From the NCBI RefSeq assembly GCF_028368995.1, contig NZ_JAQNDL010000001.1, forward strand, positions 3,744,001-3,808,000: DNA of 64,000 nucleotides, written 5' to 3'. Below the pieces are notes generated by a model. It was not told where the DNA came from. It ran no database searches and saw only the letters and a list, made by a program, of their open reading frames with translations. The DNA comes from Nannocystis bainbridge. Lineage in GTDB: Bacteria; Myxococcota_A; Polyangia; Nannocystales; Nannocystaceae. Numbering within the stretch: the first letter of the stretch is position 1; the number at the start of each line of letters is the position of its first letter. Below, piece after piece: positions 1 to 64,000 of this stretch. The translations under genes and the position numbers were made by a program.

Positions 1-1273
1 CGGCACCACCCGGGCCCCGGTGCTGTGGCGCTACGACAGCGGCGACCGGGCCTTCGGCGTGTTCGTCGACGACGAGCTCTGCTGGGTCGGCGACGACGAC
101 GGCCAGATCTCCGCGCTCGACCACGAGGGCAAGGTCGTGCGGCGCATGAAGGTCCCCGAGGGCGTCATGAGCCTCGTGCGCGACGATCAATGGCTGTACT
201 GCGGCTGCCAGGACGGCAAGGTCTACGACCTCAGCGGCAGCCAGCCGTTCGAGGCCTACGAGATCAGCGAAGACGTCAACATCCTCTGGCTCGACATCCA
301 CGACGGTTCGCTCGCCGTCAGCAGCAACGACGGCCAGGTCACCGTGCTCGACCACGACTGCGACAAGCTGTGGGCCAAGAAGAGCTACGGCCACGGCGGC
401 TGGATGGTCCGCTGCGACGGCGCCGGCATCTACCACGGCCACGCCGACGGCATCACCGCTTACGACTGGAGCGGCAAGAAGCTGTGGGCCAAGAAGACCG
501 AGGGCAGCGTCCTGTTCGGCTGGCAGGAGGACACCGAGGTCTACGCCGGCACCAGCTCCGACCACGTCGAGGTGTTCACCAAGGCCGGCGTCCAGGGCCG
601 GCGCTACAAGTGCGACGACAGCGTCTTCTCCTGCGCCGCCGCGCCCGGCGGCAAGTACGTGTTCGCCGGCGACAACGCCTCCTCCGTCTATTGCTTCGAC
701 CGCGCCGGCGCTCGCCTGTGGAAGCTCGACACCACCTGCGGCTCGGCGCTGTCGATGCAGTACCACGCCGACAAGCTCTACATCGTCACCGGCGACGGCG
801 CCTTCGCTTGCATCGACGTCAGCGAGGCCGCGATCGCCCAGGCGCGCGAGGGCAAGGTCCCTGACCTCAAGCTCGTCAAGGCCGAGCGCAGCGTCCAGGT
901 CGCCACCGTCGGCCAGGCGCTGCCGCAGGCCGCCGCCGGGGCCGCCGGCGTGCTCGTCGAGTGCGTCGACGAGGGCGGCAAGATCCGCGTGCGGCCGCTG
1001 TCGCCCGGCTTCGACGCCGAGTTCAACGTCCAGTTCCCGCGCGACATCCGGACCCCCGGCACGCGTTACCTGGTCGACGGCCTCGAGCTCTCGGGCAGCG
1101 GCGGCTTCTACCGCGTGCGCGGCCAGATCCGCATCGCGCCCGCGGCTGCCGGCGAGGCGGCTGGTCCGGTCGTCGCCAAGAAGGCCGCCAAGAAGGTCGC
1201 CGCGGACGCGCCGGCCAAGAAGGTCAGCAAGGCCGCGCCGGCCAAGAAGACCGCCAAGAAGGTCCGCGCCTGA
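1..1273 (+). CDS. WD40/PQQ-like beta-propeller protein (probably WGR/MolR-type), 5'-truncated, with Lys/Ala-rich C-terminal tail
   Basis: Frame open from window start; repeated ~40-aa blades (LWAKK, LWKLDT, YAGTS); C-terminal NVQFPRDIR...GGFYRVRG domain and AKKAAKK tail. Confidence 0.7.
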   Translation, partial: GTTRAPVLWRYDSGDRAFGVFVDDELCWVGDDDGQISALDHEGKVVRRMKVPEGVMSLVRDDQWLYCGCQDGKVYDLSGSQPFEAYEISEDVNILWLDIHDGSLAVSSNDGQVTVLDHDCDKLWAKKSYGHGGWMVRCDGAGIYHGHADGITAYDWSGKKLWAKKTEGSVLFGWQEDTEVYAGTSSDHVEVFTKAGVQGRRYKCDDSVFSCAAAPGGKYVFAGDNASSVYCFDRAGARLWKLDTTCGSALSMQYHADKLYIVTGDGAFACIDVSEAAIAQAREGKVPDLKLVKAERSVQVATVGQALPQAAAGAAGVLVECVDEGGKIRVRPLSPGFDAEFNVQFPRDIRTPGTRYLVDGLELSGSGGFYRVRGQIRIAPAAAGEAAGPVVAKKAAKKVAADAPAKKVSKAAPAKKTAKKVRA

Positions 1274-1564
1274 GCGCGTGCGCGTCGCGTTCAGTCGCGG
1301 CGCGCCTCCTCGCGGCCACGCGAAGCGAGACAGCCGTGCCCGAGCGATGCGAGGGCACGTCGCACTCGGCCGTGCACCGCCTCTCGAGGCCCTCGTATCG
1401 CGCGGGTGTCCGGGTCCGGACACCCGCCCGTCGCCCATTTTAAAACATGTCCCGAAGGACATTTCATTCTCGCCTCACGCGCCCGCGCCTGCGTGCGTGA
1501 GCGCCGGCCCGGCGGCGGGCGCGACGGCTCGCGCGTGGGGGCGCCCCGGTATACTCGCGGCGCA

Positions 1565-2458
1565 GTGGCGGCCTTCGGCTACATCTTGCTGTGCCTGATC
1601 TGGGGCTCGACCTGGCTGGCGATCAAGCTCGGCGTCGACGCTGGCATGCCGCCGCTGCTCGGCGCCTCGCTGCGGTTCGCCATCGCTGCCGCCCTGCTGC
1701 TGCCGGCCGCGCGCGTCCTGGCCCCGGCCGCCTTCCGCGACCGCACCGCCTGGCGGCTCGCGCTCCTGGTCGGCCTGCTCAGCTTCGGCTTCGGCTACGG
1801 CTGCACTTACATCGCCGCGCTGTGGATCCCCTCCGGCCTCGGCTCCTTGACCTTCGGCTTCTTCCCGTTCTGGGTCGCCGTCCTCGCTCACTTCATCCTC
1901 AAGGAGCGGCTCACCCTCGCCAAGCTGCTCGCCATCGGCCTCGGCTTCTCCGGCCTCGCCCTGCTCTCGTACGGCAGCCTGCGCGAGCTCGGGGCCGACA
2001 CCGCGCTCGGCGTCGGCATCGTCACCTGCTCCGTGCTCGTGCAGGGCTTCCCACAGGTCATGATCAAGCGCGACGGCAAGGACGTGCCGACCGTGTTCCT
2101 CAGCGGCGCCGGCATGCTGATCGGCAGCATCGTGCTCGCGCTGGTGGCCGGGCTCGCCGGCGAGTGGTCGCGGCCGTTTCCGTGGACGCCGCCCGTCGTG
2201 CTCTCGGTCGGCTACCTCGCGCTGATGGGCTCGATCGTCACCTTCATGATCTACTACGGCCTGCTGAAGCGGCTGAGCGCCACCCTCATGGCCCTCGTCG
2301 CCCTCATCACCCCGCCGATCGCCGTGGTCCTCGGCAGCATCTACCGCGACGAGAAGCTCGGCGCCCTCACCCTCACCGGCGGGGCGATCGTGCTCGTCGG
2401 CGTCGGCCTGTTCCAGCTCGAGGAGCGCCGCGTCACTCGCCTGCGCCGCGGCGCCTGA
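1565..2458 (+). CDS. EamA/DMT family transporter
   Basis: LIWGSTWLAIK start motif, ~10 hydrophobic helices, two EamA halves; GTG at 1565 preferred over the ORF-track start 1406. Confidence 0.9.
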   Translation: MAAFGYILLCLIWGSTWLAIKLGVDAGMPPLLGASLRFAIAAALLLPAARVLAPAAFRDRTAWRLALLVGLLSFGFGYGCTYIAALWIPSGLGSLTFGFFPFWVAVLAHFILKERLTLAKLLAIGLGFSGLALLSYGSLRELGADTALGVGIVTCSVLVQGFPQVMIKRDGKDVPTVFLSGAGMLIGSIVLALVAGLAGEWSRPFPWTPPVVLSVGYLALMGSIVTFMIYYGLLKRLSATLMALVALITPPIAVVLGSIYRDEKLGALTLTGGAIVLVGVGLFQLEERRVTRLRRGA

Positions 2459-2643
2459 GCGGCGATTCGCGGTCCTTCGCGCCACGGACATCCTCGCCGG
2501 GCCCCGCGCGCGCACCCATTCGCCGACGGCCTGAGCCCATCGTTCGGGCCGCGAATCACCGCCCTGTCGCCGGGCGTCCCCACGTCCCTCGCCGCTCCGT
2601 CCGTCTTCACAGCGCGAGCGCGGACGCGATACATTGGCGGTCT

Positions 2644-3378
2644 ATGGAATCTTCGGCCTATCGCAGCCTCGCCTTTTTGTTCTCGCTCGGGAGCTTGCCG
2701 GTCGCCTGCAACCCCAAGGGCGGTGCCACCACCGACGGCGGCACCGGCGGCACCGACCCGACGACCGGAACCACCGACGGCACCGGCAGCAGCGCGACCG
2801 ACGGCGCGACCACCGAGCCGACCACCGGGCCGACGACCACCGACCCGGGCGGCACCACCGACACCGGCGACACCACCGACACCGGGAGCGCCGACGAAGC
2901 CTGCCAGGCCTATGTCGCTTACCTGCTCAGGTGCGAGCCCGGGCTCGAGCCGATGATGGACGCGTACCTCGCCTACTGCTCGATGACCCGGAGCCGGACC
3001 GAGGCCGTGTACGGTCCGGCCTGCCTCGCCCTGTACGACGCCGCCTTCGTGTGCCTGGGGACCAGCGAGTGCGAGGATCCATCCGCCTGCGAGGCCGAGT
3101 GGGACGCCGCCGACGGCTGCCTGCCGGAGGCCGGCGCGATCTGCGTCGCGTTCGCCGCCAAGGAGGCCGAGTGTTACGGCACGCCTGTGCCCGACTACGC
3201 CGCCGGCGCGTGTCAGGCCTATCTCAACTACCAGGCTTACGCCTACGGCACCGCGTGCGGCACCGCCTACGACGAGTGGTACGCCTGCCTCACCGAGCTG
3301 CCGTGCCTCGAGTTCCAGATGCGCGCCGGCTGTGACGCGCAGCAGGACCAGATCGCCCTCGCCTGCGGCGGCGCGTAG
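2644..3378 (+). CDS. Cys-rich lipoprotein with Thr/Gly linker and two repeated Cys-rich helical domains
   Basis: ATG 2644; lipobox-like LPVAC; TTDGGT-rich linker; duplicated C-x-A...C...YG-x-AC pattern. Confidence 0.75.
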   Translation: MESSAYRSLAFLFSLGSLPVACNPKGGATTDGGTGGTDPTTGTTDGTGSSATDGATTEPTTGPTTTDPGGTTDTGDTTDTGSADEACQAYVAYLLRCEPGLEPMMDAYLAYCSMTRSRTEAVYGPACLALYDAAFVCLGTSECEDPSACEAEWDAADGCLPEAGAICVAFAAKEAECYGTPVPDYAAGACQAYLNYQAYAYGTACGTAYDEWYACLTELPCLEFQMRAGCDAQQDQIALACGGA

Positions 3379-3386
3379 CCGCTGGC

Positions 3387-3456
3387 GGTCCCTGAGGACA
3401 TGTCCATCAGGACATGCCCATCAGGACATGCCTCTCAGACCATGTCCGAAGGTTCC
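3387..3456. repeat. Phased array of 14-bp TGTC-N6-GACA units at a convergent gene junction
   Basis: Units start at 3387, 3401 (perfect), 3415, 3429, 3443; CATG every 14 nt. Confidence 0.85.
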
Positions 3457-6400
3457 TTCACCGGCGCCGGCACCTGCGCCACCGTGCGCGGCGGCGGGTC
3501 GCGGCGGGCGACCACCACGTAGAACACCGGGACCAGGGCGATGCCGAGGATCGTGCCGGTGGTGACGCCGCCGAGCACCGCCACGCCGATGGCGTTCTGC
3601 GCCCCCGCGCCCGCGCCGGCCGACAGCGCCAGCGGCAGGACGCCGAGGCCGAACGCCAGCGAGGTCATCAAGATCGGTCGCAGGCGCTCGCGGGCGGCCT
3701 CGAGCGCGGCCTCGACCCCGCTCTTGCCGTGCTCGCGCAGCTCCTTGGCGAACTCGACGATGAGGATCGCGTTCTTGGCCGACAGGCCGATCGTCGTCAG
3801 CAGGCCGACCTGGAAGTAGACGTCGTTGGCGAACCCGAAGATGAGGGTCGTCGACACCGCGCCGGCGACCCCGAGCGGGACGCCGAGCAGCACGGCGATG
3901 GGGATCGACCAGCTCTCGTACAGCGCGGCGAGGCACAGGAACACGACCAGCAGCGACAACGCGTAGAGCATCATCGCCCCGGCGCCCGACATCCGCTCCT
4001 CGTACGACAGGCCCGACCACTCGTGGCCGACGCCGTTCGGCATCTGCGTCATCAGCCGCTCGAGCGTCTCCATCGCGTCGCCCGAGCTGAAGCCCGGGGC
4101 CGGCTCGCCCTGGATGAGGATCGTCGGGTAGCCGCCGAAGCGGTCGAGCTTGGGCGAGCCGAAGGTCCAGTTGCCGCTGGCGAACGCCGAGAACGGCACC
4201 ATCTCGCCGGTCCTGTTGCGCACGTACCAGCGGTTGATGTCGTCGGGCTGCATGCGGTACGGCGCGTCGCCCTGCAGGTACACCCGCTTGGTCCGCCCGA
4301 GGTCGAGGAAATCATTGACGTAGATGCCGCCCCAGGTGGCCGCCAGCGTCGCGTTGATGTCGGACAGGGCCACGCCGAGCGCCGCCGCCTTCTCGCGGTC
4401 GACCTCGATGCGGTACTGCGGCGTGTCGTCGAGCCCGCCCTGACGCACCTTGGTCAGCGACGGCTCCTTCATCGCCAGCTCGAGCAGCCCGTCGCGCGCG
4501 GCGATCAGCGCCTCGTGCCCGAGCCCCGCGCGGTCCTGCAGCTGCAGCTGGAAGCCGGTCGCGTTGCCGAGCTCGGAGATCGCCGGCGGCACGAACGCGA
4601 ACACCGTCGCCTCCTTGATCTTGCTGAAGGCCATCGTCGCGCGCTTGGTGACCGCGCTGGCCTTGAGCTCCGGCGCCTCGCGGTCCTTCCAGTCGCGCAG
4701 GCGGATGAACGCGAGCCCCGAGTTCTGCCCGCGACCGCTGAAGCCGAACCCGGAGATCGAAAGCACCGACTCGACCGCGTCGCCCTCCTGCTGCAGGAAG
4801 TAGTCGCCGAGCTGGGCCATGACCACGCGGGTGCGCTCCATCGTCGACCCCGGCGGCAGCAGCACCTGCACGGTGATCGAGCCCTGGTCCTCCTCGGGCA
4901 AGAAGCCGGTCGGCATGCGCATGAACCCGACCGCGACCCCGGCCGTCAGCGCCAGGAACACCAGCATCGAGGTCTTGCGCCAGCGCAGCAGCCCGGCGAC
5001 GCCGCGGTGGTAGAGGTTCGCCGTGCGCTCGTAGCCGCGGTTGAACAGGCCGAAGAACCCGCGCGTGGCCAGCCCGTGCCCGGGCTTGAGCAGCGTGGCG
5101 CACAGCGCCGGCGTCAGGATCATCGCCACCGCGACCGACAGCGCCATCGAGGCCACGATCGTGATCGAGAACTGGCGGTAGATCGTGCCGACCGAGCCGG
5201 CGAAGAACGCCATCGGGATGAACACGGTCGCCAGCACCAGCGCGATGCCGATCAGCGCCCCCGTGATCTGGTCCATCGACCGCCGGGTCGCCTCGCGCGG
5301 CTCGAGCCCGGTCTCGTGCATGATGCGCTCGACGTTCTCGACCACCACGATCGCGTCGTCGACCAGCAGGCCGATCGCCAGCACCATGCCGAACATCGTC
5401 AGGGTGTTGATGCTGTAGCCGAACGCCGCCAGCACCCCGAACGTGCCCATCAGCACCACCGGGACCGCCAGCGTCGGGATCAGCGTGGCGCGGAAGCTCT
5501 GCAGGAACAGATACATCACCGCGAACACCAGCACGATCGCCTCGACCAGGGTCTTGATGACCTCCTTGATCGAGATCTTGACGAACGGGGTGGTGTCGAC
5601 CGGATAGACCGTCTTGAGCCCGGGCGGGAAGAACGCTTCGAGCTCGACCAGGCGGGCCCGGATCGCGTCGGCGGTGTTGAGCGCGTTGGCCCCGACGGCC
5701 AGGCGGATGCCCATCGCCGCCGTCGGCTTGCCGTTATAAAAGCTCTCGACGTCGAAGCTCTCGCCCGCGAGCTCGACGCGGGCCACGTCGCGCAGCCGCA
5801 CCTGCGAGCCGTCGGGGTTGACGCGCAAGTAGATCGCCGCGAACTCCTCCGCCGTCTGCAGCCGCGTCTGCGCCGTGATCGTCGCGTTGAGCTGCTGGCC
5901 CTTGACCTGCGGCAGGCCGCCGAACTGCCCGGCCGAGACCTGCGCGTTCTGGGCCTGGATCGCCGCGACCACGTCGAGCGGCGTCATCTTGTACGAGATG
6001 AGCTTGTCGGGGTTCATCCACACCCGCATCGCGTACTGCGAGCCGAACGCCTGCACGTCGCCGACGCCCGGCACGCGGCTGACCGGGTCCTGCAGCGCCG
6101 ACACCACGTAGTCGGCGATGTCGTTGCGGGTCATGCTGCCGTCCATCGACACGAAGCCGGCGATCATCAGGAAGTTGCTGGCCGACTTGACGACGCGCAC
6201 GCCCTGGCGCTGGACCTCTTGCGGCAGCTGCGGCATCGCCAGCTGCAGCTTGTTCTGCACCTGGACCTGGGCGATGTCGGGATCGGTGCCCGGCTCGAAG
6301 GTCAACGTCAACTGGGCCGAGCCGGTGCCGTCGCTCGACGACGACACGAACCGCAGCCCGTCGAGCCCGACCATACGCTGCTCGATCACCTGCGTGACCG

Positions 6401-6578
6401 TGTCCTCGAGCGTCTTGGCCGAGCCACCCGGATAACTCGCGCTGACCGAGATCGTCGGCGGCGCGATCGCGGGGTACTGCGCGATCGGCAGCGACACGAT
6501 CGCCAGCCCGCCCACCAGCACGACGATGATCGCCAGGACGATGGCGAAGATCGGTCGATCGATGAAGAACCTCGACAC
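3435..6578 (-). CDS. acrB: HAE1-family RND efflux permease (AcrB/MexB-like)
   Basis: [12 protein letters not shown] start, [38 protein letters not shown]; 1047 aa. Confidence 0.95.
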
Positions 6579-6590
6579 GCGCGACTCCTG

Positions 6591-7871
6591 TTATTGCCTG
6601 GCCGCCTCGGCCTTGCCTTCGCCGGCGGCGGGCGCCGCCTCGGCCTTGCCCTCGCTCGCGGCGGCGGCGGGTGGGTTCTCGGCCTTGCCGTCGCCGGCTG
6701 CGACCGCCTCGGGCGGCTTGTCGCCCGGGGCGGGCGCTTCGTCGGGCGCGGCGGCCACGGTCGTGACCTGCGCGCCCGGGCGGATCTTCTGCAGCCCGTC
6801 GACGATCACCTGCTCGCCGGCGAACAGCCCCGAGGTCACGCGCCAGGCGTTGCCGACCACGCGATCGGCGACCAGCTTGCGCCGCTCGACCTTGTTCTCG
6901 GCGCCGACCACCATCGCCCACGCCTGCCCGCGGGTGTCGCGGGTCACCGCCCGCTGCGGCACCAGCAGCGCCGCCGGGTCCTCGCCCTGGTCGACGCGGG
7001 CCCGCACGAACATGCCTGGCAGCAGCTCGCCGCGCGGGTTGGGGAACACCGCGCGCAGCACCACCGAGCCGGTGCCCGGCTCGACCGTCACGTCGGTGAA
7101 CTCGAGCGTGCCCGTCTCCGAATATTTGCTGCCGTCCTCGAGCAGCAACGTGACCGTCGCCGCCTCCCCGGCCGGGCGCAGCGCGTCGCTCTCGAGCTCG
7201 CGGCGCAGCCGCTGCAGCTCGGTCGTCGACTGCGTCACGTCGACGTAGACCTTGTCGATCTGCTGGATGGTCGCCATCAGCGTCGCCGGCGACTGCTGCA
7301 CGTAGGCGCCCTCCGTCACCGCCGAGCGGCCGATCCGTCCGCTCACCGGCGCGGTCACGCTGGTGTAGCCGAGGTTGATCTGGGCCGACTGCACCGCCGC
7401 CTTGTTGGCCGCGATGTCGGCCTCGATCGACTGCAGCGACGCCGCCGAGCGCTCCGCCGTCTCGGCGCTGACCGCCCCGGCGCTGGCCATCAGCTCCTCG
7501 TCGCGCTGGGCGATGTCTCGCGCCGAGTTCAGCCCCGACTGGGCCCGCCGCAGGCTGGCCTTCGCCGACTTCAGGCTGGCCTGATACGGCGCCGCCTCGA
7601 TGCGGTAGAGCGCCTGGCCCTCCTTCACCTCGCTGCCCTCTTCGAACAGCCGCTTCTCGACCACGCCGCTGACGCGCGCCCGCACCTCGGCGACCCGCAG
7701 CGCTGAAACCCGCCCCGGCAATTCGCGGGTCAGGGTCACGGGGGTGGGCGCCAGCGTCAGCACCCCGACCTCGACCGGCCCCGGGGCCGACTTCGGGGCC
7801 GCTGCCGACCCGGGCGAGCCACAGGCCACGAGCGCGAGCAACACCAGGGGAAAGAGCCGGGACGCGAGCAT
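6591..7871 (-). CDS. acrA: RND efflux periplasmic adaptor lipoprotein (AcrA/MexA-like)
   Basis: ATG 7871, lipobox LVAC, AEVRARVSG, APVSGRIG, LLPGMFVRAR; directly upstream of acrB. Confidence 0.92.
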   Translation of the reverse strand: MLASRLFPLVLLALVACGSPGSAAAPKSAPGPVEVGVLTLAPTPVTLTRELPGRVSALRVAEVRARVSGVVEKRLFEEGSEVKEGQALYRIEAAPYQASLKSAKASLRRAQSGLNSARDIAQRDEELMASAGAVSAETAERSAASLQSIEADIAANKAAVQSAQINLGYTSVTAPVSGRIGRSAVTEGAYVQQSPATLMATIQQIDKVYVDVTQSTTELQRLRRELESDALRPAGEAATVTLLLEDGSKYSETGTLEFTDVTVEPGTGSVVLRAVFPNPRGELLPGMFVRARVDQGEDPAALLVPQRAVTRDTRGQAWAMVVGAENKVERRKLVADRVVGNAWRVTSGLFAGEQVIVDGLQKIRPGAQVTTVAAAPDEAPAPGDKPPEAVAAGDGKAENPPAAAASEGKAEAAPAAGEGKAEAARQ

Positions 7872-7935
7872 GGAGCGAAATTGCGCGGCGTCGACCGCGA
7901 CCGCACAAACAATGCTCTGCGGGTGCTTGACGGTC

Positions 7936-7955
7936 AAGACTGTACCGTTCAGTTT
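7936..7955. promoter_or_regulatory. Probable TetR operator between divergent acrA and tetR
   Basis: Imperfect palindrome AAGACTG-TACCGTT-CAGTTT next to TTGACG (7927) and TTTAAT (7953). Confidence 0.55.
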
Positions 7956-7966
7956 AATCCCGTCGG

Positions 7967-8635
7967 ATGACTCACCCGGACAAGTCGGCGCGCCCGTGCG
8001 GTTTGGAGCACTCGCCGAAGCGACGCCAGATCCTGGCCGGCGCGCGCGAGGTGTTCGGCGAGATGGGCTTCGAGCGCGCCAGCGTCGACCAGGTCGCAGC
8101 TCGCGCAGGGGTCTCGAAGGCCACCGTCTACAACCACTTCCTCGACAAGAAGACGCTGTTCGTCGCCTGTTTCTCCGAGGAGGCCGACGATCTGCGCGAG
8201 GCGCTTCGCTGCAAGCTGCTGCGCAGCGAGCCTGACGGGGAGATCGCTCCGGCCCTGCAAGCCGTGGGCGAGCACCTCGTGTCGCTGGTCCTCGCACCGG
8301 CGATCGTCGCGCTGTACCGCAACACCGCGGCCGAGGTCGCGCGCTTCCCCGAGCTCGGGGCGCTGCTGTACGAGCGCGGCCCCGCGGCGATGCACGCCGC
8401 CATGGCCGAGTACCTGCGCCGCTGGCACGACCTCGGCGCCCTCAACCTCCCCGACGTGCACGCCGCGGGCATCCAGTTCTTCCTGCTGTGCAAGGGCGAC
8501 CTGGCGGTCCGCTCGCAGTTCGGCGTGCTCCCCGACCCGCTCGAACCGGCCATCGTCGCCACGGTCCAGCGCGCGGTCGCGGTGTTCCTCGCCGCCTACC
8601 GCCCGGCGCAAGCCTCGCCCGAGTCCGCGACCTGA
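7967..8635 (+). CDS. TetR/AcrR family regulator
   Basis: HTH GFERASVDQVAARAGVSKATVYNHF; C-terminal RFPELG motif; divergent from the efflux operon. Confidence 0.93.
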   Translation: MTHPDKSARPCGLEHSPKRRQILAGAREVFGEMGFERASVDQVAARAGVSKATVYNHFLDKKTLFVACFSEEADDLREALRCKLLRSEPDGEIAPALQAVGEHLVSLVLAPAIVALYRNTAAEVARFPELGALLYERGPAAMHAAMAEYLRRWHDLGALNLPDVHAAGIQFFLLCKGDLAVRSQFGVLPDPLEPAIVATVQRAVAVFLAAYRPAQASPESAT

Positions 8636-8672
8636 CCCGAAGCTTCGGCACACGCGAGGTCCGAGACCTACA

Positions 8673-8991
8673 TGTCCCCGAGGACATGTGATTTCCCCCG
8701 CGACCCGCCGGCGCCGACCTCGGCGTGAGGCGCTCTTCAGCGAGATCTCGCCCCGGCCCACGATCGAGAACCGCCGAACTGCTCAGCCCGCTCGTCGCAG
8801 CGAGGACACGTGAGACGCGGTCGCTCGCCTCCCCGACATGTCCCTCGGGACATGTGAACCCGCCAGCGTCCAAAGCTCGGCGGGAGCGCGCCTCCACGGG
8901 TCGTCATTCAGCCGAGCATCGGCTCAGCCAGGTCGCTCGCGCTTCAACATGACCTCCTGGACATGTCCCATGCGACATGTCCTGCCCGATT
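8673..8991. repeat. Cluster of TGTC-N6-GACA palindromes between convergent tetR and oxidoreductase genes
   Basis: Perfect copies at 8673, 8839, 8964; phased units 8950/8964/8978. Confidence 0.85.
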
Positions 8992-9944
8992 CACGGCAGC
9001 AGCACCAGCTTGCCCGTCAGTCGACCCTCGCGGCTGCGGGCCAGCGCTGCCTCGGCCTGCGTCAGCGGCATCGTCGCCTCGATCCGGACCTTCACCGCCC
9101 CGCTCGCCACCGCCGCCACCACCGGCTCCAGCCGCGCCCGCGTCGGCCGGCCGAGCACCAGCTTCGACGTGAACGGCGGTACCAGCCCGTTGAGGGCCTC
9201 GCCCACCGTCTCGCCGGCGATCATCACATGTCGCCCGCCGCGCGCCAGCAGCCGCCGGCAGGCCGTCCCGCTGTAGCCGCCCACGCAGTCGATCACCAGG
9301 TGGAACGGCCCGTGCGCGCGCGCCTCCACCAGCGGATCGCCCTGCGTGTAGTCGATCGCCGTCGCCCCCAGCGAGCGGACCAGCTCGAGGTTTCGCGTCG
9401 AGCACACCCCGACCGCGCTGCCGCCGGCGTGGCGCACGAACTGGACCACCAGCTGCCCGACCCCGCCCGAGGCCCCGAGCACCAGCGCCCGCTGGCCCGC
9501 CTGCAGCCGCCCGACCTCGCCCACGCACATCGACGCCGTCACCCCCGCGACCGGCAGCGCCCCGGCGACGACGATGTCGAAGCCCTCCGGCAGCGTCGCC
9601 ACCTGATCGTCGCGGACCACCACTGTGTCGGCCTGGCTGCCGCGCTGCTTGCGGGCGAAGTTGGTCCCACCGACCACGCGATCGCCGACGCGCACCCGCG
9701 TCCCCGCGCCCACCGCCGTCACCACCCCGGCGAAATCGATCCCCACCACCACCGGCGGCGGCGGCCCGATCAGCCGCGCCGCCAGCCGCAGCGGCCCGCG
9801 CGAGCGCATCTTCCAGTCGACCGGATTGACCCCGATCGCCTGCACCTCGACCACCAGCTCCCCGGCCCGCGGCGTCGGCGTCGGCAACTCCGTCATCACC
9901 AGTGGCTCGCCCTGAGCCCAGCTCCGCTGCGCCATCGCCCGCAT
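8991..9944 (-). CDS. NAD(P)-dependent MDR/quinone oxidoreductase-like alcohol dehydrogenase
   Basis: GVNPVDWK, GIDFAGVV, LVLGASGGVG, GKLVL terminus; start taken as MRAMAQ. Confidence 0.88.
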   Translation of the reverse strand: MRAMAQRSWAQGEPLVMTELPTPTPRAGELVVEVQAIGVNPVDWKMRSRGPLRLAARLIGPPPPVVVGIDFAGVVTAVGAGTRVRVGDRVVGGTNFARKQRGSQADTVVVRDDQVATLPEGFDIVVAGALPVAGVTASMCVGEVGRLQAGQRALVLGASGGVGQLVVQFVRHAGGSAVGVCSTRNLELVRSLGATAIDYTQGDPLVEARAHGPFHLVIDCVGGYSGTACRRLLARGGRHVMIAGETVGEALNGLVPPFTSKLVLGRPTRARLEPVVAAVASGAVKVRIEATMPLTQAEAALARSREGRLTGKLVLLP

Positions 9945-10082
9945 CACCGGACCCCCCGCGACGAAGGGCGAGCGCATGGCGTGCGGCGTGAAGCGGGGCT
10001 GTGCATGCCACGCATGGTAGCCGCGCCCGCCCGCCACGACCAGCGCCCCATCACCTCACCCGGCGTCGGCCCAGGCCGCCAC

Positions 10083-10156
10083 GACATGGCCGATGCGACA
10101 TGTCTATTCGCGCATGACCATTTTAACATGTCCCGAAGGACATATCCATCGACCAC
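10083..10156. repeat. Phased 14-bp TGTC-N6-GACA array
   Basis: Units at 10087, 10101, 10115, 10129 (perfect), 10143. Confidence 0.8.
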
Positions 10157-10165
10157 GCGCACCGC

Positions 10166-11200
<1,035 letters not shown>

Positions 11201-11239
11201 CGGGCTGGGATGACCGATCGCGCTGGCGGCGTCAACCCC

Positions 11240-11896
11240 TCACGGGTACGAGCAGCCTTGCAGCAGCACGTCGCGCGGCGCCGACAGCGTCACCGACGCC
11301 TCGGCCCGCAGCTCCATGTCGCCCGCGAGCACGGTCACGAGCACCTCGGCCGGCTTGCCGTCGAGCTGCCCCGGGTCGTGCACGTCCTCGGGCAGGTACA
11401 CCGGCGCGACGCCGATGAGCCCGGCCCACGGGTCCTCGCAGCCGATGTGATAGTCGACCTCGTCGCTGAAAAAATGACCCTCGCCGCCGAGGTCGAAGCC
11501 GGCGACGTCGACCTCGACCGTGAGCCGCACCTCGCTCGCGTGCGGGTCCCAGCCGCCGAGCGACGGGTAGAGCCCGAACATCCACCGCCCCTCGTCGCAC
11601 TCGATCGGCCACGGCGACCCATCGGTCAGCAGTTCGCCGCCGACGATGTAGAGCGAGAGGAACGGCGCCTCGGCCGCGGCCTGGAACCCGTGGCAGTAGC
11701 TCGCCGCCACCTCGCTGGTGGCCCCTGTCGCCGAGCCCGTCGCCGCGGTCGTCGTATCCGGCGCGGCGCCCTCCGTCGTCGCGCCGTCGTCGACCGGCGC
11801 CGCCGAGTCCGTCGCCCTCGTGGATCCTCCGCCGCTCTCGTAGTTGCACCCGGCCGCCGCGACGGCGACCCACGTGGTAAGGACGAGCTCCCGCAT
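11240..11896 (-). CDS. Hypothetical lipoprotein with Thr/Ala linker
   Basis: ATG 11896, lipobox AAGC, low-complexity linker then globular Cys-containing domain. Confidence 0.7.
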   Translation of the reverse strand: MRELVLTTWVAVAAAGCNYESGGGSTRATDSAAPVDDGATTEGAAPDTTTAATGSATGATSEVAASYCHGFQAAAEAPFLSLYIVGGELLTDGSPWPIECDEGRWMFGLYPSLGGWDPHASEVRLTVEVDVAGFDLGGEGHFFSDEVDYHIGCEDPWAGLIGVAPVYLPEDVHDPGQLDGKPAEVLVTVLAGDMELRAEASVTLSAPRDVLLQGCSYP

Positions 11897-12151
11897 GCTC
11901 GAAAAGGTAGCGCGATCGCGCGAGCCGCCACGCGACGCGTGTGATGCCGCGCTCACGCCCGCCGCGGGCCGCCCGCCGCGCCTCACAGGACATTCCCCAA
12001 AGGACATGTCCTCAAAGCCATCATCGTCTCCATCCCCGCGAGCAGCCGATCGTGACACCTGACCGATCCGCCAGGTCACCCTTCGTGCGCGCTTGCGCGC
12101 CCCGGGCTCGCGCGGCTGCGCGCGTGGCGTCGCCGGGCCGTTCGAGGCAGC

Positions 12152-13090
12152 ATGCGGACCTCACGGGGGAGCGGGAGCGTGGCCAAGGGCATCACGACAC
12201 TGGTAGTCGAGGGCGAGAGCATCGAGGTCACGCACCCGAACAAGCTGCTCTACCCCGACGAGCAGATCAGCAAGGGCGAGCTCGTCACCTACTACCGCGA
12301 CGTCGCCCCCTTCATGGTCCCGCACCTGACCGGTCGGCCGCTGAGCCTGCACTGCTTCCCGTCCGGCATCGCCGCCCGCGGCTACTTTCAAAAGGCCGCG
12401 CAGGAGCACTTCCCGGCCTACGTGCACCGCCTCGCGCTCGCCAGCCACAGCGGCGAGACCGTCTACGCCGTCGCCGACAACGAGGCGACGCTGGTCTTCC
12501 TGGCCAGCCAGAACTGCCTGGTGTTCCACCCGTGCCACGTCCTGCGGGACAGCCTCGACCGCCCCGACCTCCTGATCATCGACCTCGACCCGAGCGACGA
12601 CGACTTCGCCAAGGTCCGCCACGGCGCCAGGCTGCTGCGCGACCTGCTGCCCGCGCTCGGGTTGGTCCCGTTCGTCAAGACCACCGGCTCGCGCGGCCTC
12701 CACGTGGTCGCGCCGATCCACCGCGAGCTCGACTGCGACGGCGTCAGCGAGTTCGCCCGCAAGATCGCGCAATACCTGGTCGCCTGCGACCCGGCGCGCT
12801 TCACCATGGATATCAATAAAAAGAAGCGCGGCGACCGGGTGTTCGTCGACTACCTGCGCAACGGCCAGGCCCAGACCGCCGTCGCGCCCTACAGCGCCCG
12901 CGCCCTGCCCTGCGCCCCCGTCGCCGTGCCGATCGGCTGGGACGAGCTCGACGACCCCGAGCTCGACGCCCGCCGCTGGCACGTCCGCAACGTGCGCGAG
13001 CGCCTGTGGGACGTCGGCGACCTGTGGCGCGACATCCACAGCCACGCCCGCTCGCTCGCCGACGCCAGCGAGGCCCTGGCGAGCCTTTGA
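12152..13090 (+). CDS. Stand-alone LigD-type primase-polymerase domain protein
   Basis: THPNKLLYP, YFQK, IIDLDP, KTTGSRGLHV, VFVDYLRN, TAVAPYSAR; no ligase or phosphoesterase domain; start may be GTG 12179. Confidence 0.88.
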   Translation: MRTSRGSGSVAKGITTLVVEGESIEVTHPNKLLYPDEQISKGELVTYYRDVAPFMVPHLTGRPLSLHCFPSGIAARGYFQKAAQEHFPAYVHRLALASHSGETVYAVADNEATLVFLASQNCLVFHPCHVLRDSLDRPDLLIIDLDPSDDDFAKVRHGARLLRDLLPALGLVPFVKTTGSRGLHVVAPIHRELDCDGVSEFARKIAQYLVACDPARFTMDINKKKRGDRVFVDYLRNGQAQTAVAPYSARALPCAPVAVPIGWDELDDPELDARRWHVRNVRERLWDVGDLWRDIHSHARSLADASEALASL

Positions 13091-13098
13091 TCCGCGCC

Positions 13099-13391
13099 TG
13101 TCCTTCTGGACAGCAGTCAAATGACTCGGCGAGGTCGCGACCTCGGCCGCGAGCATGTCTCTCCGGACGTGTTCTCTCCGCGTGATGCTCCTGCAGCGCC
13201 GAGCCACGAGGCTGCGCACGGCAATCAACATGTCCCTCAGGACATGTCACATACGCGACGCTCCTGAGGCGCCGGGTCACGAGGCCGTACCCAGGAAACA
13301 TGTCCCTCAGGACATGTCCTCACCGCGACCTCGCAATCTCGAATTGCCGAGACCCCGCCGGGGCGAGGTCTCGGGCCTGTCCCTCGGGACA
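13099..13391. repeat. Cluster of TGTC-N6-GACA palindromes at a convergent junction
   Basis: Perfect copies at 13099, 13231, 13301, 13378; AACATGTCCCTCAGGACATGTC occurs twice. Confidence 0.88.
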
Positions 13392-13393
13392 GC

Positions 13394-14938
13394 TTACTCC
13401 TTCTTCGCGTCGGCCTGGGCCTTGAGCTGCTTGAGCAGCTTCTCGCCCTCGTCGATCGCGTCGTCCTCCTCGGTGCGTTGGTCGCCGGCGAGCACGGACG
13501 TATTGACCTTGATGTTCTCGAAGCGGGCCAGCATCTGGAACAGCGCCAGCCGCGACGCGGGCGCGGGGCCCTCGGTGTCGAACTCGTCGGACTTGGCGGG
13601 GATCTTGATGTCGCCCGCGGCCCCGTCGACGATGCACTTGTGGGCCACCTTGAGGGCCGCCTCGGAGTCTTTGACCTTCGACGGCACCCCGTTCAGCAGC
13701 GGGAACTCGCTGTTGAAGCTGTAGAGCATCGTCTCGAGCGCCGCCGTCCCGCCGCAGCTGGCGTACAGCGGGTCGTACTTGTCGGGCACCGTCGCCGTGC
13801 CGATGTCGATCTGGCCGTCCATGTCGCGCTTGGCGAAGTCGGTGCCGGCGGTCGACAGCAGCTGGAAGTCGGTGAGCAGCTGGCGGAACAGGAACGAGTG
13901 GAGGAACGCCCGCTTGAGCTCGTTGCCGCCCAGCTTCTTGCTGAACACGAACACCAGGTCGTTGTAGCCGCCGCCGAGGTCCTCGCGGAAGAAGCCGTAG
14001 CCGATCTTCTTGTCGATCGTGACGCCCTGGGCCCGCTCGGGCACCAGCGGTCCGCCCTCGATCGCCCACACCGTGTGCGCCTCACCGAGGAAATCGACGC
14101 GGTCGCGCAGCTCCTTGTAGTTGGTGAGCATCGTCAGCAGCTTCTCGTCCTTCTCGATCGCCTCGGCCCAGGCCTTGAACGGCGCATCGACCGACTCCTT
14201 GAACGGCTTCGGCGGCACCTCTTCCTGGCCGAAGTCCTTGGCGATCTTCTTCAGCACGCTGCGGAACGGCTCGTCCTGACTGACCAGGCGGCGGGCGTAC
14301 ATCTTGACGCCCATCCACTTCTTCCAGATGTCCTGCTTGCCGTCGGTGTACTCCTTGCGCATCGCCTCGGCCACGCCCTTGGCGTCGCCGGACAGCTCGC
14401 CGAGCGCCTTGTCGGCCTCGGGCGAGCCGAAGAAGCTGAGCAGCTTGAGGTGCGGGTACGCGTCGAGCACCTTCGCCTTGGTCTCGTCGCCGAAGCTGTA
14501 CTTGAGCTTCTCGACCAGCAGCGCGAACTCCTTGCGGGCGTTCTTGCGGAACGTCCACGCGTCGGCGTCGGCCACCCCGAGGATGATCGCTCGCGCCTTG
14601 TCGGCCTTGCTGAGCCCCTTCTTGACCGTCACCACCGCCAGCACGCCCGGCTGCAGCACGTAGTTGCGGCCGTCCATCGGCTCCACGTCGCCCTCGATCA
14701 CGTCGGGCAGGCGCTCGGTGTTCGAGTAGATGTGGACCAGCAGCGGACGCAGCGCCTCACGCATCTCGTCCGGCGGGATCTCGGGGATCGCCACGCCCTT
14801 GTCGTCCTTGCGGCCGGCCTTCGCGTACTCCATCTCGCGCTCGAGCCTCTCCTGCCGGCCTTCGCCGCAGGCGGGAAGCGCGCCCGCGAACAGCGCGAGC
14901 GTGAGGAGCGTGAGGGTGGTGGCGTGGGTTCGTCGCAT
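13394..14938 (-). CDS. Hypothetical lipoprotein (~514 aa)
   Basis: MRRTHATTLTLLTLALFAGALPAC signal/lipobox; Lys/Glu-rich realistic composition; the upstream part of the 1019-aa ORF is antisense shadow. Confidence 0.8.
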   Translation of the reverse strand: MRRTHATTLTLLTLALFAGALPACGEGRQERLEREMEYAKAGRKDDKGVAIPEIPPDEMREALRPLLVHIYSNTERLPDVIEGDVEPMDGRNYVLQPGVLAVVTVKKGLSKADKARAIILGVADADAWTFRKNARKEFALLVEKLKYSFGDETKAKVLDAYPHLKLLSFFGSPEADKALGELSGDAKGVAEAMRKEYTDGKQDIWKKWMGVKMYARRLVSQDEPFRSVLKKIAKDFGQEEVPPKPFKESVDAPFKAWAEAIEKDEKLLTMLTNYKELRDRVDFLGEAHTVWAIEGGPLVPERAQGVTIDKKIGYGFFREDLGGGYNDLVFVFSKKLGGNELKRAFLHSFLFRQLLTDFQLLSTAGTDFAKRDMDGQIDIGTATVPDKYDPLYASCGGTAALETMLYSFNSEFPLLNGVPSKVKDSEAALKVAHKCIVDGAAGDIKIPAKSDEFDTEGPAPASRLALFQMLARFENIKVNTSVLAGDQRTEEDDAIDEGEKLLKQLKAQADAKKE

Positions 14939-15325
14939 GCGTTCTCCGAGCTCCGGGCCGACTTCGTGCGGCTGCGGCAAAACTGCCGCATCGCCACGGT
15001 AGGGGAAGGTCGCCGTCGCTGTCAAACACCGCCTGGCGCCCATTCTCACCTGGCCACGCAGCGTGGGTGAAGGATTTCGCTTTACTTGCACGGGGACACA
15101 GATCGGTCGCACGGGCGTCCTCGGCCGCTTCAGCGCGATGTGGTGAGCATCGGCTCGCTGCCTCGACGCGCCGCGCTGCATCGCCCGCGAACCGAGGCGG
15201 CGAGGCGATCGCCGTGTTCGCCGCCGCGACGCGCGTGGCATGCCGCACCCGCTTCTGCAGGGCCGCAGGCTTGACCCGTCCGGGGCTGCGCACCATCCTA
15301 CCCGAACGTCAACTTTGGAGCCCTG

Positions 15326-15721
15326 ATGTCCGTAGCCACCGAGACCGCGCCCGCGACGCCGACCCAGCATGAAGCCCACGACCCGCCGATGACGGGCGCC
15401 CTCGAGGTCACCGAGACCGCCGCCGCGAAGATTCGCGAGATCCGCGAGACCGAGGCCATCGAGAGCACCTACGCCTTGCGCGTCAAGGTCATGGGCGGCG
15501 GCTGCGCCGGCTTTCAATACGACCTCTACTTCGACGAGCCCGTCGAAGGCGACAACCACTTCGAGAGCCAGGACGTCAAGCTCGTGTGCGACGCGATGAG
15601 CTTCATGTACCTGATGGGCACCAGCATCGACTACGTCGAGGGCCTGCAGGGCGCGGGGTTCAAGTTCAACAACCCCAACACCACCGGCTCCTGCGGCTGC
15701 GGCAGCTCGTTCTCGGTCTAG
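15326..15721 (+). CDS. A-type Fe-S carrier (IscA/ErpA/HesB family)
   Basis: GGGCAGFQY and CGCGSSF motifs; GGAG RBS. Confidence 0.93.
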   Translation: MSVATETAPATPTQHEAHDPPMTGALEVTETAAAKIREIRETEAIESTYALRVKVMGGGCAGFQYDLYFDEPVEGDNHFESQDVKLVCDAMSFMYLMGTSIDYVEGLQGAGFKFNNPNTTGSCGCGSSFSV

Positions 15722-15739
15722 TCGTTCGCCTCGCGGGCC

Positions 15740-17134
15740 ATGGCCGTGCTCGACCTCGCCGCCCTGCACGCGCGGATCTGTGCCGAGCTCGGGGCCGACG
15801 TCGTCGTCGACGAGCGTGAGCCCTACGCGCGGGACGACGGCGCCGAGGGCCCGTTCATGCCGGGCCTGGTCGTGCGCCCGCGCGAGCGCGCCGAGGTCGC
15901 TCCGCTGGTCCGCCTGTGCCACGCGCTCGGCGTCCCGCTGAGTCCGCGCGGCGCCGGCACCGGCACCGTCGGCGGGTGCCTCGCCGACCACGGCGGCGTC
16001 GTGCTCGACCTCGGCGGCCTGCGCTCGATCGTCGACATCGACGAGCGCAGCATGCTCGCCGTCGTCGAGCCCGGCCTGCTCACCGGCGAACTCCACCGCG
16101 CCGTCGAGGCCCGCGGCCTGTTCTACCCGCCCGACCCGGCCAGCCTGAAGATCTGCAGCGTCGGCGGCAACGTCGCCACCAACGCCGGCGGCCCGCGGGC
16201 GTGCAAGTACGGCGTCACCGGCAACTTCGTCCTCGGCCTCGAGGTCGTCGACGGCACCGGCGTGCGCCACGAAGTCGGCCATCGCTCGATCAAGGGCGTC
16301 ACCGGCTACAACCTCGCCGGCCTGCTCGTCGGCAGCGAGGGCACTCTCGGCGTCGTCACCCAGTGCGTACTGCGGCTGATCCCGCGTCCGCCGTTCGCCG
16401 TCACCTTGCTGGCCTCGTTCGCCGACGAGGCCGCCGCGTGCGACGCGGTCCACCGCTGCCTCACCGGCGGCGTCGCCCCGGCCGCGCTCGAGCTGGCCGA
16501 TCGGACATGTACCGAGTTACTCGCGCGCACCGGCAAGCTGGCCGTCGAGCTGCCCCCGGGCGCGCGCGCCCTGCTGTGGGTCGAGCTCGACGGCGACGGC
16601 GCCGGCCTCGACCGCGCCCTGCTGCGCGCCGCCGATCTCTGCCGCGAAGCCGGCGCTCTCGCCGTGGCCGAGGCCACCGACGCGGCCACCCGCGAGGCGC
16701 TGTGGGACGTCCGCCGCGCCCTCAGCTTGACCCTGCGCGCCCACTGGCCCAAGAAGATCAGCGAAGACGTCGCGGTCCCGCTGGCCCGCCTGCCCGATCT
16801 CGCCGCCGCCGCCCGGGAGATCGGCGCCCGCCATCGCGTCGACGTCGCCAGCTTCGGCCACGCTGGCGACGGCAACCTCCACGTCAATTTCCTGTATGAC
16901 CCAAAGGCCAGCAGCGACATCGGCGACCGCGTGAGCCGCTGCGTCGCCGACCTGTTCGCCGCCACGATCGCTCTGGGCGGCACGCTCTCCGGCGAACACG
17001 GCATCGGCCTCAGCAAGCGCCCCTACATGCCGCTCGAGCAATCGCCCGAGCTGCGCGCGCTACAGCTGGCCCTCAAGCGCGCCTGGGACCCACAGAACAT
17101 CCTGAATCCGGGCAAGGTCTTCCCGCCGGCCTGA
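15740..17134 (+). CDS. FAD-linked oxidase, GlcD/D-2-hydroxyacid dehydrogenase-like
   Basis: YPPDPAS, GGNVATNAGG, GSEGTLG, FGHAGDGNLH, SGEHGIG, LNPGK. Confidence 0.9.
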   Translation: MAVLDLAALHARICAELGADVVVDEREPYARDDGAEGPFMPGLVVRPRERAEVAPLVRLCHALGVPLSPRGAGTGTVGGCLADHGGVVLDLGGLRSIVDIDERSMLAVVEPGLLTGELHRAVEARGLFYPPDPASLKICSVGGNVATNAGGPRACKYGVTGNFVLGLEVVDGTGVRHEVGHRSIKGVTGYNLAGLLVGSEGTLGVVTQCVLRLIPRPPFAVTLLASFADEAAACDAVHRCLTGGVAPAALELADRTCTELLARTGKLAVELPPGARALLWVELDGDGAGLDRALLRAADLCREAGALAVAEATDAATREALWDVRRALSLTLRAHWPKKISEDVAVPLARLPDLAAAAREIGARHRVDVASFGHAGDGNLHVNFLYDPKASSDIGDRVSRCVADLFAATIALGGTLSGEHGIGLSKRPYMPLEQSPELRALQLALKRAWDPQNILNPGKVFPPA

Positions 17135-17189
17135 CCGAATGATGCGACTGGTTCGCATCCCATCGGATACGACCATTGCGGCGAACCCG

Positions 17190-17455
17190 TCACTCCCGCT
17201 GGCCGAACAGCTGCGCCCGCACCTGCTCCCACGGGACCGAGCTCGCGCGCCCCTCCTCGTGCTCCCTGGCGATCCGGAGCACCTCTTCCTCCCAGACAGC
17301 CTCGATCTCGGCGAGCTCCTGCTCGGACGGGACGAGCTCCTCCGGGCCCACGAACACGAGCCGAATCACCGCGCTTACGCCCGCTTGCCGAACAGCCACA
17401 TTCTCGTCCTCGGAATCGCCGACCAGCGCCAGGATCCGCGCCGCTTGCGATTCAT
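17190..17455 (-). pseudogene. Degenerate addiction-module antitoxin-like ORF (TIGR02574-type)
   Basis: C-terminal EIEAVWEEEVLR...EGRASSVPWEQVR pattern; the upstream ATG (~17455) is out of frame with the body; no toxin gene adjacent. Confidence 0.5.
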
Positions 17456-17463
17456 CGCACCCT

Positions 17464-17491
17464 GAGCTCCGTCGCCTGCGCGACGGAGCTC
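17464..17491 (-). terminator. Hairpin downstream of gap
   Basis: Perfect 12-bp inverted repeat GAGCTCCGTCGC/GCGACGGAGCTC, 11 nt after the gap stop; no U-tract. Confidence 0.55.
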
Positions 17492-17502
17492 GGCGGCGCC
17501 GC

Positions 17503-18579
17503 TCAGCTCTGCTTGCCGCGATTGGCCACGATCCAGTTGCCGGCGATCGCGGCCAGGTCGAGCACGCGGCCCGAGTAGCCCCATTCGTTGTCGTACCAGC
17601 CGACGATCTTCACCAGCGCGCCGAGGCCCATGCACGCGTCGACGTCGACGATGCTCGAGTGCGGGTCGCCGAGGATATCGCTCGACACCAGCGCCTCCTT
17701 GCGGACATCGAGCACCCCGCGCAGCGCCTCGGTCGCGGCGGCCTCGCGCAGCGCCTCGATCACGCGGGCCAGCGCCGGCTCGCCCTCGAGCTGGCAGACC
17801 ACGTCGTAGAGCGAGCCGTCGACCACCGGCACGCGCACGGCCGTCCCGTCGCACTTGCCCTTGAGGTTGGGCAGCACCTCGGAGATCGCCTTGGCGGCGC
17901 CGGTCGAAGTCGGCACGATGTTGCTCGGAGCGGCGCGACCGCGGCGGAGGTCCTTGCCGGCGAGCCCGTCGACCAGCCCCTGGCCCGCGGTGTACGCGTG
18001 CGTCGTGCCGACCAGGCCCCAGCGCACCCCGAACACGCGGTCGAGCACAGCCAGCACCGGCGTCAGCGCGTTGGTCGTGCAGCTCGCGTTGGACACCAGG
18101 CGGTCCTTCGCCGGATCGAAGTCATCCTCGTTGACGCCGACGACCAGCGTCTTGTCGACGTTCTTGCCCGGCGCCGCGAGGATCACGTGCGACGGCCCCT
18201 TGGCGTTGGCGCGGTGGCCGGCCATCTGCTCGCCGGTGGTGAACTTACCGGTCGCCTCGATGACGATGTCGACGCCGTGGTCGGCCCACGGGATCTTGCT
18301 CGGGTCGCGCTCCTTGAACAGGGTGACCGAGCCGTCGCCGACGTGCAGCGCGCCGCCCTCCGCGCGGGCCTTCGGCAGCTGGTAGCGGTGCACCGAGTCG
18401 TGGCTCAGCAGGTAGGCCAGCTCGTCGGCGTCGGCGAGGTCGTTGGCGGCGACCACTTGCATCGCCGGCCCCTTGCGCACGGCCCCCGAGCCAGCGAAGT
18501 CGGCGCTCCGCGCCAGCGCGTGTCGAAGCACGAGCCGCCCGATGCGGCCCATTCCGTTGATTCCCAGGCGGATCGTCAT
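17503..18579 (-). CDS. gap: Type I glyceraldehyde-3-phosphate dehydrogenase
   Basis: GINGMGRIGR, SNASCTTN, TSTGAAKA, WYDNEWGYS. Confidence 0.95.
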   Translation of the reverse strand: MTIRLGINGMGRIGRLVLRHALARSADFAGSGAVRKGPAMQVVAANDLADADELAYLLSHDSVHRYQLPKARAEGGALHVGDGSVTLFKERDPSKIPWADHGVDIVIEATGKFTTGEQMAGHRANAKGPSHVILAAPGKNVDKTLVVGVNEDDFDPAKDRLVSNASCTTNALTPVLAVLDRVFGVRWGLVGTTHAYTAGQGLVDGLAGKDLRRGRAAPSNIVPTSTGAAKAISEVLPNLKGKCDGTAVRVPVVDGSLYDVVCQLEGEPALARVIEALREAAATEALRGVLDVRKEALVSSDILGDPHSSIVDVDACMGLGALVKIVGWYDNEWGYSGRVLDLAAIAGNWIVANRGKQS

Positions 18580-19000
18580 TGCGCGGCGGAGGATAGGTCA
18601 ACCCCCCCGCCGTCGCAACGCCGCGCCCCTGCCCGCGGGCCCGCTCCTCGCGCCGCTCGCCGCTCGAATTGCCGCCCGCGCCCCGCGATCGTTCCTCCGC
18701 GCCGTCGCCACGCCTCGCATGCCCGATCCCCTGAGAATTCTCGCCCGCCCCCGTCCCCGCGTCGCGCCCCCGAGAATCCTCGCCGCAGAACGCCCGCTCT
18801 TCGCGCTCGACCAAAATCTCGCCCGCCCGCTTTCGTCCGCGTCTCCTCTCGTCGCGCTCGCTGAGGATTCTCGCCGCGCCCTTCGTCCGCGCGTCGTGCT
18901 CGCTCGCCGCGACAATTCCCGTCTTCGCCCGCCTCCTCACCCCGAAGCCGTGAGCCCGCGCATGCGTCCAGCGCGCCCACCTGCTACGTTACGCACGCGC

Positions 19001-20569
19001 ATGCCCGGACCTCGCCACGTCGCCCTCGCCGCTGCCCTCGTCACTGCCACCGTCCTGGCCGCCCCGGGCTGCAAGAAGGCCCCGCAGCGCGTCTCCTCCA
19101 CCACCGCCCCGCCGCGCGCCGGCATGCCCGCGGGCCCTGCCTTGCCCGCCGCGCATCCGCTGTCCCAGACACCCGACGCTGGCGCCTTCATCGCCAAACC
19201 GGCCGAGCTCCTCGCCGGCATCGACGCCTACTTGCCCGACGTCCCCTCGCTCGCGGATTTTGCCGGGTTCACGCTGCGCATGCAGGCCCCGGCCGAGCTC
19301 GCTGACCGGCTCGCCTCGCAGGTCGTCGGCGATCGCCCCTGGGCCGGCGTCCACGTCGCGGGCGAGGACATCGTCGTCCTGCCCGTGCGCCCCGGGACCA
19401 GCGTCAGCGACGCGCTCAAGGGCCTCGAGACCGTCGGCGACTTCGGGGCCGTCCAGCTGCCCGCGCCCGCCGGCGACAGCACCCCGGCCGATGGCAAGCC
19501 CCCGGCGCCGCGGCTCGCCTGGCTCGACGCCCAGACCCACAACCTCGTGTTCGCCGACAGCTTGCAGGGCCTCGCCACCAGCCGCCAGCTGCCCGCCGCC
19601 TACGGCGAGCGCCCGCTGTGGTTCACCCTCGCCGACACCCGCGCCCGCGCCGTCATGCCCGAGTTCCCCTACGCCCGGATCGCCGGCGCCGGCCAGGGCC
19701 TGCACGCGCTCGACGTGCAAGTCATCGAGGACCCTGGCAAGCCGCTGCCGAGCTCGCCGGACATCGCCGACGGCGCCCTGACCGGCATGCTCAAGGTCCC
19801 CGAGCTCGCGGCCGGCGTCAGCACGCGCTGGCCCGGCCACAAGAAGGCCGTCGCCGACGCGATCAAGCAGATGAACGCTGGCGTCGACCGGGCCGGGTTC
19901 GCCGCCAAGTTGATGCTCGACCCGCTCGTCGACCAGGCCGCCCGGGCCCTGCGGCGCTGGAACGGCCGCGTCCTCATCGGCACCGGCCCGGCCCGCCACC
20001 TGCGGCTCGGCCTCGGCGCCGACGACCCGGCCGCTGGTTATCGCGACCTCGTCGGCTGCCTCCGCACGCTCGTCGACAACCTCAGCCTCGCGCGCATGTT
20101 CGCGGATGTCCCCGGGGCCAGCTTCAAAAAGGTCGGCGACAACCCCACCGTCCATCTGTTGACCGTCGACGGCGTCTCGCGCCACGTCCCCGCCGTCGGC
20201 AAGCCCTTGCTCGACGACAAGGGCCGCCTGCGCGTCGCCCTCGCCGCCGACCCGCGTGCCGGCGGCCTGCTCGTCGTCATCGGCCCCGATCCGATGCCCG
20301 TGGTCCAGCGCTGGGCCAAGGCCGCGGCCGAGGGCGAGTCCGCCAAGGACTCCGCCGACGACCTGCTGTCCGCCGTGCTCGCCGTCGCCCCCGAGCGCCT
20401 GAAGCCGCTGCTCGAGACCGCCTCGTCGCAGTCGTCGCTCGTCACCGGCGCCCTCGGCCTCGAAGCCGACCGCGCGCCGACGCTGATGGTCCTGCAGCGC
20501 AAGCCCGACCGCTACTCCGCGGCCGTCCGCGGCCCCGAGCCCGAGACCGACCGCCGCAAGCGCAACTGA
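19001..20569 (+). CDS. Hypothetical lipoprotein
   Basis: MPGPRHVALAAALVTATVLAAPGCKK signal/lipobox; strong GC3 bias. Confidence 0.75.
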   Translation: MPGPRHVALAAALVTATVLAAPGCKKAPQRVSSTTAPPRAGMPAGPALPAAHPLSQTPDAGAFIAKPAELLAGIDAYLPDVPSLADFAGFTLRMQAPAELADRLASQVVGDRPWAGVHVAGEDIVVLPVRPGTSVSDALKGLETVGDFGAVQLPAPAGDSTPADGKPPAPRLAWLDAQTHNLVFADSLQGLATSRQLPAAYGERPLWFTLADTRARAVMPEFPYARIAGAGQGLHALDVQVIEDPGKPLPSSPDIADGALTGMLKVPELAAGVSTRWPGHKKAVADAIKQMNAGVDRAGFAAKLMLDPLVDQAARALRRWNGRVLIGTGPARHLRLGLGADDPAAGYRDLVGCLRTLVDNLSLARMFADVPGASFKKVGDNPTVHLLTVDGVSRHVPAVGKPLLDDKGRLRVALAADPRAGGLLVVIGPDPMPVVQRWAKAAAEGESAKDSADDLLSAVLAVAPERLKPLLETASSQSSLVTGALGLEADRAPTLMVLQRKPDRYSAAVRGPEPETDRRKRN

Positions 20570-20840
20570 GCCGCGTCGCGGTCATCCGCAGAACCCAGCC
20601 CACGGACGTCCCGTGACCGCCGGGAGCCCCGGCCAGCCTTCGGGCTGCGGCGCGCCGCTTCGCGGTCATCCGCCGCAGCGAGCCCGTCCTCGACGCCTCT
20701 CGCGGCCCACGGAGCGCTGCTCCGCAGTCGCTCGCGGTCGCCCGCGCAACACCGCCTCACGGCCCGTCCCGACGGGACCTCGACGTCGCTACCCGCTCCG
20801 GCTCGCCCGGGTCACGCCCGGCGTGACCGCGGAGCACCCG

Positions 20841-21038
20841 CTAGTCTTCGTCCTTCGGCTTGCGCTCGAAGTCGGCGAGGCCGACGTTCGGCACGAACGC
20901 GAGCGCCTCCGACACATACAACCCGGTGTGGAGGATCAGGTGCGTCACCGTCCGCACGAGCACGCCGCCGGGTACTTCGGCCACGTACGCGGCACCGCGG
21001 TTGCCGTCTCCTTCGTGCCTGATCTCGACCCACTTCAT
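20841..21038 (-). CDS. Small hypothetical protein (65 aa)
   Basis: ATG start, upstream TATAGT box, protein-like sequence (EVPGGVLVRT...SEALAFVP). Confidence 0.6.
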   Translation of the reverse strand: MKWVEIRHEGDGNRGAAYVAEVPGGVLVRTVTHLILHTGLYVSEALAFVPNVGLADFERKPKDED

Positions 21039-21312
21039 GAAGACCTGGCTGGACTATAGACCGGGGTCCCGCTCGCGGCCAAGCCGCCGACAATTCCTGA
21101 GTTCTCCGGTCCAGGGCAGCCCAATACCGGTGCAGAGGTCTTCACCCCCCACCGCTTGCGCAAGCAGCGTGGGCACCGCCACGTGACGGCGAATGCGAAG
21201 ACTCGCGACCGTGCCGATACATCACGGACATTTGCGAGGACCGTCACCACGCGCGCTGATGGAATCATCGTTCGATCGCCGACCGCAGCGAATCACCGCA
21301 CGGGCGATCGCC

Positions 21313-22809
21313 TCATCGGTGCGACGGTGATTGATCGGCCAGCAGCCCCACTACCCGCTCGAGCAGCACCAATTGTTCCGGCTGCAGCTCGGGCAAGCGG
21401 GCCACCAGCGCCAGCCGCAGCTCCGCGCCTTGCGGCAGCGGCAGGCTGAGGAACCCCCACGCTTGCGAATCGTCGCCGCTCTTGACCGCCGTCGCCGTCC
21501 CGCGGCGCAGCTCGAACCCTGGCACCCCGATGCGCGTCAAGATCGGCGCCAGCGACGGTGACAGCTCGCGCCAGCGCGCCAGCGCCGGGTCCTCCATGTC
21601 CTTGAAGACATGTTCTTTTCGCCTTGTCTCTTCGGACAGGCGATCGAAGTCGGCCAGCAGCTCGATCACCGCGCGCCTGCGGTCGCGCAGCACCAGGCGG
21701 TCGCCGGTGAACGCCGGCAGGTGGCGCAGCAGCTCGTGGTAGCCGAGCAGCCCCGCGACCACCAGCAGCCCCGCGACCGCGCCCGTCAGCGTCCACCAGC
21801 CGCCGACGCCGATCACGTTGAGCAGCGCCAGCCCGGAGAACATCGCCGTCGTCAGCCACAGCACCACCACCCCGCGGCCGTGGGTGAACCCGCGGGCCAG
21901 CAGGCGGTGGTGGATGTGATCGCTGTCGGGCGCGAAGATCGGCTGCCCGCGGGCGGCCCGGCGCGCGATCGACAGCCCCATGTCGAGCAGCGGCAGCGCC
22001 AGCACCAGCAGCGGCAGCGACACATCGATGATCGCCACCCGCTCCGGCACCGGCGCGATCTGCAGCAGCAGCGCCGGCAGCAGGAACCCGAGGAAATAGC
22101 TGCCCGCGTCGCCCATGAACACGCGCGCCGGGTGGCGGTTGTGCACCAAAAACCCGAGCACCCCGCCCAGCGCCGCCGCGCTGACCCACCCGAGCGCCAG
22201 GTCCGGCTGCGGGTGCAGCAGCGTCGCCACCAGCACCACCGCCAGGCCGATCGCCGTGTTGCCGCCCGCGAGCCCGTCGAGCCCGTCGCTGAGGTTGATC
22301 GCGTTGACCGACGCCACCAGGAAGCCGAGCGTGATCACCGGCTCGATCGCCGCCAGCGGCCCGAGCAATTCGGCCAGCGCCGGCCAGCGCAGCCCGACGG
22401 CGAACACCGCCACTCCGGCTGCGAACAATTGCAGCGCCAGCTTCACCCGCGCTCGCGCGCCGACCAGATCGTCGTAGAGCCCGACCAGCCCGCACAGCAG
22501 CGCCCCGAGCAGCGCCCCGCTCAGCGGATTGCGCGACAGCCACTCGTGCACGAGCGACAGCTCGCTGGTACCGACCAGCCCGCGGAACGCCACCGCGCCG
22601 ATCGCCACCATCATCACGAACCCGCCGACCCGCGCGATCTCGCCCTGATGGACCTTGCGCAGGCTGATCTCGCGGTCCGAGCGGCCCAGCGCGCGCCAGC
22701 CCCGGATCGCCCACGGCATCGCCACGGCCACCAGCACGAACGCCACCGCGACCGCGATCCACAGCACCCACGTGGCGGCGCTCACCGGGGCCCCCCGGCG
22801 TTCCCGCAT
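21313..22809 (-). CDS. WecA/MraY-like glycosyltransferase family 4 with C-terminal extension
   Basis: GLYDD, NAINLSDGLDGLA, FMGDAGS, PDSDHIHHRL; start uncertain. Confidence 0.88.
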   Translation of the reverse strand: MRERRGAPVSAATWVLWIAVAVAFVLVAVAMPWAIRGWRALGRSDREISLRKVHQGEIARVGGFVMMVAIGAVAFRGLVGTSELSLVHEWLSRNPLSGALLGALLCGLVGLYDDLVGARARVKLALQLFAAGVAVFAVGLRWPALAELLGPLAAIEPVITLGFLVASVNAINLSDGLDGLAGGNTAIGLAVVLVATLLHPQPDLALGWVSAAALGGVLGFLVHNRHPARVFMGDAGSYFLGFLLPALLLQIAPVPERVAIIDVSLPLLVLALPLLDMGLSIARRAARGQPIFAPDSDHIHHRLLARGFTHGRGVVVLWLTTAMFSGLALLNVIGVGGWWTLTGAVAGLLVVAGLLGYHELLRHLPAFTGDRLVLRDRRRAVIELLADFDRLSEETRRKEHVFKDMEDPALARWRELSPSLAPILTRIGVPGFELRRGTATAVKSGDDSQAWGFLSLPLPQGAELRLALVARLPELQPEQLVLLERVVGLLADQSPSHR

Positions 22810-22838
22810 CCACGTGCGCCGACGTTCACCCGGCGATC

Positions 22839-24032
22839 CTACCTCATGTCGGTCGCAGCTCGCTCGATCCGGACCTCGGGCCACGGCGTCACCGTCGCCG
22901 CCGGCAAGCCCAGTCGTCGGCGCAGCGCCGCCACGCAGCGCGAAGCCGCGCGACCGTCGCCGTACGGGTTCTTGCGCGGACAGACCGCCGCGTAGGCGGC
23001 CGGGTCATCGAGCCAGCGGCGCGCCGTGGTCACCAGCAGATCGGTGTCGTAGCCGACCAGCACCGCGCAGCCGGCCGTCACACCCTCGGTGCGCTCGGTG
23101 GTCGTGCGGGTCACCAGCACCGGCTTGCCGAACTCCGGCGCCTCCTCCTGGAGCCCGCCCGAGTCGGTGATCACGAACATGCAGCGCTTCAGCAGCCACA
23201 CCGTCGCCATGTACTCGAGCGGCTCGAGCAGGAACACGTTGCCGAGCCCCCCGAGCTGCCCGCGCGCCGCCGATTGCACCGCCGGGTTGAGGTGCACCGG
23301 GTACACGAAATCCACCCCTGGATAGGCGCGGGCCAGCGTGGCGAGGCCGGTGCACACCGCTGCCAGGCCGCCGGCGAAGCTCTCGCGGCGGTGGCCGGTG
23401 ACCAGTACGAACGGCCGGCCCTTGGTGAAGCGCATCAGCTCCGGCGCCGGCGCGCCCTCGAGCGGCAGGCGGCTGGAGGCCCAGCGCAGCGCGTCGACCA
23501 CCGTGTTGCCGGTGACCTCGATCGCCTCCGGGGCCACGCCCTCGCTCAACAGCGCCTCGCGGGCCAAGGGCGTGGGCGCGAGGTGGAGGCTGGCGAGGCG
23601 GGCGATCAGCTGGCGGTTGGCCTCCTCGGGGAACGGCGCCGTCAGGTCCTGGGTGCGCAGGCCGGCCTCGACGTGGGCGACGGGGATCTTGCGATGAAAC
23701 GCCGCGAGGGCGCCGGCGAGCGCGGTGGTGGTGTCGCCCTGGACGACCACCCAGTCGAACCGCAGCGCGTCGAGCACCGGATCGATCCCGTCGAGCAGGC
23801 GCGCCATCAGGCTCGAAAGCGACTGCGCCGGCGTCATCGCGCTCAGCTCGACCTCGCACTGCAGCCCGAACGTCTGCAAGATCGGCGGCACCAGCTCGCG
23901 GTGCTGCCCGGTGCAGCACAGCGACACCTGCCAGTCGGTGTGCTGCCGCAGCGCGCGCTCCACCGGTGCCAACTTGATCACCTCGGGTCGAGTCCCGAGA
24001 ACGATGAGGATCCGGGGCCCAGTGGACGGCAT
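22839..24032 (-). CDS. wecB: UDP-N-acetylglucosamine 2-epimerase (non-hydrolyzing)
   Basis: GTRPEVIK, TGQHRE, VQGDTTT, HVEAGLR, TDSGGLQEEA, NPYGDG. Confidence 0.95.
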   Translation of the reverse strand: MPSTGPRILIVLGTRPEVIKLAPVERALRQHTDWQVSLCCTGQHRELVPPILQTFGLQCEVELSAMTPAQSLSSLMARLLDGIDPVLDALRFDWVVVQGDTTTALAGALAAFHRKIPVAHVEAGLRTQDLTAPFPEEANRQLIARLASLHLAPTPLAREALLSEGVAPEAIEVTGNTVVDALRWASSRLPLEGAPAPELMRFTKGRPFVLVTGHRRESFAGGLAAVCTGLATLARAYPGVDFVYPVHLNPAVQSAARGQLGGLGNVFLLEPLEYMATVWLLKRCMFVITDSGGLQEEAPEFGKPVLVTRTTTERTEGVTAGCAVLVGYDTDLLVTTARRWLDDPAAYAAVCPRKNPYGDGRAASRCVAALRRRLGLPAATVTPWPEVRIERAATDMR

Positions 24033-24050
24033 CGGCGCGACCCAGATAGC

Positions 24051-25337
24051 ATGTCCGAAAAGCCGGTGACCATTTCCCTGAACGATCCCCAACCCGACGG
24101 TGCGGCCGCGCTCGATCTCGACGTCTGCGTCGTCGGCCTCGGCTACGTCGGCCTACCTACCGCCGCCGTCCTCGCCACGCGCGGTCGTCGCGTCGCCGGC
24201 TTCGACCTCCGCCGCGACATCCTCGACACCATCAACGCCGGGCGGATCCACATCGTCGAGCCCGAGCTCGACGCCCTCGTGCGCGCCGCCGTGCTCGCCG
24301 GCACCCTGCGCGCCGTCCCCGAGCCCGTCCCCGCGCGCACCTTTTTGATCTGTGTACCCACACCGATCACCTCCGACCACCGCCCCGACCTCGCCGCCGT
24401 CGAAGCCGCCAGCCGCGCCCTCGTGCCCGTGCTGCGGCCCGGCAACCTCGTCGTCCTCGAATCCACCGTCCCGCCCGGGACCCTGCGCGACCTCGTGGCC
24501 CCGATCCTGCGCGAGAGCGGCCTCGTCATCGGCAAGGACCTGTTCGTCGCCCACGCCCCCGAGCGCGTGCTGCCCGGCGCCGTGCTGCGCGAGGTCGTCG
24601 AGAACGAGCGCATCGTCGGCGGGCTCACCGACGCCTGCACCGACCGCTGCGCCGTCTTCTACGAGGGCTTCGTGCGCGCCGAGGTCCACCGCACCAGCGC
24701 CGAGGTGGCCGAGTTCACCAAGCTGGCGGAGAACGCCTACCGCGACGTCAACGTGGCCTACGCCAACGAGCTGGCCAACGTCAGCACCCACCTCGGCCTC
24801 GACGTGTGGGAGGTGATCCGGCTGGCGAACCGCCACCCACGCGTCCAGATCTTGCGCCCCGGGCCGGGCGTCGGCGGCCACTGCATCGCCGTCGATCCGT
24901 GGTTCATCGCCGCCAGCGCGCCCGAGCACACCCCGCTGATCCAGGCCGCGCGGACCGTCAACGACGGCCGCCCCGAGCGCGTCCTGGGCCAGATCCGCCG
25001 CCTCGCCGGCAAGCTGCGCGCGCCGACCATCGCCCTGCTCGGCCTGGCCTACAAGCCAGACATCGACGACCTGCGCGAGAGCCCGGCGCTGCACATCGCC
25101 GAGGCCGTGCACCGCGAGTCCCTCGGCGACGTCCTGCTGGTCGAGCCGCACCTCAGCGCCTCGCCGATCGCCGGCTGCCCGCTGGTCGGGCTCGACGACG
25201 CGCTCGCGCGGGCCGACATCCTGGTCCTCCTGGTCGCCCACCGCGACTTCCGCCGCCTGCGCTCCGCCGACCTGCTCCGCGTCATGGTGGTCGACACCGT
25301 CGGCCTCCTGGCCGGGGCCGACAACAGGCGCGTATGA
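24051..25337 (+). CDS. wecC: UDP-N-acetyl-D-mannosamine dehydrogenase
   Basis: GLGYVGLPTA, PERVLPG, PGPGVGGHCIAVDPWF, YKPDIDDLRESP. Confidence 0.92.
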   Translation: MSEKPVTISLNDPQPDGAAALDLDVCVVGLGYVGLPTAAVLATRGRRVAGFDLRRDILDTINAGRIHIVEPELDALVRAAVLAGTLRAVPEPVPARTFLICVPTPITSDHRPDLAAVEAASRALVPVLRPGNLVVLESTVPPGTLRDLVAPILRESGLVIGKDLFVAHAPERVLPGAVLREVVENERIVGGLTDACTDRCAVFYEGFVRAEVHRTSAEVAEFTKLAENAYRDVNVAYANELANVSTHLGLDVWEVIRLANRHPRVQILRPGPGVGGHCIAVDPWFIAASAPEHTPLIQAARTVNDGRPERVLGQIRRLAGKLRAPTIALLGLAYKPDIDDLRESPALHIAEAVHRESLGDVLLVEPHLSASPIAGCPLVGLDDALARADILVLLVAHRDFRRLRSADLLRVMVVDTVGLLAGADNRRV

Positions 25338-26947
25338 CCAGCTCGCGGCTCTTCCGTCACGGTCCCGGGACGCTCTTCCGCACGGCCTCGCACCTGCCTC
25401 CGCGGCAGATCGCCTACCAGCTGCGGCGGCGCCTCGGCGGCCCCGCGCGCCGGCCCAAGGCCACCAGCCTCGAGGGCGTCACCGGCCTGCTCGCGCGCCT
25501 GCCCGCGCCCACCCCCGAGGGCGAGCCGAGCCCCGATGGCGTCTGTCTCTTGGGACAGCCGCCGCACGACCCGCTGCGCGCCGGCTGGGACCCGCCGGTC
25601 GGCCCGCTCTACCTCTACACCTTGCATTACCACGGCTGGCTGCAGCGGCTCCCGCCCGCGCTGGCCCTGGCGACGATCGATCACTGGATCGTCCACCACC
25701 CCGAGGGCGTCGGCTGGGAGCCGTACCCGACCGCCGTGCGGGCGCTGCACTGGCTCGGCTGGCTCTCGGGACATATCGACGATCTCGACGGCATGACCCG
25801 CCGGCGGCTGCTCGCCTCGCTCGCCGGGCAATTGCGGCACCTCGAGCGCCACCTCGAGCTCCACCTCGACGGCAATCACCTGTGGACCGACCTCGCCGCG
25901 CTGGCCGCCGGCGCGCTGGCCCTCGACGGCCCGCGCGCCCACCTGCTCGCGCCCGCGGTCGCCCGCTTCGCCGCCGTCACCGGCGAGCAGCTCGCGCTCG
26001 ACGGCTTCCACCGCGAGCGCACGCCCTCCTACCATTGCCTGCTCGCCGAGCAATTGGCCGGCGTCGTCGCGCTTGGGCCCGAGCGCGTCGACCCACGCGC
26101 CGGCCGGGCGCTGCGCGACAACCTCGCGCGCATGCTCGCCGTACTGCCGGCCTTCGCCCACCCCGACGGCGACGTCGCCCTGTTCGGCGACAGCCAGCGC
26201 GGCCTCGTCACCCCCGCGGCGCTGGCGACTCGCTGCGGCATCAGCCTGTCCCAGGGGACAGATCACAACGCCCCCGCCTCCGGCCTGTTCCGCCGCGCCT
26301 GGGGCCCGTGGACCTTGCTGTGGAACGCCGGCGGCCTCGGCATGCCGCAGCAGGTCGGCCACATCCACGCCGACTGGCTCGGCTACGAGCTCTCGCTCGG
26401 CGGCGAGCGGATCGTCGTCGACGCCGGCGTCGGCACCTACGAGGTCGGCCCCGAGCGGGCCTACGCCCGCAGCACCCGCGCCCACAACACCGTCACCGTC
26501 GGCCCCGGCGACGCCGACCAACATGAACTTTGGGCCAGCCACCGGATCGGCGGCCGCGGCGAGCTCGTCGACCTGTCCTTCGGGACATCCGAGGTCTCGG
26601 CCGGCGTACGCGGCTTCCGCTCGCGGGCGGTGCACCACCGGCGGCTGGCGTGGGACGGCCGCTCCCTGCGCTGTAGCGACCGCGTCCTGCCCGATCACGG
26701 CGAACCTGTCCCTGCGACCATGCGGATCCACCTCCCGCAGACCTGTGTCGTCGCGGTCGACGGCCCGGTCGTCCATGGGCGCACCCCCGGCGGCCGCGGC
26801 TTCGCCGTGCGCGGCCCCGCCGACCAGCGCTGGCAGGCCACCGCCGCGGCGGGCTGGACTGCCATGTCGCGCCCGGCCCCGCGCCACTGCCTGGCCCTGC
26901 CGGTGGGTCCCGGCGGCCTCGAGATCGCCTTCGAGCTCGAGACCTGA
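25334..26947 (+). CDS. Heparinase II/III family protein
   Basis: ATGA overlap with wecC stop; WEPYPT, LDGNHL, GHIHAD, VDAGVGTY, RSTRAHNTV. Confidence 0.85.
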   Translation: MTSSRLFRHGPGTLFRTASHLPPRQIAYQLRRRLGGPARRPKATSLEGVTGLLARLPAPTPEGEPSPDGVCLLGQPPHDPLRAGWDPPVGPLYLYTLHYHGWLQRLPPALALATIDHWIVHHPEGVGWEPYPTAVRALHWLGWLSGHIDDLDGMTRRRLLASLAGQLRHLERHLELHLDGNHLWTDLAALAAGALALDGPRAHLLAPAVARFAAVTGEQLALDGFHRERTPSYHCLLAEQLAGVVALGPERVDPRAGRALRDNLARMLAVLPAFAHPDGDVALFGDSQRGLVTPAALATRCGISLSQGTDHNAPASGLFRRAWGPWTLLWNAGGLGMPQQVGHIHADWLGYELSLGGERIVVDAGVGTYEVGPERAYARSTRAHNTVTVGPGDADQHELWASHRIGGRGELVDLSFGTSEVSAGVRGFRSRAVHHRRLAWDGRSLRCSDRVLPDHGEPVPATMRIHLPQTCVVAVDGPVVHGRTPGGRGFAVRGPADQRWQATAAAGWTAMSRPAPRHCLALPVGPGGLEIAFELET

Positions 26948-26985
26948 GCCCGGCGGTCCGGGTGCTGTGCTAGATCGGTGCGCGC

Positions 26986-27579
26986 ATGACCGCGACAACT
27001 CGCACGCCCGACGCTGAAGTCCACCCCATGTTCCTCGACCGCTGGTCGCCGCGCGCCTTCCGGCCCGGGTCGCTGACCGACGCGCAGCTCGCCAGCCTGT
27101 TCGAGGCCATGCGCTGGGCCCCGTCGAGCTACAACGAGCAGCCGTGGATGGTCGTGTACGGCCACGGCACCGGCACCGACGATCACAAGCGCGTGCTCGG
27201 CTGCCTGGTCCCGTTCAACCAGTCCTGGGCCCAGAGCGCGCCGCTGGTGATGATCCTGTTCGGCCGCCGCCGCTTCGCCTCGTCCGGCAAGGCCAACCGC
27301 CACGCCGGCTTCGACTGCGGCAGCGCGTGGATGTCCCTGGCCCTCCAGGCCCGCGTGCTCGGCCTCCACGCCCACGCCATGGCCGGCTTCGACGAGGCCA
27401 AGACCTACACCGAGCTCGGCGTCCCCGAGCCCGACTTCGAGGCGATGGCCGCGATCGCCGTCGGCGTCCAGGGCGACGTCGCCGACCTGCCCGAGGGCCT
27501 GCGCGCCCGTGAGGCCGCCAGCAGCCGCGTGCCCGCGGCCAGCTTCCTCCACCGCGGCCGCTTCAGCGCCGCCGGCTGA
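26986..27579 (+). CDS. Nitroreductase family protein
   Basis: RWSPRAF, WAPSSYNEQPW, HAMAGFD. Confidence 0.92.
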   Translation: MTATTRTPDAEVHPMFLDRWSPRAFRPGSLTDAQLASLFEAMRWAPSSYNEQPWMVVYGHGTGTDDHKRVLGCLVPFNQSWAQSAPLVMILFGRRRFASSGKANRHAGFDCGSAWMSLALQARVLGLHAHAMAGFDEAKTYTELGVPEPDFEAMAAIAVGVQGDVADLPEGLRAREAASSRVPAASFLHRGRFSAAG

Positions 27580-27602
27580 CCTCCGCAGCCGCCCCGAACG
27601 AC

Positions 27603-27914
27603 GCACGAGGTGTTCCGCAAAGACATCTCGTGCTGTCTCTTCGGACAGCTTCGCGCGCCGCGCCTGCCGCGATAATGAGATGTCCGCAGCGACATCTTCC
27701 GCCGCGGCCGGCGGACCTCCGGCGCGTCTTCCGGCCCACGCACGGGATGTCCTTGAGGACATCTCCGGCCCGCGCACGAAATGTCCTCACGGACCTTCCG
27801 GCCCACGCACGAGATGTCCTTGAGGACATCTCGTGCTGTCTTTCAGGACAGCATCGCGCCGCGCCCGCCTCACGCTAGATGTCGCAGGGACATCTCGTGC
27901 TGTCTTTCGGGGAG
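27603..27914. repeat. Composite REP/BIME-like array built around the TGTC-N6-GACA motif
   Basis: GACATCTCGTGCTGTCT x3; ~33-bp tandem CCGGCCCRCGCACGRRATGTCC x3; five perfect motif copies. Confidence 0.85.
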
Positions 27915-28137
27915 CCCGAGCCGGGCCACCCCATGCACGAGCTAAACTCGGGAATACCCGCCCCGCTCGACCTGTCCCTCGCGCCAGGTCCGCGCCCACA
28001 CCGGGCGCGCAGACTTCGGCCGCGCCATCCCCGCCGCCCTCCTCGCCGCGCCTGCCCGTGCGCTCCGCCTCACCGCCGCCTGCACGGCGCGTGTGCCGAC
28101 CTTGACCCTCGCCGACGCGTGCGCATGGTGGCTCATC

Positions 28138-28869
28138 ATGCAATGGTCATGGTCGCTTGGCCGACTGTTCGGCATCGAGACGCGGGTCCACGCCTCCTTC
28201 GTCCTCGTGCTCTTGTGGGCGGTTCTGAGCAGCTACGGCGGCGGTCCGGCCGCCGTGATCTACGGCCTCGCCTTCCTCGTCGCGGTGTTCGCCTCGGTCG
28301 TGGCCCACGAGTTCGGCCACGCCCTGACGGCGCGCAGCTACGGCATCGCTACCCGGCAGATCTTGCTCCTCCCGATCGGCGGCGTGGCCCAGATCGAGGG
28401 CGCGCACATGCCCCCGCGCGAGGAGTTCATGGTCGCCCTCGCCGGCCCGGTCGTCAGCTTCCTGCTCTCGGGCCTGTTCTTCGCCCTTTCCGCGCTGACC
28501 GGTGACCTCTCGCCGCACTCGTTCCTCGGCGCGCTCGCGTGGGCCAACCTCGGTCTCGGCGCTTTCAACCTGCTGCCGGCCTTCCCGATGGACGGCGGTC
28601 GCGTCTTCCGCGCTCTGCTGTCGGCGCGCATGGGCCCGCTGCGCGCCACCGAGATCGCCGCCGCTGTCGGCAAGTTCGCCGCCTTCGGCCTCGGCGCCTA
28701 CGCGATCGCCAGCGGTCGCACGATGATGACCGTCGTCGCCGTGTTCCTCTGGTTCGCCGCCAACGGTGAGGCCGGCCTCGCCGCGCGCCGCTACAGCCGC
28801 GGCACCGACGACCCCGCGCAGTGGCGCCGCACCAGCGGCTTCCCGCCTCGCGGCGGCCGCGGCTGGTGA
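28138..28869 (+). CDS. Site-2 protease (M50 peptidase)
   Basis: HEFGH, AGPVVS, FNLLPAFPMDGGR. Confidence 0.92.
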   Translation: MQWSWSLGRLFGIETRVHASFVLVLLWAVLSSYGGGPAAVIYGLAFLVAVFASVVAHEFGHALTARSYGIATRQILLLPIGGVAQIEGAHMPPREEFMVALAGPVVSFLLSGLFFALSALTGDLSPHSFLGALAWANLGLGAFNLLPAFPMDGGRVFRALLSARMGPLRATEIAAAVGKFAAFGLGAYAIASGRTMMTVVAVFLWFAANGEAGLAARRYSRGTDDPAQWRRTSGFPPRGGRGW

Positions 28870-28931
28870 GGCTTGTGAACGTCGTCTCCGGCCCCCACGG
28901 CGCACGTGGGGCCGGCTGATACGCTGCCTCG

Positions 28932-30374
28932 ATGCCCCAGCCCGCGCGCCTCTCCGCGGCCCTCCTGCTCGCCTGCGCCTGCACCTCGAGCCTCGGCGAC
29001 GGCACCGACGCCACCCCGACCACCGGCCCGTCCTCCACCGCGACCACCGCCGAGCCGACGACGTCGACCCCGACGACCACGGGCGACGAGCCTGTCTCTT
29101 CGACCAGCTCGACCTCCGGCACCACCACCACCGACGACCCGACTTCGGGCACCGGCACCACCACCGGTGGTCCGGTCGCGCCGACGGTGATCCTCCCGCG
29201 GGCCGCGATCGAGCCCGGGGAGCTGGCCGTGCTCGCCAACGACCAGGACCCGCAGTCGATGGCCGTCGCCGCCCACTACATGGCCGCGCGCGGCCTGCCG
29301 GCGGACAACCTCGTCGTCCTCAGCTTCACCCCGCCCGGCGACGCGCTCGCGGCCGACACATTCGCCAGTCTCAAGGGCCAGGTCGACGCCGCCCTCGGCC
29401 CCGACATCCAGGCCCTGGCGATCGCGTGGACGAAGCCCTACCGCGTCGAATGTCAGTCGCTCGTCAGCGCCCTCGCGCTCGGCCACGACCCCGCCAAGTA
29501 CTGCAGTCAGCCGTGCACCGAGACCGCCCCGAGCGGCTACTACGATTCGCCCTCGCTGCGCCCGTTCACCGACCACGGCCTGCGCCCCGCCATGCACCTC
29601 GCCGGCACCTCCTTCGAGAACGTGCAGGCGTTGATCGATCGCGGCGTCGCGGCCGACGGCACCGCCCCGGGCGGCACCGGTTGGTTCGTGCGCACCACCG
29701 ACAGCGCGCGCAGCGTCCGCTGGCCCTCCTTCGTCACCACCGTCGAGCAGTGGAGCCCGCAGCCGCTCGCCCTGCAGTACGTCGACAACGCCATGGGCAC
29801 GGGCTCGGACGTGCTCGAGGGCCAGACCGACGTCCTCTTCTACTTCACAGGCCTCGCCGACGTGCCCGGGATCGCTGGCAACACCTACCTGCCCGGCGCT
29901 GTCGCCGACCACCTCACCTCCTACGGCGGCCAGATTTGCGACAGCGGTCAGATGAGCATCTGTCGCTGGCTCGAGGCCGGCGCCACCGGCAGCTACGGCA
30001 CCGCGACCGAGCCTTGCAACTATCCGGCGAAGTTCCCCGAGACCCAGGTGTTCCTGCCGCACTACTGGCGCGGCGAGACGCTGATCGAAGCGTACTGGAA
30101 GTCGGTGAATTGGCCCGGCGAGGGCGTATTCGTGGGAGAGCCGCTGGCGCGTCCGTTCGCCGGCGCCACCGTCGAGTTCGACCCCGATACGCTCTCCCTC
30201 CAGATCCACACGCGACAATTCGCGCCGGGCATCCTTTACACCATCGAATCGGCGCCGGCCGAGCAGGGCCCGTGGACCGCGGTGGGCGATTTCACCCCGA
30301 CCCTCGACATGGTCCACGAAATCGAGATCGCGGACGCCACGGAGCCCTTCTACCGGATCGTCGGCCCCGGCTGA
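28932..30374 (+). CDS. TIGR03790-family lipoprotein with Thr-rich linker
   Basis: Lipobox LACAC; PGAVADHLTSYGG, WLEAGATGSYGTATEPCN..KFP, GEPLARP. Confidence 0.8.
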   Translation: MPQPARLSAALLLACACTSSLGDGTDATPTTGPSSTATTAEPTTSTPTTTGDEPVSSTSSTSGTTTTDDPTSGTGTTTGGPVAPTVILPRAAIEPGELAVLANDQDPQSMAVAAHYMAARGLPADNLVVLSFTPPGDALAADTFASLKGQVDAALGPDIQALAIAWTKPYRVECQSLVSALALGHDPAKYCSQPCTETAPSGYYDSPSLRPFTDHGLRPAMHLAGTSFENVQALIDRGVAADGTAPGGTGWFVRTTDSARSVRWPSFVTTVEQWSPQPLALQYVDNAMGTGSDVLEGQTDVLFYFTGLADVPGIAGNTYLPGAVADHLTSYGGQICDSGQMSICRWLEAGATGSYGTATEPCNYPAKFPETQVFLPHYWRGETLIEAYWKSVNWPGEGVFVGEPLARPFAGATVEFDPDTLSLQIHTRQFAPGILYTIESAPAEQGPWTAVGDFTPTLDMVHEIEIADATEPFYRIVGPG

Positions 30375-30567
30375 ACTATTGTCATTCGCCGGATCGCCCC
30401 GGCGACGCTCGTGAACATCGTCAGCGCCGGACCGCCTTTGCACATCGCTCCATGACGCTTCGGGACCCCCACTGGGGTCAACGGGGAGCACGTCGGGCGC
30501 TGGTGAATGACGGGCGAATGCATGTTCGGGACGCCCCCGATGAGCGGCGCGCCGCATTATGCACACA

Positions 30568-30582
30568 TGTGATCTGATTACA
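30568..30582. promoter_or_regulatory. Candidate operator palindrome in an AT-richer upstream region
   Basis: TGTGATC-T-GATTACA imperfect inverted repeat about 85 nt upstream of the di-heme protein gene. Confidence 0.35.
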
Positions 30583-30666
30583 GTCTTCCCATGACATTCA
30601 GAAATCACCATACCAGACATCGAGGGTCCTTGTCGGCGGCGGCGACGCCTCGGTACTGTGACTGCG

Positions 30667-33435
30667 ATGGAAACTCGCAATTTGTGCATCAGTTCGCTCG
30701 TCACCTTGCTCACCATAGGCGGCACTCTTGAGTCCGCACAGGCCGCTGCGCCGTTCGCCGCCTTCGAGAGCGGCCAGGTGCGTCCGCTGGCGCTGAACTC
30801 CAGCCGAACCCGGCTTTATGCCGTCAATACTCCCGACAATCGCCTCGAGATCTACAAGATCAAGCACGGCGGCGGCCTCGAGCATGAAGCTTCCGTACCT
30901 GTCGGGCTCGAGCCGGTCGCCGTCGCGGTGCGCAGCGACGACGAAGTATGGGTCGTCAATCACCTCTCGGACAGCGTCAGCATCGTCGATGTCGACGACC
31001 CCACGCCGCACGTCAAGCGGACCCTGCTCGTCGGCGACGAGCCGCGGGACATCGTGTTCGCCGGGCCCGGCAAGTCGCGGGCCTTCATCACCGCCGCCCA
31101 CCGCGGTCAGAACGCCCCGTTCGACCCCAAGCTGACCACCCCCGGCATCGGCCGCGCCGACGTCTGGGTGTTCAACGCCAACAGCCTCGGGAGCAACCTC
31201 GGCGGCAGCCCGCTGACGATCGTCAACCTCTTCAGCGACACCCCGCGGGCCCTCGCCGTCTCGCCGAGCGGCCACCGCGTCTACGCCGCCTCGTTCGTGT
31301 CCGGCAACCGCACCGCCGTCGTCGCGCTCGGCGTCATCCCTGACGGCGGCCAGGGCGTCGGCGGCATCCCCTTGCCGAACGTCAACCACGCCGGCGTGCC
31401 CGAGCCCGACATGAGCCTGATCGTCAAGTACGACGGCAAGCACTGGGTCGACGAGATCGGTCGCTGGTGGGACAGCAAGATCAAGTTCAACCTGCCCGAC
31501 AAGGACGTCTTCGTCATCGACGCCAACGCCGGCACCCCGGCGGTCCTGCCCGGCAACTCCGGGTTTTACCGCAGCGTCGGCACCGTCATCTTCAACATGA
31601 TCGTCAACCCGCAGAGCGGGAAGGTCTACGTCTCCAACACCGAGGCGCGCAACGAGGTCCGCTTCGAGGGCCACGGCGACTTCGCCGGCTCGACCGTGCG
31701 CGGCCACACCGTCGACAACCGCATCACCGTGCTCGGCAGCGGCAACTCGGTCCACCCGCGCGACCTCAACAAGCACATCGACCGCGACGACTGTTGCGAC
31801 GAGATCCCCAACGACACCGGCGCCCTCAGCGTGTCCCAGACCCTCGGCATGGCGATCTCCGCCAACGGCCGCACCCTCTACACCGCCGTCCTCGGCAACG
31901 ACAAGGTCGTCCTCTACGACACCCGCGACCTCGAGGACGACGACCACTGGCCCGACGACATCGACCAGATCGCTGTCAGCGGCGGCGGCCCGACCGGGCT
32001 CGTGCTCGACGAGCAGCGCGATCGTCTGTACGTCCTGACCCGCTTCGACAACGGCATCTCGATCATCGACACCGACGACCGCGAGGAGATCGCCCACGTC
32101 ACCATGCACAACCCCGAGCCGGCGTCGCTGGTGGCCGGGCGGCGCTTCCTCTACGACGCCGCGCTGACCTCGAGCAACGGCGACCAGTCGTGCGCCTCGT
32201 GCCATATCTTCGGCGACAAGGACGAGCTCGCGTGGGACCTCGGCGACCCTGACGGCGACGTCACCGCCCCGCCGAACATCCTCAAGGACTCGTTCTTCGG
32301 CTTCCAGGTCCCGCTGCACCCCAACAAGGGTCCGATGACCACCCAGAGCTTGCGCGGCCTCGCCAACCACGGGCCGATGCACTGGCGCGGCGATCGCAAC
32401 GGCGAGGGTCAGGGCGTCAACGCCCAGCCCAACGGCGGCGCCTTCAGCGAGGTCGCCGCCTTCAACGCCTTCAACGTCGCCTTCGAGGGCCTGCTCGGTC
32501 GCAACGAGCCGCTGACGGCCCAGCAGATGCAGGCGTTCACCGACTTCCAGTTGCAGGTGATGTACCCGCCGAACCCGATCCGCGCGCTCGACGACAGCCT
32601 CAACGCCGACCAGCAGTTCGGCCGCGACTTCTTCATGAACGTCGAGACTTTCTCGTTCTTGCCCGAGCGCAAGTTCACCTGCGAGGGCTGTCACCGGCTC
32701 GACCTCGCCGCCAACCCGACCGACGCTCACCCCGGCTTCTTCGGCAGCGACGGCGAGGTCGTCGGCGGCGAGTTCTCGCAGACCTTCAAGATCCCCCACC
32801 TGCGCAACATGTACACCAAGGTCGGGACCTTCGGCTTCCCCGGCGGCGACCCCGTCTTCAACGACCCGATCGCCAGCGGCTTCTACGACCCGAGCCACAA
32901 GGGCGACCAGATCCGCGGCTTCGGTTACACCCACGACGGCTCGAAGGACACGCCGATGCGGTTCTTCAACGCCTTTGTCGCCACGCCCGTGACCCCCGGC
33001 GGGTTCACCAACTTCGAGCAGATGCGCAAGGTCGCGGAGTTCACGTTCGCCTTCGACACCAACTTCAAGCCGGTCGTCGGCCAGCAGATCAGCCTCACCG
33101 CCAGCAACGGCCCCGTCGTCGGCCCGCGCATCAACCTGCTGCGCCAGCGCGCCGACGCCGGCGACTGCGACCTGATCGCCAAGGCCCACGTCGGCGGCGT
33201 CGAGCTCGGGCTCTTCTACAGCGGCGGCGCCTACGTCACCAGCTTCTCCTCGATCCCGCCGCTCAGCGACGTCGCGGTGCGCTTCCTGGCCCAGACCGGC
33301 AAGCCCGTCACCTACACCTGCACCCCGCCCGGCTCGGGCTACCGCCTCGGCGTCGACCGCGACGGCGACGGCCACCGCGACGGCGACGAGGTCCTTCACC
33401 ACAGCGACCCGGCCGACCCCAGCGACACCCCGTGA
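30667..33435 (+). CDS. Secreted YVTN/YncE beta-propeller protein fused to a di-heme cytochrome c domain
   Basis: Signal peptide, YAVNTPDNRL/VGLEP blades, CASCH and CEGCH heme motifs, C-terminal DRDGDGHRDGDE. Confidence 0.85.
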   Translation: METRNLCISSLVTLLTIGGTLESAQAAAPFAAFESGQVRPLALNSSRTRLYAVNTPDNRLEIYKIKHGGGLEHEASVPVGLEPVAVAVRSDDEVWVVNHLSDSVSIVDVDDPTPHVKRTLLVGDEPRDIVFAGPGKSRAFITAAHRGQNAPFDPKLTTPGIGRADVWVFNANSLGSNLGGSPLTIVNLFSDTPRALAVSPSGHRVYAASFVSGNRTAVVALGVIPDGGQGVGGIPLPNVNHAGVPEPDMSLIVKYDGKHWVDEIGRWWDSKIKFNLPDKDVFVIDANAGTPAVLPGNSGFYRSVGTVIFNMIVNPQSGKVYVSNTEARNEVRFEGHGDFAGSTVRGHTVDNRITVLGSGNSVHPRDLNKHIDRDDCCDEIPNDTGALSVSQTLGMAISANGRTLYTAVLGNDKVVLYDTRDLEDDDHWPDDIDQIAVSGGGPTGLVLDEQRDRLYVLTRFDNGISIIDTDDREEIAHVTMHNPEPASLVAGRRFLYDAALTSSNGDQSCASCHIFGDKDELAWDLGDPDGDVTAPPNILKDSFFGFQVPLHPNKGPMTTQSLRGLANHGPMHWRGDRNGEGQGVNAQPNGGAFSEVAAFNAFNVAFEGLLGRNEPLTAQQMQAFTDFQLQVMYPPNPIRALDDSLNADQQFGRDFFMNVETFSFLPERKFTCEGCHRLDLAANPTDAHPGFFGSDGEVVGGEFSQTFKIPHLRNMYTKVGTFGFPGGDPVFNDPIASGFYDPSHKGDQIRGFGYTHDGSKDTPMRFFNAFVATPVTPGGFTNFEQMRKVAEFTFAFDTNFKPVVGQQISLTASNGPVVGPRINLLRQRADAGDCDLIAKAHVGGVELGLFYSGGAYVTSFSSIPPLSDVAVRFLAQTGKPVTYTCTPPGSGYRLGVDRDGDGHRDGDEVLHHSDPADPSDTP

Positions 33436-33448
33436 GCGGCGGCGCCTG

Positions 33449-33509
33449 CGAGGATATGTCTTTCGGGACATATCCTCGGGGCGCGCGATTCGACCTGTCC
33501 CGAAGGACA
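33449..33509. repeat. Two TGTC-N6-GACA sites, one extended into a 12-bp inverted repeat
   Basis: CGAGGATATGTC-TTTCGG-GACATATCCTCG; second perfect copy at 33496. Confidence 0.8.
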
Positions 33510-33641
33510 TCCATGGCGCGGCCTCGCATCGGGCTCGCGCCGCGCGCAGGTGCACCCCTGTTCAGGACGGCGCCTGCCGCGCGGGAACGCACCTTTCATC
33601 GGCTTCACCGCCGAGGGCGCTCGAGCTGATATCCTCGGCCC

Positions 33642-35720
33642 GTGATCCTCGACCCTCAGCTCGCCCGGCTGGCTGAGTGGTTCGCGGCGCTCCAGGGGCG
33701 AGCCGGCGAGCTGCTCGACCAGCGTTTGCGCGGAGACTGCCTCGGCGGCCTGGAGCAGGTGGCGCTGACGCTCGAGCAGCAGATACAGCCGCCGCTCGCG
33801 CCGGAGGAGGCGCTCGTCACCCTCGCGGACGACGACAACCGCCACCCGCTGTCGCGCACGCGCTGGCGGGCGGTGCTCGAGCACGAGATCCGGCCGGCCA
33901 TCCACGGCGCCCGCGACACCCTCACCGCCACCGCCGCCTCCTTCTCCGAGGGCATGGCGGCCGCCGGGCTGCTGACCGACCTCGCGCGCACCGTCGCCGA
34001 GGAGCCCGAGATCTACTTCCTCGAGCGCGCCGCCCCGGACGACGGCGACGACGCCCCGACCGAGCCGGAGCAGATCGCCGTGCCGCTGCGCCGCTGGCTC
34101 GGCGAGGTGTTCGCCGAGCCGGTGCGCGGCCTCGTCGAGGAGCTCACGCGCCGCGCCGCCGCCCTCGCCCGCGACGCCGCCGCCGAGCTCGAGCGCATCG
34201 AAACCGTGCTCGACTACCACCTCTTCATCGTCGAGGACAGCCGCGAGGTCGACGCGCGCGACGAGTCGGCCCACACCGGCCTCGGCCACGCGATCCGCCT
34301 GGTGCGCGCGCTGTCCGAGCGGACCGCTCGCGGCGTCCGGCGCCTGTTCGAGTGGTTCGTCGCCGAGAGCTCCGCGCGCATGGACGACGCCCTCGCCCCG
34401 CTGCGCACCCACCGGCCCGACGAGCTCCTGCAGCAGCTCGAGGCGCGCGCTGCCCGGTCGCGCGCCTCGTGGCTCCGAGCCCAGCGCGACCGCGCACGCC
34501 TCGGCGCTCTGGCGCTCTACGGTCGCGCCGCGCCGGTAGTCCGCGAGCTGGCCCAGGACGTGCGCCGCACCTTCACCGGCGAGGGCCCGCGGGTCGGCTA
34601 CTGGGACCTCCTGATCGCCGGAGAGAACCGCGCCGGCAGCCTGCCCGCGATCTACCGGCGCCTGTTCGGCGAGGTCCCGCTCGGCCTGTCGGACCTCTAC
34701 CAGCACCGCCTGCGCCTCGAGGCCCCGTGCCGCGAGGTGTTCCAGACCTGGCTCGCCGGCCAGCGCGTCGCCTTGCTCGTCACCGGCGATCGCGGGGCCG
34801 GCAAGCGCACCCTCGTCAACCGCGTGCGCGCCGAGCTGCACGGCGAGCTCCCGGTCCACTGGATCTCCATGGGCCCGCACCTGGCCAGCGAGGCCCGCCT
34901 GTGCGCCGCCCTGTGCGAGGCCACCGGCGCCCCCTACGCCGGCAGCTTCCGCGAGTTCGCGCGGACCGTCCCGCTGATCGGCGGGCGGCGGGTGCTGATC
35001 CTCGAGAACGCCGAGCAGCTGTTCGTGCGCACCCCCGAGGGCCTCGCGCGCATGCAGGCCTTCCTCGACCTGGTCCGCGGCACCGACGAGGCGATCCTGT
35101 GGGTCGTGTTGATGGCCGCGCCCGCGGCCACGCTGCTCGAGACCTGCCTGCGGCTGCCGCTGTACTTCGGCCAGGTCGTGCACGTCCCGGCCGAGAGCGG
35201 GCGCTTCATCGAGAGCATGATCCGCTCGCGCCACCGCGTCAGCGGCTTCGGCCTCGGCTTCCGCGAGCGCCGCGCCCCCGCGCTACAGCGGCTGCGGCGG
35301 CCGTTCACCCGCGCCGACATGCTGCCCGACCCGGGCGAGGAGTGGTTCACCGACCTCGAGCGCATGTGCGGCGGCAACCTGCGGCAGGCGCTCGACTACT
35401 GGCTGCTCTCGGCCCGCCTCGACGCCAAGACCCAACACGACATCCTCGTGCGCCCGCTGCCGCGCCGCCGCGGCACCGCGCTGAACGACCTGTCGCTGCC
35501 GCAGCGGCAGGTGCTGGTCAGCCTGGTCCAGCACGGCGCGCTGACCGAGGGGCAGCTGCAGGAGATCGTGCGCACCACGGCCGGCGGCATCGGTCCCGAG
35601 ATCGACGACCTGCGCCGGCGCCACCTCGTCGACCAGGGCGGGCCCGGCGGCTTCCTCACTCTCCGTCCCACCGCCGTCGGCCCCGTCACCCACGACCTCC
35701 GCTGGCGCAGCATGATCTGA
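33642..35720 (+). CDS. P-loop/AAA-like protein with helical N-terminus and probable C-terminal winged helix
   Basis: Walker A GDRGAGKRT, Walker B-like VLILENAE, GGNLRQAL. Confidence 0.75.
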   Translation: MILDPQLARLAEWFAALQGRAGELLDQRLRGDCLGGLEQVALTLEQQIQPPLAPEEALVTLADDDNRHPLSRTRWRAVLEHEIRPAIHGARDTLTATAASFSEGMAAAGLLTDLARTVAEEPEIYFLERAAPDDGDDAPTEPEQIAVPLRRWLGEVFAEPVRGLVEELTRRAAALARDAAAELERIETVLDYHLFIVEDSREVDARDESAHTGLGHAIRLVRALSERTARGVRRLFEWFVAESSARMDDALAPLRTHRPDELLQQLEARAARSRASWLRAQRDRARLGALALYGRAAPVVRELAQDVRRTFTGEGPRVGYWDLLIAGENRAGSLPAIYRRLFGEVPLGLSDLYQHRLRLEAPCREVFQTWLAGQRVALLVTGDRGAGKRTLVNRVRAELHGELPVHWISMGPHLASEARLCAALCEATGAPYAGSFREFARTVPLIGGRRVLILENAEQLFVRTPEGLARMQAFLDLVRGTDEAILWVVLMAAPAATLLETCLRLPLYFGQVVHVPAESGRFIESMIRSRHRVSGFGLGFRERRAPALQRLRRPFTRADMLPDPGEEWFTDLERMCGGNLRQALDYWLLSARLDAKTQHDILVRPLPRRRGTALNDLSLPQRQVLVSLVQHGALTEGQLQEIVRTTAGGIGPEIDDLRRRHLVDQGGPGGFLTLRPTAVGPVTHDLRWRSMI

Positions 35721-35765
35721 CCCTCAGGACATGTCCTTTTGACCATGGTCTTCGGCACAGCCGTC

Positions 35766-37997
35766 ATGACGCTCACGGACACCGCCGCCCAGGCCGGCGC
35801 AGCCGGCGAGGTGGTCCTCAAGTCGCTCGGGCACCACGCGGTGTTCTTGCTGCTGCTGCAGCTCGCGGTGCTGCTGGCGACCGCGCGGCTGCTCGGCGAG
35901 CTGCTGCGCAAGTTGAAGCAGCCGGCGGTGATCGGCGAGCTGGCCGCCGGGGTGCTGCTCGGGCCCTCCGTGCTCGGCGCGCTGGCGCCCGAGCTGCAGC
36001 ATTACGTGTTCCCGCGCGACCAGCACCAGGCCGACCTGCTGTCGGTGGTGTCGTGGCTCGGCGTCCTGTTCCTCATCATCGTCACCGGGCTCGAGACCGA
36101 CATCGGCCTCATCAAGCGCCGGGGCAAGAGCGCGCTGCTGATCTCGAGCTGCGGGATCACCATCCCGCTGCTCGCCGGCGCCACCTTCGGCTGGTACTTG
36201 CCCGAGGTCTACCTGGCCGACCCGAGCAAGCGGCTGGTGTTCGCGCTGTTCATGGCGGTGTCGATGAGCATCTGCGCGGTCCCGGTGATCGCCAAGGTGC
36301 TGATGGACCTCAAGCTGATCCGGCGCGACATCGGCCAGCTGATCCTCGCCTCGGCGATGACCGACGACACCGTCGGGTGGATCCTGCTCGCCGTCGTCGC
36401 CGGCCTCGCCACCGCCGGGCAGGTCGACCCGGTCTCCGTCGCCGAGGCCGTCGGCGGCGCGCTGGTGTTCCTCGGCCTGATGTTGACCGTCGGCGTGCCG
36501 ATCGTCGCGCGCATCATCTCCGGCGTCGACCGGCGGATCGGCGGCGTCAACGCCCAGACCTCGCTGGTCATCGCCCTCGCCCTCGGGGCCGCCGCGCTGA
36601 CCCACCAGATGGGCATCGAGGCCGTGCTCGGCGCCTTCGCCATCGGCATCCTCGCCGGCCAGGCCCCGCGGTTCCGCCGCGAGGTCGGGCACACCCTCGA
36701 GGTCGTCACCGCCAGCTTCCTCGCCCCGATCTTCTTCGCGTCGGCCGGCGTCAAGGTCGACCTCGCGCGGCTCGCCAACCAGGAGGTCGCGCTCGTCGGC
36801 CTCGCCGTGCTCGGGCTCGCGTGCGCGTGCAAGATCGCCGGCGTCTACGTCGGCGCCGCCCTGGCCCGCCTGACGCACTGGGAGCGGCTGGCCATGGGCT
36901 TCGGCATGAACGCCCGCGGCGCCATGGAGATCGTCGTCGCCACCGTCGGCCTCGGCCTCGGCATCCTCACCATCGAGCTCTACTCGATCATCGTCATGGT
37001 CGCGATCGTGACCTCGATGATGGCGCCGCCGATGCTGCGGTGGGCGCTGTCGCGGGTGAAGATGGGCGAGAGCGAGGCGCGGCGGCTCGAGGCCGAGGCG
37101 ATCGCCGCCAGCAGCTTCATCCGCCAGATCCGCCGGGTCCTGCTCGTCACCCGGCACGCGCACAGCTTCGACCTGCCGGCGCAGATCATCGGCTACATCA
37201 GCCACAAGCAGCCGATCGAGGCCACCGCCGTGTACGCCCGGCCGCTGGCCGTGCGGCGCCCGTGGTGGCAGTTCTGGAGCCGTCGCGGCCGGCGTTACGC
37301 GGCGGTCGGCGCCAAGGCGCTCGAGCGGATCGGCCGGCCGCTGCGGCTGCTCAAGGGTTCGCGGCCCGAGCTCAAGATCATCAGCGACCCTGACCCGGCC
37401 GAGCAGGTGTTGACCGAGGCGCACCGCGACTACGAGCTGCTGGTGCTGGGCGAGGTCCACCGCGGCACCGAGGCGCTGTTCGGGCCGATGGCCGACCGCA
37501 TCATCCACAAGGCCCCGTGCCCGACCCTGATCGTGCGCGAGCCGGCGCGGGAGCTCGTGCCCGGGCAGCCGCCGCTCTATCGCCTGTGGTCGCCGAAGAA
37601 GATCCTCGTGCCCACCGTCGGCACCGAGTACAGCAAGAACGCCGTCGAGCTCGCGGCCGTGCTCGCGGCCAGCACCAAGGCCGAGGTCACGATCCTCCAC
37701 ATCTCGCGCACCGGCTCGAACGACGTCGACTCCGCGCGGCCGCACGAGATCGGCGCTCAGATCGTCGCTCGCGAGGCCGAGCGGGCCAAGAAGTTCGGCG
37801 CCAGCGTCGAGACCGTCGTCCTCGAGGGCGCCCGGCCCGAAGAGGACATCGTCCACCTGGCCGCGCAGGGGAGCTTCGACCTCATCGTGCTCGGCAGCAG
37901 CCTGCGCGCCGTCTCGGCCCGCGCCTTCTTCGGCCACCGCGTCGAGAGCGTGCTGAAGAACGCCCCCTGCCCGGTCCTGCTGCTGAGCGCCGGTTGA
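35766..37997 (+). CDS. Cation:proton antiporter (CPA2/Kef-type) with C-terminal universal stress protein domains, copy 1
   Basis: QPAVIGELAAGVLLGPS, TDDTVGW, MNARGAME, KILVPT, FFGHRVESVLKNAPCPV; start uncertain (35739-35766). Confidence 0.9.
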   Translation: MTLTDTAAQAGAAGEVVLKSLGHHAVFLLLLQLAVLLATARLLGELLRKLKQPAVIGELAAGVLLGPSVLGALAPELQHYVFPRDQHQADLLSVVSWLGVLFLIIVTGLETDIGLIKRRGKSALLISSCGITIPLLAGATFGWYLPEVYLADPSKRLVFALFMAVSMSICAVPVIAKVLMDLKLIRRDIGQLILASAMTDDTVGWILLAVVAGLATAGQVDPVSVAEAVGGALVFLGLMLTVGVPIVARIISGVDRRIGGVNAQTSLVIALALGAAALTHQMGIEAVLGAFAIGILAGQAPRFRREVGHTLEVVTASFLAPIFFASAGVKVDLARLANQEVALVGLAVLGLACACKIAGVYVGAALARLTHWERLAMGFGMNARGAMEIVVATVGLGLGILTIELYSIIVMVAIVTSMMAPPMLRWALSRVKMGESEARRLEAEAIAASSFIRQIRRVLLVTRHAHSFDLPAQIIGYISHKQPIEATAVYARPLAVRRPWWQFWSRRGRRYAAVGAKALERIGRPLRLLKGSRPELKIISDPDPAEQVLTEAHRDYELLVLGEVHRGTEALFGPMADRIIHKAPCPTLIVREPARELVPGQPPLYRLWSPKKILVPTVGTEYSKNAVELAAVLAASTKAEVTILHISRTGSNDVDSARPHEIGAQIVAREAERAKKFGASVETVVLEGARPEEDIVHLAAQGSFDLIVLGSSLRAVSARAFFGHRVESVLKNAPCPVLLLSAG

Positions 37998-38156
37998 TCT
38001 GGCCGCGTGGCTCGAAATAGCCCGGCGATGGCGCGCTTCACGAAGCGCGCTTCGTGATACATAAAATTCCGAGGATCACCGTCGCGACCGGTCTCGCCGG
38101 GGGCTTTCGCGGCATCGACCCCTCCCGGGCGCGTCCTGAGCGGACCTGAGGCACCT

Positions 38157-40451
38157 GTGACGGCGACCATGTCCTTCTGCGCCACCCTCGCGTCCTCCTT
38201 CGATCTCTCGCTGCTCGCGGCCCTGAGCGAGCCCGCGGCCGAGGCTGCGGCCGCCGCCCCGGCCGTCCTCAAGGGCCTGTCGCACCACGCCGTCCTCATG
38301 CTGCTGGTGCAGATCGCCGTGCTGTTGGCGACCGCGCGCTTCCTCGGCGAGATCATGCGCAAGTTGAAGCAGCCGCCGGTGGTCGGCGAGCTGATGGCGG
38401 GCGTCGTGCTCGGGCCCTCGGTGCTCGGCATCGCCTGGCCCGAGGCGCAGCACCTGCTGTTCCCCAAGGACCAGCACCTCGCCGACCTGCTGTCCGCGAT
38501 CTCGTGGATCGGCGTGCTGTTCCTGCTGATCTGCACCGGCCTCGAGACCGACCTCGGCCTCATCAAGCGGCGCGGCAAGACGGCGCTGATGATCTCGGCC
38601 GGCGGCATTTTGGTCCCGTTCGCCACCGGCTTCGCCCTGGGTCAGTTCATCGACTCGGCCTACCTCGCCAACCCTGACATGCGGCTGGTGTTCAGCCTGT
38701 TCATGGCCGTGGCGATGAGCATCTCGGCGGTGCCGGTGATCGCCAAGGTCCTGATGGACCTCAAGTTGATCCGGCGCGACATCGGTCAGCTGATTTTGGC
38801 CGCGGCGATGACCGACGACACCATCGGGTGGATCTTGCTCGCGGTGGTCGCCGGCCTGGCCAAGACCGGCGTGGTCGACGTCGTCACCGCGCTCAAGTCG
38901 GTCGGCGGCGCGGTCGTCTTCATGCTGTTCGCCTTCACGCTCGGCGCGCCGCTGATCGCCCGGGTCATGGCCACCGTCGACAAGCGGTTCGGCGGCGCCG
39001 GCTCGCAGATGTCATTGGTCCTGGCGCTCGCGTTCGCCACCGCCGCCTTGACCCACGAGATGGGCATCGAGGCCGTGCTCGGCGCCTTCACTGTCGGCAT
39101 CCTCGCCGGTCAGGCTCCGCGGTTCCGCCACGAGGTCGGGCACACCCTCGAGCTCGTCACCGCCAGCTTCCTCGCCCCGATCTTCTTCGCCTCGGCTGGC
39201 GTCAAGGTCGACCTCATGCGCCTCGCCGACCCCGAGGTCGCCCTCGTCGGCGCCGTCGTGCTCGCCATCGCCTGCTTCGGCAAGTTCGTCGGCTGCTATC
39301 TCGGCGCCTGGGCGTGCAAGATTCCCCACTGGGAGCGGCTCGCGCTCGGCTCCGGCATGAACGCCCGCGGCGCCATGGAGATCATCGTCGCCACCATCGG
39401 CCTCAGCCTCGGCGTCCTCACCGTCGAGATGTACTCGATCGTCGTCATGGTCGCGATCGCCACCTCGCTGATGGCCCCGCCGCTGCTGCGCTGGACCCTC
39501 TCCAAGGTCCGCATGGGCGAGACCGAGGCCAAGCGGCTCGAGATGGAGGCGCTGGCGGCCAGCAGCTTCATCCGCCAGGTGCGGCGCGTCCTGCTGGTCG
39601 GGCGCAGCGCCACCCGCTTCGACCTGCCGGCGCAGATCCTCGGCTACCTCAGCCACAAGCAGCCGATCGAGGTCACCGCCGTCTACGCCCGGCCGCAGGC
39701 GGTGCGGACCCCGTGGTGGCGCGGCCTGACGCGGCCGGTGCGGCGGTTCCACGCCGCCGGGGCCAAGGCGCTCGAGCGGATCGGTCGGCCGCTGCGGCTG
39801 CTCAAGGGTTCGCGGCCCGAGCTCAAGGTCATCAGCGACCCTGACCCGGCCGAGCAGGTGTTGGCCGAGGCTGCGCGCGACTACGAGCTCGTCGTGCTCG
39901 GCGAGAGCCACCGCAGCACCGAGGCGCTGTTCGGGCCGATGGCCGACCGCATCATCCACAAGTCGCCGTGCCCGACCCTGGTCGTGCGCGAGCCGGCGAC
40001 CCGGCCGAGCGAGGGCGGCAAGCCGCCGCTGTACCGCGTGTGGACGCCGAAGAAGATCCTCGTGCCGACTGTCGGCACCGAGTACAGCAAGAACGCCGTC
40101 GAGCTCGCGGCCGTGCTCGCCGTCAGCACCAAGGCCGAGGTCACGATCATCCACATCTCGCGCACCGGCTCGAACGACGTCGACAGCGCGCGGCCGCACG
40201 AGATCGGCGCCCAGATCGTCGCCCGCGAGGCCGAGCGGGCCAAGAAGTTCGGCGCCAGCGTCGAGACCGTCGTCACCGAGGGCGCGCGACCCGAGGAGGA
40301 CATCGTCCGCATCGCCGCGCAGGGCGGCTACGACCTGCTCGTCATCGGCAGCAGCCTGCGCGCCGTCTCGGCCCGGGCCTTCTTCGGCCACCGGGTCGAG
40401 AACATGCTGAAGAACGCGCCCTGCCCGGTCGTGCTGCTCAGCGCCGGCTGA
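38157..40451 (+). CDS. Cation:proton antiporter with USP domains, copy 2 (tandem paralog)
   Basis: Same motifs as copy 1; long near-identical nucleotide blocks. Confidence 0.9.
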   Translation: MTATMSFCATLASSFDLSLLAALSEPAAEAAAAAPAVLKGLSHHAVLMLLVQIAVLLATARFLGEIMRKLKQPPVVGELMAGVVLGPSVLGIAWPEAQHLLFPKDQHLADLLSAISWIGVLFLLICTGLETDLGLIKRRGKTALMISAGGILVPFATGFALGQFIDSAYLANPDMRLVFSLFMAVAMSISAVPVIAKVLMDLKLIRRDIGQLILAAAMTDDTIGWILLAVVAGLAKTGVVDVVTALKSVGGAVVFMLFAFTLGAPLIARVMATVDKRFGGAGSQMSLVLALAFATAALTHEMGIEAVLGAFTVGILAGQAPRFRHEVGHTLELVTASFLAPIFFASAGVKVDLMRLADPEVALVGAVVLAIACFGKFVGCYLGAWACKIPHWERLALGSGMNARGAMEIIVATIGLSLGVLTVEMYSIVVMVAIATSLMAPPLLRWTLSKVRMGETEAKRLEMEALAASSFIRQVRRVLLVGRSATRFDLPAQILGYLSHKQPIEVTAVYARPQAVRTPWWRGLTRPVRRFHAAGAKALERIGRPLRLLKGSRPELKVISDPDPAEQVLAEAARDYELVVLGESHRSTEALFGPMADRIIHKSPCPTLVVREPATRPSEGGKPPLYRVWTPKKILVPTVGTEYSKNAVELAAVLAVSTKAEVTIIHISRTGSNDVDSARPHEIGAQIVAREAERAKKFGASVETVVTEGARPEEDIVRIAAQGGYDLLVIGSSLRAVSARAFFGHRVENMLKNAPCPVVLLSAG

Positions 40452-40459
40452 GCCGCGGA

Positions 40460-40529
40460 TGCGCGAAGGGACATGCCCTCGCGGGCATGTCCCTTCATTC
40501 ATGTCCTGGAGGGCATGCCCTCCGGACCA
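40460..40529. repeat. Phased 14-bp array containing a 14-bp perfect hairpin at a convergent junction
   Basis: Units 40460, 40474, 40488, 40502, 40516; GAAGGGACATGCCC-TCGC-GGGCATGTCCCTTC. Confidence 0.85.
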
Positions 40530-40533
40530 GGCA

Positions 40534-42462
40534 TCACTGCGGGTTGATGATCTTGAGCCGCATGCCGCCGGGGTAGGCGTACGACGTCACCGCCGTGTAG
40601 CCGACGCTGATGATGCCGAACGGCTGCTCGCTCTCGGCCAGGTGGCCGCCCTGGTTGATCTTCCAGTCGGCGACCTCGTAGTTGCCGACCGCGTAGTAGC
40701 CGCTGACGATGTTGCCGTCGACCTTGACGTCGGCGGCGCCCTTCTCGCGGATGACCTGGACGTAGTCGGCGGTGTAGCCGGTGCCGGTGGCGAACGCGTA
40801 GCGGTCGAGGAACTGCTCGACCGGGATCATCTGGTACATGGCGGGGTCGCCGGTGTTGGCGCCGCCGTTCTGGCTCTCGAGGTACTGGACCGGCAGGAAC
40901 GGCTTGTCGCCGTTGAACATGAAGCTCACGTTGTTGGGGATCACCAGATCCTTGAACTGGCCCTTGTTCAGGTTGATGGGCGTCCCGGGCTGGACCGGGT
41001 CGGTGGTGATCGTGGTGTTGTCCTCGCCGGCGAACACGCGCCAGTAGTGCTTCTCGGTGCCGCGCTTGGGCGAGTGGGCGCCGACGTAGGTCTTGCCCCA
41101 ATAGTCGAGCGGCAGCATCTGCTCCTCGATGTGGTCGCAGTAGCTGACCGCGTTGGTCGGCACGTTGACGCACTCGACCGCGCCGATGACCCAGATCGGC
41201 TTGTCGGCCTCGATGAAGGTGCCCGACACGTCGCTGCCCGCCTGCGGTCCGCGCACCTGCAGGGTGTCGAACCGGTTCATCGCCACCTGCCCGGTCGCGC
41301 CGCCGGCCACCGCCGGCACGCCGTTGCCGGCCAGGGTGCCCTGCGGCGGCGTCCACTTGACGGTGGTGCCGTCCTGCAGCGCGATCACGTTGAAGTAGCT
41401 CGGGTACTGGTTGTGGGTGTCACGCCACGAGGCGACGATGTAGTTCTGCCGCAGAGCGTACTCGGGCAGCAGCATCGACGCGTCGTTGGTGGCCTGCTGG
41501 CCGAGCGGCGAGTGCAGGTAGGCGATGATCGGGATGTTGCTGTTGACGCGGTAGACCCCGCCCTTGCGCAGCTCGGACTTCTTGTCGAGCGCCGCGTTGC
41601 TCATCGTGTACGTGTAGGTCATGCCCGGCGCGAGGTTGATCGGCGCGCCCTGGGGCTGCTCGACGTTGGTGCCGTTGGGCACGAAGTACAGCTGGACCTG
41701 CGCCGCCTTGCTCGGGTGGGTGTTGCCGACGATCAGCGAGTCCGCCTGGCCGTCGTTGAAGTTGTCCATCTTGTGGCCGAGGAACGAGCAGCCGATCGAG
41801 CTCGGGCTCGACTGCACGAGGTCACACAGCTCGGTGCAGCCGCCGAAGTCGCACTGCTGGGTCTCCGTGCACGCGACCGGCGGGTCGTAGGCGTCGCCGG
41901 CCCCGTTGCAGGTCTTCTCGGCGTCGAGGCCCTCGCACACCACCTGGCCCGGGTTGCACAGCATCGAGCCGCACGCGCCGTTCTTGCAGGACTGGCCGTT
42001 GCCGGGGCACGGCTCCGGCGCGAAGCCCTGACAGTCGTCGGTACAGACGAGGATCTGGTCGCCCTCGCAGCCGTTGAGGTCGCCCGGGTTGCACACGCAC
42101 GGGCCGACCGTGGTGGTGTCGGGGTCGGTCGTGGAGGTCGTGGTCGCGGTGACCGGCCCCGTGGTGTCGGTCGTGGACGTCGAGGTCCCGTCGCTGGCGA
42201 CCGTGGTGGCGTCGGTCGTCGTGGCGACGGTGGTGCCCTCGCTGTCGCTGAGGCTGCCAGTGCCGTCGGTGGTGGCCACCGTCGTCGTCGGCCCCTCGGT
42301 GGAGGTCGGCGAGTCGGTGGTCGAGGTCGTGGTGATCGGGTTGGTGATACCCGTCACGTTCGTCACCGACGCGCTGGCCGAGGTCGTGCCGTCGTCGCCA
42401 CACGCCGGCAGCAGCGCGGCCGCCATCACCCCAAGCTTGAACAAGTCTTCCCGCTTCAGCAT
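40534..42462 (-). CDS. IgGFc-binding-domain lipoprotein with Thr-rich and Cys-rich regions
   Basis: Lipobox LLPACGDD; NDASMLLP, CDHIEEQMLP..WGKTYV, SYAYPGGM. Confidence 0.85.
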   Translation of the reverse strand: MLKREDLFKLGVMAAALLPACGDDGTTSASASVTNVTGITNPITTTSTTDSPTSTEGPTTTVATTDGTGSLSDSEGTTVATTTDATTVASDGTSTSTTDTTGPVTATTTSTTDPDTTTVGPCVCNPGDLNGCEGDQILVCTDDCQGFAPEPCPGNGQSCKNGACGSMLCNPGQVVCEGLDAEKTCNGAGDAYDPPVACTETQQCDFGGCTELCDLVQSSPSSIGCSFLGHKMDNFNDGQADSLIVGNTHPSKAAQVQLYFVPNGTNVEQPQGAPINLAPGMTYTYTMSNAALDKKSELRKGGVYRVNSNIPIIAYLHSPLGQQATNDASMLLPEYALRQNYIVASWRDTHNQYPSYFNVIALQDGTTVKWTPPQGTLAGNGVPAVAGGATGQVAMNRFDTLQVRGPQAGSDVSGTFIEADKPIWVIGAVECVNVPTNAVSYCDHIEEQMLPLDYWGKTYVGAHSPKRGTEKHYWRVFAGEDNTTITTDPVQPGTPINLNKGQFKDLVIPNNVSFMFNGDKPFLPVQYLESQNGGANTGDPAMYQMIPVEQFLDRYAFATGTGYTADYVQVIREKGAADVKVDGNIVSGYYAVGNYEVADWKINQGGHLAESEQPFGIISVGYTAVTSYAYPGGMRLKIINPQ

Positions 42463-42644
42463 CAGCCACGTGTGCCACACACGGGCGAGCCGCTCAAACG
42501 CAAACTGCGGGCTCGCCAGCGTGCCCTCGCGTGCACACGGGAAGTCTGCCCGCCTGCATGTGCGGCCGCTTGCGCGCTCGCGCCCGTGCGCTCGCCTCGC
42601 AACTCCGCGTCTGCGGGTCGGCGACGCCACGCGTCCGAGCGGCC

Positions 42645-42736
42645 TGTCTTTCGAGACAGCTGTTGCTCGAGACAGCTCCGATCGGCGCAGGAGCCGTCGG
42701 GGACGCGGTGCGACACGCCATCTGTCTCTCGGGACA
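42645..42736. repeat. TGTC-N6-GACA sites
   Basis: Perfect at 42645 and 42723; one-mismatch at 42661. Confidence 0.75.
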
Positions 42737-42955
42737 TCCGGCGGACGGCACGCGAGCGCGCGACGACCGTCGCGTGGCGCGCGCTGCGTGACCTGAGCTG
42801 TCGCTCGTCACGCCGCCCGGCGCACGACGGTCGTCGCGGACCCGCACACGTCTGACTTGTCTCTCGCCTCACCCAGGCGCGCACCCGACTCGGGCGCGAA
42901 GCCTGCGGAGCGCGGCCGTCCCGGTCGGGGGACAGCAGCGCGCGCCGCGGGTGCG

Positions 42956-43132
42956 TCAGCCGGCGATCTTCTTGCCCGCCACGAGGCCGGCGACCAGCAT
43001 CACCGCGAAGATGACGATGAAGATGAAGAACAGCACCTGCGCGATGTCGGAGGCGGCATTGGCGACGCCGCCGAAGCCGAAGACCGCTGCGATGATGGAG
43101 ATGATGAAGAAGACGACGGCCCAACGAAGCAT
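42956..43132 (-). CDS. DUF1328/YtjA small membrane protein (58 aa; absent from the ORF track)
   Basis: [38 protein letters not shown]; AGGAGG RBS. Confidence 0.92.
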
Positions 43133-43405
43133 GATTTTTTCCTCCTGCTCAATTCATGATCCGATTCATCGATGAGGCAACCTCGACCATCACTCTTTTC
43201 TTTAATCATCGTGGTGGCATCCATCAACCCCTGATATTCGATTCCTACCACCCCGCGGAGGGCGGTCCCAGCACCGGTCCGGAGCCCGTCCTGGCGCTGC
43301 TGTGAATGCGAGCGCTTAAATGGGGACCGCGCCCATCCCCCGATTGCATCGGGGGAGGGCGCGGTGATTCAGCCGGCGACGATGTCGACGCCGGCGCTTC
43401 GTTGG

Positions 43406-43606
43406 TTATGGCAGATGGAGGTCCTGAAGCTTGCGTTGAATCGCCTCCTTCCCGTCGCCGAAGCGCTCCTGAATGACACCGTACAGCTTGTCGGCAGAGC
43501 CCTCTGCCTTGAGGAAATCGTCGTCGGTCAGCTCGCCCCAGATCTTCTTGGCCTTGCCCTTGAGCTGGTCCCACTTCCCCTGCGCCTGGTCTTGATTGAT
43601 TGCCAT
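43406..43606 (-). CDS. CsbD/YjbJ family stress protein
   Basis: GKWDQLKGKAKKIWGELTDDD...IQERFG. Confidence 0.92.
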   Translation of the reverse strand: MAINQDQAQGKWDQLKGKAKKIWGELTDDDFLKAEGSADKLYGVIQERFGDGKEAIQRKLQDLHLP

Positions 43607-43871
43607 CTTTGTTCTCGTTTCCTGGTCCAAGTCTGATCGCTGTTGCAGCCAGGACGAACTCGACTACATCCCCGGAACGTCGTTTTATGGGCCTATTGGG
43701 GCAATAGCGGCGAGCGCGGGCGGCGATGCGTCAAGCGCGCACAGCATTGGCGCGAACAGCGCTCGCCAATCGCCAATGCGTGGTCTCTCCGCGGCCCTGC
43801 CATTCGCCGAAAGCGCGACGCGGAGGCGGGCGCCGCAGCGCCACACCTCCGCGTCGGTCCCCCGCACCGGC

Positions 43872-46800
43872 CTACGGCGCGTCCGGGGTGGTGTCGGCCT
43901 GGGCCGTGCGCTTGGTCGGCGGCGGGTCCGGCTCGACCTTCGGCGCCGGGGTCTTCTGCCCCTCGGCGCCGGTGCGGCCGAAGGTGCGGCGCCAGAACAG
44001 GTCGAGGCCGCCGACCGCGGCGTCGCCGAAGAACGTCTCCACCGACCACTGCGGCTTGAAGCGGTACTCGAACGAGCCCTGGATGCGGTTGTTCCGGATC
44101 GGCGCGTTGTGATGGTAGGTCGTCTCGGCGTAGATCTTCTTCGTCAGGTGCTTGCCGACGCTCAGCACCGGCTGCGTGACGTCGTCGGCGAAGCCGAACT
44201 TGATGCGGTCGATGCCGAGCTTCTGATCGGCGAAGCGCGACAGCGTCGGGTTGCTGAAGTTGACGAGCAGGCCGGCGGCGCTCGCCTGGGTCTTCTTCGG
44301 GTCGCTCTCCTGAGTGTCGGCGCTGCCGGTCAGCAGCAGGGCGAAGATCTGGCCCTCGGTCAGCGACGGGCGCGAGCGCAGCTTGAGCGCGGGCCGGCTG
44401 AGGCGGCCGCGGATCGCCACGTTGACCTCGGCCTGCGGCGTGGTCGTGTCGGCGGTGAGGTCGAGGTACGGGTCGATCGTCGAGCCGTCCTCCGGCAAGA
44501 ACACGCGGCCCTGGTCGATGGTGAAGCGGTTGCCGAGCAGCTCGAAGCGGCCGCGGTCGGCCCGGAAGCCGCCAGTGACCCCGGCCTCCTCGCCCTTGCG
44601 GTGCAGCGCCAGCGCGCCGCTCCAGCTCATGTCCATCGTCGGGCCCTTGATGTGCACCGGGGCCTTGAGCCGCACCGCGAGGTCGAACTGGCTGCTCTGG
44701 ACGTCGGCCGTCGGCGGCTTTTTGGTCGGCGGAGCCGTCGCCTCCTCGGCCTGCACCACCGGCGTCTCCTTGTCGCTCAAGGCGCCTGCCTGGCTGCCGA
44801 GCGCGGCCTGCAGCTCGGGCAGCGGCCCGCTGACGATCGTGATGTTGTCGTTCTCGGGCACCGGGTCGGGCGCGCGCGTGGTGAGGTCGGAGACCCAGAT
44901 CTCGGCGCCGTCGACGTCGATCTTGACCCCGAGCCCGGCCGCGCTGCGCTTCACGTCGGCGCTCACGTGCGTGTCGATGATCATCTGCGGCAGGCCGGGG
45001 CGGACCACCGGGAACTTGCGCAGGTCGAGCTGAGCGTCGGCGTCGACCCTGCCGCCGCTGGCGAACGTCACCTTGCCGTCAGCCTTGACCCGGCCCTCGC
45101 CGCTGGTCGCGGTGAGGCTGGTCAGCTTGACCTCGGGCCCGTCGGCGAGGATCTCGAAGTTGAGGTCGCGGAACCGCTGCTGCAGGGCCACCACGGTCAC
45201 GCCGCCCTTCTGCAGGCGGGCCGAGCCTCGCAGCTTGGGCTTGCCGATGACGCCGCCCGCGGTGATCTCGCTCGAGAAGAAGCCGGTGAAGTCGTAGATG
45301 GCCTCGGGGAAGAAGCCGCTGAGGTAGCGCAGGTCGGTCGCCTCGGCCTTGAGCTCGCCACGCATCGGGGTGTCGGTCAGCTTGGCCTGCTTGGCCCGCA
45401 GCTTCGGGATCGAGGCGGTGGTGTCGGCCGAGAACTCGAGCCAGCCCCGCTTCTTGTCGCGCTGGCCGAAGCTGCCGCGCACCGTCTGCTTGGCGTCGCC
45501 CACGTCGAGCTGGATCTTGAGCGGCTGGCCGCCGAGCACCTTGTGGCCGATCTCTCCGAGCACCTGGGCCTCGGCGTGCACGGTCTTGGCGTCGAGCTCG
45601 GCCGTGGCGTGGATGTTGAGGGCCACCACCGCCTGCTGCGGCAGCGGGCTGAACGGCTCGAGCGCGTCGTGGTCGAGGTTCTTGACGTCGAGCTTGGCCT
45701 TGGCGGGCCGCTCGGTCGCCCACGCGAACTCGCCCGACGCGAGGTCGATGTCGAGCGGCACGCGCCCGCCCAGCTCGATGGTGGTGATCTTGCCGAGCCG
45801 ACCGTGAGCGCCGACCTTGGCCAGGCCGTCGCGGTACTCGACGTCGGCCCGCAGCGCGCCGACCGGCTGGCCCTTGAACGCCAGCTTGTCGGCACGCACG
45901 GCCCCGACCAACTTGGGGTGGCGACCGGCGCCGTCGAAGGTCACGCCGCCGGTGATCCGGCCGGCGAGGTTGAGCCCGAGCAGCGGCTCGAGCGGCGCCA
46001 GCTCGAGCTCGCGAAGGTCGAGCATCAGCGCGTACCAGCCGTCGCGACGCCAGCGCACGCCAGAGGCGTCGAGCGCGAGCGGGGCCAGGCCGCGCAGCTG
46101 GAACTGCCCGACCTGCCCGCCGCCGCCCGAGATGTCGACGGCGACCCCGCCGTCGCGCATGGTCGCGACCAGCGACAGCGCGCCGAACTCGATCCGGCGG
46201 TGCATCAGGCGCTCGCCGTGCAGCTCGGCCTGCAGCTCCGGCTTGGTCGCCGGGCCAGTCATCTCGGCCTTCAGCGTCAGCTTGCCGCCGGCGTCGTGGC
46301 CGGGCGCGAGCGCGTCGAGCTGGTCAGCCACGTCGATGTCGTCGAGCTGGACCAGGACCCGGTGCTCGCGCTCGCGGTGCCAGGCGAACTTGCCGCGCAG
46401 CGGGTCGAGCTCGATCGGCACCTGCACGTCGACCTGGGCCCGACCGCCGCTGCGGTGGAGATCGACCTTGCCCTGCAGCCAGTCGCCGCGGTGCGTGACG
46501 CTGACCGCGACGTCGCCGACCGGCGCGCCCGAGATCGTCAGCCCCTTCGCGCGCCACTCGGTCACCACCCGCGGGGTCGCCAGCGGGCCGTCTGTGCCGT
46601 TGGCCTCGAACAGGACCATGCCGTCGAGCCGGCCGGTCAGCTCCGGCTGCTTGAGCCACGGCCGCAGCCGGTCGAGCCGGACCTCCTGGGCCTGCAGCTC
46701 GAGCTTGGTGTACGTATGTCCGATCGAGCCTGTCCTTAGCGACATGTTCACGTGGACAGGCGCCTGCGCGCGCAGCTCGAGCTTGCGCGCCAGCGGCCCG

Positions 46801-48890
46801 CGCAGATCGACGTCGACCGCGGCCTGGCCGTCGGCGAGCCGGGCGGCGACGTCGAGGTCGCCGAAGGTGTTGCCGCGCAGGCCGGCGCGGGCGATCGTCA
46901 CGTCCGCCACCAGCGACGGCGCCTCGGGCCGCCCGTGGACCCGCACGTGCGCGCTCGCCAGGCCGGCCGGGCGCAGCTTCGGCAGCAGCGGCCGCAGCCG
47001 GGCCAGCGCCAGCCCGGTCAGGTCGACATGCACGTCGCTCGGCCCGTCGGCGTCGAGGGTCCCGCCGGCCGCCAGGCGCCCGCCGGCGATCTTCAGCGCC
47101 AGGTCCTCCTCGATGCGCAGGCGCGAGCCCGACAGCACCGCCCGCGCCGGCCGCTCGAGCTCGGCGTGGAAGCCGGCCATCTCGGCCGTCAGCGCCCGCA
47201 GCTCCGCGCCGATCTCCTGACCTGTCCGTACAGACAGGTCGAGCTCCACCCGCGCGTCCGGCCCGAGCGCCCCGGCCCGCAGCCGCGCGTGCAGCGGCGG
47301 CAGCGAGGCCGGCACCGGCGGGGCCACCGGCCCGGGCGGCAGCTTGTCCGCGTCGAGCCGCACCTCGCCGCGATCGATCTGCACCGAGCCGGCCTTAAGG
47401 CCCGCGAGCGCCACCGCGACTGTCCCTTCGGACATGCCCCGAAGGACATCCACGTCGACGCGCGCCTGCTCGAGCGCGACCCCGCCGACGCCGACGCGGC
47501 GCAGCTCGAGCGCGCCGGCGCAGCGCAGCTCCGGCCCGCTGCAGGCCCCGCGGCCCGAGACCGTGCCGGTGATGTCCGGCAGCCTGGCGAACTGGCGGCC
47601 GACCGCGACCGGGCGGGCCACGTCGACCACCGCCAGGCGCCAGTCGATCTGCCGCAGCGCGCCGCGGATGGCGACCACGTCGACCAGGGCGCCGACCCCG
47701 GCCGCGTCGAGCGCTGCCGCGAGGGACAGGCTCTTGCTCGACGGATCGATCACACCATCGACGTCGAGGGCGACGCCGCCGAGGGGCGCGCACTCGGGGC
47801 AGCGCAGCCCGCCGGCCAGCGCCAGGCGCTTGCTCGGCATCTGTCGCGCGTGCAGCTCGAGCGTCGGCCGCACGCGTCCGAGCCGCGCCTGGGTCCACGG
47901 CGCCAGGTCGGCGTCGACCGCCAGGGTGATGTCGGCCTCCGGCGTCCCGCGCCACGCGCCCGCGCCTGTCAGCTTCAGCGCCAGGTTCGGCGCCAGCGCC
48001 AGCCGGACTTCGGCCGCCATGTCCTCGGGCACACCTTCGGCCGCGACCGAAAGCTCGACCGTGCCTGCCGGCGCCTTCAACTTCTCGACCGTGCCTGCGG
48101 GCAGGTACTCGGCCAGCAGCCCGACCGCCGCGCGGGCCTCGAGGTCGACCAGCATCCGCCACGCCCGCACATCGAGCTGCGCCTGCGGGATCTCGATCGC
48201 CGCCGCGTCGGCCACGATCCGCAGCCCCTCGATCTGCGCCACCGGCGAGCCCCAGCGGGCCTTCAGCACCAGCTCTTCGATCTCGCGGTTGCCCAGCAGG
48301 CGCCCGTGGGCCCGCACGATCTCCGCCTCGGCCGCGCGCCCGACCCCGCGGGCCCGCAGGTCGACGTCGAGCCCCTCGACGATCGGCGCGCCGTCGGCGA
48401 AATAGACCGCGCCGTCGTGCAGGTGCAGCGCCGCGGCGATGCCGAGCGGCAGGTCCGGACCCGGCGGAAGGGACATGTCCTTTGGGACATCATCACCGGG
48501 CGGCGCGATGTCGGCGAAGCTGCCGCCGGGCCCGGGCAGGTAGACGCGCAGGCTCTCGAGCGTCAGCGCGTCGACGGCGAGGTCGCGGCCGAGCAGCGCG
48601 CGCGGCGACCAGTCGAGCGAGAGCGCGTCGGCGGTGATCAGCGCGCGACCTTCGCGGTCGGAGAGCGTCACGCCGCGCAGGGTGAACGAGCCCAGCAGTG
48701 AGCCCTCGACCTCCGCGATCGCCACGCTGCCGGCGATCTTGCCGTTGTAGATCGGCAGGCCGACCCGCAGCGCGAGCCGCAGACCCGCGTTCGTGGTCAA
48801 GATCAGGACGACCGCGGACACCACCACCACGAGGACCAGCGCGAGCCCTTTCAGCGTGGTGCGTGCGATCTTTGCGATCCTCGTCGTCAT
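43872..48890 (-). CDS. tamB: Translocation/assembly module TamB-like protein
   Basis: 1672 aa, N-terminal anchor, C-terminal DUF490-like region (DPYLDL, SRPSL..IFALLLTG, LSVGKHL); adjacent to an Omp85 gene. Confidence 0.85.
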   Translation of the reverse strand: MTTRIAKIARTTLKGLALVLVVVVSAVVLILTTNAGLRLALRVGLPIYNGKIAGSVAIAEVEGSLLGSFTLRGVTLSDREGRALITADALSLDWSPRALLGRDLAVDALTLESLRVYLPGPGGSFADIAPPGDDVPKDMSLPPGPDLPLGIAAALHLHDGAVYFADGAPIVEGLDVDLRARGVGRAAEAEIVRAHGRLLGNREIEELVLKARWGSPVAQIEGLRIVADAAAIEIPQAQLDVRAWRMLVDLEARAAVGLLAEYLPAGTVEKLKAPAGTVELSVAAEGVPEDMAAEVRLALAPNLALKLTGAGAWRGTPEADITLAVDADLAPWTQARLGRVRPTLELHARQMPSKRLALAGGLRCPECAPLGGVALDVDGVIDPSSKSLSLAAALDAAGVGALVDVVAIRGALRQIDWRLAVVDVARPVAVGRQFARLPDITGTVSGRGACSGPELRCAGALELRRVGVGGVALEQARVDVDVLRGMSEGTVAVALAGLKAGSVQIDRGEVRLDADKLPPGPVAPPVPASLPPLHARLRAGALGPDARVELDLSVRTGQEIGAELRALTAEMAGFHAELERPARAVLSGSRLRIEEDLALKIAGGRLAAGGTLDADGPSDVHVDLTGLALARLRPLLPKLRPAGLASAHVRVHGRPEAPSLVADVTIARAGLRGNTFGDLDVAARLADGQAAVDVDLRGPLARKLELRAQAPVHVNMSLRTGSIGHTYTKLELQAQEVRLDRLRPWLKQPELTGRLDGMVLFEANGTDGPLATPRVVTEWRAKGLTISGAPVGDVAVSVTHRGDWLQGKVDLHRSGGRAQVDVQVPIELDPLRGKFAWHREREHRVLVQLDDIDVADQLDALAPGHDAGGKLTLKAEMTGPATKPELQAELHGERLMHRRIEFGALSLVATMRDGGVAVDISGGGGQVGQFQLRGLAPLALDASGVRWRRDGWYALMLDLRELELAPLEPLLGLNLAGRITGGVTFDGAGRHPKLVGAVRADKLAFKGQPVGALRADVEYRDGLAKVGAHGRLGKITTIELGGRVPLDIDLASGEFAWATERPAKAKLDVKNLDHDALEPFSPLPQQAVVALNIHATAELDAKTVHAEAQVLGEIGHKVLGGQPLKIQLDVGDAKQTVRGSFGQRDKKRGWLEFSADTTASIPKLRAKQAKLTDTPMRGELKAEATDLRYLSGFFPEAIYDFTGFFSSEITAGGVIGKPKLRGSARLQKGGVTVVALQQRFRDLNFEILADGPEVKLTSLTATSGEGRVKADGKVTFASGGRVDADAQLDLRKFPVVRPGLPQMIIDTHVSADVKRSAAGLGVKIDVDGAEIWVSDLTTRAPDPVPENDNITIVSGPLPELQAALGSQAGALSDKETPVVQAEEATAPPTKKPPTADVQSSQFDLAVRLKAPVHIKGPTMDMSWSGALALHRKGEEAGVTGGFRADRGRFELLGNRFTIDQGRVFLPEDGSTIDPYLDLTADTTTPQAEVNVAIRGRLSRPALKLRSRPSLTEGQIFALLLTGSADTQESDPKKTQASAAGLLVNFSNPTLSRFADQKLGIDRIKFGFADDVTQPVLSVGKHLTKKIYAETTYHHNAPIRNNRIQGSFEYRFKPQWSVETFFGDAAVGGLDLFWRRTFGRTGAEGQKTPAPKVEPDPPPTKRTAQADTTPDAP

Positions 48891-48910
48891 CCGTCCCCTG
48901 ATCCCTTTAG

Positions 48911-50884
48911 TTAGAATGCTTCACCGAGGCCGAAGTGCACGGCCCAGATCTTCTGGTCGCGCGCGTACTCGGTCTCGTTGAGGCGGAAGCCGACGTCCAG
49001 GCGGAACATGCCGATCGGCGTATCAAGACGCACACCGGGTCCGGCCGAGTAGTTGAATTGGCCCAGCGCGAATTGATTGACCCCGGCGCGCACGTCGCCG
49101 CCGTCGGCGAAGGCGACGAAGCTGAGCATCTTGGTGGCCCGCACGCGCGCCTCGATGTTGGCGAGGATCATCGTGTTGCCGCCGACGGGGATGCCGCGGC
49201 AGTCGGCCTCGCCCGGCGTGCAGCCGTCCGGGAACACCTGCGGCGACAGCCGCCGCAGGCCCCAGCCGCGCACCGTGTCGGCGCCGCCGAGGTAGAAGCG
49301 CATGTCGATCGGCGCCCCGCCCTTGGCCCCGTACGGCACGATCCACCCCATCTCGAAGCGACCGGCGAAGGTGATGCGCCAGTGCGGGGTCCAGTAGAGG
49401 CGGATGCTCGGGCGCACGCGGTGGGCGCTGAAGTCGCCGCCCAGGCCCATGATGTCGTAGACGGCGCCGATGATCGCGCCGTTCTGCGGCCGCAGCACGG
49501 AGTCGGTGAGGTAGAGGCGCAGCGACGGCTCGAGGTAGCTGAGCGTGTACGGGTCGCGGAAGTCGAGCCCGAGGATCGAGTTCTGGCCCTTGAGGGTCGG
49601 CGACACGTTGAAGAAGTCGACGAAGCGGAAGTTGTAGGCGAGCTCGGCCTCGACGAAGCGGCTGAAGAAGCGCGACAGGCCGGCGCGCATGGTCGGGCTG
49701 TAGAACTGATAGCCCTCCCAGATCCCGAGCTCGAACGCCGGCGACAGCGTCGCCACCGTGCGCTTCTCGATCAGGCCCTTCTGCCGCAGCGTCGGCTCGA
49801 ACTTGACGATCGGCCCGTGCTCTTGCGGGTTGAAGATGCTCGGCAGCTCGGCGTAGCCGGCGCGCGCGCGCAGGTCGAAGCGGGTCAGGTTCTTGAACAG
49901 GTTCTTGTGGGTGTAGAGCAGGCTGCCGCGCTGCTCCCAGCGGACCGGGTCGAGGCCGAAGCCGGCGCCGAGCTTGATCGACTGCGGCTTGGCCGGGCGC
50001 GCCTTGACGACCAGGTCGATCGTGCCTGGCTTGGTCTCCGACGGCACCTCCTCGATCGTGACGGTGTCGAACACCTCGAGCCCGTAGGTCGCCGCCTCGA
50101 CCTTCTTGACCAGCTTGGGCGAGTACGGCTTGCCCGGGGCGTAGTCGCTCTCGTTGCGGACGTACTTCTCGGGCACGTTGCCGAGGCCCTCGAACTTGAT
50201 CTCGCCGATCTTGAAGTACGGGCCCGGGCGGATCTCGAAGCGCACGGTGGCCCCGACGCCGGGCGACACCTCGGCCGTCTCGCGCACCTCCGCCTTGGCG
50301 TAGCCGGCGTCGCGCAGGGTCTCGAGCAGCTGCTCGACGGAGCGGTTCAGCTTCGGCACCTCGAACGCCCGCTCGGTCTCGAGCGCGACCCGCTTGAGCA
50401 GCGCGACCTCGCCGACCTTCGGGTCGGCGGCGGCGATGCCGGGGCGACCGGCCGGGAACGTCAGCTGGATGTTCTTGACCAGCGTGGGTTCGCCTTCGCG
50501 GACCACCACCTTGAGGGCGGCCTTGCCGGGGCGACGCTCCCCCGGCGTGCGGGCGAACAGGCGTATCCGCCCGGCCTTCACCGTCGGGGTGATCGACACC
50601 ACCTCGGCGTCGTAGTAGCCGTGGGCCTTGTAGACCTCGACGATGCGCTTGGCGTCGACCGGGATGTTCGCCGGCAGGAACGCGTAGCGCTCCTTGAACG
50701 GCAAGATCGAAGTCTCGCCCATGTGCAGGTAGGTCAGCAGCTCCTTCTCGGTGAAGCGCTCGACCCCGACGAACTGGACGTCCTTGATATAGGCGTCGGA
50801 CCCACGGACGTCGTCGAGCTTGCTCGAGCAGCCGACCAGGACGGCGATCACCAGTCCGAAGAGACATGTCCACAATGGGCGCAC
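48911..50884 (-). CDS. Omp85 family TamA/BamA-like outer-membrane protein
   Basis: POTRA-like repeats, FYLGGADTVRGW, TPIG..RLD, C-terminal GEAF; GTG start with LVGC lipobox-like site. Confidence 0.88.
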   Translation of the reverse strand: MRPLWTCLFGLVIAVLVGCSSKLDDVRGSDAYIKDVQFVGVERFTEKELLTYLHMGETSILPFKERYAFLPANIPVDAKRIVEVYKAHGYYDAEVVSITPTVKAGRIRLFARTPGERRPGKAALKVVVREGEPTLVKNIQLTFPAGRPGIAAADPKVGEVALLKRVALETERAFEVPKLNRSVEQLLETLRDAGYAKAEVRETAEVSPGVGATVRFEIRPGPYFKIGEIKFEGLGNVPEKYVRNESDYAPGKPYSPKLVKKVEAATYGLEVFDTVTIEEVPSETKPGTIDLVVKARPAKPQSIKLGAGFGLDPVRWEQRGSLLYTHKNLFKNLTRFDLRARAGYAELPSIFNPQEHGPIVKFEPTLRQKGLIEKRTVATLSPAFELGIWEGYQFYSPTMRAGLSRFFSRFVEAELAYNFRFVDFFNVSPTLKGQNSILGLDFRDPYTLSYLEPSLRLYLTDSVLRPQNGAIIGAVYDIMGLGGDFSAHRVRPSIRLYWTPHWRITFAGRFEMGWIVPYGAKGGAPIDMRFYLGGADTVRGWGLRRLSPQVFPDGCTPGEADCRGIPVGGNTMILANIEARVRATKMLSFVAFADGGDVRAGVNQFALGQFNYSAGPGVRLDTPIGMFRLDVGFRLNETEYARDQKIWAVHFGLGEAF

Positions 50885-51035
50885 GACGCGCGAACTATGA
50901 TCTCGACCAGCCTCAAGGGCCACGCGCGCGGCCCCTGGAATCCCCGAGCAGCCGCTCCTCCAGCCTTTCCCTGGCCGTCCGCCCGTGCAGCCGCGCAAAG
51001 TCCGCGAGACAGCGAAGTCCGCGCGACCCAATCAT

Positions 51036-51081
51036 GACATGACTGAAACAACATGCCCGTTAGGACATGTGTTGTTCGACC
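51036..51081. repeat. Degenerate phased 14-bp array between divergent genes
   Basis: Units at 51040, 51054, 51068; ACATG every 14 nt. Confidence 0.65.
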
Positions 51082-51159
51082 GCGCGTGTCGGTTCCGCCC
51101 ACCGCTGGCGAACCGGCCGAACCCGATCACAATCGCCAAGTACGGCCAGGAGAGCTCCT

Positions 51160-52065
51160 ATGCGGACACTGCGCAAGATCTTCCAGCTCATCAAAGAAGC
51201 AGGGCTCGAGTTCTCTCGCGAGGACCCGTTCACGCAGGCGGGCGCGCTTTCTTATTACACGATGCTGTCGCTGGCGCCGTTCCTGCTGCTGCTGGTGGCC
51301 ATCGTCGGCCTGATCTACGGCGAGGAGGCCGCGCGCGGCGAGGTCGTCGATCGGCTGTCGCACTTCGTCGGGCCCCAGGCCGCCGAGGTGGCGCAGGACA
51401 TCCTCGCCCACGCGCACAAGGCCGGCGGCGGGTGGCTCTCGGCGGTCATCAGCGGCGTGGTCATGCTGGTCGGCGCGACCACGGCGTTCGGCCAGTTGCA
51501 GTCGGCCCTCGACCACATCTGGGGCGCCGCGCCGAGCCAGACCGGCTGGCGCAACACCGTGCGCGGGCGCCTGCTCGGCCTCGTGCTCATCCTCGCCATG
51601 GGCGGCGCCGTCGTCGCCCTGCTGGTGGCCGGCTCCGTCGTCTCCGGCCTGTCGGCGCTGCCCGGCACCGAGGGCCTCGGGTGGTTCTGGCGCCTCGTCG
51701 ACCTCGGCATCTCGGTCACGGTGATGACCGGCATGTTCGCGCTGCTGTTCAAGCTGCTGCCGAACGCCGAGGTCCGCTGGCGCGAGGTGGCCATCGGCGC
51801 CGCGACCACCTCGCTGCTGTTCACCATCGGTCAGTGGGCGATCGGCGTCTACCTCGGCCGCGCCGCCGTGGGTTCGGCCTACGGCGCGGCCGGCTCGGTG
51901 GTGGTGCTGATGGCGTGGGTCTACTACTCGTCGCTGATCATGCTGTTCGGCGCCGAGATCACGCAGGTCCACGCGCGGCGCTCCGGTCGCGCGATCGTCT
52001 CGCGCGGGCAGGCGCAGCCCGAGGACGGGCAGATGCCCGCCGGCGCCGTGACGTCGCATTCGTGA
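51160..52065 (+). CDS. YihY/virulence factor BrkB family membrane protein
   Basis: ALSYYTMLSLAP, YGAAGSVVVLMAWVYYS, FGAE; GGAG RBS. Confidence 0.92.
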   Translation: MRTLRKIFQLIKEAGLEFSREDPFTQAGALSYYTMLSLAPFLLLLVAIVGLIYGEEAARGEVVDRLSHFVGPQAAEVAQDILAHAHKAGGGWLSAVISGVVMLVGATTAFGQLQSALDHIWGAAPSQTGWRNTVRGRLLGLVLILAMGGAVVALLVAGSVVSGLSALPGTEGLGWFWRLVDLGISVTVMTGMFALLFKLLPNAEVRWREVAIGAATTSLLFTIGQWAIGVYLGRAAVGSAYGAAGSVVVLMAWVYYSSLIMLFGAEITQVHARRSGRAIVSRGQAQPEDGQMPAGAVTSHS

Positions 52066-52108
52066 CCGCGGTAGCGTCGGCCTGGCGCGGCGACTATGCT
52101 GCCGCGCC

Positions 52109-53134
52109 ATGCCGCACGACACGCTCCTCGTCTGCGACGATCGCATGCTCGGCCACGAGCAAGGCCCGCATCACCCCGAGAGCCCGGCCCGGCTGCGGGC
52201 GGTCTGCGAGCGCCTGCGCCGCGATCCGATCGCCGGCGTCCGCTGGGCCTCGGCCCCGCCGGCCACGCGTGAGCAGGTGCTGCGGGTGCACGACCCGGGC
52301 TACGTCGACACCGTCGACCGCGTCCGCGGCGTCGCCTTCGACCTCGACCCCGACGTCCTGCTCGGCCCCGGCAGCGTCGACGCCGCCTACCTGGCCGCAG
52401 GGGCAGGCATCGCCGCGGTCGAGGCGGTAGTCGGCGGCGCCGCCCGCCGCGCCTTCGCCCTGGTGCGCCCGCCGGGCCACCACGCGGAGCACAGCGCGGC
52501 GATGGGCTTCTGCGTGTTCAGCAACATCGCCGCGGCCGCCGAGCACGCCCGCGTCGCGCTCGGGCTGTCGCGCGTGCTGGTGGTCGACTGGGACGTCCAC
52601 CACGGCAACGGGACGCAGCACCTGTTCGAGGGCCGGCGCGACGTGATGGTGTTCAACACCCATCAAGCGCCGCACTACCCGGGCACCGGCGCGGCCGGGG
52701 AGGTCGGCAGCGGCGAGGGCCGCGGCTTCACCGTCAACGTCCCGCTGCCCGGCGGCCTCGGCGACGGCGACTACGCGACCATCTACCGCGACCTCCTGAC
52801 GCCGATCGCCGAGCAGTTCGCCCCCGAGCTGATCCTGGTGTCGGCCGGCTTCGACCCGCACCGCGACGACCCGCTCGGCGACATGCAGGTCACCGCCGAC
52901 GGCTTCGCCCACCTGTGCGGCGTGGTCTGCGAGCTCGCCGACCGCCTCGCCGAGGGCCGCCTGGTCCTCCTGCTCGAGGGTGGCTACGACCTCCGCGGCC
53001 TCGCCGACAGCGTCCACGCCTGCACGGCGGTGCTGGCCGGCAGCACGCCGCCCGGCGGGGGCCCCGCGAGCCCCGCCGGCGAGACAGCCGTCCGCCGCGC
53101 CCGCGCCGCGCAAGCCCCGTACTGGCGCCTCTGA
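52109..53134 (+). CDS. Histone deacetylase family protein
   Basis: HPESPARL, RPPGHHA, DWDVHHGNGTQ, SAGFD, LEGGY. Confidence 0.95.
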   Translation: MPHDTLLVCDDRMLGHEQGPHHPESPARLRAVCERLRRDPIAGVRWASAPPATREQVLRVHDPGYVDTVDRVRGVAFDLDPDVLLGPGSVDAAYLAAGAGIAAVEAVVGGAARRAFALVRPPGHHAEHSAAMGFCVFSNIAAAAEHARVALGLSRVLVVDWDVHHGNGTQHLFEGRRDVMVFNTHQAPHYPGTGAAGEVGSGEGRGFTVNVPLPGGLGDGDYATIYRDLLTPIAEQFAPELILVSAGFDPHRDDPLGDMQVTADGFAHLCGVVCELADRLAEGRLVLLLEGGYDLRGLADSVHACTAVLAGSTPPGGGPASPAGETAVRRARAAQAPYWRL

Positions 53135-53212
53135 CCGACCCGCCCGTCCGTGAGCTCGCCCAGCTCGGCGCCCGCGCCGGCTTCCGTTACTCTCCGCCTC
53201 CGCCGCCGAGCC

Positions 53213-53578
53213 ATGGACATCTTCAAACAGTTCCGCTTCGAGGCCGCCCACCTGCTGCCCAACGTGCCCGCGGGCCACAAGTGCGCGCGGCTGCACGGCC
53301 ACTCGTTCATGATCGAGATCCACGTGCGGGGCCCGGTCGGCGACACGAGCGGCTGGGTGCTCGACTTCGCCGACATCGGCGCCGCCTGGCAACCGCTGCA
53401 CGCGCTGCTCGACCACCACTACCTCAACGAGGTCGAAGGCCTCGAGAACCCGACCAGCGAGCTGCTGGCCCGGTGGATCTGGCGCCGCTTGCTGCCCGCC
53501 CTGCCCGGCCTGTCGCAGGTGGTCGTCCGCGAGACCTGCACCACCGGCTGCATCTACCGCGGCGAAGACGAGCGCTAG
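53213..53578 (+). CDS. queD: 6-carboxytetrahydropterin synthase
   Basis: [30 protein letters not shown]. Confidence 0.95.
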
Positions 53579-53597
53579 ACCTCTTTTTTAAAGAGAG

Positions 53598-53657
53598 GAC
53601 ATGTTCATGAGGACATGTCCCCGAGGGCATGCTCTCGAGAACATGTCCTGAGGGTCT
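53598..53657. repeat. Phased 14-bp array at a convergent junction
   Basis: Units at 53602, 53616, 53630, 53644. Confidence 0.8.
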
Positions 53658-53778
53658 AGATCTGGCTGACGCCCGCGGCCATCGGCGCCGCGGAGCGACA
53701 GGCCCTGCTCGAGCGCCCCGCGTCGCTCGCCGCACCGCGACGCGCCCGCGCGAGGGCGCGTCGCTGCGGCACACTCAC

Positions 53779-54996
53779 TCACTTATTAAACGTGCGCGAG
53801 TAGAGCTCGTTGCCGTTCTTGTCGAAGATGACGCCGGTGAAGCTGTTGTCGTTGAGCTCCACCCAGGTGAAGCCTTCCATCTCGGCGATCTGGAAGTGGA
53901 ACGGGTTGCTGCCCTCGATCGTGTTGGCCTTGCTGCCCGCGCCGGCGACGATGAACTCGGTGCCGCAGGCCGCCTGCAGCCACTGCATCGTGTGGTCGTG
54001 GCCGCAGATGTAGACGTCGATCTTGCCGCAGACCGACTCCTCCATGAACTCCTTGACGGAGTCGCCGGCCACGAACGGCAGCGGGATGCCCTCGAGGTCC
54101 TCGTAGTCGCCGGCGTTGCCGTGGTCGCCGTTCGAGAGGTAGGGGTGGTGGCCGAAGCCGATCTTCCACGTCGCGGTGCTGGCGGCGAGGGTCTGGTCGA
54201 GCCAGTTCTGCTGCGGGTCGGCGCTGCCGTTGAACGGATCCGTCATCACCTGGTTGGTGTCGAGGCCCCAGAACTCCGCGTGGGCCTGCTTCCACGAGTA
54301 GTACTTGTCCGGCATGCGCCACAGCTCGCTGTGCTGGGTGTACTCGACCTGGTAGTCGGACTTGTTGGTGTCGAAGTCGACGCCGATGCCGCCGCCGCCG
54401 TAGTCGTGGTTGCCGAGCACCGCGTAGATCGGGAACGTGATGCCCATGTAGGGCAGCTCGAACTTCTCCTGCCACTGCGGGTCGTCGACGCCCTCGACGC
54501 CGCTGTCGTAGAAGTTGTCGCCGGTCAGCATCGCCCAGTCGCAGCCGCGCTGCTCGCACACGGCGATGATCGCGTCGGCGACCTGATACTGGTCCTCGTT
54601 GCCCTCGCCGACGTCGCCGAGCACCACGAAGCGGACCAGCCCGCCGGTCCCCTCGGTCGTCTCCTCGCCGGTCGTGGAGGTCGTGGAGGTCGTGCTCGTC
54701 GTCGTGCCCGGGGTGGTGGCCGTGGTCGTCGACGAGGTCGGGTCGCTGGTCGGGCCCGCGGTCGGGTCGGGCTCGGTCGTATTGGTCTGACCGCCGGACT
54801 GGGTGCCGTCGCTCGAGCCGGGCCCACCGGTGACCATGGTCGGGTCGGGCGTCTGCGTCGCGGCGGTCGAGTCGGACGACTGCGCGGTGGTTTCGACGCT
54901 CTGCGTGCCCGCGCCCGTGCCTCCGTCGTCGCTGCAACCACCGGCGAACACCGCCGCGAGCATCGTCCCACGCGCAATTCGGCTGACCATCTTCAT
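53779..54996 (-). CDS. Metallophosphoesterase (TRAP/purple acid phosphatase-like) lipoprotein
   Basis: Lipobox AGGC, GDVG, GDNFY, LGNHDY, GHHP, CGHDH; start among several ATGs 54990-55005. Confidence 0.88.
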   Translation of the reverse strand: MKMVSRIARGTMLAAVFAGGCSDDGGTGAGTQSVETTAQSSDSTAATQTPDPTMVTGGPGSSDGTQSGGQTNTTEPDPTAGPTSDPTSSTTTATTPGTTTSTTSTTSTTGEETTEGTGGLVRFVVLGDVGEGNEDQYQVADAIIAVCEQRGCDWAMLTGDNFYDSGVEGVDDPQWQEKFELPYMGITFPIYAVLGNHDYGGGGIGVDFDTNKSDYQVEYTQHSELWRMPDKYYSWKQAHAEFWGLDTNQVMTDPFNGSADPQQNWLDQTLAASTATWKIGFGHHPYLSNGDHGNAGDYEDLEGIPLPFVAGDSVKEFMEESVCGKIDVYICGHDHTMQWLQAACGTEFIVAGAGSKANTIEGSNPFHFQIAEMEGFTWVELNDNSFTGVIFDKNGNELYSRTFNK

Positions 54997-55396
54997 GTCC
55001 ATCATCCCCTCAGGCCGCGGCAATATACACGAGCGGCCCAGCCCGAAGCGTCGCGAAGGCCACGCGCAGGTGAACCCTGTAGCGATCGTCGACGCACGTG
55101 CGCAAGCTCGCGGGTGTCGCCCGCGATGATTGGGGCCTCGATGCGACGCCCATCGCCGCGTCGTCGCCCGTTGCAAGCGTGCGCCGATCCTCGCGCGAGC
55201 GGCCCGGGGGCATCGAGGCTCGCAGCGACACCTCGCCGATCCGCTGCGCCGCCCCTCGCCTGTCGGGCGCGCGCCACTCGCCATCGCGGCAGGCAGCGTC
55301 GGTCTGTTCCGTCGATCGCGGCTCCATGGCTCGCCTCCTCGCGCGGCTGCGCCCGGGGCGCGGCCGCGAACCGAGATTCGTGCTACTCGCGAGGCC

Positions 55397-56152
55397 ATGT
55401 CGTCCGCTGCCGCCTCCTCGAGCCTCCCGCGCGGCCTCCAGCTGGCCGGCCGTGGCCTGCAGATCGCGCTCGCCAGCCCCGAGGTCCGCCGCGCCTATCT
55501 CCGCCTGGCGGTGGTGCTGGTCATCCTCGCCGTCGTGCTCACGGCGCTGCTCGGCGGCCTGCTGTGGTGGCTGGTGCCTGTCTCTGGGGACATGTCCTGG
55601 ACGACATGGCTCGGGCGCTGGGCGCTGCGGATCGGCGGCGGCCTGCTGGCGCTGGTGGCCGCGCCGATGCTGTCCTTCTTCGTCGTCAGCATCGGCCTCC
55701 CGTTCCTGGCCGACGGCGTGTTCATGGCCGGCATGCGCGCGACCGACCCGGCGCTGGCGGCCCGGCTCGAGCGGCCGGCCGAGCTCGGGTTCGTGGCCGC
55801 GACCGTCGGCAGCATCCGCCGCGCGGTCTATTTCCTCGGCGTCACCGCGGTCCTGTTCGGGCTCACGCTGGTCCCGTTCGTCGGGCCGCTGCTCGGGCCG
55901 CCGCTGCAGCTGTGGTACGCGGCGCGGACCTTCACCTGGGAGCTGCTCGACCCGTACTTCGAGCGGACCGGCCAGACCTACGCGCAACAGCAGACGGTCG
56001 TGCGGGCCCACCGCGCGACCCTCGCCGGCTTTGGTCTGCCGTGGGTGGCGGTGATGGCCCTCCCATTCGTGGGCCCTCTGCTCTTTGGTCTCGCGCAGGC
56101 CGCCGTGGCGACGGTCGTCGCCGACGAGCTCGAAGCGGCTACAGCGCGCTGA
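55397..56152 (+). CDS. EI24/CysZ-like membrane protein
   Basis: Hydrophobic helices, LVPFVG, WELLDPY, AGFG...LPFVG. Confidence 0.75.
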   Translation: MSSAAASSSLPRGLQLAGRGLQIALASPEVRRAYLRLAVVLVILAVVLTALLGGLLWWLVPVSGDMSWTTWLGRWALRIGGGLLALVAAPMLSFFVVSIGLPFLADGVFMAGMRATDPALAARLERPAELGFVAATVGSIRRAVYFLGVTAVLFGLTLVPFVGPLLGPPLQLWYAARTFTWELLDPYFERTGQTYAQQQTVVRAHRATLAGFGLPWVAVMALPFVGPLLFGLAQAAVATVVADELEAATAR

Positions 56153-56434
56153 TTCTGTCCGCGGGGACAATCGGACAATCGTCCGGGCGACCGTCCGCAA
56201 CCTGTCGGAAAGGCCAGGTGGTCGGCACAGCTCGCTGGGGGCCCGAGGTCCGAGATCGGGACGCCACTCGAACCGCGTTCGTCAGGCCCCTGAGGGGCGT
56301 GGACACCGCCCCCCAGGCTGACTGCTGAGGCAGGGCTTTCCAGCCCTGTGCACACGTCGTAGGATATCAACCTCGATGTCGGCCCAAAAGGTATCCTGAT
56401 GGCCCCTTCTCGTCAAATTGACGCTTCCAGGGTT

Positions 56435-56450
56435 TGGCAAGCTTCTTGCT
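56435..56450 (+). promoter_or_regulatory. Sigma54-type -24/-12 promoter
   Basis: TGGCAAGCTTCTTGCT with exact GG-N10-GC spacing. Confidence 0.65.
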
Positions 56451-56479
56451 GTTAGAGACCTGCCCCCCCTGGAGCCGCC

Positions 56480-56659
56480 ATGTCCGCCAAGACCGAAGTT
56501 CCCTGGGTCTACCTGTGCCTCAAGGTGCAATACGCCTCTCCACAGGTCGGTGCCCGCCTGGCTCTGGGGTTAGCCCATACCTGGCCCGCGAACGACAGTG
56601 TAGAAGCCCCCACGCCCGTCGCGCCGGGCAAGCTCGGCGCCCGCCGTGACAGCGCCTAG
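56480..56659 (+). CDS. Unannotated 59-aa small protein
   Basis: GGAG RBS at 56471, ATG 56480, TAG 56657-56659; MSAKTEVPWVYLCLKVQYASPQVGARLALGLAHTWPANDSVEAPTPVAPGKLGARRDSA. Confidence 0.5.
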   Translation: MSAKTEVPWVYLCLKVQYASPQVGARLALGLAHTWPANDSVEAPTPVAPGKLGARRDSA

Positions 56660-56902
56660 ACCGCTGTTCTCTTGCCCTGGCGGCTGATTCTGTCGCCGCC
56701 GGGCCCCACCCTGTCCCGTCCTGTTTCGCGCCGGCAGGCTCCGCTCCTGGGGCCGCTCGCCCGCGCAGGATCGCCCGACCCGAAGCCCGGACGCCTGTCC
56801 GCTTCGTGTTGACACCACCAGCGTCGCGGCCTCTCGCCGGCCGTCAGACCGGGCCCCGGCAGCCCTAGAGTCCTCCCGCCCGCGACGCGCGGGGGAGGAC
56901 CC

Positions 56903-57928
<1,026 letters not shown>

Positions 57929-57937
57929 CCCGTTCGC

Positions 57938-57969
57938 AAGGGACAGGTCCCCGAGGACCTGTCCCTTTC
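57938..57969. terminator. Hairpin built from motif units between convergent genes
   Basis: AAGGGACAGGTCC-CCGA-GGACCTGTCCCTT 13-bp inverted repeat; phased units 57946/57960/57974. Confidence 0.6.
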
Positions 57970-57990
57970 AACATGTCCGAGAGGACCGAC

Positions 57991-58422
57991 TCAGTGCAGC
58001 CACTCGTGGCGGCGAGCCCGCTCCTGCAGGGCCTGGACCGAGTCGTTGGTGTAGTCGCCGATGATCTCGCGGACCACCGACTTCTGCAGGGTGGCCCTGG
58101 CGACCTCGCGCAGGCGACCGACGAAGTCGGCCGGGGCGGCGATGACCAGGCGGCCGAACTGACGCTGGTGCTGGGCCTGCGTCAGGCGCTCGACGATCTG
58201 GCGCACGAACTTGGAGTCTTGCTCCTCGGCCGCGCCGCGGGTCTCGCTGACCAGGTCACGCCGACCTGACGCGCTGCTCGAACCCCCGCGCCGCTCGTAA
58301 CGGGGACGTTCGGGGCTCTCGAGCGTCTCGATCGGGGTCAACGTGGGCTTCATGCGGGAGCCTTGGACCTCGAAGAGCAGGGCCTGACTGCGATCCGCGA
58401 CGACGAACCAGGTCGATTCCAT
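57991..58422 (-). CDS. Host attachment protein family
   Basis: TWFVVAD, RLVIAAP..FVG.LR; GAGGAGG RBS. Confidence 0.85.
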   Translation of the reverse strand: MESTWFVVADRSQALLFEVQGSRMKPTLTPIETLESPERPRYERRGGSSSASGRRDLVSETRGAAEEQDSKFVRQIVERLTQAQHQRQFGRLVIAAPADFVGRLREVARATLQKSVVREIIGDYTNDSVQALQERARRHEWLH

Positions 58423-58805
58423 TCCGGTACCTCCTCATTTTCGATGCTGGGGCAGGCCGTGAGGCCGTACAAGCCGGGACGGGCCGCCCGGCCGCGTGAA
58501 CAACCGCGGGGCCCCTGCCGCCCATTCCCGCCCGGCGATCCCCCAGCGCCGCGCCCCCGGCCTCGCGTCGGCGCGGCAAAACTCCGTGACTACGCGTGAA
58601 TTCCCGGTCCCGGGGGCCTGGCGCGCTTCGTGAGCCGGCGCATCTACGTCGGCCGCCTCACGCACCGCCGCTGCGGGCCCCTGCAGCAGCGCTGCGGGGC
58701 CGGGCGCGGCCATAGCGCGGGGGGCGCCGCCAGGGTCCGCGGCGGCCGGCAAAAGCGCGTAGCCGCGTCGGACCGCCCGCGCTATCCTCCCGCCCCTCAC
58801 GGCGT

Positions 58806-61412
<2,607 letters not shown>

Positions 61413-61414
61413 CC

Positions 61415-61456
61415 TGTCCCTCCGGACATGTTCTCAAGCACCTGGCCCCGAGGACA
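61415..61456. repeat. Three phased 14-bp units filling the gyrA-hemL spacer
   Basis: Units 61415 (perfect), 61429, 61443; the last contains the GAGG before the hemL ATG. Confidence 0.75.
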
Positions 61457-61459
61457 GCG

Positions 61460-62809
61460 ATGAGCACCACGCCCGAGTTCTGGACCCAGATCCCCGGTGA
61501 CGGCCGGGCCGGCGCCAACAGCCGCGCGCTCTTCAACGCCGCCCAGTTCGTCATCCCGGGCGGCGTCAACAGCCCGGTGCGCGCGTTCAAGGCGGTCGGC
61601 GGCGACCCGCCGTTCATCCGCGCCGCCCGCGGGCCCTACCTGCTGACGGAGGACGGCGTCACTCTGGTCGACTACGTCGGCTCCTGGGGCCCGGCGATCC
61701 TCGGCCACGCCCACCCCGAGGTGGTCGACGCCGTCTGCCGCGCCGCCCGCGACGGCCTGTCCTTCGGGGCATGTTCGGCCGGCGAGGTCGAGTTCGCCGA
61801 GCTGCTGTGCCGCGTGGTCCCGGCGCTCAAGGACGGCATGGTCCGCCTGGTCTCGTCGGGCACCGAGGCGACGATGAGCGCCCTGCGGCTGGCCCGCGGC
61901 TTCACCGGCCGCAGCAAGATCGTCAAGATCGACGGCGGCTACCACGGCCACGCCGACTTCCTGCTGGTGGCCGCCGGCTCGGGCGCCGCCACCCTCGGCA
62001 TCCCCGGCTCCGAGGGCGTGCCCGCGGCCACGGTCGCCGACACCCTCACCGTCCCGTTCAACAGCGTCGTCGCCGTCGAGCAGGTGCTCGAGCAGCACCG
62101 CGGCGACATCGCCGCCATCATCGTCGAGCCCGTGCCCGGCAACATGGGCTGCGTGCCGCCCGACCCCGGCTACCTGCAGGCGCTGCGCGACGCCTGCACC
62201 CGCGAGGGCGTGGTCCTGGTGTTCGACGAGGTGATGACGGGCTTCCGCGTCGCCCTCGGCGGCGCCCAGCAGCGCTACGGCGTCACCCCCGACCTCGTCT
62301 GCCTCGGCAAGATCGTCGGCGGCGGCATGCCGGTCGGCGCCTACGGCGGTCGCCGCGACATCATGCAGCACGTCGCCCCGCTGGGCCCGGTCTACCAGGC
62401 GGGCACCCTCAGCGGGAACCCGGTCGCGGTCGCGGCCGGCCTGGCGACCCTGCAGATCTTGACCCGCGACGACCCCTACGCCGCCCTCGAGGCCACCTCC
62501 GCCGCCCTGGCCGCGGGCCTGTCCGCCCGCGCCGCCAAGGCCGGCGTGCCGGTGGTGATGAACCGCGTCGGCGCCATGTTCACCGGCTTCTTCCGCAGCG
62601 GAGAGGTCCACGACTACGACGACGCCAAGGCCAGCGACCTCGGCGCCTTCGCCGAATTCCACCGCGAGATGCTGACCTGCGGGGTCTACCTGGCGCCCTC
62701 GCAATTCGAGGCCAGCTTTGTCTCGCTCGCCCACGACGCCGCGGCCATCGAGCACACCCTCGCCGCCGCCGAGGCCGCCTTCGCCGCGGTCGCCCGTCGC
62801 TACGGCTAG
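61460..62809 (+). CDS. hemL: Glutamate-1-semialdehyde 2,1-aminomutase
   Basis: [49 protein letters not shown]. Confidence 0.96.
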
Positions 62810-62827
62810 CGAGGGAGAGATCCGCCC

Positions 62828-63163
62828 ATGACCGAACGCCGCAAGAGAGAGCCGCTGCTCAAGCAGGCGCGGTGGTTCCAGCTCGCCGAGGCCGGCTCGG
62901 TCGGCATCGAGATGGCCGTGGCGATCGCCATCGGCGCGTTTGGGGGCATGTACCTCGAGCGTCACGTCACGCACTGGGCCCCGTGGACCACCTACATCGG
63001 CCTGGCGGTCGGCATCAGCGCCGCCGGGCTGGCGGTGGTCCGCACCGCCCGCAAGTTCAGCGCCCGCATCGAGGCCGAGGAGCGGGCCGAGGCGCGGGCC
63101 GCCGGGGCCAGTCCCCAAAGTCACCAAAGTCACGAGTCGACTGACGATCCCGAGGTCCGGTAG
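62828..63163 (+). CDS. AtpZ/AtpI-family ATP synthase accessory protein
   Basis: SVGIEMAVAI..G...G.YLE two-helix pattern; first gene before atpB. Confidence 0.8.
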   Translation: MTERRKREPLLKQARWFQLAEAGSVGIEMAVAIAIGAFGGMYLERHVTHWAPWTTYIGLAVGISAAGLAVVRTARKFSARIEAEERAEARAAGASPQSHQSHESTDDPEVR

Positions 63164-63165
63164 TC

Positions 63166-63582
63166 GTGGATCCGGCGATCTGGGATCTCGTACGGCGCCG
63201 CGTGTATTTGTGGACGCTCACGCTCACCGCGATCGCGGCCGGCCTCGCAGCCGCGCTGGCGGGCGCCGAGCAGGGTTGGAGCGTCGTCGCCGGGGCTCTG
63301 ATCGGCTTCGTCAACCTCGCCTCGCTCGCGCGGGCCGTGGTGCGCCTGGTGGGCGAGGCGCGGGCCGACCCGCAGCGGCACGCCGGCGGGGGCGGCGGAG
63401 CGGTGCTCGCTCTGGTGCGCTGGCCGGTCGCTGCTCTTGCGACCGTCGCCGTCCTTTGGTACATGCCCGGCCGACCTGAGGGGCTCGCAGCAGGGGTCCT
63501 GGCGGCATTGGCCGCCTTCTGCCTGGCGGCACTCCACAGCCGCGCCGACCTCTCCCGCGACGATCCCGAACCGGACGCCTGA
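63166..63582 (+). CDS. ATP synthase subunit I-like membrane protein
   Basis: Four hydrophobic helices, GALIGFVN; position between atpZ-like gene and atpB. Confidence 0.7.
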   Translation: MDPAIWDLVRRRVYLWTLTLTAIAAGLAAALAGAEQGWSVVAGALIGFVNLASLARAVVRLVGEARADPQRHAGGGGGAVLALVRWPVAALATVAVLWYMPGRPEGLAAGVLAALAAFCLAALHSRADLSRDDPEPDA

Positions 63583-63584
63583 AC

Positions 63585-64000
63585 ATGGGTGATCACGACA
63601 GTTGGTACACGCTCCTGATGCCCGAGTTTTGGGCCCACCTGGAGTCCAGCGCCGCCGAGCATCTCGCCCGTGACAAGGCGTTCCTGATCTTCGGTGCCTC
63701 GCACTTCACGCTGGTGCACGTCGCCGGCGCCCTCCTCGCCTTCATCATTTTGATCATCGCCGCGCTGCGCTACCGCGCCAGCCTGCAGGACAGTTCGCGC
63801 GGGGTGATCCCGCCGCGCAACTTCGGTCTGGCGGCGATGGTCGATGGCTTCGTCGGCGCGGTCTACAACCTCTCGGCCGACGTCATGGGTGAGGAGGACG
63901 CCAAGAAGTTCCTCCCGCTGACCGGCACGCTGGCGCTGTTCATCTTCGTCTGCAACATCCAGGGTCTGGTCCCCGGCATGTTGCCGCCGACCGACACGCT
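63585..64000 (+). CDS. atpB: F0F1 ATP synthase subunit a (3'-truncated)
   Basis: Translated by hand: ...KKFLPLTGTLALFIFVCNIQGLVPGMLPPTD. Confidence 0.9.
   Translation, partial: MGDHDSWYTLLMPEFWAHLESSAAEHLARDKAFLIFGASHFTLVHVAGALLAFIILIIAALRYRASLQDSSRGVIPPRNFGLAAMVDGFVGAVYNLSADVMGEEDAKKFLPLTGTLALFIFVCNIQGLVPGMLPPTDT

Follow-up and report, generated by a model that had tools for sequence, protein, structure and literature searches.

A genus-specific 14-base palindrome at transcription-unit ends in Nannocystis and its possible role as a 3'-end RNA stem-loop

The palindrome in the window and in the genome

The window, a stretch of 64,000 nucleotides from one contig of Nannocystis bainbridge, carries the palindrome TGTC-N6-GACA past gene stops, elsewhere in intergenic gaps and inside genes (Table 1), and the 20 window proteins that were scanned are of unrelated housekeeping types. 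Exactly the 33 perfect copies listed in an earlier sequence-only reading were recovered, at the same coordinates, while 100 dinucleotide-preserving shuffles of the window gave a mean of 0.74 copies (sd 0.88, maximum 4) and none of them reached 33. The first spacer base is C or T in 33/33 copies and the last is G or A in 29/33 (the exceptions are sites 8964, 27681, 46731 and 55593), which is the pyrimidine and purine preference described in that reading.

Table 1. Palindrome copies and 14-base arrays in the window (site, perfect TGTC-N6-GACA)
Coordinates	Feature	Gene context	State in relatives
1448..1461	Site, then TGTTTTAAAATGG on the - strand (flank common to site 10129)	Tandem gap 1274-1564, 174 nt past stop of + strand gene ending 1273	Arms kept 4/4
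3395..3432	14-base tandem array, 2.7 units, 95% matches; contains perfect site 3401-3414	Convergent gap 3379-3434, adjoins AcrB-type gene	Degenerate variants at same place in 3; unaligned in 1
8673..8686	Site	Convergent gap 8636-8990, 37 nt past TetR-family gene stop	Gap unaligned in 4/4
8839..8852	Site, second in gap	Convergent gap 8636-8990	
8964..8977	Site, third in gap	Gap 8636-8990, 13 nt past stop of - strand alcohol-dehydrogenase gene (8991-10037)	
10129..10142	Site, within spacer of promoter-like match on the - strand	23 nt past stop of - strand Dus gene (10166-11200)	
10851..10864	Site	Within Dus coding sequence	Arms kept 4/4, spacer varies
11987..12017	Two degenerate units (AGGACATGTCCCCAA, period 15)	Divergent gap 11897-12178	Perfect site here in relative G007
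13099..13112	Site	Convergent gap 13091-13393, 8 nt past LigD primase-polymerase gene stop	Site 9-25 nt downstream of this stop in 3/4 whose gap was read, non-homologous flanks
13231..13244	Site, consensus ACA/TGT flanks; RNA an 8-pair stem, -10.3 kcal/mol	Gap 13091-13393	
13301..13314	Site, 70 nt from site 13231	Gap 13091-13393	
13378..13391	Site, then separate G+C-rich hairpin	2 nt past stop of - strand gene 13394-14938	Kept 4/4
21597..21638	Two sites (21597, 21625)	Within glycosyl transferase family 4 gene	Each kept 3/4
25544..25557	Site	Within heparinase II/III-like gene 25334-26947	Kept 4/4
26247..26260	Site	Within the same heparinase II/III-like gene	Kept 4/4
26574..26587	Site	Within the same heparinase II/III-like gene	Kept 4/4
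27634..27850	Five sites (27634, 27681, 27748, 27815, 27837)	Tandem gap 27580-28092 past nitroreductase gene	Unaligned in 4/4; relative G007 has 2 sites in pairwise gap alignment
27730..27832	34-base tandem repeat in five-site cluster; repeat unit carries hairpin		
27808..27835	12-pair stem, -20.1 kcal/mol		
33457..33470	Site, extended 11-pair palindrome	Tandem gap 33436-33641, 21 nt past stop at 33435	Kept 3/3 aligning
33496..33509	Site	Tandem gap 33436-33641, 60 nt past stop	Kept 3/3 aligning
42645..42736	Two sites (42645, 42723)	Gap 42481-43405 between two - strand genes	42723 kept 3/3 aligned; 42645 degenerate in 3/3
46731..46744	Site	Within TamB-like gene 43872-48890	Arms kept 3/4 though spacer differs at 3-4/6 bases
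47223..47236	Site	Within TamB-like gene	Kept 4/4
47421..47434	Site	Within TamB-like gene	Kept 2/4
48476..48489	Site	Within TamB-like gene	Kept 4/4
53595..53648	Degenerate 14-base array, 3.9 units, consensus GAGGACATGTCCAC; no perfect TGTC-N6-GACA	Convergent gap 53579-53778	
55579..55606	Abutting sites 55579 and 55593 with common GACATGTC junction	Within CysZ/EI24-like gene	Both kept 4/4
56156..56169	Site	3 nt past CysZ/EI24-like gene stop (ends 56152)	Kept 2/4
61415..61428	Site	2 nt past gyrA stop (61412), 47-nt gap before aminotransferase gene	1-3-mismatch variant at same place in 3

The spacing of the two arms is fixed. Across the 11-Mb genome, TGTC-Nk-GACA occurs 3663 times at k=6, compared with 29-155 times at every other k in the range 0-14 (k=5 gives 78 and k=7 gives 120), and the excess appears at k=6 alone both within predicted genes (1339 vs 15-118 at other k, k=0-13) and between them (2324 vs 12-37 over the same range). 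The scan works as a codon-aware control, since the arms and the coding background are identical at every k, and it bears out the specific excess at six bases on which the sequence-only reading depended. The density of one site per 2 kb given in that reading is true of the window, but the genome as a whole has one per 3.0 kb. The sequence of the gap is free while its length is fixed, with 854 distinct spacers in the genome; positions 6 and 9, in the spacer, favour Y and R independently of pairing, and the flank consensus is RCA on the 5' side and TGY on the 3' side. There are no peaks at larger spacings of the kind that a longer element would give.

The underlying unit is a 14-base repeat, composed of GGACATGTCC and four free bases, which often stands in short head-to-tail arrays, and where two such units join they form the TGTCC-N4-GGACA site. 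Across the genome there are 635 arrays with a period of 14 or 28 and an RRCATGYY core, 93% of them intergenic, and the arrays keep an exact 14-base register. ACATGT is the most over-represented hexamer (8468 vs 5262 expected), and the half-site GGACAT alone reaches 1.28x its Markov expectation. Two features were not part of the sequence-only reading, namely that the sites are junctions of a 14-base tandem unit and that they are concentrated directly past stop codons.

All 11 genomes of the genus Nannocystis carry the motif, whose frequency stays close to background in most of the other 20 relatives searched. Sites are present on all five contigs, with a mean of 16.6 per 50 kb and a variance of 59.5, that is, they are clustered rather than evenly placed. 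Genes with atypical codon usage are poorer in sites (8.9% vs 20-28%), and the motif is depleted in regions of lower G+C content. The presence on all five contigs, the genus-wide occurrence and the unrelated functions of the adjoining genes agree with the earlier proposal of a chromosome-wide signal rather than a regulon. In line with the same reading, no cognate protein is evident in the window, and the sites of CRP, NifA, MrpC and parS are all mismatched by spacing. Rfam covariance models gave no match at the gathering score, and at E values up to 1 gave one unrelated chance match; no earlier description of the motif was found in Rfam or in the searched papers, and the 14-base palindrome seems to be undescribed before.

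Position relative to genes

With gene ends taken from our own codon-usage gene caller rather than from a curated annotation, sites mark the ends of transcription units. Among gaps of 45-400 nt, a site with at most one arm mismatch is held by 738 of 1080 convergent gaps (68%), 791 of 2591 tandem gaps (31%) and 174 of 1029 divergent gaps (17%), and at the control spacings the same tolerance gives a convergent-gap occupancy of 10% at k=5 and 3% at k=7. Perfect sites are found in only 3-9% of the tandem gaps shorter than 100 nt, which are likely intra-operon, and in 0-1% of the divergent gaps shorter than 150 nt. Per 1000 positions there are 5-7 sites in the first 70 nt past the stop in convergent gaps, 0.144 inside genes and 0.03-0.18 in the 50 nt before starts in divergent gaps, the poorest class; by density the gaps rank convergent, tandem, divergent. 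Altogether 593 sites begin 0-19 nt past a stop, and occupancy levels off as gaps grow longer, from 35% at 45-70 nt to 52% at 250-400 nt. The contrasts between gap classes, the density near stops and the saturating occupancy indicate that the sites track gene ends and not free space.

Canonical terminators are scarce in this genome, where a T-run occurs in 11% of 3' regions vs A-runs in 9%, and terminator-like sites in the first 20 kb of the window number 3 vs 4.6 in shuffles. T-runs were found in 13.7% of the site-bearing 3' regions vs 10.3% of the site-free ones. Directly 3' of the hairpin there is no U-tract; the sense-strand positions read T, G, T, C and are then mixed, mirroring the 5' side.

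Selection and turnover among relatives

The perfect sites inside genes, 37% of all copies, are spread over 971 genes and are held by selection. Third-codon A/T bases in their arms are conserved in 53/55 and 52/55 cases in two relatives, for which synonymous A/T conservation has baselines of 0.380 and 0.367 (p about 1e-20), and in the loop-less GACATGTC junction the synonymous A/T bases are conserved in 18/18 and 15/18 cases. One orthologous intergenic array has retained its cores, whereas its 4-base spacers have diverged. Between genes the turnover is fast: 51 of 84 comparisons of intergenic window sites with relatives do not align, and in close strains sites are also found in non-homologous flanks. 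Where orthologous sites do align, they differ by point substitutions, not by clean insertions.

Strand bias, folding and covariation near stop codons

Variants with one altered arm that still form a G-U pair on the sense strand were compared with their A-C mirror images by distance from the stop. In tandem gaps the G-U type prevails by 135 vs 80 at 0-40 nt and by 100 vs 49 at 40-80 nt, and in convergent gaps by 264 vs 150 at 0-40 nt, while beyond 80 nt the two types are balanced (77 vs 82, 60 vs 62 and 38 vs 38). No preference for the G-U type is seen in general word counts of the same strands, and the closing pair 5/10 has no G-U preference in tandem gaps (41 vs 47; 21 vs 31). Farther than 80 nt from a stop, sites remain abundant but lack this RNA signature.

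Predicted folding at 0-40 nt is stronger on the sense than on the antisense strand, both in convergent gaps (-15.27 vs -14.11 kcal/mol, p 1e-14) and in tandem gaps (-13.41 vs -12.64 kcal/mol, p 6e-4). A first folding test, which took all 1187 tandem-gap sites in 50-nt windows, gave a slightly reversed result (antisense -17.89 vs sense -17.47, p 0.0015). Example hairpins fold at -6.3 to -20.1 kcal/mol, a plausible strength. Compensated double changes are enriched at k=6 only: TGCC..GGCA occurs 136 times (12 at k=5, 8 at k=7), TGTT..AACA 40 times (1 and 0) and TGGC..GCCA 46 times (12 and 10), and doubles at the inner pairs 3/12 and 4/11 reach 1.5-3.6x the expectation for independent arms. Pairing is not strictly kept, as pair 3/12 has 234 and 428 mismatched singles vs 136 compensated doubles, and the outer pairs 1/14 and 2/13 never covary.

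A proposed stem-loop at the ends of transcription units

Considering the position past stops together with the strand bias and the compensated changes, we give about an even chance to the view that the palindrome is a REP-like family of 3'-end RNA stem-loops read by a putative sequence-specific factor. The palindrome would then be the DNA image of a short stem-loop transcribed at gene ends, with the fold (CA)UGUCC-loop-GGACA(UG) and 5 to 8 base pairs, and the family, restricted to one genus, would mark the 3' ends of transcription units. Since the palindromic arms give the same hairpin from either strand, a single copy can serve both convergent genes. The outer UG...CA pairs are almost invariant, and the gap is strictly six bases long with a free sequence, which points to a dedicated, sequence-specific reader. 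We infer that it is the RNA form which is active and that it terminates or stabilises transcripts. Most probably it acts either as a terminator without U-tract, which would need a helper factor, or as a barrier to 3' exonucleases, which would fix the mature 3' end in the manner of E. coli REPs. The copies inside genes may be latent terminators, acting when translation is uncoupled from transcription.

Several observations weigh against an RNA hairpin, among them the loosely kept pairing, the lack of a G-U preference at the closing pair, the reversed first folding test and the missing RNA signature far from stops. The 1339 of the 3663 sites that lie in genes are conserved, and for them the terminator model needs an extra assumption; and a fixed gap of free sequence, like the conservation of the GACATGTC junction, is equally expected from a dimeric DNA-binding protein.

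Alternative explanations

The sequence-only reading had offered three candidates, a site for a dimeric nucleoid-organising or roadblock protein, an element like HIP1 or an uptake sequence, and a modification target, all of which are strand-neutral DNA signals. As stated they are not supported, in view of the strand bias of imperfect copies near gene ends, the compensated inner pairs and the placement at transcription-unit ends. A double-stranded DNA site whose TGTC(C) halves, one helical turn apart, are bound by a dimeric protein peculiar to the genus is unlikely, though less so than the other rivals; such a protein would sit, alone or in 14-base head-to-tail arrays, at transcription-unit ends and act as a roadblock terminator, an insulator or an organiser of the nucleoid or its topology. 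It would explain the absolutely fixed spacing with a free gap, arms that are conserved as sequence and not merely as pairs, the preference for Y and R at positions 6 and 9 regardless of pairing, the equal conservation of the GACATGTC junction, which is unable to fold alone, the exact register of the arrays, the conserved copies in genes and the lack of strand bias far from stops. However, a reader of the duplex predicts neither the G-U bias of the sense strand near stops nor the sense folding advantage nor the compensated doubles; a roadblock within 971 genes would be costly; and no candidate protein emerged, the ten gaps with the densest arrays that were examined being flanked by unrelated genes (20 genes). 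The fixed spacing and free centre of a dimeric operator are present here, but strand-neutral independent half-sites and the promoter-region placement of a regulon are not. A modification or restriction-modification target, centred for example on the CATG core, is highly improbable: CATG and ACATGT are palindromes of the kind that such enzymes read, and the latter heads the over-represented hexamers, but neither the 3'-end placement nor the strand bias is predicted in this way. The sequence-only reading had suggested looking for a methyltransferase with the distribution of the motif, and the D12-class adenine methyltransferase family does not follow it, since 25 of 31 relatives carry PF02086, among them members of genera that lack the motif.

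The palindrome could also be a selfish, REP-like mobile hairpin, moved by a putative enzyme acting on single-stranded DNA and found after genes because insertions elsewhere are harmful, with any cellular role secondary. This is rather improbable. Thousands of genus-specific copies in clusters and arrays past 3' ends recall the REPs and BIMEs (PMC2817692). The combination of a conserved foot and a covarying upper stem is similar to what HUH transposases recognise in their hairpins, and the fast intergenic turnover, the sites in non-homologous flanks of close strains and the scarcity in genes of atypical codon usage fit as well. Against it, a domain search for the Y1 (RAYT/IS200) transposase, PF01797, found it in none of the 11 genomes of the genus and in 8 of the 31 relatives overall, no gene recurrently flanked by arrays was seen in the ten array-dense gaps examined, and the GT(A/G)G head is absent; the point substitutions between orthologous sites, the strong purifying selection on in-gene arm bases and array cores and the lack of larger-spacing peaks marking a longer element point in the same direction. 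Very little probability attaches to a word like a DNA uptake signal, kept frequent by biased uptake and recombination within the genus, whose post-genic copies the cell would tolerate or put to use as hairpins. Neisseria and Haemophilus are known to carry inverted uptake words behind genes, and in Nannocystis one word is present throughout the genus, in and between genes, with an apparent 'conservation' of synonymous bases, and it is depleted in genes of atypical codon usage and in lower-G+C regions; but the unit is a fixed-gap dyad and not a single asymmetric word, as the modest excess of GGACAT alone attests, copies are clustered, occupancy follows gene ends and not tolerant space, and the strand bias near stops is not expected of a drive that works on duplex DNA.

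Comparison with known systems

HIP1 (GCGATCGC) of cyanobacteria, a contiguous octamer of obscure function, is likewise a hyper-abundant palindrome that includes coding sequence among its locations, but it is not known to have a fixed free gap, 14-base arrays or 3'-end placement. The DNA uptake sequences (DUS of Neisseria, USS of Pasteurellaceae) are single asymmetric 9-12-mers. They share with the palindrome a genus-wide short word, at about one copy per 1-3 kb in and between genes, and inverted pairs past genes that can fold; here, in contrast, the unit is a fixed-gap dyad whose copies cluster and whose placement goes with gene ends. The 3' stem-loop of metazoan histone mRNAs, a conserved short stem with a four-base loop near the stop, is read by SLBP, which makes the 3' end. 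The hairpin proposed here likewise combines a conserved short stem and a four-base loop close behind the stop, an analogy of working and not of descent, whereas the histone element is eukaryotic and confined to one gene class and one strand; we know of no SLBP-like reader for the Nannocystis hairpin. Intrinsic (Rho-independent) and bidirectional terminators also place a hairpin a few to tens of bases past the stop, and a symmetric hairpin serves convergent genes; the difference is that the stem sequence here is identical genome-wide and is not followed by a T-rich tail.

The REPs and BIMEs of Enterobacteria, Pseudomonas and Stenotrophomonas are lineage-specific short palindromes, in hundreds to thousands of copies, that form regularly spaced clusters past 3' ends. 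They have been associated with the termination of transcription, the organisation of the chromosome and the binding of proteins, and two inverted REPs, whose GT(A/G)G head adjoins the palindrome, stand on either side of a RAYT gene, which encodes an IS200/IS605-type Y1 transposase (PMC2817692). In place of such a head the palindrome has its RCA/TGY flanks, and its unit is just 14 bases long and fully symmetric, with a strict four-base loop and an outer stem that never covaries. REPs are extragenic, whereas more than a third of the perfect copies here lie in genes and are conserved. The likeness consists in high-copy short palindromic units, clustered past 3' ends; to the complementary mutations that preserve the palindrome in REPs there corresponds here an excess of compensated doubles at the inner pairs, beside mismatched singles that are commoner and outer pairs without such changes.

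Abundance and spacing of the palindrome

The sequence-only reading had listed 33 perfect TGTC-N6-GACA sites in the window and had put the chance expectation far below that number. All 33 were recovered at their coordinates, and dinucleotide-preserving shuffles gave a mean of 0.74 sites, with 33 reached in none of 100. The spacing scan that it proposed, run over the whole genome (11.05 Mb, 71.5% G+C, five contigs), also came out in its favour: 3663 sites were found with a spacer (k) of six bases between the arms TGTC and GACA, versus 29-155 for each other k from 0 to 14. The excess at k=6 is present separately within predicted genes (1339 sites versus 15-118 at other spacings, 0-13) and between them (2324 versus 12-37), and thus it is not accounted for by codon usage. 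On a maximal-order Markov measure, over-representation is highest for ACATGT among hexamers and for TGTCCCGA among octamers, with TGTCTCT and TGTCCGA near the top of the heptamers. The sites occur on all contigs yet are clustered (per 50 kb, mean 16.6 and variance 59.5), with a lower density in stretches of reduced G+C, and genes of atypical codon usage are less often followed by one (8.9% versus 20-28%). The region 1100000-1300000 of contig C1 and 13 further 50-kb bins are motif-poor (1-5 sites per 50 kb, G+C 0.68-0.71), and such stretches may reflect recent DNA acquisition or biosynthetic genes of great length.

The repeat unit and its arrays

From one site to the next, the distance has peaks at precisely 14 (144 cases), 28 (88), 42 (61) and 56 bases (36), the decamer GGACATGTCC occurs in 956 copies versus 0-26 for eight comparison decamers, and Tandem Repeats Finder gave 939 arrays of period 14 versus 235 at period 13 and 183 at period 16. 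Thus, the element is a 14-base unit composed of the palindrome GGACATGTCC and four free bases, and the palindrome of the sequence-only reading, here as TGTCC-N4-GGACA, is the junction between two such units. Even where the decamer seems solitary (661 of the 956), degenerate partners lie in the 14-base register. The gapless form with reversed arms, GACATGTC, has 2237 copies genome-wide. Moreover, 1093 arrays have a period of 14, 28 or 42, and an RRCATGYY core is found in 635 of them; the core-bearing arrays are 93% intergenic and mostly have 2-6 units, with one of 16. The consensus around the sites is RCA-TGTCC-YNNR-GGACA-TGY, the six-base spacer takes 854 different sequences over the 3663 sites, and the palindrome extends modestly past the arms (at least 5 pairs at 227 sites versus 79 expected from shuffled partners). 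Further peaks, at a distance of 48 and multiples of it, are due to C2:2322913-2326033, a 3.1-kb 'gap' left by the gene caller that is probably a missed minus-strand gene; its coding sequence would have 48-base repeats, and a perfect site is present in several of them, with a rough reading of ADVPRD....

Position relative to genes

Genes were taken from a simple codon-usage caller (8113 genes, 84% coding), whose most reliable output is the stop codons. Convergent gaps are the densest class, with 3.09 sites per kb, followed by tandem gaps (about 1.2), divergent gaps (0.45) and genes (0.144). As many as 593 sites start 0-19 nt past a stop, and their number jumps at +2. When densities were normalised by the number of gaps reaching each distance, convergent gaps held 5-7 sites per 1000 positions across the first 70 nt, tandem gaps 2.7-3.8 by the upstream stop versus 0.64 by the downstream start, and divergent gaps 0.03-0.18 in the 50 nt upstream of starts. 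A site with at most one arm mismatch is held by 68% of convergent (n=1080), 31% of tandem (n=2591) and 17% of divergent gaps (n=1029), and the k=5 and k=7 controls occupy 3-10%. Furthermore, the occupancy of convergent gaps levels off near 50% rather than rising with length. On these densities, occupancies and this saturation, the element tracks transcription-unit ends and is kept away from promoter-side DNA. Tandem gaps shorter than 100 nt, which probably lie inside operons, have a perfect site in 3-9% of cases.

Canonical terminators look scarce in this genome. T-runs are found in 11% of 3' regions versus 9% for A-runs, and the first 20 kb of the window have 3 terminator-like sites versus 4.6 in shuffles, one of the 3 being the motif itself. 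A separate G+C-rich hairpin (GAGACC..GGTCTC) at 13340-13375 of the window divides the motif next to a stop codon from the remainder of the gap. Four of five strains have this hairpin, slightly altered, and therefore ordinary hairpins coexist with the element.

A sense-strand hairpin near gene ends

Over all tandem-gap sites, the closing pair has no G-U bias (T-G 151 versus C-A 157), and folding in 50-nt windows gives a slight advantage to the antisense over the sense strand. The leaning towards a strand-neutral duplex site that these pooled sites gave was reversed for the first 80 nt when the sites were split by distance from the stop. The strand test set single-arm transitions after which the sense strand still has a G-U pair against the mirror-image transitions, which produce an A-C mismatch; convergent-gap sites were oriented by the nearer stop.

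Single-arm transitions leaving a sense-strand G-U pair or an A-C mismatch, by gap class and distance past the stop
Gap class	Distance (nt)	G-U	A-C	p
Tandem	0-40	135	80	2e-4
Tandem	40-80	100	49	4e-5
Tandem	80-200	77	82	
Tandem	>200	60	62	
Convergent	0-40	264	150	2e-8
Convergent	40-80	74	61	0.3
Convergent	80-200	38	38	

In plain word counts taken on these strands, the G-U type has no advantage, and thus a general mutational skew is an unlikely cause of the bias. Within 0-40 nt of the stop, the sense strand also folds better than the antisense strand, both in convergent (-15.27 versus -14.11 kcal/mol, p 1e-14) and in tandem gaps (-13.41 versus -12.64 kcal/mol, p 6e-4), and this advantage changes sign beyond 80 nt. 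Example hairpins range from -6.3 to -20.1 kcal/mol. In addition, compensated doubles are enriched at k=6 only: TGCC..GGCA has 136 copies versus 12 and 8 at control spacings, TGTT..AACA 40 versus 1 and 0, TGGC..GCCA 46 versus 12 and 10, and TGAC..GTCA 17 versus 6 and 4. For the inner pairs, such doubles are 1.5-3.6 times the independent-arm prediction, and the outer pairs 1/14 and 2/13 have hardly any variation and no covariation. An early test gave weak covariation odds ratios, which were confounded by G+C heterogeneity and were not relied upon. Taken together, a sense-strand hairpin matters near gene ends, its foot is read as sequence, and the length of its gap is fixed. This hairpin is most simply RNA, and the non-template DNA strand would read identically.

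Distribution among genomes

The suggestion that related genomes be compared proved fruitful: TGTCC-N4-GGACA has 114 to 2090 sites in all 11 genomes of the genus, with 1-6 for a reversed control, and 87 and 161 sites in two other genera of the family, and 0-7 in the other 18 relatives. A blind dyad search also recovered TGTC-N6-GACA in this genome (159 sites) and in the relative G007 (189), with a median of 4 at other spacings. The palindrome excess is real, strong and genus-wide. A wide scan for two units in register, over one genome per species of about 185,000 species, matched 78 stretches, of which 64 are from Nannocystis, 9 from one Nannocystaceae MAG, 2 from one Myxococcales MAG, and 3 are strays. 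The blind search over 400 kb of G011, a genome of a motif-intermediate sister genus (C18:1-400000, stretches L153-L172, 61% G+C), gave no equivalent dyad of comparable extremity; the best there is TGCA-N2-TGCA (68 versus a median of 6 at other spacings), which is a different, milder over-representation. Among viral contigs, 66 stretches match the 15-letter pattern, nearly all with a single match, which on a rough estimate made without computation is about the chance level. The IMG/VR contig L230 has dense GTCCTC/GAGGAC words at 6880-8120 together with six chance-like TGTC-N6-GACA matches, and its repeat is distinct from the 14-base unit.

Rfam has no family that matches the element. GGACATGTCC is identical to the p53 half-site, and the literature on this word consists of p53 papers only, among the matches listed; a p53-type reader was rejected, as PF00870 has no match in the genome. 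For the motif or REP-type repeats in Nannocystis or Sorangium, no description was found in the literature searched (including PMC3696898, PMC3372372 and PMC5658511).

Conservation of the sites

The window has syntenic counterparts in four close relatives, at 84-94% identity across most of the main aligned blocks. At the 12 intragenic sites of the window, all eight arm bases are kept in 43 of 48 comparisons and the spacers vary freely, and at the 21 intergenic sites (84 comparisons) the arms are kept in 21, degenerate in 12 and unaligned in 51. For synonymous bases, about 280 kb were aligned to each of two relatives. Third-codon A/T bases in the arms are identical in 53/55 and 52/55 cases versus a baseline elsewhere of 0.380 and 0.367 (p about 1e-20), and the GACATGTC junctions are equally held (18/18 and 15/18). 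As the codons of spacers and flanks are conserved below the gene average, it is the motif itself that is held, in loosely constrained protein regions. In many-copy genes the sites lie in low-complexity linkers and are read as PVPxD[IM]S or DLSPGTS. Proline/aspartate-rich linkers with many sites occur for example at C3:585192-587040, C3:712626-717846 and C2:1216679-1218890, and several proteins with site-rich linkers are Ser/Thr-kinase-like. The intergenic surroundings turn over fast, with large insertions and deletions, and the site often persists directly after the stop, sometimes within unrelated flanks. An orthologous five-unit array (reference gap 92279-92353) has kept its cores, and all of its 4-base spacers differ.

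Interpretation and significance

Reading from sequence, we consider that the best account, with about an even chance of being right, is a RAYT-less REP-like family of 14-base stem-loops that would act in transcripts, at the 3' ends of transcription units, where they could serve as U-tract-less terminators or exonuclease barriers, and a putative sequence-specific factor might read them. This stem-loop reading is weakest on the many mismatched copies and the conserved intragenic copies. The duplex-DNA site of a dimeric protein, towards which the pooled tandem sites leaned and from which the G-U bias near stops points away, is a minority possibility. A selfish mobile hairpin is unlikely; the tandem arrays resemble such an element, no peaks at larger site-to-site distances, up to 4 kb, point to a MITE or IS flanked by the motif, and the Y1/RAYT transposase domain PF01797 was found in none of the genus's 11 genomes. 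Because of this absence, REP is used only as a 'works like' comparison. Moreover, REP/BIME repeats have a GT(A/G)G head, whereas none is found at the Nannocystis element, and the RAYT-bearing lineages of PMC2817692 do not include the Nannocystis lineage. An uptake-type drive is very unlikely. A DNA modification target, which the sequence-only reading had named as a candidate to be paired with a matching methyltransferase, is scarcely credible: the D12 class (PF02086) is widespread in the relatives and is not co-distributed with the motif. A search for a recurrent cognate gene beside the arrays found no family repeated among 20 proteins flanking ten array-dense gaps (GNAT, thioredoxin, CrcB, SMR, AhpC, esterase, GGT, LysR, others, or unmatched).

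By analogy with histone SLBP or mTERF-type terminators, the element might be the recognition site of a putative dedicated, genus-specific 3'-end factor, a proposal that we hold doubtful. If it is true, sequence-specific, factor-dependent and bidirectional ending or trimming of transcripts would replace U-tract terminators in a 72% G+C genome, and the conserved intragenic copies would be latent stops acting on translation failure. How transcripts end in very G+C-rich bacteria without U-tract terminators is poorly understood, and thousands of short copies of fixed sequence at terminator positions, measurably selected, make the question testable with a 14-base probe. Furthermore, an apparent REP-like family without RAYT and with conserved coding copies bears on the origin and persistence of such repeats. 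The motif also marks native versus recently acquired DNA in these natural-product-rich genomes and could supply myxobacterial engineering with a portable terminator or insulator part.

Other features of the window

The adjacent plus-strand genes at 35745-37997 and 38157-40451 are paralogous, with BLAST cross-hits of about 82% identity in all four relatives. A 34-base tandem repeat of 3.1 copies at 27730-27832, the unit of which bears a 12-pair version of the hairpin, is absent in the aligned parts of the four close relatives. The sites 1448 and 10129 (1434-1461 and 10116-10142) have a longer flank in common; on the minus strand both have the identical hairpin TGTCCTTCGGGACA, followed by TGTT(T)TAAAATGG. 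The motif at 10129 occupies the spacer in a promoter-like match (TGGATA, 17 nt, TAAAAT) aimed at an alcohol-dehydrogenase gene, and this type may be a sub-family where the element overlaps a promoter.
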